Positions 1 through 64,000 are shown, counted from the stretch's first letter. The stretch is DNA of 64,000 bases from Leucoraja ocellata (GCA_036785375.1 JAWMAR010000030.1:7564001-7628000), one strand, 5' to 3'. A program made the numbers and translations. The notes: generated from the letters alone by a model not told the origin.

Positions 1-68
1 AATCCAAGGAACATTGGAAGATGACCACCATAGCATTCGTGATATCTACACACAACTCCTTCTGAACC

Positions 69-193
69 TTGTGTAGGAAAGAACTGCAGATGAATCGAAC
101 GTAGCCACAAAATGCTGGAGTAACTCAGCGGGACAGGCAGCATCTCTGGAGAGAAGGAGTTGGTGACATTTTGGGTCGAGACCCTTCTTCAGA
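69..193 (-). mobile_element. Penelope-derived short repeat with decayed hammerhead motif
   Basis: 10-bp TSD cttctgaacc at 59-68 and 194-203; minus strand reads CTGAAGAAGGGTCTCGACCCAAAATGTC. Confidence 0.7.
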
Positions 194-463
194 CTTCTGA
201 ACCAGTTCATCAGGTCCTGGAGATTTCTCACCTTTCATTCCCATTAATTTCCTCAATGCTTTTCTATCGACTAAAGCTAATTTCTTTGAGCTCCTCATTC
301 ATGCCAGACCTGCTGTTCTCCATTATTGCAGGTTTTCCATGCCCTCTTCTGCGGTGACTGATTAACAGAACAATCGTTTGACTTAACGAGCTACCAGAGC
401 TGGCATGACTTTGGTGCTTTCTTCCTGTGCCAAGATATTATAATTGTAAATCATGTTTCTTAC

Positions 464-586
464 TTGCACAGTCTCCTGATCAGATCTGCTGGACGATTAG
501 GGATCCGTTTTGGAAAATCCACTTGCTCCATTCCCTTCAAAATCATATTGTAAGTTTCAATTGCATCAGGACCAGTAAATGGAGGA
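464..586 (-). CDS. PKG2-like coding exon 15
   Basis: 123 nt, [40 protein letters not shown]; donor gtaaga. Confidence 0.93.
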
Positions 587-3500
587 CTGGGGAGACAGAA
601 AATCACACAATTATAGGTTTGTTTGGTCCCGTTTTGTAAACAGTGATTTGGGACTTTCTTCAGATCATATTTCCCCTTTTCTGTAGATGAACGATAGTTG
701 GCAGGATCTGTATAGGACCAGAGCAAATGCGAGTTTGATGGTTGGACTGGGCTCAGTGAGCAGCTGCTGACTCTTGCAGTTGAAATCCAGGAAATGGATT
801 GTAAGTTGGTGAAGGTCACAGTACGGCCTTTTTCCTTGCAACTTGTGGCTGATGCAGATGATATGCCCAGACTTGGAGACTCAGAAGTATAATTTTCTTT
901 TAGCCTTTTAGTGTTCATGAAAATCGCAGCACGCAGCATACAAAAAAAACCATGTGATCTATCTTCTAAACATCCAAGAATAATGTGGAGGGCTAACTGG
1001 TAAGTATCAAGGAATGGGAAATAAGTGGTCAGCTCCTTGAAACAATCCACAATGGACTGAATGGTCTCCTGTCACAACCCAGCCAGGGTCTAGCTTGTGC
1101 TAAATCACTGTAAATGGTCACTTTATAAGTGTGTGCTCTGTGTGAGTGCCTTTAGTGTGAGTGCACCTGATGTGAATGTGCCCTGTGTGATTTACACTTA
1201 CTGCTTCAATGCTTACTTTCCAGTCAGAAGCTCAAAGACCAGGATTCCCAGAGACCAATAGTCTGCACCAAAGTCATGGCCCTTGTTCATGATAATCTCT
1301 GGAGCAACGTACTCGGGGGTTCCACAGAAGGTCCAGGTCTTCTTGCCCAGGCCAATCCGCTTAGCAAAACCAAAATCAGCCTGAAAGACAGGGGTTGGGG
1401 GAATCACATATGTAATGAGTTACTGATTGACGTGTATGAAGCCACTTGCAATATACAATGGAGGAAACAAAGAGCTGGAGTAACTCAACGTGTAATGTGG
1501 CATCTCTGGAGAACACGGATATGTGATGTTTCAGGTCTGGACCCAGGAAGAAGGATCCTAACCAATACTGTCATGTATCCATGTTTTACAGAGATGCTGC
1601 TTGACCCGCTGAATTACTCCAGCACTCTGTGTCCTTTGTGTAAATCAAAATCTGCAGTTCTTTGTTTCTCCAATCTACATTGGCTTGGTTTAGCTTGTGG
1701 TTCCTCAAAGGTGTTCTGAGATAGAAATATCAGGGTTGACGGTGCTTGTGTTTTCCTGCACAAAGACCAGAGCATTTGTGGAAGCATATACAGGGCTTGG
1801 GTTGTGTAGAACGTTAAGCATCCTTTGGTGTTGGTTGACGAGTTGTTTTGGAAGCTTTGGTATGATTAACTATTTGGGCCTCTAATGTTTCTGAACCAGT
1901 CATTTATGGCCAATCTTTAATTTAACTCCATCTACATTTCTTGATTCTTTAACCCGACAACCCTGGTCATTATCTAAACATTCCAGCCCCCACCTGATCC
2001 TGTCTGCCTGTACACCACTTACCTCATGGTATCTTTCCCTTGGTTTATCTTTCACATCTCCTTCACCTCCTGGTTTTATGTGCACATCATTCCTTCCTTA
2101 TCTGATTCCATCTATCACCTTCCAGCCTCCAGCTTGACTTTCACCTCATCCTCCCGATGTCATCTGATTAAGTAACGTATTTTTCTTAGGTTTCTACCTA
2201 TCACTTACCCGCTTCTTGTCTCAGCACTCGCCCCGTTCCCTCACCCATCGGCTCATCATCCATTCCCCTCAGCTGGCTTCTCATATCACCTCCCAGCCTC
2301 TGCCTTAGGCCCCTGTCCCACTTAGGAAACATGAACGGAAACCTCTGGAGACTTTGCGCCCCACTCAAGGTTTCCGTGCGGTTCCCGGAGGTTTTTGTCA
2401 GTCTCCCTACCTGCTTCCACTACCTGCAACCTCCGGGAACCGCACGGAAACCTTGGGTGGGGCGCAAAGTCTCCAGAGGTTTCTGTTCAGGTTTCCTAAG
2501 TGGGACAAGGGCATTACCCCTTCCCCCATCTCTATCTGTAGCTCATTTCCATCTCAGTCCTAATGCAGGTTCTTAACCCAAAACGTTGACCATTCCTTTG
2601 CTTCGAGAGATGCTGCCTGACCCTCTGAGTTTTTCCAGCAGTTTTTTGGCCTATCTCCATCTCTCCACCGTATTATACCAAAATTATGTAGACTGGTACA
2701 GCACAGGTGGCCATTCATCCATTTATGCTGATGCTATCTCTTCAAAAGAGCTATCAATATAATTGTACTGCAATCATTTCCTATACGAATGTTTAGCCAA
2801 TTCATCTTGAAAGGTCCTGTTGAAACAGTAGGCTCCTCATTCAGAGCATACCAATTTGTAATCAATTGCTGCATTTCAAAACTATGCTTCCTCCTCATCT
2901 CTATTCTTTTCACCAATTATTTAAAATGCATGTCTCCTGATTGGTGACCGTTTTCCCACAGAAAACAGATTCGTTTTATCACGATTTTGAAACAAAAACT
3001 TATTGGAGATTTAAAAATAACTTTTGCACATTGCGCAGTTTAAAAATGCACTCGCTGCATTTTCTGGGTGAAGAAAGGTTCTGTGTTTCTCTTGTAGCGA
3101 GGTTAAGGACTTTCATTTAAAAAATTCTCCAGTCAGCTCACAGCCCACACAGTTTTTGTCAGTGGAAAGCTTTGATTGACTACTCCTGAATTAATGCCTC
3201 TCCAAAGCATCCAGCATTTAAGTTTAATTCTGATGCTGGGTGTTAGAGCGTCAGTGAGACTAGGCAGCTAGGATGCAGACATGCCCCCGGGGAGAGCAGA
3301 TTGAGACTTCCTAGATGGGATCCATCAGCTTAATTTGACACCATTAAAAGCAGAACTCCACAAAGTGCTGGAACAACTCAATAGTTCAGGCAGCATCATA
3401 GAAACATAGAAAATAGGTGCAGGAGTAGGCTATTTGGCCCTTCGAGCCTGCACCAATATGATCATGACTGATCATCCAACTCAGTATCCTGTACCTGCCT

Positions 3501-6500
3501 TCTCTCCATACCTACTGATCCCTTTAGCCACAAGGGCCACATCTAACTCTCTCTTAAATATAGCCAATGAACTGGCCCCAACTACCTTCTGCGGCAGAGA
3601 ATTCCAGAGATTCACCACTCTCTGTGTGAAAAATGTTTTTCTCATCTCGGTCCTGAAGGATTTTGCCCTTATCCTTAAACTGTGACTCCTTGTTGTGGAC
3701 TTCCCCAACATCGGGAACAATCTTCCTGCATCTAGCCTGTCCAACCCCTTAAGAATTTTGTACGTTTCTATAAGATCCCCCCTCAATCCTCTAAATTCTA
3801 GCGAGTACAAGCTGAGTCTATCCAGTCTTTCCTCATATGAAAGTCCTGACATCCCAGGAATCAGTCTGGTGAACCTTCTCTGTACTCCCTCTATGGCAAG
3901 AATGTCTTTCCTCAGATTAGGAGACCAAAACTGTACGCAATACTCCAGGTGCGGTCTCACCAAGACCCTGTACATCTCCGGAGAATATGGATGGGTGACA
4001 TTTTGGGATGGGACCCTTCCCGAATCATCACCTATCCTTGTTCTCCAGAGACGCTGCCTGACCTGCTTAGTTACTCCAGCACGATGTGTCCTTTTTTGGA
4101 ACACAAGGTTCTGCAGTTCCTTGTGTCTCCAGGGGTCAATTTATTCAAAGCAATGAAAGTTTCATTTAAATAGCACCTTTCTCATCCCTTTATAATCCAT
4201 TGACTGGTAGCTGATGTAATTGTAATTCAAGGCAATCATGGTTGCACCGCAGGATCACGTACCCAACAGTTTGATGGTAGCCATTGAGTATAAGAGTCAG
4301 GAAGTCATTCATGGTGCATCTTTATAGGATTTTGGTATGGTTGCATGTGGAGTATTGCATGTAGTCCTAGTGACCCATCACAGGAAGGATGTGGAAGCTT
4401 TGGAAAGAATGCAGAGAAGGTTTATCAGAAAGGTGCCTGAATTAAGGGGAATTAGTCACAGGGGGAGGTTGGATTATTTCTTCTGGAACACTGGAGGTTG
4501 AGAGGAGGTCTGATGGAAGTATATAAAATTATGAGAGGCAAAGATAGCATAGATGGTCAGTTGTTTTTCCCAAGATGGAAATATCCAATGCTAGAGGGAT
4601 GGCTTTAAGGTGAGAATTTACTTGCTGATGTATTGTGTCAATGAGAGACTGACTGATGGAGGTTGTATCTGCCAGTGCACGGTATGAGTTGTTACTGGTT
4701 CCACTGGATCAATACGTACCATTTTCACATATCCATCAGAGTCCAGCAGCAAATTCTCAGGCTTGAGATCCCTGTAAATGATTCCTCTGTTGTGCAAATA
4801 ATCAAAAGCCTCCACAACACATCCAACACAAAACCTGGCTGTCGGTTCCTCAAAGAAACACCTGTGAACACAAACACAGATTCAGCTCCCTTAATGGACG
4901 GATCAGTTTTCTTTTCTCCTACTATCTGATAGTGTCCTTGTGAGGCATCTCGAGAGTCTGCATTGCTATGGAACTAGTTATTATTGCCACCTGTCCATAT
5001 TGTGGGCTTGGAAGAATGTATTACCCAGGATGGTTTGGTCAGATAGGTCAACAGAAAGAATCACATTTAAAACTAAACCTAAACTTGATCCACTTAAGAT
5101 CAGTGACTTAAGGCCACTTAAGGTCAATGGCTCGGACTCTGATTTATCTGTGGACATTTGTTTTTATTTGTGCACAAGGGAGCACATAGCTGCATTCCCA
5201 TTGATTGGAATTTACCTGGCTGTGTGATTGGGATTTAATACTTTGTATCAGTTTCAATGAATCGCCTTCTCCTTGGGATTCACCTTTCACAGTACAAAGA
5301 ATGGCAAGTACAGTGACCTCCACATCTACAGATACTTAAGGAAGTTTACCACTGTCCTTTCTGTGAGTTCACCTTTGAGTGACCTGGCTCTAATGTTCAT
5401 GTTCTGGCTTCTTTCTCTACCCGAGTAGATCATTTGATATTTTTTAAGAGCAGACCTCAATCTCTTCTCAAGAAGAAAGGAACTGTGAGAAAATCTGTCC
5501 CTAAGAAAACATTTTTAAGACCATTTCCCTCTTTGGTGAATCTGTGCTGCAACTCTTTTCTAGACATTGGAGATCATCAACCTGAAGCAATAACACAATA
5601 ATGCCCCTGTCCCACTTAGGAAACCTGAACGGAAACCTCTGGTGACTTTGCGCTCCACCCAAGGTTTCCGTGCGGTTCCCGGAGGTTTTTGTCTGTCTCC
5701 CTACCTGCTTCCACTACCTGCAACCTCCGGGAACCGCACGGAAACCTTGAGCAGGGCGCAAAGTCTCCAGAGGTTTCCGTTCAGGCTTCCTAAGGCATAA
5801 CACTCTTTCTCTCTCCACATATGCTGCCTGACCTACTGAGTATTCCCAGCACTTTCCACCTATATTTTATCCAAGACCATTGGAATTGAGGTAAGGTTGT
5901 CAGATCTATAGATAGATGATGGCTTATATTCCACCTCCCTTGCAATCCTAACAGTGGCCATACACAGTAGCCTGCATTGGAATGGACATGGATTGACATA
6001 GAAACATAGAAACATAGAAATTAGGTGCAGGAGTAGGCCATTCGGCCCTTCGAGCCTGCACCGCCATTCAATATGATCATGGCTGATCATCCAACTCAGT
6101 ATCCCGTACCTGCCTTCTCTCCATACCCTCTGATCCCCTTAGCCACAAGGGGCACATCTAACTCCCTCTTAAATATAGCCAATGAACTGGCCTCGACTAC
6201 CCTCTGTGGCAGAGAGTTCCAGAGATTCACCACTCTCTGTGTGAAAAAAGTTCTTCTCATCTCAGTTTTAAAGGATTTCCCCCCTTATCCTTAAGCTGTG
6301 ACCCCTTGTCCTGGACTTCCCCAACATCGGGAGCAATCTTCCTGCATTTTGACGAAATACATTCAAACATTGGAACATAAAAATGACATACACTCACATG
6401 TCACGGAGGACGGTCCACAGCTCCCCGCCCAGACACACCTCCATGAGCATATACACATACTTGGAATCTCGGAAAGTCCGGTACAACCTATAAGTCACAG

Positions 6501-9500
6501 TTAGATAGCCATCAGATATTTCCCTTATTATTTTTGAAAGAGTCTCGCAACAGAACCTATTCTTTGCTCCGGTTAAAATGAGTTAAAATATGTGGTTGAA
6601 TGTTGGAAATGGCACTGGGTTCTACAAGATTGGGCAGCATCTCTGGGGAAAAGGAACAGGTGACATTTCGGGTCAGAACCATTCTTAAGACTGCAGTGAC
6701 CGCTGGTCGGTGCGGACTCGATGGGCTGAAGGGCTTATATCCATGCTATATCTCTAAAGTAAACTAAACTAAAACTGTTCCTGAGCTCTGAAGATACACA
6801 AAATTGCTGGAGAAACTCAGCGGGTGCAGCAGCATCTATGGAGCGAAGGAAATAGGTGACGTTTGTGGCCGAAACCCTTCTTCAGACTGTTGGGGGGTGG
6901 GGGGGGGGGGGGAGAAGGAAGGAAAAGGGGAGGAGGAGGAGCCCGAGGGCGGGTGGATGGGAGGGTGGGAGGAGACAGCTAGAGGGTTAAGGAAGGGGAG
7001 GAGACAGCCATTTCTAGCACCATTACCGACTTCATCAATTCCCACGCCCTGCCCGACCAAGCAGCCTCAACTTCTCCACTCCCTTGTCTCACTCTAATCT
7101 TTCCCCCTCTGAACGCACTGTCATTGAATCACTCCGCAAAAACCCAGATTGGGTTATCAAACCAGCCGACAAGGGAGGTGCCGTGGTAGTCTGGCGCATC
7201 GATCTCTACAAAGCTGAGGCTACGCGCCAACTCTCGGACACCTCCTCCTACTTACCCTTGGACCATGACCCCACTGACGAGCACCAGGCCACCATTTCTA
7301 GCAACATCACCGACTTCATCAATTCCCACGCCCTGCCCGACCAAGCCCTCTCTCCTGAGCTCTGAAGCATTGATTTAATAATGTGAATACTATCCTGGAT
7401 TAATAATGTGAATACTTTCCTCCCTATCTTTGTAAATTCATACAGCCCCCCAGTAATATCTGGTTTCCTCAAACACTAACCTTTCGTTCACTCTCTCCCT
7501 GCACCTCATCACCGATTTGGAAACCCATTCTGGTTCTTTCATCCTTAGTGGGTCAAAATCCTGGAGCTCCCAATTGTGGCATTCCTTACTCAATCATCAC
7601 CAGAGAAAGGAAACTTCTCAAGGGAAGCAGGAAAAAATACTAGCACACCAGCATTGTAGCAATGGTCACATCCTCATGAAGAATCTTTTGAAAACATCAT
7701 AAAGTGACTGGTGCTTTTATCCTTAAAAATCATTGCGAGGCAAGGCACAATACTGGAGCTCGTAACAATTGAAAGGAACATACAACCAACTCGTCAAAAA
7801 TTACACTGATTGGCCAGCATTTTGATGGCAATGGATTCTTTGAGTTTAAAGCAGTCCCATTGTAAATGTCGCATGGTAGAAGCTTTTGACCTAAAACATT
7901 AAGCCATGCTTCTCTCTCCACAGATGCTGCCTGATCTGCTGAACATTTCCACATAACAATCAAAGACAAAATTGCCGCTAGAACGTGGTTAATCCACCTC
8001 CATCCTCTTGTGTTGACTGAGTGCCGGTGGTTATTTTTCTGCCGATAAACGTCGCACTGATCATCCACCCTGTAGTTGGGCAACCTCGTGTCATCGTGGG
8101 GTGTTTGTTCTTGTTGAGGCACCTGTGTGGTGGTTGGGATGGAGTGAATTGAAGCATGGGCACTCTGAGAGTGCTGAGGGGGGAAGCCATTCAGCGCAGA
8201 GAATCTAGGGATCAGACATTACTATGCAACTGAGTTAGAGGTCACAGGTTCACTTCTCTGATTGTAAGCACAATAATCTCAACATTATCTGTCCTCCATG
8301 TGGGCTTAAATTGTCTGCCACTTTTCTTACGCATTCAAAATAATAAATTTATTGACTGCATGATGCTTTGCGACACCTTGAAGCTACGGCGGGTGCTTTG
8401 GAAATGCACAATCTTACTTCCTTTGATCTTATTTAGAAATCATTGATAAACACTTTTTCATACAATCCGCAGATTGGTAATACGCAAAGTAAAATAAATC
8501 AACACGAAGCAATCGCCTTTCCATATTAATTGGTATGTATGACATGCTTTGTAGCATTATCTATTATTTTTAAATTATTCTAAAATATTCTTTGATAAAA
8601 GACTCCTGTGCACTCTTAAGCAGGCAGCTGGAGCAGAAGGCTTTATCATCTTTGTTGCACACCCCATTGTAAGTCTCCAGACATGCCTGACACACAATTC
8701 ATTTCAATCATAAATTGAGCTGACATTTGAAAATGACATGTGCTTCAGATTTGGTTGAAGCTATGACAGTCTGAAGGCACAAAACAACAGGTGGCTTGGT
8801 GTAAATGTGCCAGCAGCACTTTCACAAGGCAACTTTGACCATTTTCATCACTAAAGGTTTGTGCAGAGAAAGTTTGACAACACCCAAGGAGGGGGCTGAA
8901 ACTACAAGGGTGTTTTGGAGTAGGAAGCAGTCAGATATATCAAATTCAGACAAGAGTTGAGTGAATGTAATTAAACAAAATGCATCGGTGCTTACATAAT
9001 ATGCCAATGTTGTTTCCTGGTCTAGTGAGTGAAACAGACAGGGGGAACACATTAATAAATTCATGTTCATAAATGATAAGAGCAGAATTAGGCCATCCGG
9101 CCCATCAAGTCTACTCCACCATTCTATCTTTCCCTCTCAACCCCATTCTCCTGCCTTTTCCCCGTAATCCCTGACATCCAGGGTGTCATCTTTGAGCATG
9201 AATGAGCAGGAAATAAATTTCCTGGTGTACCTAGGCTACCAAGTCATCAACTGAAGTGACTTATTCTCATACTTCTGATTTGCAAAGGTGTAATGAGCTA
9301 AAATCTGAATGGATCATAGTTGTTACCCACAGTTGGAAGACTATAGGACATAGAAACAGATTTGCACACATTTTTACAGACACCTGCACTATACATAACT
9401 CTGTAAGTATTAACTGAAAATGTGCCCACGTACATACAAATTACCAACATTTGCAAAGATACAAAAATTACACAAAGATCCACTGACAGTTACATACACA

Positions 9501-9657
9501 GGGAAGCCCACATACACATAGACTGGCAGAATACACACTTATATTGTGGCTGCACATTATATTCACATTTACACGTATTTAATGCACATTTACAGTTACA
9601 TGCCCTCATAACTAAATGTAAATTTATTACCATATATACACTCAAGACTCATACACG

Positions 9658-9700
<43 letters not shown>

Positions 9701-12700
9701 ACACACACACACACACACATTTAAGAAGGATCCCGTCCCAAAACATCACCCATCCTTTCTTCCTCCAGAGAAGCTACCCGACCTGAGTTATTCCAGCATC
9801 TTCAGTATATACCAGCATCTGCAGTTCCTTTCTACACTCAAATATATATATACACGCACACACACACACACATATATATCAACTGATTGATTGATTGATT
9901 GATATATATATTTATATGTGTGTACGCGTGCACGTGTAGATAGATAGTTACACACACATGTGCATAGGCATATAAACATGCAAAGCCCATTCACAGGAGA
10001 TGACTGGAACGAGTGCACAGCTCGCTTCAAATCTTAATCATCTCTGGAAAATGACGCTTGTCTCACCTCACAATAAACTGGCATTTGGTCTGAAGCAGAA
10101 TGTTCTTCTCGGAGTAGACATGCTCTTGTTGCCGAGTATCCACAACATGCTTCTTTTTGATACATTTCAGGGCAAAGGTGATATCTTCATCCTTCAGCTT
10201 CACCTGGTGAAGCACCGAATTGTACAAGCCATTTCAGTTAACATAACAGACAGAAAAAGCAAGATTGAAGGACTCATCCTTTTAGCTAAAGGAGCATGAT
10301 GCACTATAACATATCCATGATAGCTAATCATTTAAACTCCAGATCGAACATTTACTATTTAAATTGATAAATAGCTCAGTGCACAGCAATGAGTTTGAAA
10401 AGGAGTACCACATAAAGTGACCAATTAGCAGTAAAATGGCAACACACAAGACTGCAGATGGCAGAATCTTGAGTAAAAAAACTGTTGGAGGAACTCGGCA
10501 GTTAGGACTGAAGAAGGGTCCCTATCCAAAACATTGTTGTCCATTTCCCTCCACAGATGCTGTCTGACCCACTGTGTTCCTCCAGCGCTTAGAGGTTGAC
10601 CGATCAGCACCAGTGCAAACACTGAACAGTGTAGGTTTATGTGTGTAGGAGAAAACCCACGCAGGTCATGGGGAGAACATACAAACTCCATACTGACAGC
10701 ACCTGGGATCAAACCCGGCTCCTGCCACTGTAAGACAGCAACTTGACTGCTGTGCTACCATGACACCACCTTAACTAGATTGTTTTAATTTGTACCATTA
10801 ACAATATTAGAGCTACACAGCATGGAAACAGGCTTTGCCCACTTTGCCCATGTCGACATAGTTTTGACAATGATCCATCTCGCCCCTACAAACATTCCCC
10901 ATCACTTTCATTCCAATCCCACTCACCAGGTCTACACGGCCGAAGCCTCCCATGCCCAGAGTGGTAATAATGTCAAAGTTTTTGGAAGGGGATACATTCA
11001 TAAATTTGGCCACCTTTTCCCTCAGTCGCATCACCTCGATGCACTCAGAGGAAAGTTGTTGCGCAGTTGTGAATGGCCTTCGGAAATAAAAGGAATCAGA
11101 TTTTAATTGGTAGCAGTGAATGAGGGAACACATTCAATAAAGTACCTGGCAGCTACTGCACAACCTGTTTCTACAAATTCTCAATCAAAGGTTTTGGAAA
11201 CGTTTCATAGATTGGCATGTGAATTTTTGTTTTCTTTCATCACTCACTTTTTGTAAAAACAACACCTCTTTTCCCTTGCTTTGATTTAACTTGCACAGCT
11301 TTTGTGTCAAATTTTGCTTGCCAAGTTTTGACATAAATACTCCTTGGTCCTGTCTACTCCTGCTCCAATTTTCTCGTGTTCTTATGCCCTACTCTTTTCA
11401 CCAAGTTTATTAACAGTAAGAACATCTGCATTCTTCTCCATTCCTTCTCTCGCCTGTTTGGTAGGTGAAATCTACTCAGGAACAAAAATCGTGGTGAAGA
11501 GGGGGGAGATGAGGGAGACACAAGATGCTGCAGATGCTGGAATCTGGAGCAAAAAAACAAACTGCTGGAAGAACATAGTGACAAGCATGACTTGACCCAT
11601 CGAACTTGCTTTTCCATAAACACATCGCATGGTGCTTGTATGACAACTGAAAACACTTGCACTAAAGTGGGAATGAAAGACTATGCATGACTGAAGCAAG
11701 AGAGCACTTGAATGGAGACTGATATAGAGCTTTAAGGGATGCAGTACAATGGGGCGATTGGGCTATGGGGCACATGTTGATGACAATTCTGGTTAACATC
11801 CCAGCCAAAGTATAACACATCCTATGGCAAGCACAATTTCCACCAGGTTACTAGAAAGGGAGCTAGTCGTGCCTTTTGACTCAGAGACAGGAGGTCCGCT
11901 CTGCAACTACATATACAGTGTGAACGCATAACATCAACTAGTAGGATTTACTCCAAACGAACTAATGATACAATTAGAAATGGAGGATACTGACATTGTA
12001 TTTCTGTTTTCATCACTGCGGGAGAGTTGATCCACGTACTCCTTCAAGTAGGTCTGCAACTCCTCATATGTGCCAACCATTTGGTTAAACACGCTGGGGA
12101 CACATTTTAAAATGCATTTAGATGAATCCGATCACATAATTTAAAAACTTTTTAGTGGGCACATCAAGTTGGGTAAAGAGGAGGGTTGGGGGTGGAGAGG
12201 GGGGTGGGGGGGGGGGGTACGGGATTGTGGAGGAGAAGGACCCTTAGAAGCTAGAGGAGTAGAGATGAGACAAGGGAGAGGAAGCAGATGAATGGGATAA
12301 TCATGATGTCAGGGGAAATGTCACACATCTTCGGCACTTTATATAACATATTTGAACATAGATATATTTTATTTTGTTTAATTAAATTTAAATTAAATAA
12401 TTTGAGGTTTTGCAAACCAAATTTGATTCCTTTTGAAATTGAAATAACACTCAATTAACCAGTGGATGAAAGTTCACTCCACAGGAAGACGTACTCATAA
12501 TCTACAACTAAGCAGCGGATATCATCATACTCTGCAATTAAGTTTATCAGTGAAGAACTTCACTTGCAAGCCATTATTTTTATGTCATTGAACAATTAGG
12601 GCAGATTTCTTATTATTTATATGTATTATTTTCGTTGGACTGCGACTCAAGGAGCTGAGATGAAAACCTACTTAATTGGTATCCAAGCTAAATTCCAGTT

Positions 12701-15700
12701 GTTGAACAAGCCTGTTAGTTCTTAGACAGGGTATAAGATCATCAGAAGCATCTGCTGTTACCATGGAGAGGTCCAGAGGTCCAACTAGGTTGGCCAGAGT
12801 CACAGAACCAGGGGAGCACTGTGGGCGGCACGGTGGTGTAGCAGTAGAGTTGCGGCCTACAGCGCTAGAGAACCTGGTTTGATCCTGACTACGAGTGCTG
12901 TCTGTATGGAGTTTGTACACTCTTCTCATGACCACGTGGGTTTTCTCCGGGATCTTCAGTTTCCTCCCACACACCCATCACCGCATACAGGTTTGTAGGT
13001 TAATTGGCTTGTATAAATTTTAAATTGTCCCCAGTTTGTGCAGGACAGTGTTAGAGGGATCGCTAATCGATGCAGACTCAGTACGCTGAAGGGCCTGTTT
13101 CCTTGCTGTATCTGTAAACCAGAGGTGCCCTGAGACCACTTATCTCCGAACTGTAAGTATCGATCCATTTTGTAGTTGGCATCAATAGCTCTTGGCTATT
13201 CAGAGGGTTTTCATAAATGTGAATGTTAGATAATTAATCATTATCATAGTTCCTATGCGATAGGACATTTTGAAATGAAGCTGGTATCGTTGCTGTAAAG
13301 CAGAGGAGGTTTGGGGAGAGAAATCTTTTGAGAAAATAGCGAGGAATTGATTCCACTATCAGGGTGACTAATCAATGGATTATAGGCTTAGGATAATCGG
13401 CGAGGAACTAGAGAGCAGATGCAGAAATGTTTTTAATGCAAAATGTTTGTGCTGCCTGAAAGGGCAGAGGAAGCAGGTTGAACAGTAATTATGAAAAGAG
13501 AACTGGATGTATATTGGAAGGGAAAATGTTTATAAGGCATGGGGGTGGGGGGGGTTTAGCACAAACCATGCTGAGTACCTGAGATAAAATGCATCGTATT
13601 GTTAATGAATAATACCATTGAATTTGCCTCTCACTTGAATTATTATTCAAGTAGAATGTACCCCATTATGACAAGTGACATTGTATTTGATTAGCTGGAG
13701 TACAATTCAGTATTATGACTTTTGTAATATATAAAGCTGTTCCGAACAGTGACATAGGTACCAGACAGGAAAGGGAAAGAAACCGAAGGACTGCACAGAC
13801 TAGTAGGTGATGGGCACTGTGAACTGTTATATTACAATAAAGGCGACAATTGATTATGGCTTGTTAGCTTTCACAACCCTAAAATTAAAACTCTCTAGCT
13901 ACAAGGATATTGTGGTCAGGGCAGAGTGCCTAAAGCAGCCAGTGAAGGTTGTGCCTGATTTTGATCGTTGGTGGTTTGATACCTGGGTTAGTTGTGAGTA
14001 CAAGCAGGGTTTGCTTGCAGCAGAGTTAGAGAAGCAAGAAATTGTATCCTGATATCAGGTGAATTACTGTAGCCTCTCAATCTCAAATAATAATATTTCA
14101 CCACTGAATATTGAATTCTTGCTTTTTGTCATTTATGAAAATCCCACTGCAGAGCTGATGGTGATTTGAGTATGTGTAAAACACGTTTTATTCCTGCCAA
14201 AGTTGAAATACCACTCAATATCCCCACTGCCCACTGCATGAAAGTTCACTCCATAGGAAGACTTACTCGCGATCTACAACCAAGCACTGGGTATCATCAT
14301 CATCTGCAATTATGTTTGCAGAACGGAGATCGTCGCTGCGTAAGGAGAGAAAAGAAAGATGTTGCGATCAGATTAGGGCTGATTTTCTGATCTGACTTTT
14401 TCATTTGTGAAATCGCTTTCAGAATTCACATTTCTATTTAAATGTCCTCAATGTACTTGTAATGTAATGTTAATAGAATATTTTGAATATCGTTTCAAAT
14501 GTATACAATTAAAGCAGTTAAGGAATACAGTGTTGTCACCCGATTCTACAAATGTGTTCTAGTTACATCCCAACTCTTTGCTTATCCCAAAGATGTATAA
14601 AGCATTATCAGGATGAAGATATGAACATATTATTTCAGAGCAGGAGTAGGCACATTATCTTAGCATTGCAAAACAAATATTTATGATTTGGTCTCAATTC
14701 TTCCACAGAGGACTTGTTACCTCATCCATTCAATTAGTTTTGATGTAAGGTGTGGTCAATGCATTCTTTACATTCAAACACTTGGTCTTTATGAACTGAG
14801 CAATCAAGCAAGGCATCGCAAAAGAAAGAAGCAGAGAAAAGAGCTGGGGGTTGATTAAAGGGATTAGTTGGGGATGGAGTCAATAGACAGCTCAAATGAA
14901 GAAGTCAGCTATGAGCGGTAGGAGTCTTGAGCCCTCAGAATGAAGGATAGATTAAGGCATAAATGCTCTCTATACATTGAGACGTACTTAGGTGGACACT
15001 TATGCTGTAGACTATATGGCTACATCCTGAACAAAATACAAAGTTGCGGAGGAACTCAATGGGTCAAGCAACATCTGTGGAGGGAATGGACATGTGATTT
15101 TCAGGACTGGACCTATCCTCCAGCATCTGAAGTTCCTTGTTCAGGTTAACATTGTATGGATGGGCTGAATGTGCTAAAGAAAAGTCTATAAATGGGCTGA
15201 ATGTGCAATAAGGACAAAAGAGTCAGTAATATGTTCCACTTTCTGCCGTGAATCAAGAGCTCACAAAATAAAAGCCGCCCACAACTCTATCCGGGTGCAT
15301 TTGTTTAGTATCTCACGTGCTCTGGCTGTATGATGAATAAGAAAGCTGCCTTGTTCCACCAAGTGTCAAACTGCCATTTATAAAGCAGCTCATTTACTAA
15401 TTATTGTGTTGTCCTGATCTTGTAATTTTCACTTTGTTCTACTCAGGCATTTTGTAGAATAGTATTTCTCTGTCATAAGCTGAAATTAAAACTCTGTGAT
15501 ACCACAAAGACTTAAAACAATGACTAGCAATATGAAGAACATAATGTTTGTGAAGTATGATTGCTATTTTGCACATTCACAACTCTTCCTTGCAGAAGAG
15601 TGCGTGGAGAAACTCGGATTAGCAGTGTGACAGAGGAGCCACAGCTGATGTTATATCATTGTTTGCTTCACTAGACTATAGAGCAAATGGGGGAAGGTTC

Positions 15701-18700
15701 CTAAGCTGATAATGATCTGCCAGGAGCCTAAGTCTATGTTTCTTTCACAGCACAGGTTAGTCAGCTCCAAGAATGTATTGAGTGATGCCAAAACTTAGTT
15801 CTGCAAATCAAGACTTGCACTAATTAAATCTTGTTTGCTGTTTCCTTTCCATTCAATCCCAATTGATGGGATTTCATGCACTGCATACTGACGTACCTTA
15901 TTAATGCTTTTTCTCCAAAGTATTCTCCTGCCTTTAATTTCTTAATTTCTTGTGGTTCTTCATCTCCCTCTCTTGTCTGTGTCACCTGGACCTGTTCAGG
16001 GTCAATAAAACCACAAGAGTCCTCACATCTTTCAATAGCAGATAGATACAAATGCACATTAACAGAAACAGCTTCTATTTCAGAACAACTTGTCACATTG
16101 CTAATTGATAATCTGGCAACATGGCAGTTATTGCATTTGTGTGTTTCCTCTCTTATCATCATCATCATTGTTGAAAACATCAACGGGCATGGTGCCTTAC
16201 AATGCCGTGTACGACAGTGATCGCAACTTCTACTGAAGTGTGGATGGCCATTGGCTCGCTAGGAACTCATCTGCCCTTTGACTGGTCTTGTTTTTGGACC
16301 GTCTGGGGGTCCACAGCCCCCTCGTCCCCAGGTGGCGGAGACGGTTTAGTGGCCGACTATCCGATCATTGAACAGGTAGCACGGGATTACATGGTACCCG
16401 TGGCGGTGGGAACTCCCCCCAACCTGACCTCTCTTAGATTGCGACGAAAAATGATGCAAGACTTTGAAAATGGCTTCAAACAGCACATTTTATATGTGGC
16501 ATTAGCACATAGGCACCTGCGGTACACTCAGCAAACAAAGTCACTCTGTTTATTTTGGTGGTTGGATTGAGGACGAAATTTCACTAAGGCATGTCCTTGC
16601 ACTTATTTATAGTTTTTTAGACACCTTTTAAACTCACGCTGTAGATTGCACCACCAGAAATGCAAAAAATTGCAACCACTCTTACATCAATCAATCAGTT
16701 TAGATTATACAATCAAGATTAGAATGCAAGTTGGTTCATTCATTTACTAATACACAGACAACTGCTATCACAAAACGCAGTAAATCCTCCTTCAAAAAAA
16801 GATCCAAGAATTATTGCCCTTAGCGGGATCACATCTCATAGCAATGGGACTCCACAGATAAATTCATGAATATACATCATCTCCTACCTTTCCTTTTGCA
16901 ATAATGAAGAAGGTGCTACCTTGCTCTCCTTGACGAATGATATAATCGCCCTTATCGTAGTAATCCTAGCAGAGATGGAGAGATTGAACATTACTACGGC
17001 ATTGAAGGTAGATAGTAAAAAATGATGGATTAGGCATAGGAATAGATATGCTACTGGCATCATTTGCAAGCCTGTAGTGATCTAGGAAGATAAATATTTT
17101 GTTTATACTTCATGGTACTAGGCTCCTTATAGCTCCAAATTCCAACTCATAGACAAATGATGGGTATGGCCTTTTCTGATCTGTGTAACTTGAATGAAGA
17201 GCCTGTCCTGAAAAGCCCAGCCAGTTTAGGTCATTATCGTGTGCACCCAGATAGAGTAAAAAGCTTTTTTGTTCGAAAGACAATACATGATTACAATCAA
17301 GCTGGCCACAGGCAATAACGCTGATTATACCTTTTTATTATTTTTTCTAGGGATGTGGGCTTTGGAAGTTGAGGTAACATGGAACTACCCAAGGTACACA
17401 AAATTGCTGGAGAAACTCAGCGGGTGCAGCAGCATCTATGGAGCGAAGAAAATAGGTGACGTTTCGGGCCGAAACCCTTCTTCAGACCCTTCTTCATGGA
17501 ACTACCCATTCCTGATTGCACCGATTTCTGGCAGGTGGGACTAGTGTAGCTGGGACATGTTGGGCAAGTTGGGCCGAAGGGCCTGTTTCCACACTATATC
17601 ATTCTATGACTCTGACACTGGAGAAGGTGGTGGTTATTGAATATCTGCAGTCCTTGAGGTTTTGTAAGGGAGGATGTTCCAGGATTTTGACCCAGTGAGT
17701 GAAGGAATTGTGATATATTTCCAAGTCAGGAAGGCATGTGACCTGGAGGGTGACTTCCAGTTTGTAGTGTTCCCATGTTTTTGTTTCCCTTGTTCTTCCA
17801 CCTGGTAAAGATTGTAGGCTTGGAAGGTGCTCTCCAAGGAGTCTTGGTGAGTGGCTGCAATGCATCCCGTAGATGGTAGAAACTGCTGCTACTGGGCAGC
17901 GATGATGAAATGAGTGAATAGTTGTGGATAGGCTGCCTATCGGGCAGGCTGCTTCGCCCTGGGTGGTGTTGAGGTTTTTGAGTGTTGATGATGCTGCACA
18001 CATCAAGACAAATGGAGAGTATTCCATCACACTCCTGGTTCGAACCTTGTGGATGGTGGACAGGCTTAAAGCCCTGTCCCACGGTACAAGTTCATTCCAA
18101 GAGCTCTCCCGAGTTTTAAAAAAACTCAAACTCGTGGTAGGCACGGAGAATGAACGTAGTGGGTACGTTGGAGCTCGGGTACGTCTCTTACCGGCTCGTA
18201 ACACGAATGGCAGGTACTCAGCAAGACTCACTAACGGCAGGTAAGCACGGGAAGACTCGTGAAAATTTTTCAACATGTCCACGAGAGCCCCGAGTACCGA
18301 CGAGTGGCCATTACTGTAAATCTCCGAGTTCGAATCTGGGCAAACTCAGGAGAGCTCTTGGAATGAACTTGTACCGTGGGACAGGGCTTTTCGGTGAGCT
18401 AGGAGGTGAGTAACTCACTGCAGGAATCCTAGCTTCCCACCTACTTTTGTAACCACATTGTGTATATATACATAATATAATATCCATATATGTCCACTCC
18501 AGTTCAGTTTTTGTCAACAGTAGCCCCCAGGAAATTGATAGTGGGAGGTTCAATGATAATAATCATGGTCAAATCCCATCCATCACTTTGCTGATGATCG
18601 GGAGGAGATGAATGGGCGGTGGCAGGCAGATCTGCTTCTTGTGGACAAGTCAGATAGATATAGATATATATAGATATGCCATTTATTGTCACTATACATG

Positions 18701-21700
18701 TACAGTGAAACTGAAAGCTGCTCGTACTCAGTGCATACATACAATTTAGCACAAAAAACAAGAAACAGAAAAAAAAAAAAAAAAAAAAAAACAGAAGGGA
18801 GATGGGGGGGGGGGGGAGGACATATATACATATATCATATATACATATATACAGATGGAAGTCCGTGTTGGGCGGTGTAGTCAGTGCATGTGTGAATTTG
18901 AATTTATGGTAGATATAATTCTCGGAAAGCAACTATTCCTGAGTCTGTTTGTCCTGGATTTGATGCACCTATAGCGCCTTCCAGAGGGCAGCAGGTCGAA
19001 CAGTCCAAACGCAGGATGGGAGCTGTCTTTGATGATCTTCTTTGCCCTGCTAAGGCAGCGGGAGGTGTAGATGTCCATCAGGGAGAGGAGAGGGCAGCCA
19101 ATGATCCTCTGCGCTGTCCTGGTTACCAGGCTGGTCAATGTTCCACAAGGTCATATAGGGTGACACACTGGTGCAGTGGTAGAGTTGCTTCCTTACAGCG
19201 CTAGAAACCTGGGTTCGACCCTGACTACGGCTGCTGTCTGTACGGAGTTTGTACGTTCTCCCCCCCCGTGACCTGCATGGGTTTCCTCCGAGATCTTCGG
19301 TTTCCTCCCACACTCCAAAGACGTACAGGTTTGTAGGTTACTTGGCTTGGTATAAATATAAAACTGCCCCTAGTGTGTGTAGGATTGTGTTAATGTGCGG
19401 TGATCGCATGTCAGTGCAGACTCGGTGGGCCGAGGAGACTGTTACTGCGCTGTATCTCTAAACTAAATTTCAAGAAGTTGCTGTGTTGAAGCTATACTTG
19501 AACAGCATGGACACGGGTGCGGCAGGTTCCGGAGTACAAGCCTTAAGCACAATAGTCGGAATGTTGCCAGGGCTCGTAGCCTTTTATGTCACATGCAGTG
19601 CATTGAATTGGCTGCAAATTGACATCTATCATGCTGGGAATCACTGGAGGAGGTCAAGCTGGACTATTTAGTTAAAGTATTCAATAGGAGGTCTAAGTAG
19701 TATTAAAATAACTTTATCAAGTCAAGCTGAAAGAACCCGACATAAAAAACCCTTTCATATTGAAATCTTGTGTTATTGGTGGGCACAAACTATACAAGTG
19801 TTTCTACTAGTGTTTGATATAGATGTTTATAGGTGGCATTTGATACCACAACAGCAACATATGAAGAAAATAGTAGATGCAAGGAACTGCAGATGCTGCT
19901 TTTACAAAAAACACACAATGTGTTGGAGTAATGTTGGGTCAGGCAGCATATCTGGAGAATGGGGATAGGTGATGTCTCGGGTTGCGACCCTTCTTCATGC
20001 AGAAAAAAATTGTAGAAAATTGGGGAAATTTGACATTTGCCCCTTTGATGCCCCGATAGCAAGATGAACATCCCAATGGATTTAACATAATCAAAAACCC
20101 TTACAGCAAAGGAAATTGTATAATTTACAGCAAATTGTATCACTTTCTTCCCTCTAGTAACTGGCTGGCGCTGAAGATTTACGTTTCAACGCTGAAGGCC
20201 ACAATTTGATATCTTGACAAACTTAACCCTGAAGAATTCCCAATAATTTTGGTCATCTACATATCTGACTTGGAGAAAAACTGCTCCAGCTTTGTTGGTT
20301 TATTACTGTAACGAAAAATAGTTAAACACTACTTTGCCTGCATGCAATCCAGTCAAATCATACAATACAAGATTGTAAAAAGTGCAAGGCTTGCAATGAG
20401 GTAGATGGGGAGATCAGGACAACACCCTTTGCTTATGAGAGGATAGTTTAGCTTATCTGGTCGTATGGGCTTTCAAACTTTTGTATCTTCTGCCCTATAG
20501 AAAAGTGAAGAACAGGGAACGACTGGGGTTTAAATGACCTTTGGTTAAATTGGCTACTTTCCCAAGGCAGAGTGAAGTGCAGATGGAATCGATGCGGGAA
20601 AGGCTGGTTTGTGTGATGGACTGGGCTACATCCAAAACTCTCTTGCGATCTTGGCCAGATCTGTTGGTCAACAAAGTTGGGATTTATCCCAATAAGATGC
20701 TTTCTACGGTGAGGAGACCCTTCACACAGACTGAGTGTCTTGTGAATGTTCTTCCTAGTGGCCAAATAACAATCCATTCACTTGACATCTCAGATGGTTT
20801 AGCCAATAAGGAATTTGATATCTGACATTATACTTCGTTCTTGTGACAACAAAGGAGGAAGATGACTGAACTGTATTGCCTTCCATCACAGTGAGGACTG
20901 TGGTGGATGTTTACGTTAAACTTGATTTTATGTACTGTGTATATTTTTGCTTTTTACTTAGTATGGCTGCAAGGTGGCTCAAATTCCACTGTACCTTAAT
21001 TGGTACGTGACAATGAAATTGAATCGTGAATCTTGAATGCTTCTTTAAAAGCCCATGAATGTGTCAATTGGAATTCATGATTGTGACATGCCACAATATT
21101 AGTACATCCTGAATATAATCAAATATGCTCTTGAAAAACCTTCAAAACTAAAGAAAATGTACTCACAACTTCAAGACAATCAACAATCTTGGACAACTTC
21201 TCTTCGGGCAAGCCTTTCAATATCGAAACACTACATAATAAATATACAAATGTTTTTAAAATTGCATTATGTCAATAGAAACTTATTCCACATCCAGCAC
21301 TAACAATAAGCTCTGTATTTCCTCAGATCTGTACGTAAACATAACACAAGAAACATTATTTTCTCTACTCAGAGACCCTAGCTATCTGGGAAAGTACCTT
21401 GAGATGGGTTTTGGGCAGATGGATGGGTTTGTCAAACAAACACATGGATTAGATGCAGCTTGCAGCAGCACAGGGTGGCAGAGCAGCAGCAGAGAACACT
21501 GATATCATTGCCAGGTCAGTCAACCCCTACAAATTCGACCCAGCGCTGCCACCAAGACAGCAGGCATTTAAGGCCAAGATAAAACTGCATTTTTAAGAAT
21601 TTTGAAGGTACAAGATGGCGGCAGAAACATGGTGGCTCTTGCGTACTGCCTCAGTATAATCTACTAATCTAACACTCTGTACTTAGGTATGATTGTGTTT

Positions 21701-24700
21701 ATGTGCAGTAAGATTTTATTGAAGTGTATGCAAACAAAACAAACTCTTGGGTGCATGTGACCATAAAGCCCCATTAAACCATTTTCATCAAGATTTAAAT
21801 CTATGGAATGAAAAGAGACACAATGGAAAGTGATAGAAAACATTAATAATAAATTCAATCATGGCTGATCTATCTTTCCCTCCGATCCTCTGGGCTTTAT
21901 TTATAAATATAATACAAAAGGTATTCTACATTGTCCTATCTGGGACACATGACAATAAAACTCCCTTGACTCTTGAAAGGTATAAATAAGGTTTCATGAT
22001 GAAACTTTATAAAACACTGGCTCAGTTACGTTTGGAGGGTCTAAGGAAGGATGCAGAGATGGTTGTCTGAAGCAGCCGGGGGCTTCCAGCTCTCACCTGC
22101 TGAGGAAGTTGAAGTATTTCCTATTCCTTGCCTGTGCTGTTTCCATCATGATGCTTTGGAAAACCTGACGATCCAGAACCCAAATCCAAGACTCTGTCAC
22201 AGCTGAAAAAGTTACGGGCGATAGATCAGTTAATAAATATCGGAGAGACCAAATCATAGTTATAGATTAACTTTAGAGAAGATTGATATCTCTGTAATCT
22301 AACTATAAAAGGAATATTTCACATTTTTCCCTGATTAGCTCGCACCAACACCATGGAATTTCTTCGCCTGTCTGAAGCATGTCAGAGTTGAAACCTTCCA
22401 CCTGAGCTGGCCAGCTGGTTGTCTCTCTGAAGTGAGATCGTCTTTTAGATTCATAGAGCCATGCAGCATGGAAACGGACCCTTTGGCCTAACTTACCTAT
22501 GCCGGCCAAGATGCCCCATCAACACTAGTACCACCTCCCCATGTTTGGCCTATATCTCTCTAAATTTTTTCTATCCATGTTCCTGTCCAGATGTCTTATA
22601 AATGTTGTTATACTACCAGCCTTAACTACCTCTTCTGCCAGCTCATTCCATATACCCGCTACCCTGTGTGGAAAAGTTGCTCCTCAGGTTCCTAATAAAT
22701 GTTTCCCCTCTCACCTTAACCCAATGTCCCTTATTCTGGATAAAATACTTGTTCATTCACCCTGACTATTCCCCTTGTGATCTTATACATCCCCCCCCAT
22801 CCTCCTGCACTCTAAGGAATAAAGCCCAAGCTTGCCCAACCTCTCCCTGTAGCTTAGGCCCTCAAGTCCTGGCCAAATCCTTTAAAATCTCTTCTGCACT
22901 CTTTCTATCTTAACAACATCCTCCGTCAACCATTCCTCAACCCACTTGCCTGGTTGATCACGATCCTGATGTAATTTTGATAACCATGTTCTCTATCTAA
23001 AACACTACCTTTAGTGTCATCTGTAAACTTACTATTTATGCCTTTTACATACTCACCCAAATCATTAATATAAACCACAAACAGCAGTGGGCCCAGCACC
23101 GATTCCTGAGCCACACTATTAGTTACAGGCCGCCTCGAAACAACTTTTCATCATCATCCACTTCTTCCTTCCGTTAAGCCCATTCTCTATCCAGTAGGCT
23201 AACTCTCCCTGGATCCCATGCAATCTAACCTTCCACAGTAGCCCCCCATGGTAAAACCTTAGCAAAAGCTTTTCTGGTCCATATAGATGACGTCGACAGT
23301 TTTGCCCTCATTGATCTTTTTGATTACTTCTTCAAAAAATTCAATCAGATTTGTAAGACACATGTTCCCATGAACAAAACCATGCTGACTATCCCTAATC
23401 AGCCCATCTATCCAAATGCATAAACATCTTATCCCTTAGAATCCTCTCTAGCAACAGGCCTATCACAGATGTTAGGCTCACTGTTCTTATGTTTCCTTAT
23501 ATTCTATATTCGTCCACCATTCAATGCAGCATCTAAGATTCTTCCCCAAAAGAAGGTACAACTGTCCTTGTGAAGTTCCCCAAAGCTGAGGTTAAAATCT
23601 GTCACCTTGGATGGGAGACTTCTATGAAAACTGTTGGGTAAATTATTAAATTCATGAGCTGACATAATATAATTATCGGTTGTTGTCAATGAAGAATTAA
23701 GTTGTAGTTACGTTGGGATATTTAAGCAGCCCACTTTTGTGTGCACCAATCAGCACTTGAAATATAAAATGCGGTGCTATTCTGTGCCATTATCTGCCTT
23801 TGTCATTGAGTCATCCATTCATGCTCACACCATCAGGATAGGCACCGAGTCCAGCATTAGTTATAGATCTTCAGCTTGACACACATATTCAGTTCGTTGG
23901 TGCAGAATTTGACATTGACATTGACTGGATCAGAGCAGCTTCTCCACACCACTCCCAGTTTGCGTGTCAGCTCTGCACTTACAGAGAGAGGAGAGGAGTG
24001 AGAGAAAGACCAACACTCACAGAGATCTAGCTTTCGTTACCTTTAACAGTAGCAGTCCTTTTGCAGTTGTAGAGAATTGCAAGCTCGCCAAAGGCTGTTC
24101 CTGGTTGCATCTGTCCCAACAGTTTGCCATTCTGCATAACTTCCAAAATCCCTTCTGTAAAAGTATAGTTAACATTTATTTGCAGTAACATTCAATGTTC
24201 AAAATTAAATTGTGCAGGAACGAACTGCAGATACTGGGTTATACCGAAGACAGACACAAAATACTGGAGAAACTCAGCGGGTCAGAAGAAAAGGAATAGG
24301 TGACGTTTCAGTTCGAAACCTTTCTTCAGATTGAAAGCAGACACGGGGTGTTGCAGAATTCCCGTCAGAGAGAAGAGGAGAAGTTCCTAAAAGTAGGCAT
24401 ACCTTGAGGAGATATCGCAGTGGAGCAGACAAAATGTGTAAGAAAGAACTGCAGATGCTAGTTTATACCACATATACCACAGGCTCTCAGTCTGAAGAAG
24501 GGTTCCGACCCGAAACATCACTAATTCCTTTTCTCCAGAGATGCTGCCTGACCCGTGAATTACTCCAGCATTTTGCAACAATATTCAAAGTTACCTCAAT
24601 CAGAGACTGACGTCAGGTTGTAATGGATGTCTAAATCTCATAACAGGTGCACTGCTTTAAATTAGCTTTCATTATTGCACAGTCCACTATCCAATTTTAT

Positions 24701-27700
24701 TTTAGCATTGTTAGGCTTCATCTTCAGCTTAATGATTGATTATACAATTAGCACCTTTCAATGAACACCACAGAATCAGCACCATGTCGAAAACTGTTCA
24801 GCCCAAATCGTTGGTGCTGCAGCCAACCTCCTCCCACTTCCATCTTTTCAAATCAACAGATTGCTTCTCTGTCTCGAGTGTTCAGGCAGTTTTTTCTTTT
24901 ATCAACACAATCACCTCAACTATTCGCCATTAGAATAGATTTCAAATTCTCATCACTCTCTGGGTAAAGATTTTGCCCGCACACCCTACTGGATGAACTG
25001 TGATTGTTTCATGTTTTTGACGTTGACTTCTGGACCCTCAGATAAGTGGATACATCGTTGCAATGTCTGTCCGATTAAACCGTTGCTTTGTTTCATAGAT
25101 CTCCATCACATCCCTTCTCAATTATTCCTCTTTAAAAAGAAAAGCCGCAAAATGAAGATTCCAGTTTTATTTTATAACTTAAATATTCAGGAATTCCACG
25201 AAGGAGCCAAAGAGAAACGTATAAAATGATGAGAGGCAAAGATAGGATATACGGTCAAGACCTTTTTTGCCAGGATGGGGAAAAAAAACAAATACTTGAG
25301 GGCATAGCTTTAACGTGAGAGGGGCAAAGTTTAAAAGAGATATACGGAGCAAGTGATTTTACACGGAGGGCCGTGGATGTATGGAACTCACTTCCGGGGT
25401 TGGTTGTGGAGGCCGATACAAAAGTGGCAGTTACTGTAAGAGGCTTTTAGACAGGTACATGGATATGCAGGTAATAGAGGGATATATAGTCAGATGAGAT
25501 TAGTTTATCTAGGCATATTGGGCAGACATTGTGTGCCAAAGGCCTGTTCCTGTGCAGTACTGCTATGCTCTATATTCTATGTTCTAGATCATTACATTGC
25601 CATTTATCCAATCAACAAACAACAAGATTATTAAAACACATAACAAGAGTATGGAACCAGAGGACATTATCCTAAAATCAACACCAATGTTGTTTAGGAG
25701 TACTTAAAGATAGCGGAGTCATGGGATATGGCAAGAATGCAGGAACAGGGTACTGATTGTGGATGAGCAGCCATGATCATATTGAGTGGCGGTGCTGGCT
25801 CGAAGGGCCGAATGGCCTACTCCTGCACCTATTGTCTATTATCACTTACACGCAAATGGTGAAAACCTGAAATCTTCTCAGAAGACTGGAGGATGGATTT
25901 TAATAGATGTTATAAGGAGCAAATTCAGGTTCATGAAGGTGACATGTAGATCGGCCTAAAGGACAGGCACCCTTTACATCAAGCATTAATACAATGAGAT
26001 AGACACAAACTGCTGGAGTAACTCAGCGGGACAGGCAGCATCTCTGGAAAGACGGAATGGGTGACCTTTCGGGTCGAGATCCTTCTTCAGACTGAGAGTC
26101 AGGGGAGGGGGAGACTAAAGATATGGAAGGGTAAGATGTGAAAACGCAGATCAAAGCAGACGATGATCAAGGAAGTTTAGAATGGTTCTAATGGTTCAAT
26201 ATGATGAGGCCCACCTGCTAGAACATAGAGGTGGTTTCCTTGCTCTCCCTCCTGGATGACGAGATCTGTTTCTTGGTAGCTCCTCTCGTACATGCATTCC
26301 ACTATCTCCCTCACATGCTGCGATTCCAGCTTCTTCAGGAATTCGTTGTGCATTATCGCATCGGTTATCAGTTTCTTCAAGCTGCACAATATAATCCTCA
26401 GGTGATCACAAACATCCCTAGTGGTAATCATCACAAAAACATTCCACGTACATTACCCTCCTGTATTTAGCAATTAACACTGAGTGGAAGGGAAATTTTT
26501 GATATTTCATGTTGGATGCAGGAGAGACTGCAAATGCTGGAATCTGGAACAAAGTTCATAAATTTAAAATTTCATAATTTATAGGAGCAGAATTAGTCCA
26601 TTCGATCCATCAAGTTTACTCTGCCATTCATTCATGGCTGATTTATCTTTCCCTCTCAACCCCATTCTCCTGCCTTCTCCCCATAACACCCGAGGAATGG
26701 CAAAGATCAGGCAGCATCTATGGAGGGAAGTGGACAGAGACATTGGAACCTTTCTTCAGATACTTATTTTTACTGTGCTGGAATCAAATTGAATGATTGC
26801 CACCATTGAGATTGGGACAGCCAAAAATGAGGAGCACACTTGCTTTCTGAGAAAGTCGCAAAGTGCTGGAGTAACACAGCAGGTTAGGCAGCATCCCTGG
26901 AGAAACGGGATGGGTCCAGACCTTTCATAGACTGGTCAGTTTGAGGAAGAGACCCAACCCAAAACTTCAACTATCCATGTTCTTCAGTGATGCTGCCTGA
27001 CCTGCTGATTTATTCCAGCACTTTGTGTCTTTTTTTGTTGCAAATCGGCATCTGTAGTTCATTATTTCTATTTGCTCCTTGAGGTGTTTTTTTTTTGGTC
27101 TGTATCCAATTCAAACTCATAATGCGAATCAAGATATCACCAGAACAAGTTCATATAGTCATATGAACCACCTCTCCACAGCCATGTGCTTTTGTTAAGT
27201 AAACAAACTCCCAATTTATGCATGGGCCTGAGGATTAAATAGGCCATTGGATGAATTATCAAACCTGATGGGGAAGCCCGAGGTAGTGTAAGAAAAATAG
27301 AAATACATGTTGTTGCCTTAATCTTCAATGCAGGGACCTTCATGTTCCAATGTATTTTACACACAATCTGGTACGTTATGTAGTACTTATGTTGCTATGT
27401 AGCTCAAACTATTATTTAAGGACAACAGACAGCTGTCATATGATAAATGACATATAGTGAGGTTTAATACTATTATGGATTAATATTGACCAGGATACTA
27501 GGAAACTATGGTAATCAATGTGCTGTTTACAGACAATGCGGATTGAGTGGAAGAAGACAGCTCCTTTGTTCTTTATGGTGTTTTTATACCAGAAAATTAA
27601 TAGTTTTTTTTAAATGTCACTGAATCTGGTCTGCAAGAAATCTCTAATCATTCCTACTGCAGAATGGGGAGAATCTTAGAGTTACAACCTCTTAGTAATT

Positions 27701-28710
27701 CAGCTAACAGAATGCAGAGTTTGGTTCATATCCAACAATTAAATTGCAGCCTTTAGATTATTGCCTTTAATTATTCTGGATTCAAACATATATTGCTGTC
27801 AATTTGAAAATGAGACTTCATTGTTCAGTATTTGCTCAGTCTTTTGGTTTTATAATCTTCTGTAAGAATGAAAGCTAAACCTTCTGCTGATGATTATCAA
27901 ACCAGGTAATTAGTTATTCTGAGATTTTTTACTGTGCTGTGACCAACCTGCAGGTAATTAACTGGGAATTTCTAGGTTGCCTTAGAACTATACACATCCA
28001 TGCAAATTGGAAGTATCTGATACTATGAGCTTACACGATCCCCAGCCAAGTTTGAATTTGTGTTAAAATTGTGGCCATTTACGATGTTGCTTGAGGAGAA
28101 AGTATGGTGCATAAATAAGTACAGAATTATCCAAGCTAATGATGTGATTGCCTTCTAAGGTTGTCCTTGGTCTGAGGAGCATGTTAAATTGAATGGGTTG
28201 TATATCTCCCACAGTGTTGTGGGAGTCTAGCTGCTCATTTGCTGGGCCAGGTGAGGTTCTTCATTCTTACCTGGAATCCTTCCGTACTCGAAGCTGCTCG
28301 ATGGAGAACTTCTGCACACTGTGGCAGTAATAATTCCGGGAGGTCGGCTCCGCTGACACTCCCTCTTTGGCCTTGAGGCGTCGGTGGATCTCAGTCGCCA
28401 CCTGGGCAAAGCGTTTTGGCCCTTGGTTTATGACACTGACCAGCTTCTTGTGTTGGTTGGCAGAAGAGGTATTGTACCCAATGGCATCCTGAAGCTTGCC
28501 GATTTGGGAAAGTTTCCCTTTAAGTTCTTTTTCCAGCGACTGTATTGTCTTCAACTTCTGCTTCAGTTGCTCATCCTTCATCCTCAGTTCTTCTTCTAGA
28601 GTAACAATCTTCCCTCTGAGGTTGTCCAAGTTCTCCAAGGAGGTGTCTGTCGGGGTACGGGGGGAGTTATTCTGTTCATGCCTTGGTGCTCTCACAGAAC
28701 CGTTTCCCAT
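464..28710 (-). CDS. prkg2l: cGMP-dependent protein kinase 2-like (PKG II-type), 15 coding exons in window, 3' end beyond window start
   Basis: Exons joined by hand, all GT-AG and in frame (2039 nt): 28271-28710, 26215-26381, 24041-24154, 22097-22202, 21167-21230, 16888-16965, 15897-15991, 14267-14335, 11995-12093, 10927-11077, 10067-10203, 6398-6487, 4720-4861, 1217-1380, 464-586. Motifs: MGNGS myristoylation start, leucine zipper, [10 protein letters not shown] pseudosubstrate, two cNMP domains ([14 protein letters not shown]; FGEKALISDDLRSA), [33 protein letters not shown]2 ortholog versus paralog is not resolved from sequence alone. Confidence 0.93.
1217..1380 (-). CDS. PKG2-like coding exon 14 (activation segment)
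   Basis: 164 nt, [54 protein letters not shown]. Confidence 0.94.
2308..2513. mobile_element. PIF/Harbinger-type MITE
   Basis: About 85-bp terminal inverted repeats starting GGCCCCTGTCCCACTTAGGAAAC; TTA duplicated at 2305-2307 and 2514-2516. Confidence 0.8.
3397..3973 (-). mobile_element. CR1-clade LINE 3' fragment (RT C-terminus plus 3' UTR)
   Basis: [15 protein letters not shown]...[11 protein letters not shown]...[14 protein letters not shown]; (catagaaa)n tail; interrupts a Penelope-derived repeat. Confidence 0.9.
4280..4616 (+). mobile_element. Degraded CR1 LINE fragment
   Basis: Similar to 30490-30850 (cattgagtataagagt...cagagaaggtttatcag...tataaaattatgagagg). Confidence 0.7.
4720..4861 (-). 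CDS. PKG2-like coding exon 13 (catalytic loop)
   Basis: 142 nt, [47 protein letters not shown]. Confidence 0.94.
5602..5797. mobile_element. PIF/Harbinger-type MITE, same family as 2308-2513
   Basis: Same long TIRs and internal spacer; TAA at 5599-5601 and 5798-5800; short deletion in right TIR. Confidence 0.8.
5997..6346 (-). mobile_element. CR1 LINE 3' fragment
   Basis: Close match to 3397-3730 including (catagaaa)n tail. Confidence 0.88.
6398..6487 (-). CDS. PKG2-like coding exon 12
   Basis: 90 nt, [29 protein letters not shown]. Confidence 0.93.
6794..7352 (+). mobile_element. Penelope-like element fragment: inverted terminal repeat plus RT N-terminal coding piece
   Basis: ORF 7084-7365 [33 protein letters not shown] (PLE DKG motif); 15-bp TSD tcctgagctctgaag at 6779-6793 and 7353-7367. 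Confidence 0.85.
9652..9719. repeat. (CA)n microsatellite
   Basis: Long CA run; a compound (TA)(CA)(TGAT) tract follows at about 9842-9960. Confidence 0.95.
10067..10203 (-). CDS. PKG2-like coding exon 11 (catalytic Lys, helix C)
   Basis: 137 nt, [45 protein letters not shown]. Confidence 0.93.
10927..11077 (-). CDS. PKG2-like coding exon 10 (kinase Gly-rich loop)
   Basis: 151 nt, [25 protein letters not shown]...[12 protein letters not shown]; AAG acceptor (5' boundary less certain), donor gtgagt. Confidence 0.88.
11995..12093 (-). CDS. PKG2-like coding exon 9
   Basis: 99 nt, [32 protein letters not shown]; donor gtcagt. Confidence 0.9.
12495..12562 (-). pseudogene. Degenerate tandem duplicate of PKG2-like exon 8 (pseudo-exon)
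   Basis: Encodes [16 protein letters not shown] versus [16 protein letters not shown]; 68 nt (1-nt deletion); donor GA|gtacgt retained; flanking intron (about 12437-12494) resembles about 14200-14266. Confidence 0.8.
12822..13120 (+). mobile_element. tRNA-derived V-SINE (HE1-like)
   Basis: gggcggcacggtggtgtagcagtagag A-box head, ggtttgatcc B-box, tgtatggagtttgtac core. Confidence 0.8.
14267..14335 (-). CDS. PKG2-like coding exon 8 (CNB-B cassette)
   Basis: 69 nt, [23 protein letters not shown]; gcag|C and GA|gtaagt. Confidence 0.92.
15897..15991 (-). CDS. PKG2-like coding exon 7 (CNB-B)
   Basis: 95 nt, [31 protein letters not shown]. Confidence 0.92.
16156..16427 (-). mobile_element. Unclassified short retroposon with (TGA)n tail
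   Basis: 9-bp TSD cctctctta at 16147-16155 and 16428-16436; CpG-rich; (tca)n at left end. Confidence 0.65.
16888..16965 (-). CDS. PKG2-like coding exon 6 (CNB-B)
   Basis: 78 nt, [26 protein letters not shown]. Confidence 0.92.
17392..17494 (-). mobile_element. Penelope-derived short repeat
   Basis: 14-bp TSD catggaactaccca at 17378-17391 and 17495-17508. Confidence 0.8.
17455..17487 (-). ncRNA. Minimal type I hammerhead ribozyme motif (intact core)
   Basis: Minus strand gt-CTGAAGA-A-GGGT-TTCG-GCCC-GAAA-CG-TC-acc. Confidence 0.65.
17620..18575 (-). mobile_element. Degraded non-LTR retrotransposon (RT C-terminal region), interrupted by a MITE
   Basis: [29 protein letters not shown]...[20 protein letters not shown]; clade not determined. 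Confidence 0.7.
18069..18389. mobile_element. MITE, Harbinger-like termini
   Basis: TIR aagccctgtcccacggtacaagttcattccaagagctctcc with its reverse complement at the right end; terminal GCCCTGTCCCAC resembles the 2308 family. Confidence 0.8.
18655..19130 (-). mobile_element. Rex1/Babar-type LINE 3' fragment
   Basis: AQRIIGCPL...[39 protein letters not shown], then 3' UTR and simple-repeat tail. Confidence 0.8.
19165..19468 (+). mobile_element. tRNA-derived V-SINE (HE1-like)
   Basis: tggtgcagtggtagag A-box, gggttcgaccc B-box, core, ctaaactaaa tail. Confidence 0.85.
21167..21230 (-). CDS. PKG2-like coding exon 5
   Basis: 64 nt, [22 protein letters not shown]; donor gtgagt. Confidence 0.92.
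22097..22202 (-). CDS. PKG2-like coding exon 4
   Basis: 106 nt, [35 protein letters not shown]; donor AG|gtgaga. Confidence 0.92.
22450..23490 (-). mobile_element. Degraded CR1 LINE RT fragment
   Basis: [17 protein letters not shown]...[10 protein letters not shown] motifs (ORF 22926-23114) and CR1 3' end near 22450. Confidence 0.8.
24041..24154 (-). CDS. PKG2-like coding exon 3 (CNB-A phosphate-binding cassette)
   Basis: 114 nt, [38 protein letters not shown]. Confidence 0.93.
24211..24575. mobile_element. Penelope-derived composite: inverted terminal repeats plus ORF start
   Basis: Two reverse repeat copies and one forward copy; minus-strand ATG 24400 reads [16 protein letters not shown], homologous to about 36369-36420. 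Confidence 0.7.
24488..24522 (+). ncRNA. Minimal hammerhead ribozyme motif
   Basis: agt-CTGAAGA-A-GGGT-TCCG-ACCC-GAAA-CA-TC-act; stem I agt/act. Confidence 0.55.
26215..26381 (-). CDS. PKG2-like coding exon 2 (CNB-A)
   Basis: 167 nt, [19 protein letters not shown]...GNHLYVLA; gcag|C and AG|gtgg. Confidence 0.93.
28271..28710 (-). CDS. PKG2-like coding exon 1 (myristoylation, leucine zipper, autoinhibitory segment)
   Basis: [11 protein letters not shown]...[10 protein letters not shown]...RVRKDS; donor AG|GTAAGA; CAGCAG acceptor near 28761-28766. Confidence 0.93.
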
Positions 28711-30164
28711 TGCATGAATATAAATCATCCCAAAGTTCTCTCAACAGATGCCAAGCTAGACTGCTGCCAAAATAAAGAAAACATTCATACAGTAGAATAT
28801 TGTTAAAACACAGGCAGCTGATATAGTGCTTCTTAAAACTCTTTAACAGATTGTTTCTGGTTCCATTAACAATCGCTTCCTCTTTGCAAATGATACAGTA
28901 AACAATTACACTTAACCATATGTGTATAAATTGTCATCAAACCTTAGCCCAAGATCCCAAGGGCATTACTTAGTTGATTAATGGGGCATGCAGTCCTTTC
29001 CAGGATCTCCAATGTGCTAGGCTGCCAATTGTTCCTAATGTAGAAAACATGGTTGACACATTCACAATAGCAGTGTGGCAATGATGATTTGCTTTTGGTC
29101 CCTGGGTGACGGATGAATATTGGGAACGCATTGAGGAAAAGGAGGTTTAATGGTCTAAGAGTTTCAGACTTGCAATAACTTATTTTTCCCAATGGATTTT
29201 CCAAAATTAAAGGTCTTTTTAATAGTTAAAAGTTTATTTTTTTAGTGTCAGCTAAAAATTATTAAAGCCAATGGTTAGCAAATGGGGGAGCTAGTCAATA
29301 GTTTCTCCATTATCATGTGTACCAAGGTACAGTTCAGCTTTGACTATCACCACACATAAGCACAATCTCCAGTTAGTACAGAAGGTATAAAATACCCACT
29401 GAGTCTATATGCACGAGTCGCCATTTTAGCACCATTTTACAGCCCCTGGCCACAAAGGTTCATTGCAGCCATCAACTCCATTCTGATCGTCCCATGACCC
29501 ATTGTCCCTCTCCTTGCACGGCCCTCTTCAACCCTTGTTCTCCGGCTCTATAATAGAATATCATGTGTATAGTTTTTAAGGTGAGAGTGGACAAGTTTAA
29601 AGGAGATGTGCGGGGTAAGTTTTTTTCATGCGGAGAGTGGTAGGCACTTAGAATGTGTTGCGAGGGGAGGTGATGGAAATGATAGGGGCATTTAAGAGGC
29701 ATCTTTGGACAGGGACATGGAAATGGGAATGGAGGAATATGGGTCATGTACATCAGAGAATAGATTAACTTGGCATCATGTTTTGCACATTGTGGGTCAT
29801 AGGGGCAGTTCCTGTGCGGGACTGTTCTACGTTCCGTGTTCTATGAAGCAATGCATGTCATTTTCAATTACCTCTCGTGATGAAACTGACATCTCATGAT
29901 GAAAGAAACTGTTAAGAACCACACGTGTCTGATTTGTGGAGTTTATAAGAATTAAGCCATTTATAAAAAAAGAGAATGTGAAAATAAATATATCCAACAT
30001 TTTAGTTAGATCAAAGGTCCTGAATACTTCTAGGTTAACCACTATGGAATAGATAGAAAATGTGGTAAAAACATACCATATAGTTACAGATTGCTGAACT
30101 TGGAACTTATAAAACAAACAGCTACTCAGTAAAAGGACAATCTGTGAAAGAATATATAATTCTT

Positions 30165-31120
30165 ACTTGGATTAGTAAGTATACAGATGATACTAAGATA
30201 GGTGGGGTTGCGTGTAATGAAGTAGAGTTTCAAAGTCTACAGAGAGATTTATGCCAGTTGGAAGAGTGGGCTGAAAGATGGCAGATGGAGTTTAATGCTG
30301 ATAAGTGTGAGGTGCTACATCTTGGCAGGCCAAATCAAAATAGGACGTACATGGTAAATGGTAGGGAATTGAAGAATGTAGGTGAACAGAGGGATCTGGG
30401 AATAACTGTGCACAGTTCCCTGAAAGTGGAATCTCATGTAGATAGGGTGGTAAAGAAAGCTTTTGGTGGGCTGGCCTTTATAAATCAGAGCATTGAGTAT
30501 AGAAGTTGGGATGTAATATTAAAATTGTACAAGGCATTGGTGAGGCCAATTCTGGAGTATGGTGTACAATTTTGGTCGCCTAATTATAGGAAGGATGTCA
30601 ACAAAATAGAGAGAGTACAGAGGAAATTTACTAGAATGTTGCCTGGGTTTCAGTAACTAAGTTACAGAGAAAGGTTGAACAAGTTAGGGCTTTATTCTTT
30701 GGAGCGCAGAAGGTTAAGGGGGGACTTGATAGAGGTTTTTAAAATGATGAAATGATGAGAGGGATAGACAGAGTTGACATGGAAAAGCTTTTCCCACTGA
30801 GAGTAGGGAAGATTCAAACAAGGGGACATGACTTGAGAATTAAGGGACTGAAGTTTAGGGGTAACATGAGGGGGAACTTCTTTACTCAGAGAGTGGTAGC
30901 TGTGTGGAATGAGCTTCCAGTGAAGGTGGTGGAGGCAGGTTCGTTTTTATCATTTAAAAATAAATTGGATAGTTATATGGATGGCAAGGGAATGGAGGGT
31001 TATGGTCTGGGCGCAGGTATATGGGACTAGGGGAGAATATGTGTTCGGCACGGACTAGAAGGGTCGAGATGGCCTGTTTCCGTGCTGTAATTGTTATATG
31101 GTTATATGGTTATATGGTTA
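30165..31120 (+). mobile_element. CR1 LINE 3' fragment, young
   Basis: ISKYTDDTKIGG...WQMEFNADKCEVLHLG...LVRPILEYGVQFWSP; stop at 30654, small duplication near 30742; (ttatatgg)n tail. Confidence 0.92.
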
Positions 31121-31919
31121 TAATGAAAGGATCTATGATATCTGAAACAAGGTGGAATAACTTAGCATTGAAAATTAAAGTGGAGCGGTTTGAAGAACGT
31201 ATTTCAGACTAAGTGTTATTAGAATTAGAACCCATTGGCCCATTTGCAATTGAGATTATACACTGTTCAAAGGGAAAGATGGATAAATATTAGAAGTGCA
31301 AACCAATCTGGAGAAACAATAGGAGAGTGAGATTAGTAAAAGGGAGTTGTATGGACCTGACATCATGAGATAAACTACTCAAACCTTTAAGACAATAGAG
31401 AAACGAGATCAAAACCCTTCAACTTGTCAAACGATGATGAAAGTGATCTTTAACTCTTCTCCCCCCAGGGGAATGGCTGTGAAGATACTTCTCCACAAAT
31501 CCAAAAATAAAGTATGTCGCTGCAGGACGGGAAGGAATAGAAGAGCATTAATCTTTGGAATTCTCTACTCCAGAAAGCTGTGATGACTGAACAATTGAAT
31601 CTACTCAAGGCTGATACATCGTTTGGGATAACAGGAAGGTCAAACTTCATGAGGAAGATATGAGAAGGTGTTTGAGATTAAAGCAGTTGTGGTCTTATTG
31701 GACAGTAAGGAGTAGGCTTGATCCCCTCCAGTTTCTTGTATAGAAGGGGAGACTAAGGGGAAGATGATGTGGTTGCAGGGAAAGGAACGGTGAATGCCTA
31801 GGGAGATACAGATGTGATGGGTTGAATGTGTACGGAGACATAACATTCTGAATTTCCCTGAGGGGATCAATAAAGTATTTATTATTATTATTATTTATTA
31901 GTGAATAGTGAATCGAGAT

Positions 31920-32120
31920 ATGGTGAAGGAGGATTAGAAGAAGGAAAAGCGAATTGAGAGACGTGAATTGAGAAATGGAGGGAGGAGACGAGATTGGAGG
32001 GAGAAGGAAGGGGAATTAAAAAGACTGTGAATTGAGAGACGAGGAGGAGAGGGGGAGATTGGAGGGAGAAGAGGGATGAATTTGAAGGAGAGGGAGAGTG
32101 CAGAGGAAGGCGGAGAACAC
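31920..32120. repeat. Purine-rich low-complexity tract
   Basis: Reiterated aattgagagacg and gattggagggagaag units. Confidence 0.7.
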
Positions 32121-32804
32121 ATTGTAATACAAAGGGTGCAGGGGGTAGGGTGGAACGGTTGAGGCAGGACAGAGACCCCCCGGAATCGCTGACCAGTGTT
32201 GCCCTTGTGATGCAAAATTCAGAAAACCAGCTTGGATGCGGGAGAACTGGGTCGGCGGATGGGGGAAAGAACAATGAACTCAAACGTAGATTGCACTGAT
32301 TATTTTTGATCTAATCCTGTAACCCCCGCGTCGCGAAGCAAACCAGTCCCTCGGGGTGGGAGGGAGAGAAAGGCTAATTCATCTATGTTTTACGCCTCAA
32401 ATCTATAGCGCTGAAACAAACATCAGGTTCAATGCACACCCGTCCCACAGAGAGAACGGAATCTGAAAGGGAAGCTAACCAACAAAACCTTTCAAAACAG
32501 CACCTGACTATTGCACAGTTTAAAATCTCAAAGAGAAGTTTTAGTAGATGCATTTACACCAGCAGGTTAAATAGGTGGATGGAAGGGAGGGAGGGAGATA
32601 GATTGGAGGGAGGAAGATGGGAGTGGTGCGTGCAGAGAGCGGTGAGATATTGGAGCTAACATGGGGGTAGAGGGGAAGACAGGGTCTGAGTCGCCCTCCT
32701 CCCTTCCACCATTATTTATCCCCCACTCCAACCTGGCCCCATCTGCCACTAACTCCCTCCTCGCCTGCACCTAGCGCTCGCCGGCCCCTCTCGGCTCTTT
32801 TTAA

Positions 32805-33072
32805 GACACAAAAAGCTGGAGTAACTCAGCGGGTCAGACAGCATCTCTGGAGAAAAGGAATAGGTTACGTTTCGGGTTCTTCACTCTGAGAGCCGGGGGA
32901 AAGGGAAACCAGAGATATAGACGGTGATGTAGAGATATAGAACAAAGAGGTGCAAACCCCGAAACGCCACCTATTCCTTTTTCTCCAGAGATGCTGACTG
33001 ACCCGCTGAGTTACTCCAGCTTTTTGTGCCAATCTTCGGTTTAAACCAGCATCTGCAGTTCCTTCCTACACA
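32805..33072. mobile_element. Palindromic Penelope-derived repeat
   Basis: About 32806-32877 is the inverted complement of about 32958-33029. Confidence 0.75.
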
Positions 33073-33083
33073 TACTGGCTTAC

Positions 33084-33480
33084 CTCTTCAACAGGTCATC
33101 TCCCCTCTCCGACCCCCGTCCGGGGTCCAGCCCCGAGCCATCTCTCGCCCTCCGCAGATGCTGCTTGACCTGATGAGTTAGTTCCTCCACAGCGCTTTGT
33201 TTTGTCTCCCTATGTAGCCGCCGTTCTCTGCATCGGTAAACACAGGCAGACTGGGCTGATGCACGATCCCGGCGCCGTCTCCTCTTCTCTCCCTCCTGGG
33301 CTTTGCACCGTAGTGGCCCTTGGTTAGACCAAAGATCTTTGGGACAGACTGCGGGGTTAGTGGGACCGGGACGTGCCCAAACCGATCCCACCTCCCACCT
33401 CCCACCTCCCACCACATCTGCGCTGATCCCCTTCGACTCAGTCCCTCCCTCTGGCGGATGTAAACAGGGAGTACGAGCCC
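33084..33480 (-). promoter_or_regulatory. Putative CpG-rich promoter and non-coding first exon of the PKG2-like gene
   Basis: Most GC/CpG-rich non-coding stretch upstream of the ATG exon; strong minus-strand donor GAG|GTAAGC at 33084/33083; TGTAAACA forkhead-like motif near 33459; TSS not determinable. Confidence 0.5.
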
Positions 33481-33499
33481 GTCAGAAAGTTCATCAGTT

Positions 33500-34080
33500 T
33501 ATGTTCATAAGTTAAAGGAGCAGAATTAGTCCATTCGGCCCATCAAGTCTACTCCACCATTCAATCATGGCTGATCTAACTTCCCCTCTTAACCCCATTA
33601 TCCCGCCTTCTCCCCATAGCCCCTGGCACCCCAATCAAGATTCTGTTGATCTCCACCTTAAAAATATCCAGTGATTTTTAGACAATAGGTGCAGGAGTAG
33701 GTCATTCGGCCCTTCGAGCCAGCACTGCCATTCAATGTGATCATGGCTGATCATCCGCAAACAGTACCCCGTTCCTGCCTTCTCCCCATATCCCCTGACT
33801 CCGCTATTTTTAAAAGCTCCACAGCCGAATATGTCAATGAATTCCGCAGATTCACCACCCTCTGACTACAGAAATGTCTCCTCATCTACATTCTAAAGGT
33901 ACGTCCTTTTATTCAAAGGCTTTGGGCTCTGGTGCTAGGTTCTCCCACTAGTGGGAACATCCTCTCCACATCCACTCTATCCAGGCCTTTCACTATTCGG
34001 TAAGTTTCAATGAGGTCCCCCCTCAATTTTCTAAGGCCCGGGGCCATCAAACGCTCATCATATGTTACCCCAATCATTCT
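33500..34080 (-). mobile_element. CR1 LINE 3' fragments (two tails)
   Basis: [29 protein letters not shown] and two CR1-type 3' UTRs. Confidence 0.8.
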
Positions 34081-36210
34081 CAAAAATACCTCTGGCATTA
34101 AACTTGGCCAATCACCTGAATTCCAGGGTCAACTTCACAGTCAGCAAGGGAAGGGCTCGCGAGAGCAGGCACCTTTGGTGCTCAGCTGTTAACTTTATTT
34201 AACACTGGGATCAATTGGTTTTGGAAACTGATAATATATTGGCTTATTATTGTCACGTGCCCTGAGATACAGTGAAAAACTTTGTTTAGCAATGCTCTCC
34301 AACCAAATTATACCGTACAGGAATATAATCAAACCATGAATGAGTGCCTGAGTCTGAAGAAGGGTCTCAATTCAAAACATCACCTATCCATTTTCTCCAG
34401 AGATGTTGCATGACCCGCTGAGTTACTCCAGCATTTTGTGTCCATCTTTGGTATAACCAGCATCTGCAGTTCATTTTGAATACATACATGAGTGCATCAA
34501 GGAGCAAGGAAACAGATATGGATGGGGAAATATTCAAGGTAACCAGGTTAAGGTACAAAAGTGGTGGAGTCTCCTCCAAAGGCCACACACTCCAGCTGTG
34601 GTCCAAGTTCTTTGGTTCTGACGATAACTGCAATTGTGACCCTGATGGAAATTATACTTTTAATACCATGGCTGCTCCAGGGTTCAACAAACATGTGCCC
34701 CATTTACCTTTCACAATTGCATTTCCAGTGAATGACCGAAAAATGGTCCCCATCCAAAATGTCGCCCTCCACAGATGCTGCCAGACCCGCCGAGCTACTT
34801 CAACACATTATTTTTCAGCATTCCAGCATCCACACTAATTCTATTTTTAATTCCCCAATTTCCTGGTAGTTACTCTAGATTTTGACCACTCAGCTATGTA
34901 CTAGGGATAATTTACAATGACCAATTGACCTGCCAGTAAGTAGTCTTTCCATAAGCCAGGTTGATGTCCGATTCATTTCCAATCCTATTGAAGACTTGGT
35001 CTATGGAACAGATGCGCCCTAATGCTGAGAACAGTATTCTTCCCCTTTGCCTCATCTATTTTACTTGAATTTAACTTGAATGTATATATGTATGGTATAT
35101 CTGATCTGTTTGGGCAGCGTGCAAAACAAAGTTATCCACTGTACCTTGGTACACTTGACAATGAATAACCTAAACCTAATCTTTAGTCTGTACTGGCATC
35201 TGTTAATTTCAATGCTTCAACTCCAGGAAAGTACATCTAGGGCTTTTCAATGTTCACTCTTTGAAGATATAGGGAGAATCACAGCAGGGGATCTGCCTTC
35301 CAAAGACAAACCGCAGTCCACATTCTATTGACTAAAGGAAAGGTGAAATATTGAGCATGGAGTTGATATGACAGTTCAGCTCACACTAAATTTCCAAGAT
35401 GAGTTCTGCATGTTCCATCCACTTTGAAGTCTGGGACCATCAGCCCTCTAATTGCATTTATCTTAATTCTTTCTGAAAAGTATACAGCTTCCTTCCTCCT
35501 TTCGAGGCAAAGACTAAGGGATGACGAGACAGATGGTTTGTGAATAGAGGTTGCATCTAACATTCGCTTGCGTGAATTATTTAGATTTACTGATAAGAGA
35601 CGCTCTGTGAGGTGAAGTGGACATCAGCAGCGGCCCATCCCATTCCCACATTGGAATTATTAGCAGGGTACGTCATTTCACCAAAATAATTAAAACTGTT
35701 CTGAAGCAGGCATAATATCTGTAGAAACCTCTCGTCCAAATAACGTAATGCAAACTTCTGGAAGAAGTCAGTGGACCAGGCTGCATCTGGGGAGGAAATG
35801 GTCAGGCAACATTTCGGGTCCAAACCTTTCTGCAGACTGAAAGGACAATGAGTCTGAAGAAGGATTAAGACCCCAATTGTCACCTGTCCAGCCCCTCCAC
35901 AGATGGACAGGAACATGGACCGGCCAGGTTTAGAGGATGCAGGCCAAACGTAGGCAGGTGGGATAATGTAGATGGGACATGTTGGTCGACGTGGGTAGGC
36001 TTGGTCGAAGAGCCTCCATCCACGATGTATAACTATGACTATGCAATGCTGAATTCCTGAAGCACCTTTGCTCAAGATTGCAGCAACTGCAATGTCTTGC
36101 AGTCCATGTAACACTAGATTTTTCTGGTGATTTTTTGTATTCCACCTAAAATTATATCATAAATCCTCAATGACGAAAGTACAGTATAAATTACAGAATT
36201 AGGTGGAATT

Positions 36211-36775
36211 CAGTCTGAAGAAGGGTCTCAACCCAAAAGTCACCCATTCCTTCTCTCCAGAGATGCTGTTTGTCCCACTGAGTTACTCCAGCATTTAGTG
36301 TCTCTCTTCGGTTTATACGGTTCCTTCTTACATATTTTGTCTGCTCCACTGGTAAATCTCCTCAAGGTATTTCTTCTTTGAAGAAGTTCTTCTCCTCTCT
36401 CCGACGAGAGTTCAGCAACATCCACTCTCCCTCTGTGGTTCCTCCTGATCGCCGACTCTACGACCACATATTAACCCAGACTCACTACCACAACCATGTT
36501 TGTTTTCTCAATGCTTGCCTGCATCTCCATCTTCTAGCTCGGGGATTCCAACTCCGGTTCCAGACCTCGCAGTTCGGACACAACCCGATTACTGGTACCG
36601 ACAGTCGATCTGCCGCTTTTCGCAATAGTTCTTCTTCCGTGCCCTGTGCTCCACACTTGCTGCGATGGATCAGTCTGAAGAAGGATCTCAACCTGATACG
36701 TTCGTTACCCATTCCTTCTCTCCAGAGATGCTGCCTGTCCCACTGAGTCACTCCAGCATTTTGTATCTATCTTCA
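36211..36775 (+). mobile_element. Penelope-like element 5' fragment between direct terminal repeats
   Basis: Direct repeats at about 36211-36315 and 36671-36775, each beginning cagtctgaagaagg; intervening ORF remnant RLYDHILTQTHYHNHVCFLNACLHLHLLARGFQLRF. Confidence 0.7.
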
Positions 36776-39700
36776 GAACAGTGTTGTTTGCTGCGGGGTT
36801 AGCTTAGCTAACCTAGGTTTTAGATAACATAGCCTTGCTCAAAAAGGCATAAGAAGAGGGGGCAGCAAATTGAACGTTAACCCTTTTCCCCTTCACCTTA
36901 CACCTATGTCCTCTGGTCCTTGGTTCATCTTCTCTAGGCAAGAGACTGTGCATCTACCCGATCTATTCCTCTCATGATTTTATTCTCATGATTCTCATGA
37001 TTCATGGGTGTCAACAGTAGTCAGAAACTAGGCTTAGAATACATTGCTTCTCAGTTAGTTGTCCATTGCAGTGGCATTGTAACTCAACCTTGTGTTTTAT
37101 ATGGAAGGTGGAGGAGTAGATATGATTTCCCCCAAGATTGGAGAAAGTTTTTAGGTCCTTTGCCATACTTCACTTAACATGTTCCTCTATTTGCAAAACA
37201 CAAACTTCTGGAGGAACTCAGCGGGCCAGGCAGCATCTATGGATGAAATAGACAGATGACGTTTTGGGTAGGGTCCCTTCTTCAGACCCTGGGCATCAAC
37301 AGAGTTCACCTGCTCTTTCTCTATTGACCATGATTAATAAAGAAACAACGGGGTGGAATTTCATTTTAAAAGTTTTATGTTCTGTACAGCAGATATAACA
37401 GACAAAAATGATAAGCCAAATGTTGTCAGAAACCACATATTATTCAAACCCTTTACAATTTCACCGGGTAAAATAAATGATGTTTTCAGAGCAGAATCCC
37501 ACATACAGTGGGAAAGTTAACTGCACTAAATGCACAGGTAAAGTACAATATCCATTTGATTTTTTTTTTGAAAAATATATTTCTTAAAAAGTAGATGTTT
37601 ATACAATCAAAGTTTCTGCATGCAATTAGTACGTGTGAACAGCCTGCAAATAGACCCTGTCAGTAAACAGATGTCTAGCGCTTCAACAAAAAAAAACTGG
37701 AAATTGGAGTCATATTTACTGATCTCCTTCAATGTAATAAACTCAAAAAATATAATACAAGTTAATTTACAAGTATTTTTTTTATAGTATCATACATCTT
37801 ATGCTACAAAAACAAATCCTGATATAAAAAGTTTGTAAATGGATTTTTGTGATTGCTAATGCATACACTTCAACAAGTTGATTCAAAGGCATCAAAATAA
37901 CTTATGCAATATGAATGCAAAATTGAATGTTGCATTAAAACTGACCATTAAAAATGAATACAATAGTACATATCGCTTCTGTAGCTTTGTAATGACTGTA
38001 GCAAATAACTCCTGTAGCAAAGATACTTGGAGTAAAACAGAAGCTGACAAAAAAAAGTGACAAGATTGCAAACTTTTTACAGAATGCAAGGATTAGAAAA
38101 TGTTTCGGATCAAAAAAAAGTTACATTTTCAGAAGTCAGAACATATTTTTTGCTAAGATTCATTCATTAGAAAAACTTAAAAGTAATTTTTACAACTCTT
38201 CAAAAGTTTTTTTTATCCCCTCCTGTGCATGTGCAGTAAGTTTATTTAACCAAGTGTAAATTTAACCAAGCAATTGGCTGGAACCAAAGCAGTGGAAAAG
38301 TATGTTCAGACAATAGCACCAGTTGCGAAGGCATTGGTTTGATAGAAGCTAGACTGATTAGCTCTGCTAATGAGCTGGCACGTGCATTATCAGTTGAATG
38401 GCCTCCTTCCGCTCTGCATCAAGAATTACAGCAAAATGGAATCTCATTATCCTCAATAACACTATGGCTTACAAAAACTAAAAGGATTGCTTGGATAGGA
38501 ATGAATGGATGATTCATGTGGCCATATTAAAAAGGCCGGTGTCATATGGATCTCAATTGTTTAAAAGTAACAATGTTGTCAAGCATGCATTTGGTTTCAA
38601 AGTATGATTTTAATAGGCCGTAAAAATTGAAATTATTGCTCTGCAGACCAATTGCACTTCACTTAAACTGATGGCTTCCAACACTAAATCGGCATGAGAA
38701 GCATAATTAAAGCATCTTAAAGCCTAAACATAGGGATTTAGCCATTTGTTGCACTGGTCTAGTTTGTGTGTGGTTGACAGAGCTCTAACTTTACAAGCTC
38801 TTTGCATGTAAAGTTAGAAAAAATAAGTTTTAAAAATCTAAATGCAGTTGTCTGAGAAATGGATCATGGATCCTCTGGGTGAATGGGAAGTAACACCCTC
38901 CCTCCATAATAAAAAAAATCATTCACAAATGCAGGAAAAGTAACAAAACAAGTTTTGATTCAAAGAAAGGAGATGATACCAATTACTTATTTAAATGAAC
39001 TATACTAAGTCATTGAAATATCACCATAATAAAAGATGAAACTGCCAGCAGTTCTGGTCAGTTCTCAAAAGCACATCTGTTAAAAGGAATCATTTTCATA
39101 CTTGGCAGTGTAGTTATCTCTTCCTTTTTCAGTAGAAAGAGAAAAAATAAATCCACAGTGACTGTGACCTTCTAGTTAAAGGTCTACCAAAAATATATAT
39201 GTTTATCAAAAGAAACTGCTCAGCAGACCATTCCTGTGCAAAAGATCTGGTTCCGTAAAACAGACCTTCGAGTCTCACAGTCAAAATGCACATGGATATT
39301 TTGTTGCTTTTTCACATCCCGCCTGATGTACAAGGTAGAAGGTGGCTCAGCCACAGATTTCAGCGACTACGGTACACAAATGACCACTACGCAGCTGATG
39401 TCCCATTCTGTAACTCTGTAACTTCCAGCATGTGTTCCTCCATTATTTTTGTGTCAAGCTCTTTTGTTTTCGACAAGGAGTCGTGGAACGTCGCTCTGTA
39501 GCCCTTTTCAAATCATTCCAGCTTTGGCCAAATTCATTACTTTTTAACATTTAGCCACGGAGTTTGACCCTGGTAGTAGGTAAATACATCGTTCAGAATT
39601 TGTCACTTCAAGCGCCAGTCACGAGCAAAGTCCACTGATTCCTCCTGTAGTTTCAGGAGTAGAAACATACATGTACCTCACTGTGTTCAGATTAGAGACT

Positions 39701-39824
39701 AGGGTTTTCTAACTGGTTGCGCACGTGTTTAAAAAAAAAAGGTTTAACATTTCACCAGTCTGTTGGCTGATTTGCTTGTCTGTGGGACATTAGTTAATAA
39801 ACAAATGTATGGATCCTGGTGTTT

Positions 39825-40155
39825 ACGTGCAGCTGATAGTGCTGCTGCCTCACAGTGAAGTGACAGAGATCTGGCTTCAATTCTGACCTTGGTTGTTGTC
39901 TGTGTGGAGTTTAAATATTCTCCTTATGCCAATTTGGGCTCTAAGTTCCTCCCACATCTCAAAGATGTGCACATTGGTAAGTTAATTGGCCACTAAAAAA
40001 TGTCCCTAGTGTGTAGGTGAGTGACAAAATCTGGGGAAAGCTGTTGAGGATGGTACGGAAAATGGGATTGATGTAGGTTTAGGGTAAATGGATGGTGAAT
40101 GGTTGGCATGGACTTGATGGGCTGAATAACTTGTTTCTGTGCTGTACCTCTCTGT
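39825..40155 (+). mobile_element. Old V-SINE
   Basis: gctgctgcctcacag...tgtctgtgtggagttt...cctcccacatctcaaagatgtgc. Confidence 0.75.
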
Positions 40156-41849
40156 AGCATTAGTACTGCTACAATCTACAATCACATCTTAGCCCTTCAT
40201 CTTAGGATCAGATGGCTTCCCTCCAGGGAGTAAAGGAAGTAGGTGAGAACATTGAAGATTCCCTGACAATGATTTTCCACAGTTCCCTCAATTCAACAAG
40301 CAATGTACTGCATGTCTCTGGAGATCTTTAGATGGTCAGATACAGCCAGCATATGAAAGGTGGAGTATGCCTATTGAAAAACTGCCACGATTATGAATGT
40401 TATGGCAGCAGCTTTTTGAACTGCTGCAGTTTGCATGGCGAATGTGTTGTCAACGTTTTTAGGAAGTGCGTTTCTGGGTATTGATGAAGTGGCAGTGAAG
40501 GAGTGACAACATTATTTCTACATCAGATAGTTGTTCCACTGGAATTCCCAATGCCAGTGGAAGTTGATTCAATAAGGGAATTGGATTATTGATTGAAAAA
40601 GATCTGTTGGGGTATGGGAAAAGAGCGGGATGAGGGTAGATTTAATTGAAACATTTCTATCAAAGATCCAGGACAGGAAAAAAAACAACAAATGCTCTCT
40701 ATTTTTGTGAATTGTTGCTTTGTGATTCTCAGAAAATTGATGCAAAACACATTTGATAGCTGTGTCTCTGTGGACTAGAAATTGCTCAAGACTGAATTTG
40801 TTTTACCGGTAGTAAAGCGGATAGCAGATGTACGGCATCATCTTGTAACAGTATATACATATGTCTTCCAAACTTTAGAGTATCTAAAAGCTTGTACACA
40901 TGGTTAAGGAAATTCCTCTGGATCATGCAATTAGTTGAAAACAAACAGCAAGCCTTATTCTTGTGGGCCATGTCAAATGACATCTTTATTTGTGCCTTCT
41001 GCTATTCCCAATCATAAAGTCAACCAGCAAAAAAAGGCTGTACTTTCAGCTGTTATCACAATCAGTTTATTCGTCACCATACAACCATTAATAAGAGTTG
41101 CTATCAGTCAAGAACTGTAATAACACTTAAGTGTTTTTCTAGGAGCTGAAGCTTAATACAGTATGTAAACATCAACCATGGCTGGCTTGAAATGCTGAGA
41201 CAATAGTTTAGCATCCCTTACTTAATATTGTTCGCCCTGGTTAGGACATATAATTATTTGATACAGATTCACCTACAAAAATAAAAAAAGGAACGCATCC
41301 CTCCCTTCTCAATTTTTATTATCAGCTGCCTCTGCTGAAGTAATTGAATTGAATTGTTTAGCTTATATTGGGGTTAACACACATTGTGATATATCAGCAG
41401 AAAAAACACAAATAAATGGAGGCACAAGAAACTGCAGATGCTGGAATCGAACAATAAACAAAATGCCGGAGGAACTCGGAGTGTGAGACAGAATCTGTGG
41501 AAGTAATTAGACAGACAATGTTTCAGGTTAGGATCTTTCTTCAGCCTGAAGGACTCTGAAGAAAGATTCTGGTCTGCAGATTCCCTCGAAAGATGCTGCC
41601 TGACCTGCGGAGTTCCTCCAGTACTTTGTTTTTAGACACAAATAAATCCCTGGCAGGAATACATACAGTTTGCAATTGGTGGCTTAGGGCAATGGCTTCA
41701 AATAACCAGGTCTGCAGTTAAGGGCAGCCCACTTCATATAATACAATAAATTACAATGCAGCTGTGGCTCCTTATATTATGCACGAATATCATGCAAATA
41801 ATAACTGCAGTATTATGTCTCAAAATTAGCAGATGAATACACAGGTACA

Positions 41850-42008
41850 AAGACAATGGTAGACAACACAGGATTTAATACAATTTATACAAAGTGTGTT
41901 ATTAAAATATGAATTAGTTTTAAAAAAGGTAACATTTATAATTGCAAAAAACTGTATAAAAATAAATATTCTATGTACACACTCCATTCTGAGGTTAGAC
42001 CATCATCA
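41850..42008 (-). other. COL13A1: Collagen terminal exon: stop codon plus start of 3' UTR (3' end not determined)
   Basis: Branch point CTAAC, polypyrimidine tract ttgcttttctttgcag, then TGA TGA, followed by AU-rich TGTACATAGAATATTTATTTTTATACAG. Confidence 0.75.
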
Positions 42009-45000
42009 CTGCAAAGAAAAGCAAATGTAGGTTAGTTTAAACATCAGCACTTCAAACCAAGGCATCACAGAACAAGTCAATAAAGGGGAAAAGTATTTGA
42101 GATGTGAAACAGTCCTTGACATTGAGCCATCTAGAGACAACTACATATTTATAACCTCAATTATTTGTTATTGAAGTTGATCAAATGCGATTTTTTTTTT
42201 GGGTGAATCTTTCTTTTTAGTCCTGATATTTATTTCTCCATATTGATTGACTCCCTGTTTACCAAATAAATAAGCACCTCTCCGAAAATTACTTGAAACA
42301 AGTCACACAGAATGTTTTGAATTTATCCTATTAAAGAGCTCAGTTGGAGAGTTCACACATTACGATTCTCTATATAATGCTCATTACTTTAGTTGGGCTT
42401 CAAGATGATAACCAATAAATGGATGAATGTCAAATGTCAAATATGACAACAGAGCAGTTTACTGGAAGGGGTTAAACAGTCTTTGTTTCAGGGATCTAGC
42501 ATGGAATTAATGGGCTAAACAGCCCCTTCATTGCCATGATGATTTGATAATATGTTCATCGTTGCATGTTTATATTGTATAGAAGAATTTCTAGATTGAG
42601 ATGATGAATCTGTGGGATATGAAAAATTCAATTTTTGCGAATAAGGCTAATGAATGGTGGCTTCATTTCAAAGAGCGAGGTACATTAACACTTTATAATT
42701 GCCATTAATAATTTACATGCTTTAATAGATGACCTGATAATTCCCGTTCAAAGCACAAGTTGCCTGTACATTTATTTTGGTCTGGTATATTCCTACAATT
42801 CCTACATTTCTACAACTTTATGGTGCAATTAGCTGGTTAAATCAACCATTTGCATTTTTAACTAGTTTCTTTTGTACATTTTGTGGTTATTGTATCTTTC
42901 AGAGATGCTGCTGTGTAATTCTGGGTCCAATATGGATTACAGTGTATGAACTCAGTATTAAGTAGAAGCAATTTTATATCACAAATTCATGATTAATTGA
43001 GAGCCATTTCTAAAGGACCCTATTGAAAGAAAATGAGCTGTAATAATATTATTGCCACTGTTAAAGCCTGTTCACGATTAACAAGAAAATGGTAACAGTG
43101 AAAGAATCCTTGCCAAAATCAAATTTCTAAAGCAATGATATAGTAATTGCTGATGATAATGGATTTAACCTGTGCCATTTGTTTATAGTTCCCAGCGAAT
43201 ACAGTAGGAACAGGCTTAGAAATGATCATGCTGCCCACACTTGTAGCTTCCACTCAATTCAAAGATGAATCACTATTCATTCTGATTAGAAAACACACTA
43301 TAGGTGCAGCACACAAACATGCTCAAATACGTTTAACGCTACTTACTTTATTCCAACAGCCCTGTACAGGTAAACCATCTTCACCCTATAAGTACAAACA
43401 GAGAAAATATTTATATATATTTTCCTTCTTTTGTTTCTATCCAATTTTAATTCTATGTCACCTATTTAAATTACTTTCTGTATCTGCTTCCCTTCCCACT
43501 ATTTGTTCACAAATACCTTAACTTGATGGAAAGCGCCTTTAAGGAAAAGCAGGAAACTAGAATCAGATCCACTGGAGAATTGAAATTGAGATCCAAACTT
43601 GGGAACTGTGGCCGCTTGACAACTACATATTTTTGTAATTTAAACAACAGCAAATTATATTGGAGGAGTTTCTTGATCAAGTGTTTACTGAATTGAAATT
43701 TGTCGAATGGTTGTCAGAGATTGCATTAAAGTAATACTTTGGAAATGACGACATGCTTGATTGAGATGGGAAACATTGTTTATGCTAACAATGTCTAGCT
43801 TGTTGTTCGAGATAGCCCTAGCTGTCCTTGGATACATATCATTGGCTGAATACCTTTGTTGAAATCTTAGCATCTCGATTTGAAACATTAATTCATCTTC
43901 CTTAACGAGGTAAAACTGAGATGTAATCTTGTAAGTGCATCTTGCTTGGCAGTAGTTAGAAAATACCACCAATCAATTCAGCACTAGAATCACAACTAAC
44001 CTAGTCTGATTGTTTAATGGAGATTAAATTACATTAACACCAATATGGATTTAATTACATTACCACTGTATCCGTTTAGATTCAACTAATACCTCAGCTC
44101 CTGTTTTGCCAGCTATTGGATGATGTTTATGGCTATATAACATATTTCTAGCCTTGGTGGAAACATGGTAATAAACACACATAATCTCTTCAATCAGACA
44201 TGTCAACATTCATCTCAACATTGTGCAGGCTTGGAAAATGTTGCATCGTAACCTTTATTACATCAACCTCCATGCATTTTGATTCCTAGAATTTTCTATT
44301 CTTCGTCCTTCTCTCCCGACACCACCCCTCCTTTCCCTTCCCAACCCCCCTCCCACCGCACCCTCCCTTTCCCCTCTCCCAACCCCCTCACCAACCCACA
44401 ATTCCATTCAACTAATTATAGGAGCTCTTCCAGTTCTTAGTCCCAGAAATGTAAAATAAAATGTATTAGGAACATTAAAAAATTGCTGATATGGTCAGCA
44501 GATCAGGAAGCCTGTGTGGACAGAGAGACAGAGTTAATGTTTTGGGTTGATGATCGTCTGATGGAGGATCATTGCTAACTCTGTTCCTCACCTTCACCTT
44601 TATCATCTTACTGATCTTATTTATCTGATTCTTGATCTTGTTCATCTGCCACATTTGCCGTGTCAGGTCTTCACAAATAACAAGACTATCGCCAGTGGCA
44701 AATCTTGGAGATGTCCTCTGTGATATTATTGAATGTTAACATTGTCTTAAGACGTTGTGTCTGCCCAGCTTCACATATTCTTTAACTTGGTGAATACTAT
44801 AATAGTGTTCTACATTGTTATAGAACAGTATAATAGTGCTGTGATTTATACAATCCTCCAAGATAGCTAGATGGTACACATGGACATGACTGCTTCAACT
44901 AGTAAACTCAACAGTGAAGGAGTGATTTTGAGCCCTTTCTTCAGTTGGCAAATTTTCCTTTACAAACCATTATATCAAATACTATGCATCAAAAGTCAAT

Positions 45001-48000
45001 GAAACCAAGTCTCTATCCACTGGAAAGGTATCATTCAGCATAGAGTTTAATCAAATAATCAAGAAATGATTGCTGATATGCACTAAATAGATTCCTCATA
45101 TACTATTGCATCTGCTATTTTAATCTGACACTAACCCATTTATTTCTAAATGGATTCAGATCATATGACTTGAAAGGAGATACAAAATTCACTTCAGTAT
45201 TGAATTCTTGATACTACCATCATTTTATATCTATATTGCACAGTTGTAGTGTTGCTTCAAGCTTTATCTCATTAAACTCTGGCAACGGGTTTTCCAGGCA
45301 GTGTTCAGGTTACTGTGAGGCATCAGCATAACAAGTGAGACTTTTGAAAAGGAAGTCTTTCCTGCCACACTTGGATAGCATAATGGCTCAGATTTCCCTC
45401 TCACATTTTCACCTGGCTTGCTTGCTTTCTAAGAAACTAGCAAACCACTTGATTATGTCATTGATTCTTAAATTACATGTTTGCTGTACCTCATAGATTA
45501 AAAATAGTAGATTTACTTATGACTATTCAGTTGTAAGCAACATGCTTTCTTATAAAATATCGATTCCAAATGCAAAAAATTTAAGCAAGCTTTAAAACTA
45601 ATGGTCATGCATTGCACTGCCTTTGGGAAAAATGGTTCGGTACAACTCTTTTTGTAATTAAGACAGGATCAGTATACTTAAAGAAACGATTCACAAAGCT
45701 AAATATGTTCTATGTTATAGAAAGGATTCTTAAGATTACTCTTGGCTCTTACAAAAATAAATAGAATTCGATTTCTCACTGATGCACCATCAATGAGATT
45801 GATTTATTTAGGCATAAACATGATTTAAGGTAATTACTTTGAACCCATTGGTACTCTGTTGGAATGCATTCAGGACAGGGTTTCAGAAAAGTGGCAATTA
45901 AGGAAAGGTGGGGAAGGAGTGAGGGGTGTTAATTCTTAATTGGTTTTGAAAAGTGAAACAGGAGCATTGATGTGATAAATAAGAGAGGATTCTGCAAGAG
46001 ATTTTAACTGCAGCAGCATTACATAAGTAAGGGAAATTCAATGGGAATGCTTGGCTTTTGAAGTTGCAAGGAAGGACAAAGCCACTAAAATGAAGGTAAA
46101 CTTTTCCATAGGATATGGGTTAGCGTTGTTTAATTGCCGAGAAGTGAGAACAATTTGCAACTCTGTACTGCTTTACATGACCTCATGATGTCCTCACGTT
46201 CTTCAGCCAGTGGAGCATTTTTGAAGTGCATACTTTATTATAATATAAGAGAAGCAGCAAGCAATTTGTGCACAGCATGCATCCACAAACAGCAATGAGA
46301 TAAATGACCAGCATGAGAGAAGGGTTATAAATAGGAGGGATTTTAGTGGTGCAATATTAATATCTAACTCAAATTCAACTAATTGACAGAATTTTCAGTG
46401 ATGAATGCTTGTTTTTATCGTAAATTGCCTGAATCTACTGTCAAAGGACAGAGGGAAATGGAAACGGAAGAAGGGTCTCGACCCATTCCTTCTCTCCAGC
46501 GATGCTGCCTGTCCTGCTGAATTACTCCAGTGTTTTGTGTCTATCTTCAGTTTAAACCAACATCTGCAGTTCTTTCTTACACATGTCACATTTTTAATAT
46601 GTAAAAGGATTAATTTTCATTATCATTACACCTTTCACAATTGATTTCCTAAAAATGTTGTTTTTATGTCTAAATGTCCTTATAGAGTTCTCTATTAGTA
46701 TTTTCTTAAGCAATAACAGAAATTTTCAGATTACTATCAAGACTATTCATGGACATTGATTAGAAATTAAAGTATCAACTGTGAAATGTAAGAAACTCAA
46801 AATAAATATGTATTAATCCTACATCTACATAACACTTTCCATATTGTTGTCGTGTAGCACTTAGTCAGTGAAATAGTTTTGAAGTGGAATGAAATCTTGG
46901 GTAACTGCATTTGTATGTTACTTGCACTAGTCAGCTAGGAAAGTTGACTAAGGAATGGCAAAATGAAATTTAATTCACTTTTTGTCTGCAGTTTATGTTG
47001 TGAGCTATTCTTGTGTATGGTCTGGAAAAAGGTCTCTCTTCATAAATTGTAAATCGAGCATCATTTGATTTGAGGTATTTTGGTGTATGTAGTCAAATTT
47101 GTAGAGAAAAAGAACTGCATGGAACAAATATGTAAAGAATTTCAAAATGAGCAAATAAGCATATCCATCACTGGATTTCATGGATTTGTGGGGCTGAAGC
47201 AGTACTTTCTTAGGTTGCATTTGAAGTTATTAGTTCACCAGCATGCATGAAAGTGGATTACAATGATTCACGTGCAGGAAGGGGAGGGATGTAACACCAT
47301 ACCAATGGGCAAGGGGCGTCAAGCCCATCCAGGCCAGGTAAGCCCGGTTCACCTTTTTCTCCTTTAATGCCTCGAAATCCCTGTTTACAAAATGAACTGA
47401 CTTGGTTAATACAAATGCATCTTGAATCAACTTTCACATAGATGGAGAAAGGAGGGAGGACATTGGAGCAGACGTCGACGTGTGACAAAGTGACACGTTA
47501 TCAGAGATCGTTCTTTCTATGTCCAGTAAGTACCACAAAGGAAACTTTGATGCAAACCATCAGACCTGCATTAGACACTCACCAATCTTAAGGCCAGAAA
47601 AGATTTTTGATTACTGTTGAGTAATTGAGATGGGCCAATATGGCAGGCCAAGAATTTCTGACTGTGTTTTGTCACTGGAGAGCAATTGGACCTTGGTTCA
47701 TGTAGTCCACCATTCAGGTGGAGCTCTGAAACCACATTACAGTGGTAGCAGATACTCCAGCCAAATGAAGTAGATTTGTGACCAAGTTACCATATCAATA
47801 TGTGAAAGCAGGCTTCAGGTTTGCACTGAAAGAATTCATATCAGTGGTACCATTGGGCAGGGGTGATAGTTCCTCCCTTATTTTTCCATTACAATACCTG
47901 ACATTTTCAACGACATCATGAGAACATACCAATGGACAAGGTGCATCTAATCCAGGCACTCCTTGGTCTCCCTTATCCCCTTTAGGCCCTTTAGCACCTC

Positions 48001-51000
48001 TCTTTCCCTTCTCCCCCTGCAAACAATATTTTTATTAGTCAAAGAACAAGACACTATAGAAAAAAGGGGAGAACAGAATGTTGAATTAACACTTCCCGAT
48101 TTGATCTCAAATTTGTTTCATTAAAACATTTGCTTCATCATTGATTAAATTGTTAGGACAGTTACACTTAATTGTAAACTTCAGTATCATTAAGTTTTTT
48201 AAAGGTATGATACTGATGATGTACTAACACGTACAGAAGATTGTTTCTGATAACAGACTGACTGATTAAATAGTCCTTCAGTGTTTGGAAACACTCAGGT
48301 ACTTTTTCTTGAGTTTATGATTCAGTTATTTATTTTTTTGCACAGAGTATAGTTTTTAGCAAGAAGATATTTTAAAGATGATTAAGGATCAGAATATGTT
48401 GTTAAAAAATGGAATCTGTACCCTGTTCTGTATTATTTTGAAATTAGAAAGAGATTACAGTGGGTACTTTATTAAAACTTGAGTCTCCTTATAAATATAA
48501 AGGCAAATTAGATAATGAATTAGAGGATCAGAATGTTCATTAGTTTAGGAGAAATTGAGCTGTTATGGACTTGCTCGCAAAATAGGATCACTGTCGGGAA
48601 GAAGGAAATGCTGTTTCAGGAAGGAGGAAGCAGGATAATTTAGGATTAATGTAGAACAGAAGGAAGGGATAAAGGGGGGTAAGGCAGACCTGTCGGAAGG
48701 AATAAGAACACAGGAGAAAAATAGCAAAAACGAAGAAACAATGCAGTATGGTTCAAACATCTACCACATATCACACACATTCCAATTCACAACACTTTCT
48801 CTTGTATATCTGTTTGAATTAGGATTACTTTGTACAATGGATATGAAAAATTAAATAATTTAAATTGACAATTTCAAATAAAATGATTTTGCCTAAATCA
48901 AACAGATACTTAAAAAATTACATCCATCTTTTTAATTAAAGTGCAGTTGCACCCTAGATTACATGTAAGACATGGTTAAGGCTGGATATTTTTATTACTG
49001 GCTGTTGATTATTATAATGGTCTCTACATCGCTGATGACCAGGGTAATATTTTCCTCTGATTCGCAAAAACATACAAATCTCTTATTCCAAAAATATGAA
49101 TTACAAGCTATTGGAATTGCATATACATGTAATTCAGCAGAAATGACAGAAAATTGGACAAATCAGAAATAGATATAATAACACATATGAGTCATATGTG
49201 TTATTATATTTATTTCTGATTTGTCCAATTTTGGAAGGTTAAATCGTAATGGACCTATGAAGAGCTCGCTAACGGGATACCAACTTTGCTTAATGGTACA
49301 AAACAGAGGGTGATGTTGGAAGGTTGCTTTATTGATTTGGAGGCAGATTGTTGTTTGTCATCGAAGTCAATGATTTGGAGGAGAATGTACAAGGCATGAC
49401 GAGCTAGTGATGACACTAAAATAGGTGTTATCGTAGACAGTGAAGATGGGTGTCAAGATTCACAGATGGAGCTTGATCAGCCAGGAAAGTTGATTAAGGA
49501 ATGGCAAAATGAAGTTTGATTCAGATACACGTGAGGTGTTGCATTTTGGGGTGTCAAACCAGGACCGCAATTTCACAGTGAATGTAGGGTCCTGGGGAAT
49601 GTTGCAGAGCAAAGGGGTCTAGGAGTACAAATGGTTTCCTGATAGAGGCATTGAAGGTAGACAGGGTGGTGAAGAAGGCTTTTGGCAGGCTGGCCTTCAT
49701 CAGTCGGCGAATTGAGTATAGAATATACTAAATATACTAAATGCTGGAGTAACTCAGCAGGACAGGTAGCATCTCTGGAGAGAAGGAATGATGTTGCATG
49801 CCCCACGAGTTATTCCAGCATTTTGTGTCTATGTTTGGTTTACACCGGCATCTGCAGTTTCTTCCTACACAATTGAGTATAGAAGTTGGGACATTATGTT
49901 ACAGTTGTACAAGACACTAGTGAGGCTGTAATTGGAATATGGTGTTCAGTTTCGGTCACCTTGTGATAGGAAACATTAAGCTGGAAAGTGTTCAGAGGAT
50001 GAGGATGTTGCCAGGATTCATGGGGTCAAATGGAATAAATACAGAGGAAAAACATTTGGCATGGAAGGGGACATGTTTCTGATGCACAACTGATTCCATA
50101 TTCATTCATTATTCTTCAAGCAAACACCTTCCCAACATTCAGGTGCTATTCTGCCAGAGTTCTTCCATGGTTAGCCAAACCTGCCCTTGATGAATTCAAA
50201 GAAGAAAATAGTTTCTCACCAGCATTTCCCATGAGGGCTTCCCAGATTGAATCAGATACATTTGTTAATGTTTGCTATATTTTTTGTCTTTTTTTTTTGC
50301 ACACCTCCCAAATGTAACATCCAGAGGAAAATATGGTCCTTGTAAATAAAGCTGATATTTTACTTCAATAACTCATGCATATTAGCATAATTGTCCACAT
50401 AAACGGGACCATGCAGAAGACCATTCATTCTTACCCGGCCTCCCTTTTCACCCGTTGGTCCCAGTGAACCCTGAAAAATACATTAGCAGAGGTCATATTT
50501 CTCAAGTTGAGTTAATATGATGCAACACACAGTCATCAATAAAACTCAATTTGAAATGACTTCACTGATTAGACACCATCTGTGGTCAGCCGGTAATGAA
50601 AGTATTACTGGTTTACAAGCAAGAGAGACAGAGCAAGAGACCACGGTGATCTTAATTCATCAACGTCAGATCGCTTCCAGAGGAGATCTTTATTGACCAG
50701 CCAACGGTTTGCAGATAATAACTATTCAAACCACAGGATGTGGGATACCAATCAATGATAACAGTACAGGCATTGGATTACTTTTATTTTGTGCCTCAAA
50801 AAGAAGTTGTACATAAAATGTATTATGAAAATATATATTAGGCACTTTGGTGCCATATGACTGTACTTACTTCTAATAAAATAAAATATTTAAAAAAAAA
50901 AAGAAAAAAAAAAGATTTTGTGCCTCACTTACTGGTGTTGCATCTAAAAAGGTAATTTTCAAACTTTGCATTTGCCAAGGTAAGGGGGAGGGGGTGGTGC

Positions 51001-54000
51001 TGGGGCTAACAATCAAAGCACACACGCACTTTCTTATGGACCTGGTAGATAAATTGGTCAGCATTGTTGATCAAAAGTCCATATGAAGATGTATATATGT
51101 GGTTTTGCAACCATGGTTTGAATTATACTTTAATCTGAGTTGGATTGATTGAGGAGGGTGCTGATTGATAGAACTAGTTTTCCCAGAAACCCAAACTGGA
51201 ACTGATACTCCTAAAAGCTTCACCTGATGATACACATAATTTTGAAGAAGGGTCTCGACCCGAAACGTCATCTATTCCTTCGCTCCATAGATGCTGCTTC
51301 ACACGTCGAGTTTCTCCAGCATTTTTGTCTACCATTTAATCTTGAGATAACGTTAACAATAAAGAGTATTTTGTAGATTTGTTTTAATGTCACAGTTAAT
51401 TCCCTGTTGGGTTTACCATGTGGTGGGATATAAAACGCATTCCATACTTGCCATGAACCAAACCAATTTTAACTCGATACATCTGGCAAGAATTAGGAGT
51501 ACTTGTATTGGAATCTATATTTTGAACCCACCCAATTTTACTGATCTTCCAAACTATCTGGTTGCAGCATTTGCACTTTTTAAAATCTGAACTTTCTCTA
51601 GGTATAACACTATATTCTGCACTCTGCTCCCTTTCCTTTTTTTGGGATACCTGTTGCACCATGTATGGTATAATTGTTCTCATAAATGATGTGATCTGCC
51701 TGGATACCACACGAAACAAAGTATTTCACTGTGTCCTGGTGGACATGACAATATTAAGCCAATAACAAACCAAACACAAATGAAACTCAAATCCCACCAG
51801 CTGCATTACTTCAAATTAGACTATTTCAGAACACAACATATTAACCAGCGTCCTTACAGGTAATCCCCGTGGTCCCGTTGGTCCTGAAATTCCCATGTCT
51901 CCCTTATCGCCCTAAAACAAAACCAATTAAACACAATTAGCGAACAGCCCATATAATCAAAGTAAAATGTGTTAATTCTATCAATTGATACTAACTTCTT
52001 CAATTAAAGCTACAACAAAAGTTCTTCATTGAGATGAGCTTGTGCACATGGTTGAATACTTACAGAGGGCATGTGCTCACGTTTATGCTCTTGCGATGAA
52101 TGTTTAGATGGGTTTCACTTTATCTTTCTTATGCACATGGTGTACAAAGTTTGCATTGAAAAATATATATTTTGCTGAGCAATAACTAAATCAGCTTGCG
52201 TACAACCGAGACATACTGACCAGGACCACCCTGTGTTTATTGCCCAGTTATTTGACATCATTATATGCGGATGCCATAATGATGCCAAAGATTGAGGAAA
52301 TGAAGAAAAATCTGGCAGTGCTCCATTTCAGGTCATTTTCAATGACTCTTGCTAGGAAGTGCACGTGCATGTCTAAACACAACCTGTCATAATCTCTAAA
52401 GTTCTTGAATCATTAGACCTGCCCTTCGGATACCTTCCTCACTCTTCAAAGGTGTAATCATTTTAGTGTGAACGTCATGACATTGAGATTTTTGTGGCCA
52501 CTTTATTAAGTTACCTGTGACTTCATAATCTCTATTAATTCTCTCCTTGACTTGTTGCATTACTGACAACATCCCACATCTCCTTACTGCTCCATCTACG
52601 CACCATTCACTTCCACTCCCACAGGAGTCAGAATCACCTCCTCTCTCTGCTTAAAATAAATAAAAAGACCAATATCTCTCGAAAGCCCTTCCCGTGGCTT
52701 TCAGTCGCTATTCAGTTGCCTATCCTGCTGAGTTTCTCTAGCTATTTGTGTCTATCTTCGGTTCAAATCAGCATCTGCAGTTCCGTCCTACACAATGAAA
52801 TACCAGTCTTTGCTTCCAAATGTTTGGCACACCTGTGGTTTGATGTTACAGCTACATGATTGCTTGTCACACCACAACTGAGTGTATTGTGTGCATGTTC
52901 TAAGCACTACATTATTGGAAGGATATACTGGCCCTGGAAGAGTAACGTTGATCTATCCAAATGTTTCCTGGACCAATGTATAAATTAGGAGATGATATAA
53001 TCTAAGGCCCCATTCACTGTACATCTAGAAGGTTATGGCAGATCTGTATGAAGTTTACAAGATATTAAAAGGAACTGATGGATGAGAGAGAAGCCATTTC
53101 TGCTTGGGGGAAGTCTAGAACTTGGGCATATTGATGAAATATTTTTGAAGAATGACAAGAAGTGTGAGCCATCTTTTATTAACCATAGGTAGTATGGGAT
53201 CTAGTGAAAGGATCTAGGAAAAATATACAGTTGTGTCAAAGATCAGCCATGGGCTTTTAAACTGACGTATAGATATCTTTGTTAATTCTTGAGTTCTGCT
53301 GTAGTTTCACGTTTATTATTTTGTCTCGGAGACCTTATAGAATTCCACATGTGGCATTTAGTTTTATCCCGCTCCTACCTCACCTCTGGGTCATGACCAT
53401 AACTGTCTGTGAGTTCCTACCCGAGATAAAATCATAAACGATGAGAAGATTTATGATGCTCAGAGTTGAAGCTATTGTATCCATATTGCAAACATCTAAC
53501 AAGAAATGCATGTGAAATTCAAGCTGGGAATCAAAAATATTTAGTCCTGCTCCTTCCAAAGTTGGACTTCAAACAACAAATGATAACCAACTCCAGCCAC
53601 TTTTATTATTTATGCTGTCCTTCATCCAGCCCATTGTCAATGTTGCTTAAGTACTCAGTTCAACCTCACAGCTTTGGATAGAGCAATCCACATATATTTT
53701 GAATACTTGGATTGAATTTCAAATAAGTTTCCTGATTGGAAGTGAACAATATGGCTTTGATAATTTTATACTTCTGACATTTATAAATTGATCTCTGGTA
53801 GACAGAATCAAGGGATATGAGGAGAAAGCAGGAACAGGGTACTAATTGTGGATGATCAGCCATGAATGGCGGTGCTGTCTCGAAGGGCCGAGTGGCCTAC
53901 TCCTGCACCTATTTTCTATGTTTCCTGTAATGAAATCAACAGCACTTTCAAGAAAGGCTGTACATCTTGCCAATGAGGGAAGATCTTGCACTCTAGCCAA

Positions 54001-57000
54001 GGATACGTCAACTATCCATGTTCACCAAAGATGCTGCCTGACGCGTTGAGTTACTCTTACTGTCTTCATCGGCACCAAAACATAGTAACACTTGTATACT
54101 GCCTGGATGAGGACTGCTACATGATTTTACCAGGTTGTATGCAAAACAAACCATTTCACTGTACCTAGGTACATGTGACAAAGTATAATTGAATGTCCAT
54201 AAGCAATGAATTATGACGTCCCCCGAATCTGATGCTTTTTCCATTAGCAATTACCAACATCAAAACAAGTAAAGGGTTCAGGCAAAGATATTGGCTTGTA
54301 GTTTTCTTAACTGCTTAGCTGCAAAATTGGACATGTGCAGGGTTACTGCATAATTGGCATTACTATATGCTGCCACTTATCAGTTGTGCCATATATACAC
54401 AAGATGAGGAGTCACTATAATCAGAATGTAAAATATATTAATTTTACTATAAATTCCATCTTTATGCCCATCTATTGTAATCTCTCACATGGAGTGAGGA
54501 CCTAAAAGTCACGATACATACCAATAAATTTGCACATAAAATCACTTGGAATTAAAATATTGGTCATAAGCATTTACATTCAACTATTTACTATTCTGTA
54601 CGGTGTCCATGGAGATTTGCAATTGAAATTGCCTTAGCCCAATGGCCCACATTTCGTCTCACTCTTACCCTTTCTCCTTTTGGTCCTGCTGGCCCTGGTA
54701 CACCCTACATAGAAATGAATATATTTATATATTTAAGAACAACACACTACCCTCACCTGTTTCAATGCCATTAACAAAAAAGGCCTAGCATTAGAGCGGA
54801 AGGGCACTTAGATCATTCAGAGAATAGTACATGAACCAGTTGCTCAGCCTAAAGAAAATTAAGTAGCGCATTCTTAGTAGGACTGGGGCATTTCTGTTGG
54901 TGAAATAAGCCTGGGTTTTACCAATGTGATGAATAGGATCTGTAGAACATATAAAATGAGGCAGTGCCTTGAATTCATCTGCCCACCAATTTCATGTGTC
55001 TCCTCTTGTGTCTTCTATGTGGCCAAACAGGTGAATTTAGAAATGGTGAACCAAGAGACTTAACACTGCCATTTTGTGGCTCTGTTCTAAAATCAAGATT
55101 GCAATACAATTAAGTACATTATTTCTTAGGACGGGTGAGTGAATGAAAAGAAAATATAGACCGTAGGATAAAATCCTTGGCAGTTTACGTGGAATTTATG
55201 TAGATGGAAATGTAGTCTGCATGGCCCTCTTTTGTTTATCAGGTACCCATGGGAAAATAAGATTGTTGCCCTGTGTATTGCTGATAACTATCTGAAGAGC
55301 CTTTGGCTCATTGATGCAGTAAAAAAGCTCAGTAATTTTGTCAGTACAGGCATACAGGGACATTAATGAGCTTACTCAAATTCTTTTCAGCTTTTTAAAA
55401 TTACCATCTGAAATAAAAATCGAGATGTTGGATATATCGAACAGGTCAGGCAGCATCTGAGGAAAGAGAAACACTTTGTCCAATGCGGAAAATTATCTCA
55501 GTTTCACTTTCCACAGATGCTGCCTGATCTACTATGTGTTTCCAGGATTTTTTCCTTTAGATTTTAGATCTTTGTTATCTGCAGTTTTTTTTGGTTTTTA
55601 TTTACTGTGGGATTAACATCTTTCTTACTGTATTGATTCATGTGAGAAAATGCACATAAACTACTGTTGAGGACAAGCCACCATGCAGCACAGTGAAGGC
55701 TGGACATTTCTCTTGGTCATTAATTATATATGGAAAATGCATTGTAAATTGCTTCAGTCATTTTTCTACTGACATTCCGAGGCAAAGTACAAACTCCTGC
55801 TATTTTAATATGCAGATTAGCATACATGACAAATAAATATATCTACTCCAGTGGGATAATGGACAGATATTCTTTGGTTGAGGTGTCCAAGGGATGAGGG
55901 AGGCTTTTGATTCCAATGCAAAATTACTAGAGAACATCCAGTACTGGAGCAGCCTACATATATTGAACTGATACATGACAAAAAGGGATCAAGTTCCGTC
56001 TCCACTATGGAAGGTTGAAAAAAATCTGCTGCGCCTAGCTCAAGGGTCCAATTCTGCAGTAACAAACTAAAAAAAAAAGGCATATTCTCCTACATTTTGC
56101 AGCGGTCCCTGCAGTAATAGGCTGGTGATGTTCCTTAAAAAAATCTCAGAGCCTTCAAGAAGGCAGGGGAACATAAGACATTCAGCCTCATTCGACACTG
56201 TGATTTATTTTCCAATATTAAAAAAAACGGAATAGTTATGTTTAGGTCTGTGCATTTCTTATTTTATTGAAAACCTAAGTGATGTATTTTGTTAAAATCT
56301 AGTAATCCTGAGCAAGGGAAGAACCAGCTAAACAGAAAGCGTGCATCTGCATTTTCAAGTGGGCTGCCAAAGAAATGAATCTAATTGAAATTCAGTCTCA
56401 CTAATGTACACTTTGAAATGTTGATACACTGCAGTGCCAATTGCTGTTGGTTACTGGACATGATTATGAAGGTACCTATACCCTACAGAAGGGTTCGCCA
56501 CTTCCAAGTAGTAGAGCTAGCACTTCATGGGCATGGTTCCTGCCGGTGGGGACATAAATCGTCCTACTAGGCGTCTACTAACCTCACAACAATGCTCCTT
56601 AGGCAGAGACTATAATTTTGACGAGTTCCACTGAGTAATGAATGTATGAATAGGAAAGTGTATTTTGTGGTGAATATCAGTATTCCAGGGCATTGTTGAT
56701 TATCAACAAGCCAGTCCTGTTCTTGAGGGAAATACTAGTCAATGGGAGGTGGGATGTCTCTTGCTCTGATCTTCGGAACTCTGTACCTAGTGGTTGGATC
56801 AAGTAGTTAGTCACAACCAAGGGATTTTCTTCACTTTTGCAAAGTTTACCTTTGAGGAGACTTTCTCTCTTAGGGTGTTCTGAACAATTTGGCTAAACCG
56901 ATTAACATCTATGCTAACTTGCTTAAATGGATGGGATGTTTACAATACATTAACTTATCAAAGACTGTACAGGCCACTGTATGGAATCGCAGAAGCTCAG

Positions 57001-60000
57001 CCTAGCAATGGGGTTTCATAAATGACACCAGAGAATATAGATTGGGAGTGAAATTTGGCATGAGTACTTTACCCTTTCTAGTCGACCGAAATTGAATTTT
57101 ATCGCAATGATTTCGGAATCTGTGCAACAAATCTTGCAGCATGGATATGTGTTACACTTTAATTTGAAGGGTCCACTTTGGTCAGTATAACTCAGTAAGA
57201 TCATAGGCCCAAGTTACACATCAACATTAAATGCTTCAGACCTACTAAGACAGGATAGATTTACTGTAAACCACAGATTGCTTTGGTATATGTAAATGTA
57301 GGACAATTGCTAGAACCAAAATTGCATCCCGCTCAACAAAACTAATTTTGTTTAAAAGCATTTTAATTCTTTATTTCCTACATTTGTTAATTTACCAGAA
57401 TTACAACGCTGTGGCTGCAATATTTGTAGCCATTGAACAGTCACGTTACTTAAGCATTTCCTAATCCGAATGGTAAACCAAAATGTTAATTAAGCAGTCG
57501 CATGCACTGGCATATATCTCATGCTTCATTGACAATGGTAATGATTCACTGTACAGGCATGGATTCCAGCGATGTTAAATTCACAATGCAGTCCAACAGC
57601 AGTGTAGCAGGCACGAACTATCTAGGAGAATGGACATACAGAACTCACCAGTGGTCCAGGCTGTCCATCTAAGCCAGAAGCACCCTGGACAGTGTATGAA
57701 GTGTTAAAAGTGGAAAGAACAGTGGGGAAGAAATGAATGTAGCAGTGAAAAGGGACATGTGCTGGCATAACTCAATGAAAGGTGATGACATAATGTTGAA
57801 AGGGATGAAGACTTGACATATCTATCAGCACACATGAAAGCTTTTGGAAACACAAACAATTTAGCTGAATATTTCAGGCTTTTGAATTTGCTTTAATATT
57901 TTGATAGTGAATTGGCAATGGAAACATCATTGTGGTTACCAGGAGTTACCTGTGTAATAATTTTACAGAACAGGTAACCAGCACAGGAACTAGCTGAAAA
58001 TACCAAATGCCAAATCTTCACAATTAGCAAAGAGTGAATATGACCAGCACCTTGTGTGATTGAAAGTGAATTATGATACATGTACACTGGATCAATAATG
58101 AATTATGGCAATGTTGGTGATAAAGCATTGTTTTCTATCCATTACACAATGGATAATGGATTATCTAATGCAGAAAGAAATACGCTATTTCAACATTAGA
58201 CTTCACACACATACACATACACACACGCACACACACACTGCAACTGCAGCTTTCAATACCTAGTATATTCTCATGTTTCTGTGACTTTAATAGTGAATTT
58301 AAGCTTGCGTTTTTTTTTTCCATCTGCCTAATCTTTAAATTCTGTTGATCACCCAGAACTAAGGAAGGACTTCCCTATAGTTATTGATGTTACCCATAGA
58401 TTATGTAGAATGGTTCCGTTTCCTCTGGAAGGATTGTGATCTCACTCAGAGGGCTTGACAAATTGGATGTACACATAAATGCTGGAGAAACTCAGCGGAT
58501 GCAGCAACATCTATGGAGCGAAGGAAATCGGCAACCTTTCGGGCCGAAACAGCTGAGTTTCTCCAGTATTTTTGTGTACCTTCGATTTTCCAGCATCTGC
58601 AGTTCCTTCTTAAACACTTTGACAAATTGGATATTGTATTTTTCTCTTGGATGGTGAATCTCAAAACAATGTTCCCAGGACAAGGGTTCCGCCTCTTAAT
58701 TGGGCTATGGAGATGTGACTTTACTCGGGTTTTGAGTGCTCAATACTTTCAAGAACCAGTTCAATAGCTTTTTAAATAAGAATGGGATTGGCAAATATGG
58801 TGACATTTGACAGGAATGTACAGTTATGGTAGAAGACAGACTGTAACTTCAAACCAATTCTGAGAAGCCTTGATGAATGGGCAAATTCTGTTCATTTATG
58901 AGTATTCCTCATTAGGACACCATGAATGATTAAAGATAGTTATTACATTTTGAAAAATCTTTCATTTAAAAAAACATGTCCCGTGCCTCGATTTGTCCTT
59001 GCGAATAATTTTGGAATGCAAAAATACTAAATTGAGTTTTGATGAAAGGAATTTCAGCTGCATGCATGGCTGAAGACCCAGACTCTGCAGTAGAGAACAT
59101 GGATAATGCTGGTCTAAAAGCTATGACTTTGTTCTTGATAATCTTGACCCTGCTCAGTATCAAGCTTGGCCCATGTGCCATGTTTGTGTTGATTTATGCT
59201 GTAGATGCTGATTCAGAAAGGCTCGGCTTAATTTTCAGACCAGCATTTTGCTCAAAAAGCCCAGAAATAAGTCTCTGGAAGTGAGACATAGCTGGTGCTT
59301 ACTTTCCTTTTAATTTAATTTAGTTTAGAGATGCAGTGCGGAAACAGGCCCTTAGGTCCACCTGGTCCTCGAAGACCAGCAATCACCGCATATTAACACT
59401 ATCCTACACACACTAGGGACAATTTTGACATTTACCAAGCCAATTTACCTACATACCTGAACATTTTTGGAGTGTGGGAGGAAACCGAAGATCTCGGAGC
59501 AAACCCATGTAGGTCACAGGGAGAACGTACAACCTTCATACAGATACTATAGCACAAGTGGTTGGGATCAAACCTGGGTCTCCGGCGCTGCAAGCACTAT
59601 AAGGCAGCAACTCTACCGCTGCGCCACCGTGGCCCCCCCTTCCTCGTTCTGCGGCTGTTGCATTGGTTCTCACTTGGTTTTGTTGCCCTTATTTTCGCCC
59701 CCTACCATCACTGCCCTTCTCCTCCCCAAAATTCCCTGGAACTCTATTTATTTCTTGGAAAGTTAGCCCGGCCAATATCCAACCTATTTAATGTTACGTT
59801 TTTTCAGTTTTATGGGAAGTGAGGCTGAGAGGGTTGCACGCACTAAAACAATTCATGGCTTGTCAAGGAGTGGTAGGTTTCTGCAGAAGCACCAAGGACC
59901 AAGTTGATTCCTCCCCTTCAGAGATTGAATTCAACATGAAGTTGTTAAGTGGGCAGATGTTCACCTCTGGAACTGCTCACCTGACTGTACAGGTAAATTT

Positions 60001-63000
60001 AAAAAATTCCCTAAACTGATGTGTCTTTTAGTTTTAAAAACGGTAGTCTAACGTGCGGTAACACACAAGTTATGGTTAGATGGTTTCTATAAAATTAGCT
60101 GTCTAAAGAATGAATATGATTTGTAGACCATGTTAATTTCACTCTCATGCCCAGAAATCCCACATTGACAGTATCCGCTACAAGTACAGATTGATGGCAG
60201 TAACAGAAAATAGAACTTACAGGCAGTCCCAAGGGACCTCGATCACCTCTATCACCTTTGAAGCCTTCTGACCCAGGCTCGCCCTACATCAATGAGAAAA
60301 TTGTGGTGTAATATGTTCACAATGTCATATCTGTATCATACATATGCTATCCAATTTACACACATAAAGCCACTACTAAACATTCTAAGGTATAAATATC
60401 TTGGAGCTAAACTGTGAAGTCCAAATACTAATATTGAAAAGGAATACCAGCTAAAATGTAGAGTCTGGACCCTTGGCCAGCTAACTCTGTTGGCCATGAA
60501 ATACTGAAGATGTCCTGTTAGGTCAAGCAGAAATTGTGGAGAGAGACAGTTCATCTTGCAGCTGCAGGATCTTTCCTCAGAATTCTCTCTCTACAGATGC
60601 TGCCTGACCTGCTAAATTCTTTTTAACATTTCCAATTTTTAATGTAGTTACCATGATGCAATAAACGACAGATCCAACATGTGGGAAATAAGGCGTGTTG
60701 TAGATTGTTAGCTTGTGGTAGCTTTCATAAAGCAAATTAACTCCTAGCGTTTGAGAACATTATACCATACTTAGTCAAAAATATGATGTGTCGTTTCAAT
60801 TTTCATTTTGTTAATGATATTTAATGTTGATCTTTCAGAATCAAAAATTTGAAAATCTATATTAAAATACATAATGGAAGTGAATTAAAAAAAAACCCAG
60901 TTAATTTGGTGAGGACAATGAGAGTTTGTGGATTTTAGATTAAATAATGTACCATCCAGGAGGCAACAAGCATTGCCTCAGGCTGAACAACTCATTCCAT
61001 GAATTCTTTCCCACTCAGACCTTTTCAAAACATGTATCGAAGTCAAAGATCAAATGTGTTCTATTTTTATCAATCAACAAATTTAAACTATTGTATAGCG
61101 AGAGAAACTGTTACACTGAAAGTAAGCAGCAGCAAGTCTATATTATCGTACAAAGCTCATGAGACATTATTCTAAATATATATTATACACTATTGCAAAA
61201 GTAGTTCAAGAATAATTAAAATTACCTTTGTCCCTGAAAAGCCATGAGGACCCTGGGCAGAACAGATTAGAAAGCCGGTTTAAAATAAAGAACATTTCAT
61301 CCAGATTACAATATAACAAGCTCATTTCCAATGGCAACATTTCCAAATTTATCAAAATGACTGAAAGGATAATGGATTTTAGCTACACGGTTAGGTTGTA
61401 AGAGTTGGAACAGGGGTTCTTCTCCTTAGATGGTAGGTTTGATATGAGATGAAGACAAGCTTGGATAAGGTAGACAAAGAAATATTGCTCCCATTTGTGG
61501 GCGGCAAAGGGACTAGAGTTTACGATTTGGGGACGTAATACGCGGGCAATTTGAGGAACGACTCTTTTAGGCATGTCGGTAGCAAAAATCTTGGAACCTA
61601 CTGCCCAATAGGGTAGTGGAAGTTGAGGCATGTGATTTTCAAAAGAAAATTAGGTTTACACTTGAGGGAAGTAAACTTGCAGGATACGGGGACAGGGCAG
61701 GGCAATATTGGTGTATATTGGTATCAGGCTTGCATTTGTTGGTGTATTTCTGAATGACAATAACATTTTTGATTGATTGATTGGATAGGACTGACTGGAT
61801 TGATCAACAGGGGTTAGCATTGGCACAATGGGCTGAATGGCTTCCTTTTGTGTTGTAATGACAGTGGACTCTCTGACAAATGAACATATTGCTCTTTTCA
61901 AGTCCTGATGCACTTAAAGCAATCTAACTATTCTTAAGCATAAAGCAAGCCAGATATGCTATCAACGTATGGTCCAGATGTGTATGATATACAAGTTTTC
62001 CATTCAAAGATAGCTGTTTCAAATATAATTAAGTGCCCTGGAATGATGAGGTATGAAAAGACTTTATAAAAATCAAGGGTCTTTCAACAGGCATAACTAA
62101 TTACAGTGCGATTAAAGGATATAGTTTACATTCAAATTTACACCTTGTTAATGGATCACCTCTGCTGATGCAATACCCTTAAAATTAAAATTAAGCGTAA
62201 CTCTGCGAGCAAACGTATTGAGTATGAGAGGTCATGCTAGCTTCGTCCTCGTCTTTCATCCCAAGTTGAGAAGAATGGAGGCTTACCTTTGGACCTGGGG
62301 GGCCCTCAGGCCCAGGTATTCCTGGCGGCCCAATAACCTGCAAAAGGAAGAAACATCTTTCAGTGTATACACTAGGCAAACTTTGCAAAAGGTTCATGAA
62401 ACAGTGGACTGTGCTGTGCAGGTTCTGATTGTGACTTGTAAAATGGATAGTAGTTTGCTGATTGAGTGGAAATCCTTTTACATGTTGCCATTTGACAGAC
62501 AAAAAGATTTCGGGGGATTTAGGCCAAATACGGGCTAATGGGACCAGCTCAGATGGGGTATCTTGGTCAGCATGGATGAGTTGGACCGAAGGGCTGGTTT
62601 CCATGCTGTATGACATTAAACACACCAAATCACACATACGTCAGTAATACCCAGAGCTATCTTTTGTCTAATTCTTAGATTTAATTGTTTCCAAAATCTG
62701 ATTTTGCTGGATGAAAAATGTTTTGTGTTTTTTTTACAATTTGCTTCAAGTTTCATCTGAAATTGTCCTTTCCTGTGATCTGGATTGCATTGCAAGCTTC
62801 AATGGTCATTTTCAGAAAAGGGTAAATTTGTAAAGAAGATACATTTTCAGGGCTAGGGACTAATAGCAAAGTTCTTTCTAAGAGGTGGAATTGCAAATTG
62901 GGTGAATAGCCCCCCTTTTGGATGCCCTCTGGTACAAACATAGGGCATCGATCCTGCCCTCGGCTGCTGCATGTGTGGTGTTTGCACGTTCTCCCTGTGA

Positions 63001-63536
63001 CTGCGTAGGTTTCCTCCGGGTGCAAAGGTTTCCTCCCACATCCCAAAGACGTACGGGTTTGTAGGTCAATTGGTCTCTGTAAATTGCCCCCAATGTGTAG
63101 GGAGTGGATGGCAAAATGGGATAACATTGAACTTGTGTGAACGGGTGATCAATGGTCAGCCTGGACTTGGTGGAGAGAACGGTTTGTTTCCATCTCTAAA
63201 AACAAAACAAAAACTAGAAAAGGATCTAAATCAGGCACTGGGATGAAGAGTGGGAATTAAATAGGGCTAGATGTTAAATGGAAGTGGTTAAATGTAATGG
63301 GAACTTAAACGGGATGGAGAGGAAATCGAGACCAGCAGCCATTTCCTTGGCACCAATATGGTACTATTCTTCAAGACCACTTTGACCCTATAGTGTTAAG
63401 CACCAAAATGAAGCGAGCATCAGCTGCAGATACTCACAGTTGAGCCTGGAAGTCCAACAGGGCCTGGCAATCCAGGAGGGCCTTGTAATCCTGGCTCTCC
63501 CCTTTCTCCTTTTTCACCTGTGGGCCCATCTAAACC
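42006..63536 (-). CDS. COL13A1: Membrane-associated collagen, type XIII alpha-1-like, 3' part (COL3 and NC4 domains)
   Basis: Phase-0 Gly-X-Y exons 63438-63536, 62287-62337, 61226-61252, 60221-60283, 57649-57684, 54669-54704, 51858-51911, 50435-50470, then 47930-48016 or 47303-47380, then 43347-43385 ([13 protein letters not shown]) and stop at 42008-42006. The C-terminus [20 protein letters not shown] matches my recollection of collagen XIII rather than XXIII or XXV. Confidence 0.85.
43347..43385 (-). CDS. COL13A1: Collagen NC4 exon, 39 nt
   Basis: [13 protein letters not shown]; atag| and |gtaagt. Confidence 0.92.
47303..47380 (-). CDS. COL13A1: Collagen exon, 78 nt (alternative B)
   Basis: [26 protein letters not shown]; acag| and |gtatgg. 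Confidence 0.88.
47930..48016 (-). CDS. COL13A1: Collagen exon, 87 nt (alternative A)
   Basis: [29 protein letters not shown]; gcag| and |gtatgt. Confidence 0.9.
49150..49232. repeat. 83-bp near-perfect palindrome
   Basis: 41-bp arms 49150-49190 and 49192-49232, one mismatch, 1-nt spacer. Confidence 0.95.
49270..50020 (+). mobile_element. Degraded CR1 fragment with nested Penelope-derived repeat (49724-49870)
   Basis: gatgacactaaaataggt (DDTKIG); nested insert flanked by 14-bp TSD aattgagtatagaa at 49710-49723 and 49871-49884. Confidence 0.75.
50435..50470 (-). CDS. COL13A1: Collagen exon, 36 nt
   Basis: [12 protein letters not shown]; tcag| and |gtaaga. Confidence 0.88.
51241..51335 (+). 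mobile_element. Penelope-derived repeat with hammerhead motif (C3 to T)
   Basis: TTGAAGA-A-GGGT-CTCG-ACCC-GAAA-CG-TC-a followed by the family body. Confidence 0.7.
51858..51911 (-). CDS. COL13A1: Collagen exon, 54 nt
   Basis: [18 protein letters not shown]; ttag| and |gtaagg. Confidence 0.9.
54669..54704 (-). CDS. COL13A1: Collagen exon, 36 nt
   Basis: [12 protein letters not shown]; gtag| and |gtaaga. Confidence 0.88.
57649..57684 (-). CDS. COL13A1: Collagen exon, 36 nt
   Basis: [12 protein letters not shown]; ccag| and |gtgagt. Confidence 0.85.
58469..58618. mobile_element. Palindromic Penelope-derived repeat
   Basis: 14-bp TSD ttgacaaattggat at 58455-58468 and 58619-58632. Confidence 0.8.
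59313..59636 (-). mobile_element. V-SINE (HE1-like)
   Basis: Reverse complement of the 19165 family; ctctaccgctgcgccaccgtggcccc head at right end. Confidence 0.85.
60221..60283 (-). CDS. COL13A1: Collagen exon, 63 nt
   Basis: [21 protein letters not shown]; gtag| and |gtaagt. Confidence 0.9.
61226..61252 (-). CDS. COL13A1: Collagen exon, 27 nt
   Basis: GPHGFSGTK; ccag| and |gtaatt. Confidence 0.82.
62287..62337 (-). CDS. COL13A1: Collagen exon, 51 nt (Gly-X-Y interruption)
   Basis: [17 protein letters not shown]; gcag| and |gtaagc. Confidence 0.9.
62943..63200 (+). mobile_element. V-SINE, 5'-truncated
   Basis: tcgatcctgccctcggctgctgcatgtgtggtgtttgcacgttctccc core; short-repeat tail. Confidence 0.8.
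63438..63536 (-). CDS. COL13A1: Collagen exon, 99 nt
   Basis: [33 protein letters not shown]; ttag| and |gtgagt. Confidence 0.92.
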
Positions 63537-63606
63537 CTAAACACATAATACAAAAGGAAACTACTTCAGGGCATTGAAGGCTAATTCAAAATGCTCTAGT
63601 CTAAGT

Positions 63607-63814
63607 GTTCAAGAAGGAACTGCAGATGCTGGAAGATCGAAGGTACGCAAAAATGCTGGAGAAACTCAGCGGGTGCAGCAGCATCTATGGAGCGAAGGAA
63701 ATAGGCGATGTTTTGGGCCGAAGAAGGGTTTTCGGCCCGAAACGTCGCCTATTTCCTTCGCTCAATAGATGCTGCTGCACCCGCTGAGTTTCTCCAGTAT
63801 TTTTGTGTACCTTT
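63607..63814. mobile_element. Palindromic Penelope-derived repeat
   Basis: About 85-bp inverted arms; 16-bp TSD atgctctagtctaagt at 63591-63606 and 63815-63830. Confidence 0.85.
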
Positions 63815-64000
63815 ATGCTCTAGTCTAAGTTGGATTGGTCAGAAATGGGATAGTATTTCAAAAGTAAAGTAACATTTAAGTCTTCTGACTCAACTAACAC
63901 TATAGGGTCAATTTAACTGCAGTTAATGCAAGAAGAATTTATCGTATTTCATAACTTAGCCAGTCTGGTCAACATGTAAAACTTTTGCAGTTCATGATTA

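What the first reader, a model, noticed from the sequence alone, without database searches (positions are those of the whole stretch)
162..63750. About 20 dispersed copies of a short repeat carry a minimal hammerhead ribozyme core
Seen: the most common short repeat in the window begins with gt-CTGAAGA-A-[GGGT-YYCG-RCCC]-GAAA-CG-TC-ac. Approximate starts: 162(-), 6659(-), 6855(-), 10505(+), 17455(-), 19968(-), 24299(-), 24488(+), 26060(-), 34351(+), 35805(-), 35851(+), 36211(+), 36671(+), 37256(-), 41518(-), 51241(+), 63720(+). Stem II keeps its pairing across variants (GGGT/ACCC versus GGGT/GCCC wobble; loops CTCG, TTCG, TCCG). Most decayed copies changed at CpGs (CGAAACG to CAAAATG). Known: CUGANGA...GAAA...UH is the hammerhead catalytic core, and Penelope-like elements carry minimal type I hammerheads whose tiny palindromic stem III (AC-GU) is thought to work as a dimer. 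Inference: a repeat that looks like an ordinary SINE is a ribozyme-bearing, non-autonomous Penelope derivative (retrozyme-like) at about one copy per 3 kb here.
Basis: partly seen in the sequence, partly recalled or inferred. Interest (0 to 1): 0.82.

Follow-up and report, generated by a model that had tools for sequence, protein, structure and literature searches.

The report
Penelope retrotransposon end pieces with hammerheads
The short repeat is the terminal repeat of an abundant Penelope-type jumping gene and carries that element's already-known tiny hammerhead ribozyme motif; nearly all copies are decayed, and about half begin right at the ribozyme's front edge, likely because they were copied from an uncut RNA that starts there.

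Summary
Observation confirmed: all 18 listed sites exist, among 47 segments of one ~100/135-nt repeat; only one (17458-17485, minus) keeps a complete minimal hammerhead. It is not a separate SINE or retrozyme. It is the pseudo-LTR of a Neptune-type Penelope-like element: the repeat lies just 3' of the RT + GIY-YIG ORF in 19 of 20 long-ORF loci and also 5' of the ORF start. The window holds ORF pieces of it (7018-7362; about 36345-36670). Inverted pairs, 10-16-bp target duplications and an optional ~35-nt tail are standard Penelope marks. A 1.2-Mb sample extrapolates to ~0.9 million hammerhead-covering copies, ~160,000 intact. The core is invariant across subfamilies but decays neutrally after insertion; stem II shows no two-sided compensatory change; tandem units are rare. 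New detail: 5' ends pile up tenfold at the hammerhead's 5' edge (an initiator-like site), with no excess at the cut site. This suggests run-off copies of an uncleaved RNA that starts there. Cleavage is untested; a relative's RNA-seq shows no ends at the cut site. The scan already noted this kind of finding in three other genomes. Known kind, new member.

The parts
17392..17487 (-). Young pLTR copy (subfamily A, no tail); the only window copy with a complete minimal hammerhead, core at 17458-17485, predicted cut between 17458 and 17457; lies sense in an intron of the kinase gene
   Evidence: 14-bp target-site duplication at 17378 and 17495
6779..7367 (.). One Penelope insertion with an inversion: pLTR 6791-6888 (-) plus 3' UTR, joined to an ORF fragment on +; flanked by a 15-bp target-site duplication
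7018..7362 (+). Fragment of the Penelope ORF with the DKG motif N-terminal to the RT core
   Evidence: 91% identical to the L051 ORF over 7066-7347; 150 of 150 scored genomic matches at 82-100%
36212..36670 (+). 5' pLTR (36212-36307) plus tail running into the start of the Penelope ORF; truncated
   Evidence: the same stretch continues to the RT DKG motif in L135 and L137
36672..36773 (+). Second, direct pLTR copy closing the 36212 piece; core damaged
63591..63830 (.). Head-to-head inverted pLTR pair (63641-63721 -, with tail; 63717-63812 +) inside a 16-bp target-site duplication
59..203 (-). pLTR copy 100-195 with tail, two CpG changes in core and stem III; 10-bp duplication at 59 and 194
1463..1635 (.). 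Inverted pair, decayed (1463-1544 -, 1547-1635 +)
2561..2644 (+). Decayed pLTR copy
3358..3419 (-). pLTR fragment without core
3973..4092 (.). Inverted pair, decayed (3973-4019 -, 4007-4092 +)
5810..5855 (+). pLTR fragment without core
6631..6692 (-). Decayed pLTR copy, core damaged
7878..7943 (+). Decayed pLTR fragment
9722..9806 (+). Decayed pLTR copy
10506..10592 (+). Decayed pLTR copy, two CpG changes
15034..15120 (-). Decayed pLTR copy
19907..19997 (-). Decayed pLTR copy, core damaged
24248..24331 (-). pLTR copy with core bases intact but a mismatch in stem II and a deletion downstream
24489..24575 (+). pLTR copy, core bases intact, stem III palindrome broken
25997..26093 (-). Subfamily B pLTR copy with 3' UTR upstream; core bases intact, stem III palindrome broken
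26705..27032 (.). Three decayed segments (26705-26760 -, 26851-26926 -, 26939-27032 +), the last two an inverted pair
32803..33202 (.). Inverted pair (32803-32877 -, 32956-33035 +) and a further decayed segment (33124-33202 +)
34351..34447 (+). pLTR copy with tail, two CpG changes
34735..34815 (+). Decayed pLTR copy
35750..35905 (.). Inverted pair (35750-35838 -, 35851-35905 +), cores damaged
37195..37287 (-). pLTR copy, G12 lost at a CpG
41406..41647 (.). Inverted pair (41454-41546 -, 41555-41634 +) with a 12-bp duplication
46464..46547 (+). pLTR copy with internal deletion across the cut site
49710..49884 (.). Inverted pair without cores (49732-49790 -, 49789-49833 +, tail) in a 14-bp duplication
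51242..51333 (+). pLTR copy starting at the hammerhead edge, C3 changed
52715..55551 (.). Four core-less fragments (52715-52757 +, 54002-54057 +, 55425-55465 -, 55489-55551 +)
58455..58632 (.). Inverted pair (58469-58550 -, 58543-58582 + with tail) in a 14-bp duplication
60586..60618 (+). Core-less fragment

Best explanation
The repeat is the pseudo-LTR (pLTR) of an RT + GIY-YIG Penelope-like retrotransposon of the Neptune type, and the short copies are pieces of it, likely made by the element's own enzyme from an uncleaved RNA that likely starts at the hammerhead's 5' edge. Shown: the order pLTR - tail - ORF - 3' UTR - pLTR; target-site duplications; head-to-head inversions; two 3' ends about 35 nt apart; a tenfold pile-up of 5' ends at the hammerhead's 5' edge and none at the cut site; neutral decay after insertion. 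Inferred (about 55%): RNA polymerase II starts at an initiator-like A three bases before the core, and the protein primes reverse transcription internally at the pLTR or tail end, as shown in vitro for the anole element PAc. In the first pLTR of a transcript it then runs off the 5' end after about 100 or 135 nt, giving a discrete SINE-sized unit. Inferred (about 65%): the hammerhead is a weak, dimer- and probably protein-dependent ribozyme kept by selection on the element, not the host; cleavage is not needed for insertion, and lone genomic copies are essentially inert.
For: Repeat 3' of the ORF on the same strand in 19 of 20 loci picked from 150 hits for long open frames, and within 450 nt after 58 of 79 endonuclease C-termini of 36-100% identity, for both main subfamilies. 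ORF: RVT_1 and GIY-YIG hits, both below Pfam's curated cut-offs; Atlas neighbours at 0.98 with HTH_animal, RVT_1 and GIY-YIG; linker CX4CxxC in 4 of 4 ORFs examined, the mark of Neptune/Nematis (PMC8557442). pLTR upstream of the ORF start in L135/L137 and window 36212. 3' ends bimodal near model columns 92-99 and 132-136, matching the 30-40-bp tail (PMC11167929). 109 head-to-head, 22 direct and 14 tail-to-tail neighbour pairs among 530 segments. 5'-end hazard 62 events in 573 nt at the edge, 18 in 1772 upstream, 13 in 922 at the cut site, 42 in 2973 inside the hammerhead (210 young copies); it holds without inverted copies (41 in 424 versus 14 in 1418) and in subfamily A alone, whose UTR is known (0.11 versus 0.005 per nt). 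12 of 24 independent young copies start at the edge, 0 of 24 at the cut. 7 of 11 independent copies that carry the hammerhead and run into the ORF start also begin there (plus window 36212). UTRs of different subfamilies diverge up to the same edge. Base before the edge is G in 8 of 14 non-inverted copies (p=0.017), as a copied cap would give. PAc hammerhead mutants still insert, and PAc cleaves only with protein.
Against: No direct map of the RNA start: in a related organism's RNA-seq no pile-up of read ends was listed at the edge or at the cut site, though these libraries are dominated by read-through and do not enrich 5' ends. 42 of 210 young copies, and 4 of 11 ORF-start copies, extend upstream of the edge, so some templates start further upstream. 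The extra-G count is post hoc and small, and the target-duplication-defined copies do not show it consistently. Only 11 of 62 edge copies have an exact duplication of 10 bp or more (control 0). In D. virilis Penelope the start lies 46 nt before an intron whose end abuts the hammerhead, a different layout. For ribozyme function: no two-sided covariation; stem II pairing probability 0-0.24 in 12 folds of 4 copies, and the active fold costs about 6 kcal/mol as monomer and 25 as the natural dimer. No tree with reference Neptune proteins was built.
Confidence: 0.8

Rival explanations
1. The short unit is an independent non-autonomous element (retrozyme or SINE-like) that is transcribed, self-cleaves as a dimer, circularises and is re-copied as a unit by the Penelope enzyme.
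For: The unit is discrete and would hold both the putative promoter and the priming site. 77 exact tail-to-edge junctions exist genome-wide (control 0), and L095 holds a 130-nt head-to-tail array with two intact cores. Retrozymes are proposed to arise from pLTRs (bioRxiv 2026.07.22.740005).
Against: Only 1 locus among the 77 shows two successive junctions (exact pattern, subfamily A tail only, so a lower bound). Young short copies share rare variants with copies carrying 559-1500 nt of ORF. No column separates edge copies from UTR-bearing copies beyond one per subfamily at p 0.008-0.05 among 92 columns. No 5' ends in excess at the cut site.
Confidence: 0.1
2. Same Penelope origin, but the 5' pile-up is a stall or template-switch site of the reverse transcriptase on longer RNAs (structure, the pyrimidine tract, or a splice-acceptor-like CAG at the edge), not an RNA start.
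For: The edge is preceded by a pyrimidine tract ending in CAG, and in D. virilis the intron end abuts helix I. 21 of 62 edge copies have an inverted arm upstream. Some copies run past the edge.
Against: A stall at RNA structure is expected on the 3' side of the fold, not after passing it (general knowledge). No shared exon is joined upstream of edge copies, and no GT..AG joint ending there was among the 15 best-supported joints listed in either lay (171 and 213 further joints not shown). The pile-up persists in non-inverted copies, with a slight extra-G excess.
Confidence: 0.3
3. The motif is kept in this lineage mainly as an internal promoter or protein-binding signal, and is no longer an effective ribozyme.
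For: Stems I (2 bp) and II (4 bp) are at the short end of published examples; folding disfavours the active form; downstream blocks are just as invariant across subfamilies. The ACGT of stem III lies at +27 to +30 from the putative start and is shared with the downstream promoter element RGACGTGY named for Penelope. 9 copies lie sense and 7 antisense in the kinase gene span, including the intact one in sense.
Against: All 11 core bases, the inserted base, G10.1-C11.1 and the palindrome match the cross-phylum hammerhead consensus. The three variable stem positions keep pairing through wobble. The related PAc motif cleaves with protein and loses activity with core mutations.
Confidence: 0.2

Closest known systems
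Minimal hammerheads (min-HHR) in pLTRs of metazoan Penelope-like elements, including fish Xena, Poseidon and Neptune (Cervera and De la Pena 2014, PMC4209133)
   Same: CUGANGA plus one inserted base, G10.1-C11.1, GAAA, a two-base palindrome and UH; present in both pLTRs and as many lone copies or opposite-strand pairs.
   Different: Helix I 2 bp and helix II 4 bp are unusually short. About 160,000 intact motifs are extrapolated here against about 4,000 (coelacanth) and 9,000 (Xenopus), with a different descriptor. No shark or skate term in supplement file 2 (file 1 not searched).
Neptune-type EN+ Penelope-like elements (PMC8557442; A. vaga families PMC3846280)
   Same: Single ORF with RT then GIY-YIG, CX2-5CxxC linker, pLTRs, inverted 5'-truncated copy, optional tail, target-site duplications.
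   Different: Clade assigned by motif only. The discrete 100/135-nt unit with a fixed 5' edge was not found described in the passages read.
PAc (Poseidon of Anolis carolinensis; Frangieh et al. 2024, PMC11167929)
   Same: Two 3' ends bounding a tail, hammerhead in the pLTR, no RNA-seq ends at the cut site, insertion from uncleaved RNA.
   Different: PAc is Poseidon clade and its ORF starts inside the hammerhead; here the start codon was not fixed and the protein has the Neptune-type linker.
Non-LTR retrozymes (Cervera and De la Pena 2020, listing only; Li et al. bioRxiv 2026.07.22.740005)
   Same: Short, non-coding, type I hammerhead, pLTR-related; a few head-to-tail dimers here meet the two-unit definition (L095).
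   Different: Retrozymes are tandem arrays with a hammerhead in each unit; here nearly all copies are single or head-to-head.

Membership tests
Minimal type I hammerhead of Penelope-like elements | Core CUGANGA / GAAA / UH with one inserted base after A9 | tested here: met
   Invariant in 5 of 5 subfamily consensuses; 43 of 132 near-full copies keep all core bases; matches the published consensus
Minimal type I hammerhead of Penelope-like elements | Palindromic 15.2-16.2 with no helix III loop | tested here: met
   CG in all subfamily consensuses
Minimal type I hammerhead of Penelope-like elements | Helix II closed by G10.1-C11.1; helix I flanking the core | tested here: met
   4-bp helix II in consensus; helix I of 2 bp or more in 46 of 55 core-intact copies, mostly 2 bp
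Minimal type I hammerhead of Penelope-like elements | Compensatory changes in the helices | tested here: inconclusive
   Only one-sided wobble changes at 3 positions; the first 100 of 1333 relaxed-pattern matches looked like decayed copies of the same family
Minimal type I hammerhead of Penelope-like elements | Self-cleavage as a dimer or with protein | not testable with these tools
   Folding disfavours the active form; no read-end pile-up in a relative's RNA-seq
EN+ Penelope-like element, Neptune type | One ORF with RT followed by GIY-YIG endonuclease | tested here: met
   Pfam RVT_1 E 1e-6 and GIY-YIG E 1e-3 to 8e-3, below curated cut-offs; DKG, YIDD motifs; Atlas 0.98
EN+ Penelope-like element, Neptune type | CX2-5CxxC linker between RT and EN | tested here: met
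   Present in 4 of 4 ORFs; the feature is shared with Nematis
EN+ Penelope-like element, Neptune type | pLTR at both ends of the ORF, optional 30-40-bp tail, inverted 5' copies, target-site duplication | tested here: met
   the two pLTR positions were seen in different copies, no single intact pLTR-ORF-pLTR copy was recovered
EN+ Penelope-like element, Neptune type | Placement with Neptune in an RT tree | not tested
Non-LTR retrozyme | Tandem repeat with a complete hammerhead in two or more consecutive units | tested here: not met
   0 in the window; 1 locus in 1.2 Mb; 1 of 77 junction matches lies in a run of two
Non-LTR retrozyme | Abundant circular RNA of unit length | not testable with these tools
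   Only oligo-dT and single-cell libraries of a related organism were laid
tRNA- or 7SL-derived SINE | Pol III head unrelated to the partner element | tested here: not met
   No tRNA or 7SL match over the repeat in Rfam at E<=5; the whole unit is continuous with the Penelope UTR and ORF

The most novel reading that the evidence does not exclude
In this Penelope lineage the hammerhead sits three bases from the RNA's capped 5' end and overlaps the internal promoter, and the element's internal priming turns that first pLTR into a discrete 100/135-nt unit. Hundreds of thousands of insertions then record that the ribozyme is almost never cut in RNAs that get inserted; it would act as an off-switch that decaps dimerised RNA rather than as a processing step. 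Rare template jumps from this 5' end to a tail make head-to-tail dimers, the birth step of retrozymes.
Probability: 0.3. Interest if true: 0.6.

Novelty: new member of a known kind. Interest (0 to 1): 0.3.

Why it matters
Hammerheads in Penelope terminal repeats are published, so the core finding is ordinary. Two things add value. The family covers about 3.5% of sampled bases (41,589 of 1.2 Mb) and 0.17-0.29% of bulk RNA-seq reads in a relative, so it would be mis-annotated as a SINE. And the role of Penelope hammerheads is an open question: the breakpoint map gives an in-genome test, with no footprint at the cut site and a sharp one at the 5' edge, and names a precise site for start-site mapping.

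Tried and rejected
Rfam scan: no hammerhead model hit at E<=5, only microRNA-type chance matches on hairpins and microsatellites. Run search: no RNA holder listed; four raw-read runs of a related organism were laid instead, with no informative read ends; their strand bias in single-cell runs was not interpreted. Search for a second hammerhead family with another stem II: none seen in the first 100 of 1333 matches, so covariation could not be tested. Subfamily A 3' ends failed (empty reference); its tail was read instead. Selection on inserted copies rejected. Depletion of sense copies in the host gene not seen, 9 versus 7, small numbers. Splicing at the edge not seen. Cap-G test: 13 of 23 overall, confounded by inversion junctions; 8 of 14 after removing them; kept as suggestive only. 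The Lunse et al. paper on dimer cleavage is not held; only its title was seen in a reference list. Sequence look-up in earlier scan notes found nothing. A structure search with the first kinase exon gave only coiled-coil noise.

Full report
1. Observation. All 18 listed sites are present within 4 nt and on the stated strands, among 23 hits with at most 6 mismatches. A profile built from the copies finds 47 segments in the window, and none in reversed control sequence. A strict minimal-hammerhead descriptor finds 1 copy in the window (17458-17485, minus), 28 in 600 kb of genome sample and 0-1 in each of 10 Markov controls. Stem II variation is one-sided. The '17455 variant' is a monomer with a short duplication of its own 5' end. 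Rfam has no hammerhead hit.

2. Setting. The window is G000:C30:7564001-7628000 in a 3.44-Gb assembly of 5847 contigs. That the host is a cartilaginous fish is my inference from recalled repeat landscapes and comes from no call. The first 28.7 kb lie in a cGMP-dependent kinase gene on the minus strand (exon match E 3e-10; the name PRKG2 is recalled from the N-terminus).

3. The repeat belongs to an autonomous-type element. A 115-aa open frame at 7018-7362 holds the DKG motif and matches 150 of 150 scored genomic places at 82-100%. I fetched 20 of these 150, chosen for long open frames. In 19 of 20 the repeat lies just 3' of the ORF end on the same strand, about 115 nt after the stop where the frame is whole (L053 and L062 look like duplicates). 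The ORF has RVT_1 and GIY-YIG hits below the curated cut-offs, Atlas neighbours at 0.98 and a CX4CxxC linker in 4 of 4 ORFs, which marks Neptune and Nematis (PMC8557442, passages). Over all loci held, 58 of 79 endonuclease C-termini are followed by the repeat within 450 nt, in both main subfamilies, through UTRs that differ up to the hammerhead's edge. The repeat also precedes the ORF start: window 36212-36670 is such a piece, and in L135/L137 it continues to the RT. No single intact pLTR-ORF-pLTR copy was recovered. Window insertions at 6779, 17378, 41406, 49710, 58455 and 63591 carry 12-16-bp target-site duplications, and the one at 59 a 10-bp one; 7 of 14 tested had none. 3' ends are bimodal, about 35 nt apart, the Penelope tail (PMC11167929, parts 1-2 of 4; PMC3846280, passages).

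4. Abundance and arrangement. 120 stretches of 10 kb at arbitrary positions (biased to large contigs) hold 530 segments, 304 covering the hammerhead and 57 strict motifs of this family. Extrapolated: 1.5 million, 0.87 million and 0.16 million (0.12-0.21); the assembly holds near-identical duplicates, so these may be inflated. Neighbour pairs within 150 nt: 109 head-to-head, 22 direct, 14 tail-to-tail; one direct array (L095, 130-nt unit) has two intact cores. An exact tail-to-edge pattern gives 77 matches genome-wide, control 0, with one run of two. This is not a retrozyme array family as defined in bioRxiv 2026.07.22.740005 (parts 1-3 of 5).

5. Conservation. Five subfamilies were clustered on sequence 3' of the cut site (132 near-full copies of 277 segments). 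Core columns vary in 0 of 11, downstream columns in 20 of 62 (p=0.03; subfamilies are related and downstream also has invariant blocks). Stem I and II changes keep pairing by wobble only. Against their own subfamily, copies differ at 6.1% of non-CpG core cells and 7.0% of invariant flank cells (p=0.27): no host selection. The motif fits the published consensus (PMC4209133, parts 1-2 of 4 and supplement file 2 part 2), with short helices. Folding disfavours the active form: stem II probability 0-0.24, about 6 kcal/mol for the monomer and 25 for the natural dimer. Published min-HHRs are inactive as monomers and weak as dimers; PAc needs its protein.

6. 5' ends. Among 210 young copies (at most 10% diverged; 320 of 530 segments dropped as old or partial), 62 start within -4..+3 of the A three bases before C3: 0.108 per nt, against 0.010 upstream, 0.014 inside the hammerhead and 0.014 at the cut site. 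An unrecognised UTR could mimic an edge start, but the peak holds in subfamily A, whose UTR is known, in non-inverted copies, and in 12 of 24 independent copies from 30 loci chosen only by sequence 3' of the cut (includes the window copy), none of which starts at the cut. 7 of 11 independent hammerhead-bearing copies that run into the ORF start also begin there (38 loci, the rest duplicates or truncated further 3', plus window 36212). The site reads as an initiator (consensus recalled). D. virilis Penelope has an internal promoter with a downstream element sharing the ACGT (PMC2377424, passages and section 15), but there the hammerhead lies after an intron. Extra G before the edge: 8 of 14, suggestive only.

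7. RNA. Four 2026 runs of a related organism (2 studies) were laid on a subfamily A 3' end and a subfamily B 5' end. The pLTR is deeply covered on both strands; the ORF start about 100-fold less. No pile-up of ends was listed at the edge or the cut site. This is weak evidence either way.

8. Mechanism. Shown: Penelope pLTR identity, insertion marks, breakpoints, neutral decay. Inferred: transcription from the edge, internal priming at the pLTR or tail end, run-off of uncleaved RNA giving 100/135-nt units; a weak, protein- or dimer-dependent ribozyme that serves the element. Rivals: RT stall at the edge (0.3); promoter-only motif (0.2); independent retrozyme (0.1).

9. Novelty. Hammerheads in Penelope pLTRs, lone copies and opposite-strand pairs are published. 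Seven literature searches (listings, not full texts) showed no paper on this family or on a 5'-end pile-up at the hammerhead edge. The review PMC6765202 was seen as passages; Lunse et al. only as a title. The scan's notes hold three similar readings from other genomes (unchecked, not support). Verdict: new member of a known kind, interest 0.3.

Noticed in passing
L002, L021, L132 (G000:C30, about 5.73-5.76 Mb): The window's region has an inverted, 99% identical second copy about 1.85 Mb away on the same contig; many other loci also come in near-identical pairs (segmental duplication or retained haplotypes).
   Followed up: partly
window 463-28740, minus strand: Exons of a cGMP-dependent protein kinase gene (463-1071 E 3e-10 to PKG1 structures; 15827-16258 and 28270-28740 by inspection); the intact hammerhead copy lies sense in one of its introns.
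   Followed up: partly
window 62194-62640, minus strand: A short Gly-X-Y collagen-like stretch in an open frame, probably an exon of a neighbouring gene.
   Followed up: no
window 30084-30653 (+) and 3484-4140 (-): C-terminal fragments of another LINE reverse transcriptase (weak RVT_1 hit; CR1-like by recall), with many dispersed 3' ends.
   Followed up: no
L017:2214-2581: An array of about nine 34-nt units made of the hammerhead's stem II to just past the cut site, lacking the first core bases; RNA-seq of the relative shows joints going back 33-34 nt at the same place.
   Followed up: no
L095:8969-9322: Natural head-to-tail array of the 130-nt pLTR-plus-tail unit with two intact cores: a ready substrate for a dimer cleavage test.
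   Followed up: partly
L058:8071-9683: A divergent Penelope copy, 66-71% identical in DNA to the main family; its pLTR lies beyond the stretch held.
   Followed up: no
G000 pattern matches: A recurring variant with two bases deleted from the 5' strand of stem II appears many times among the first 100 matches.
   Followed up: no
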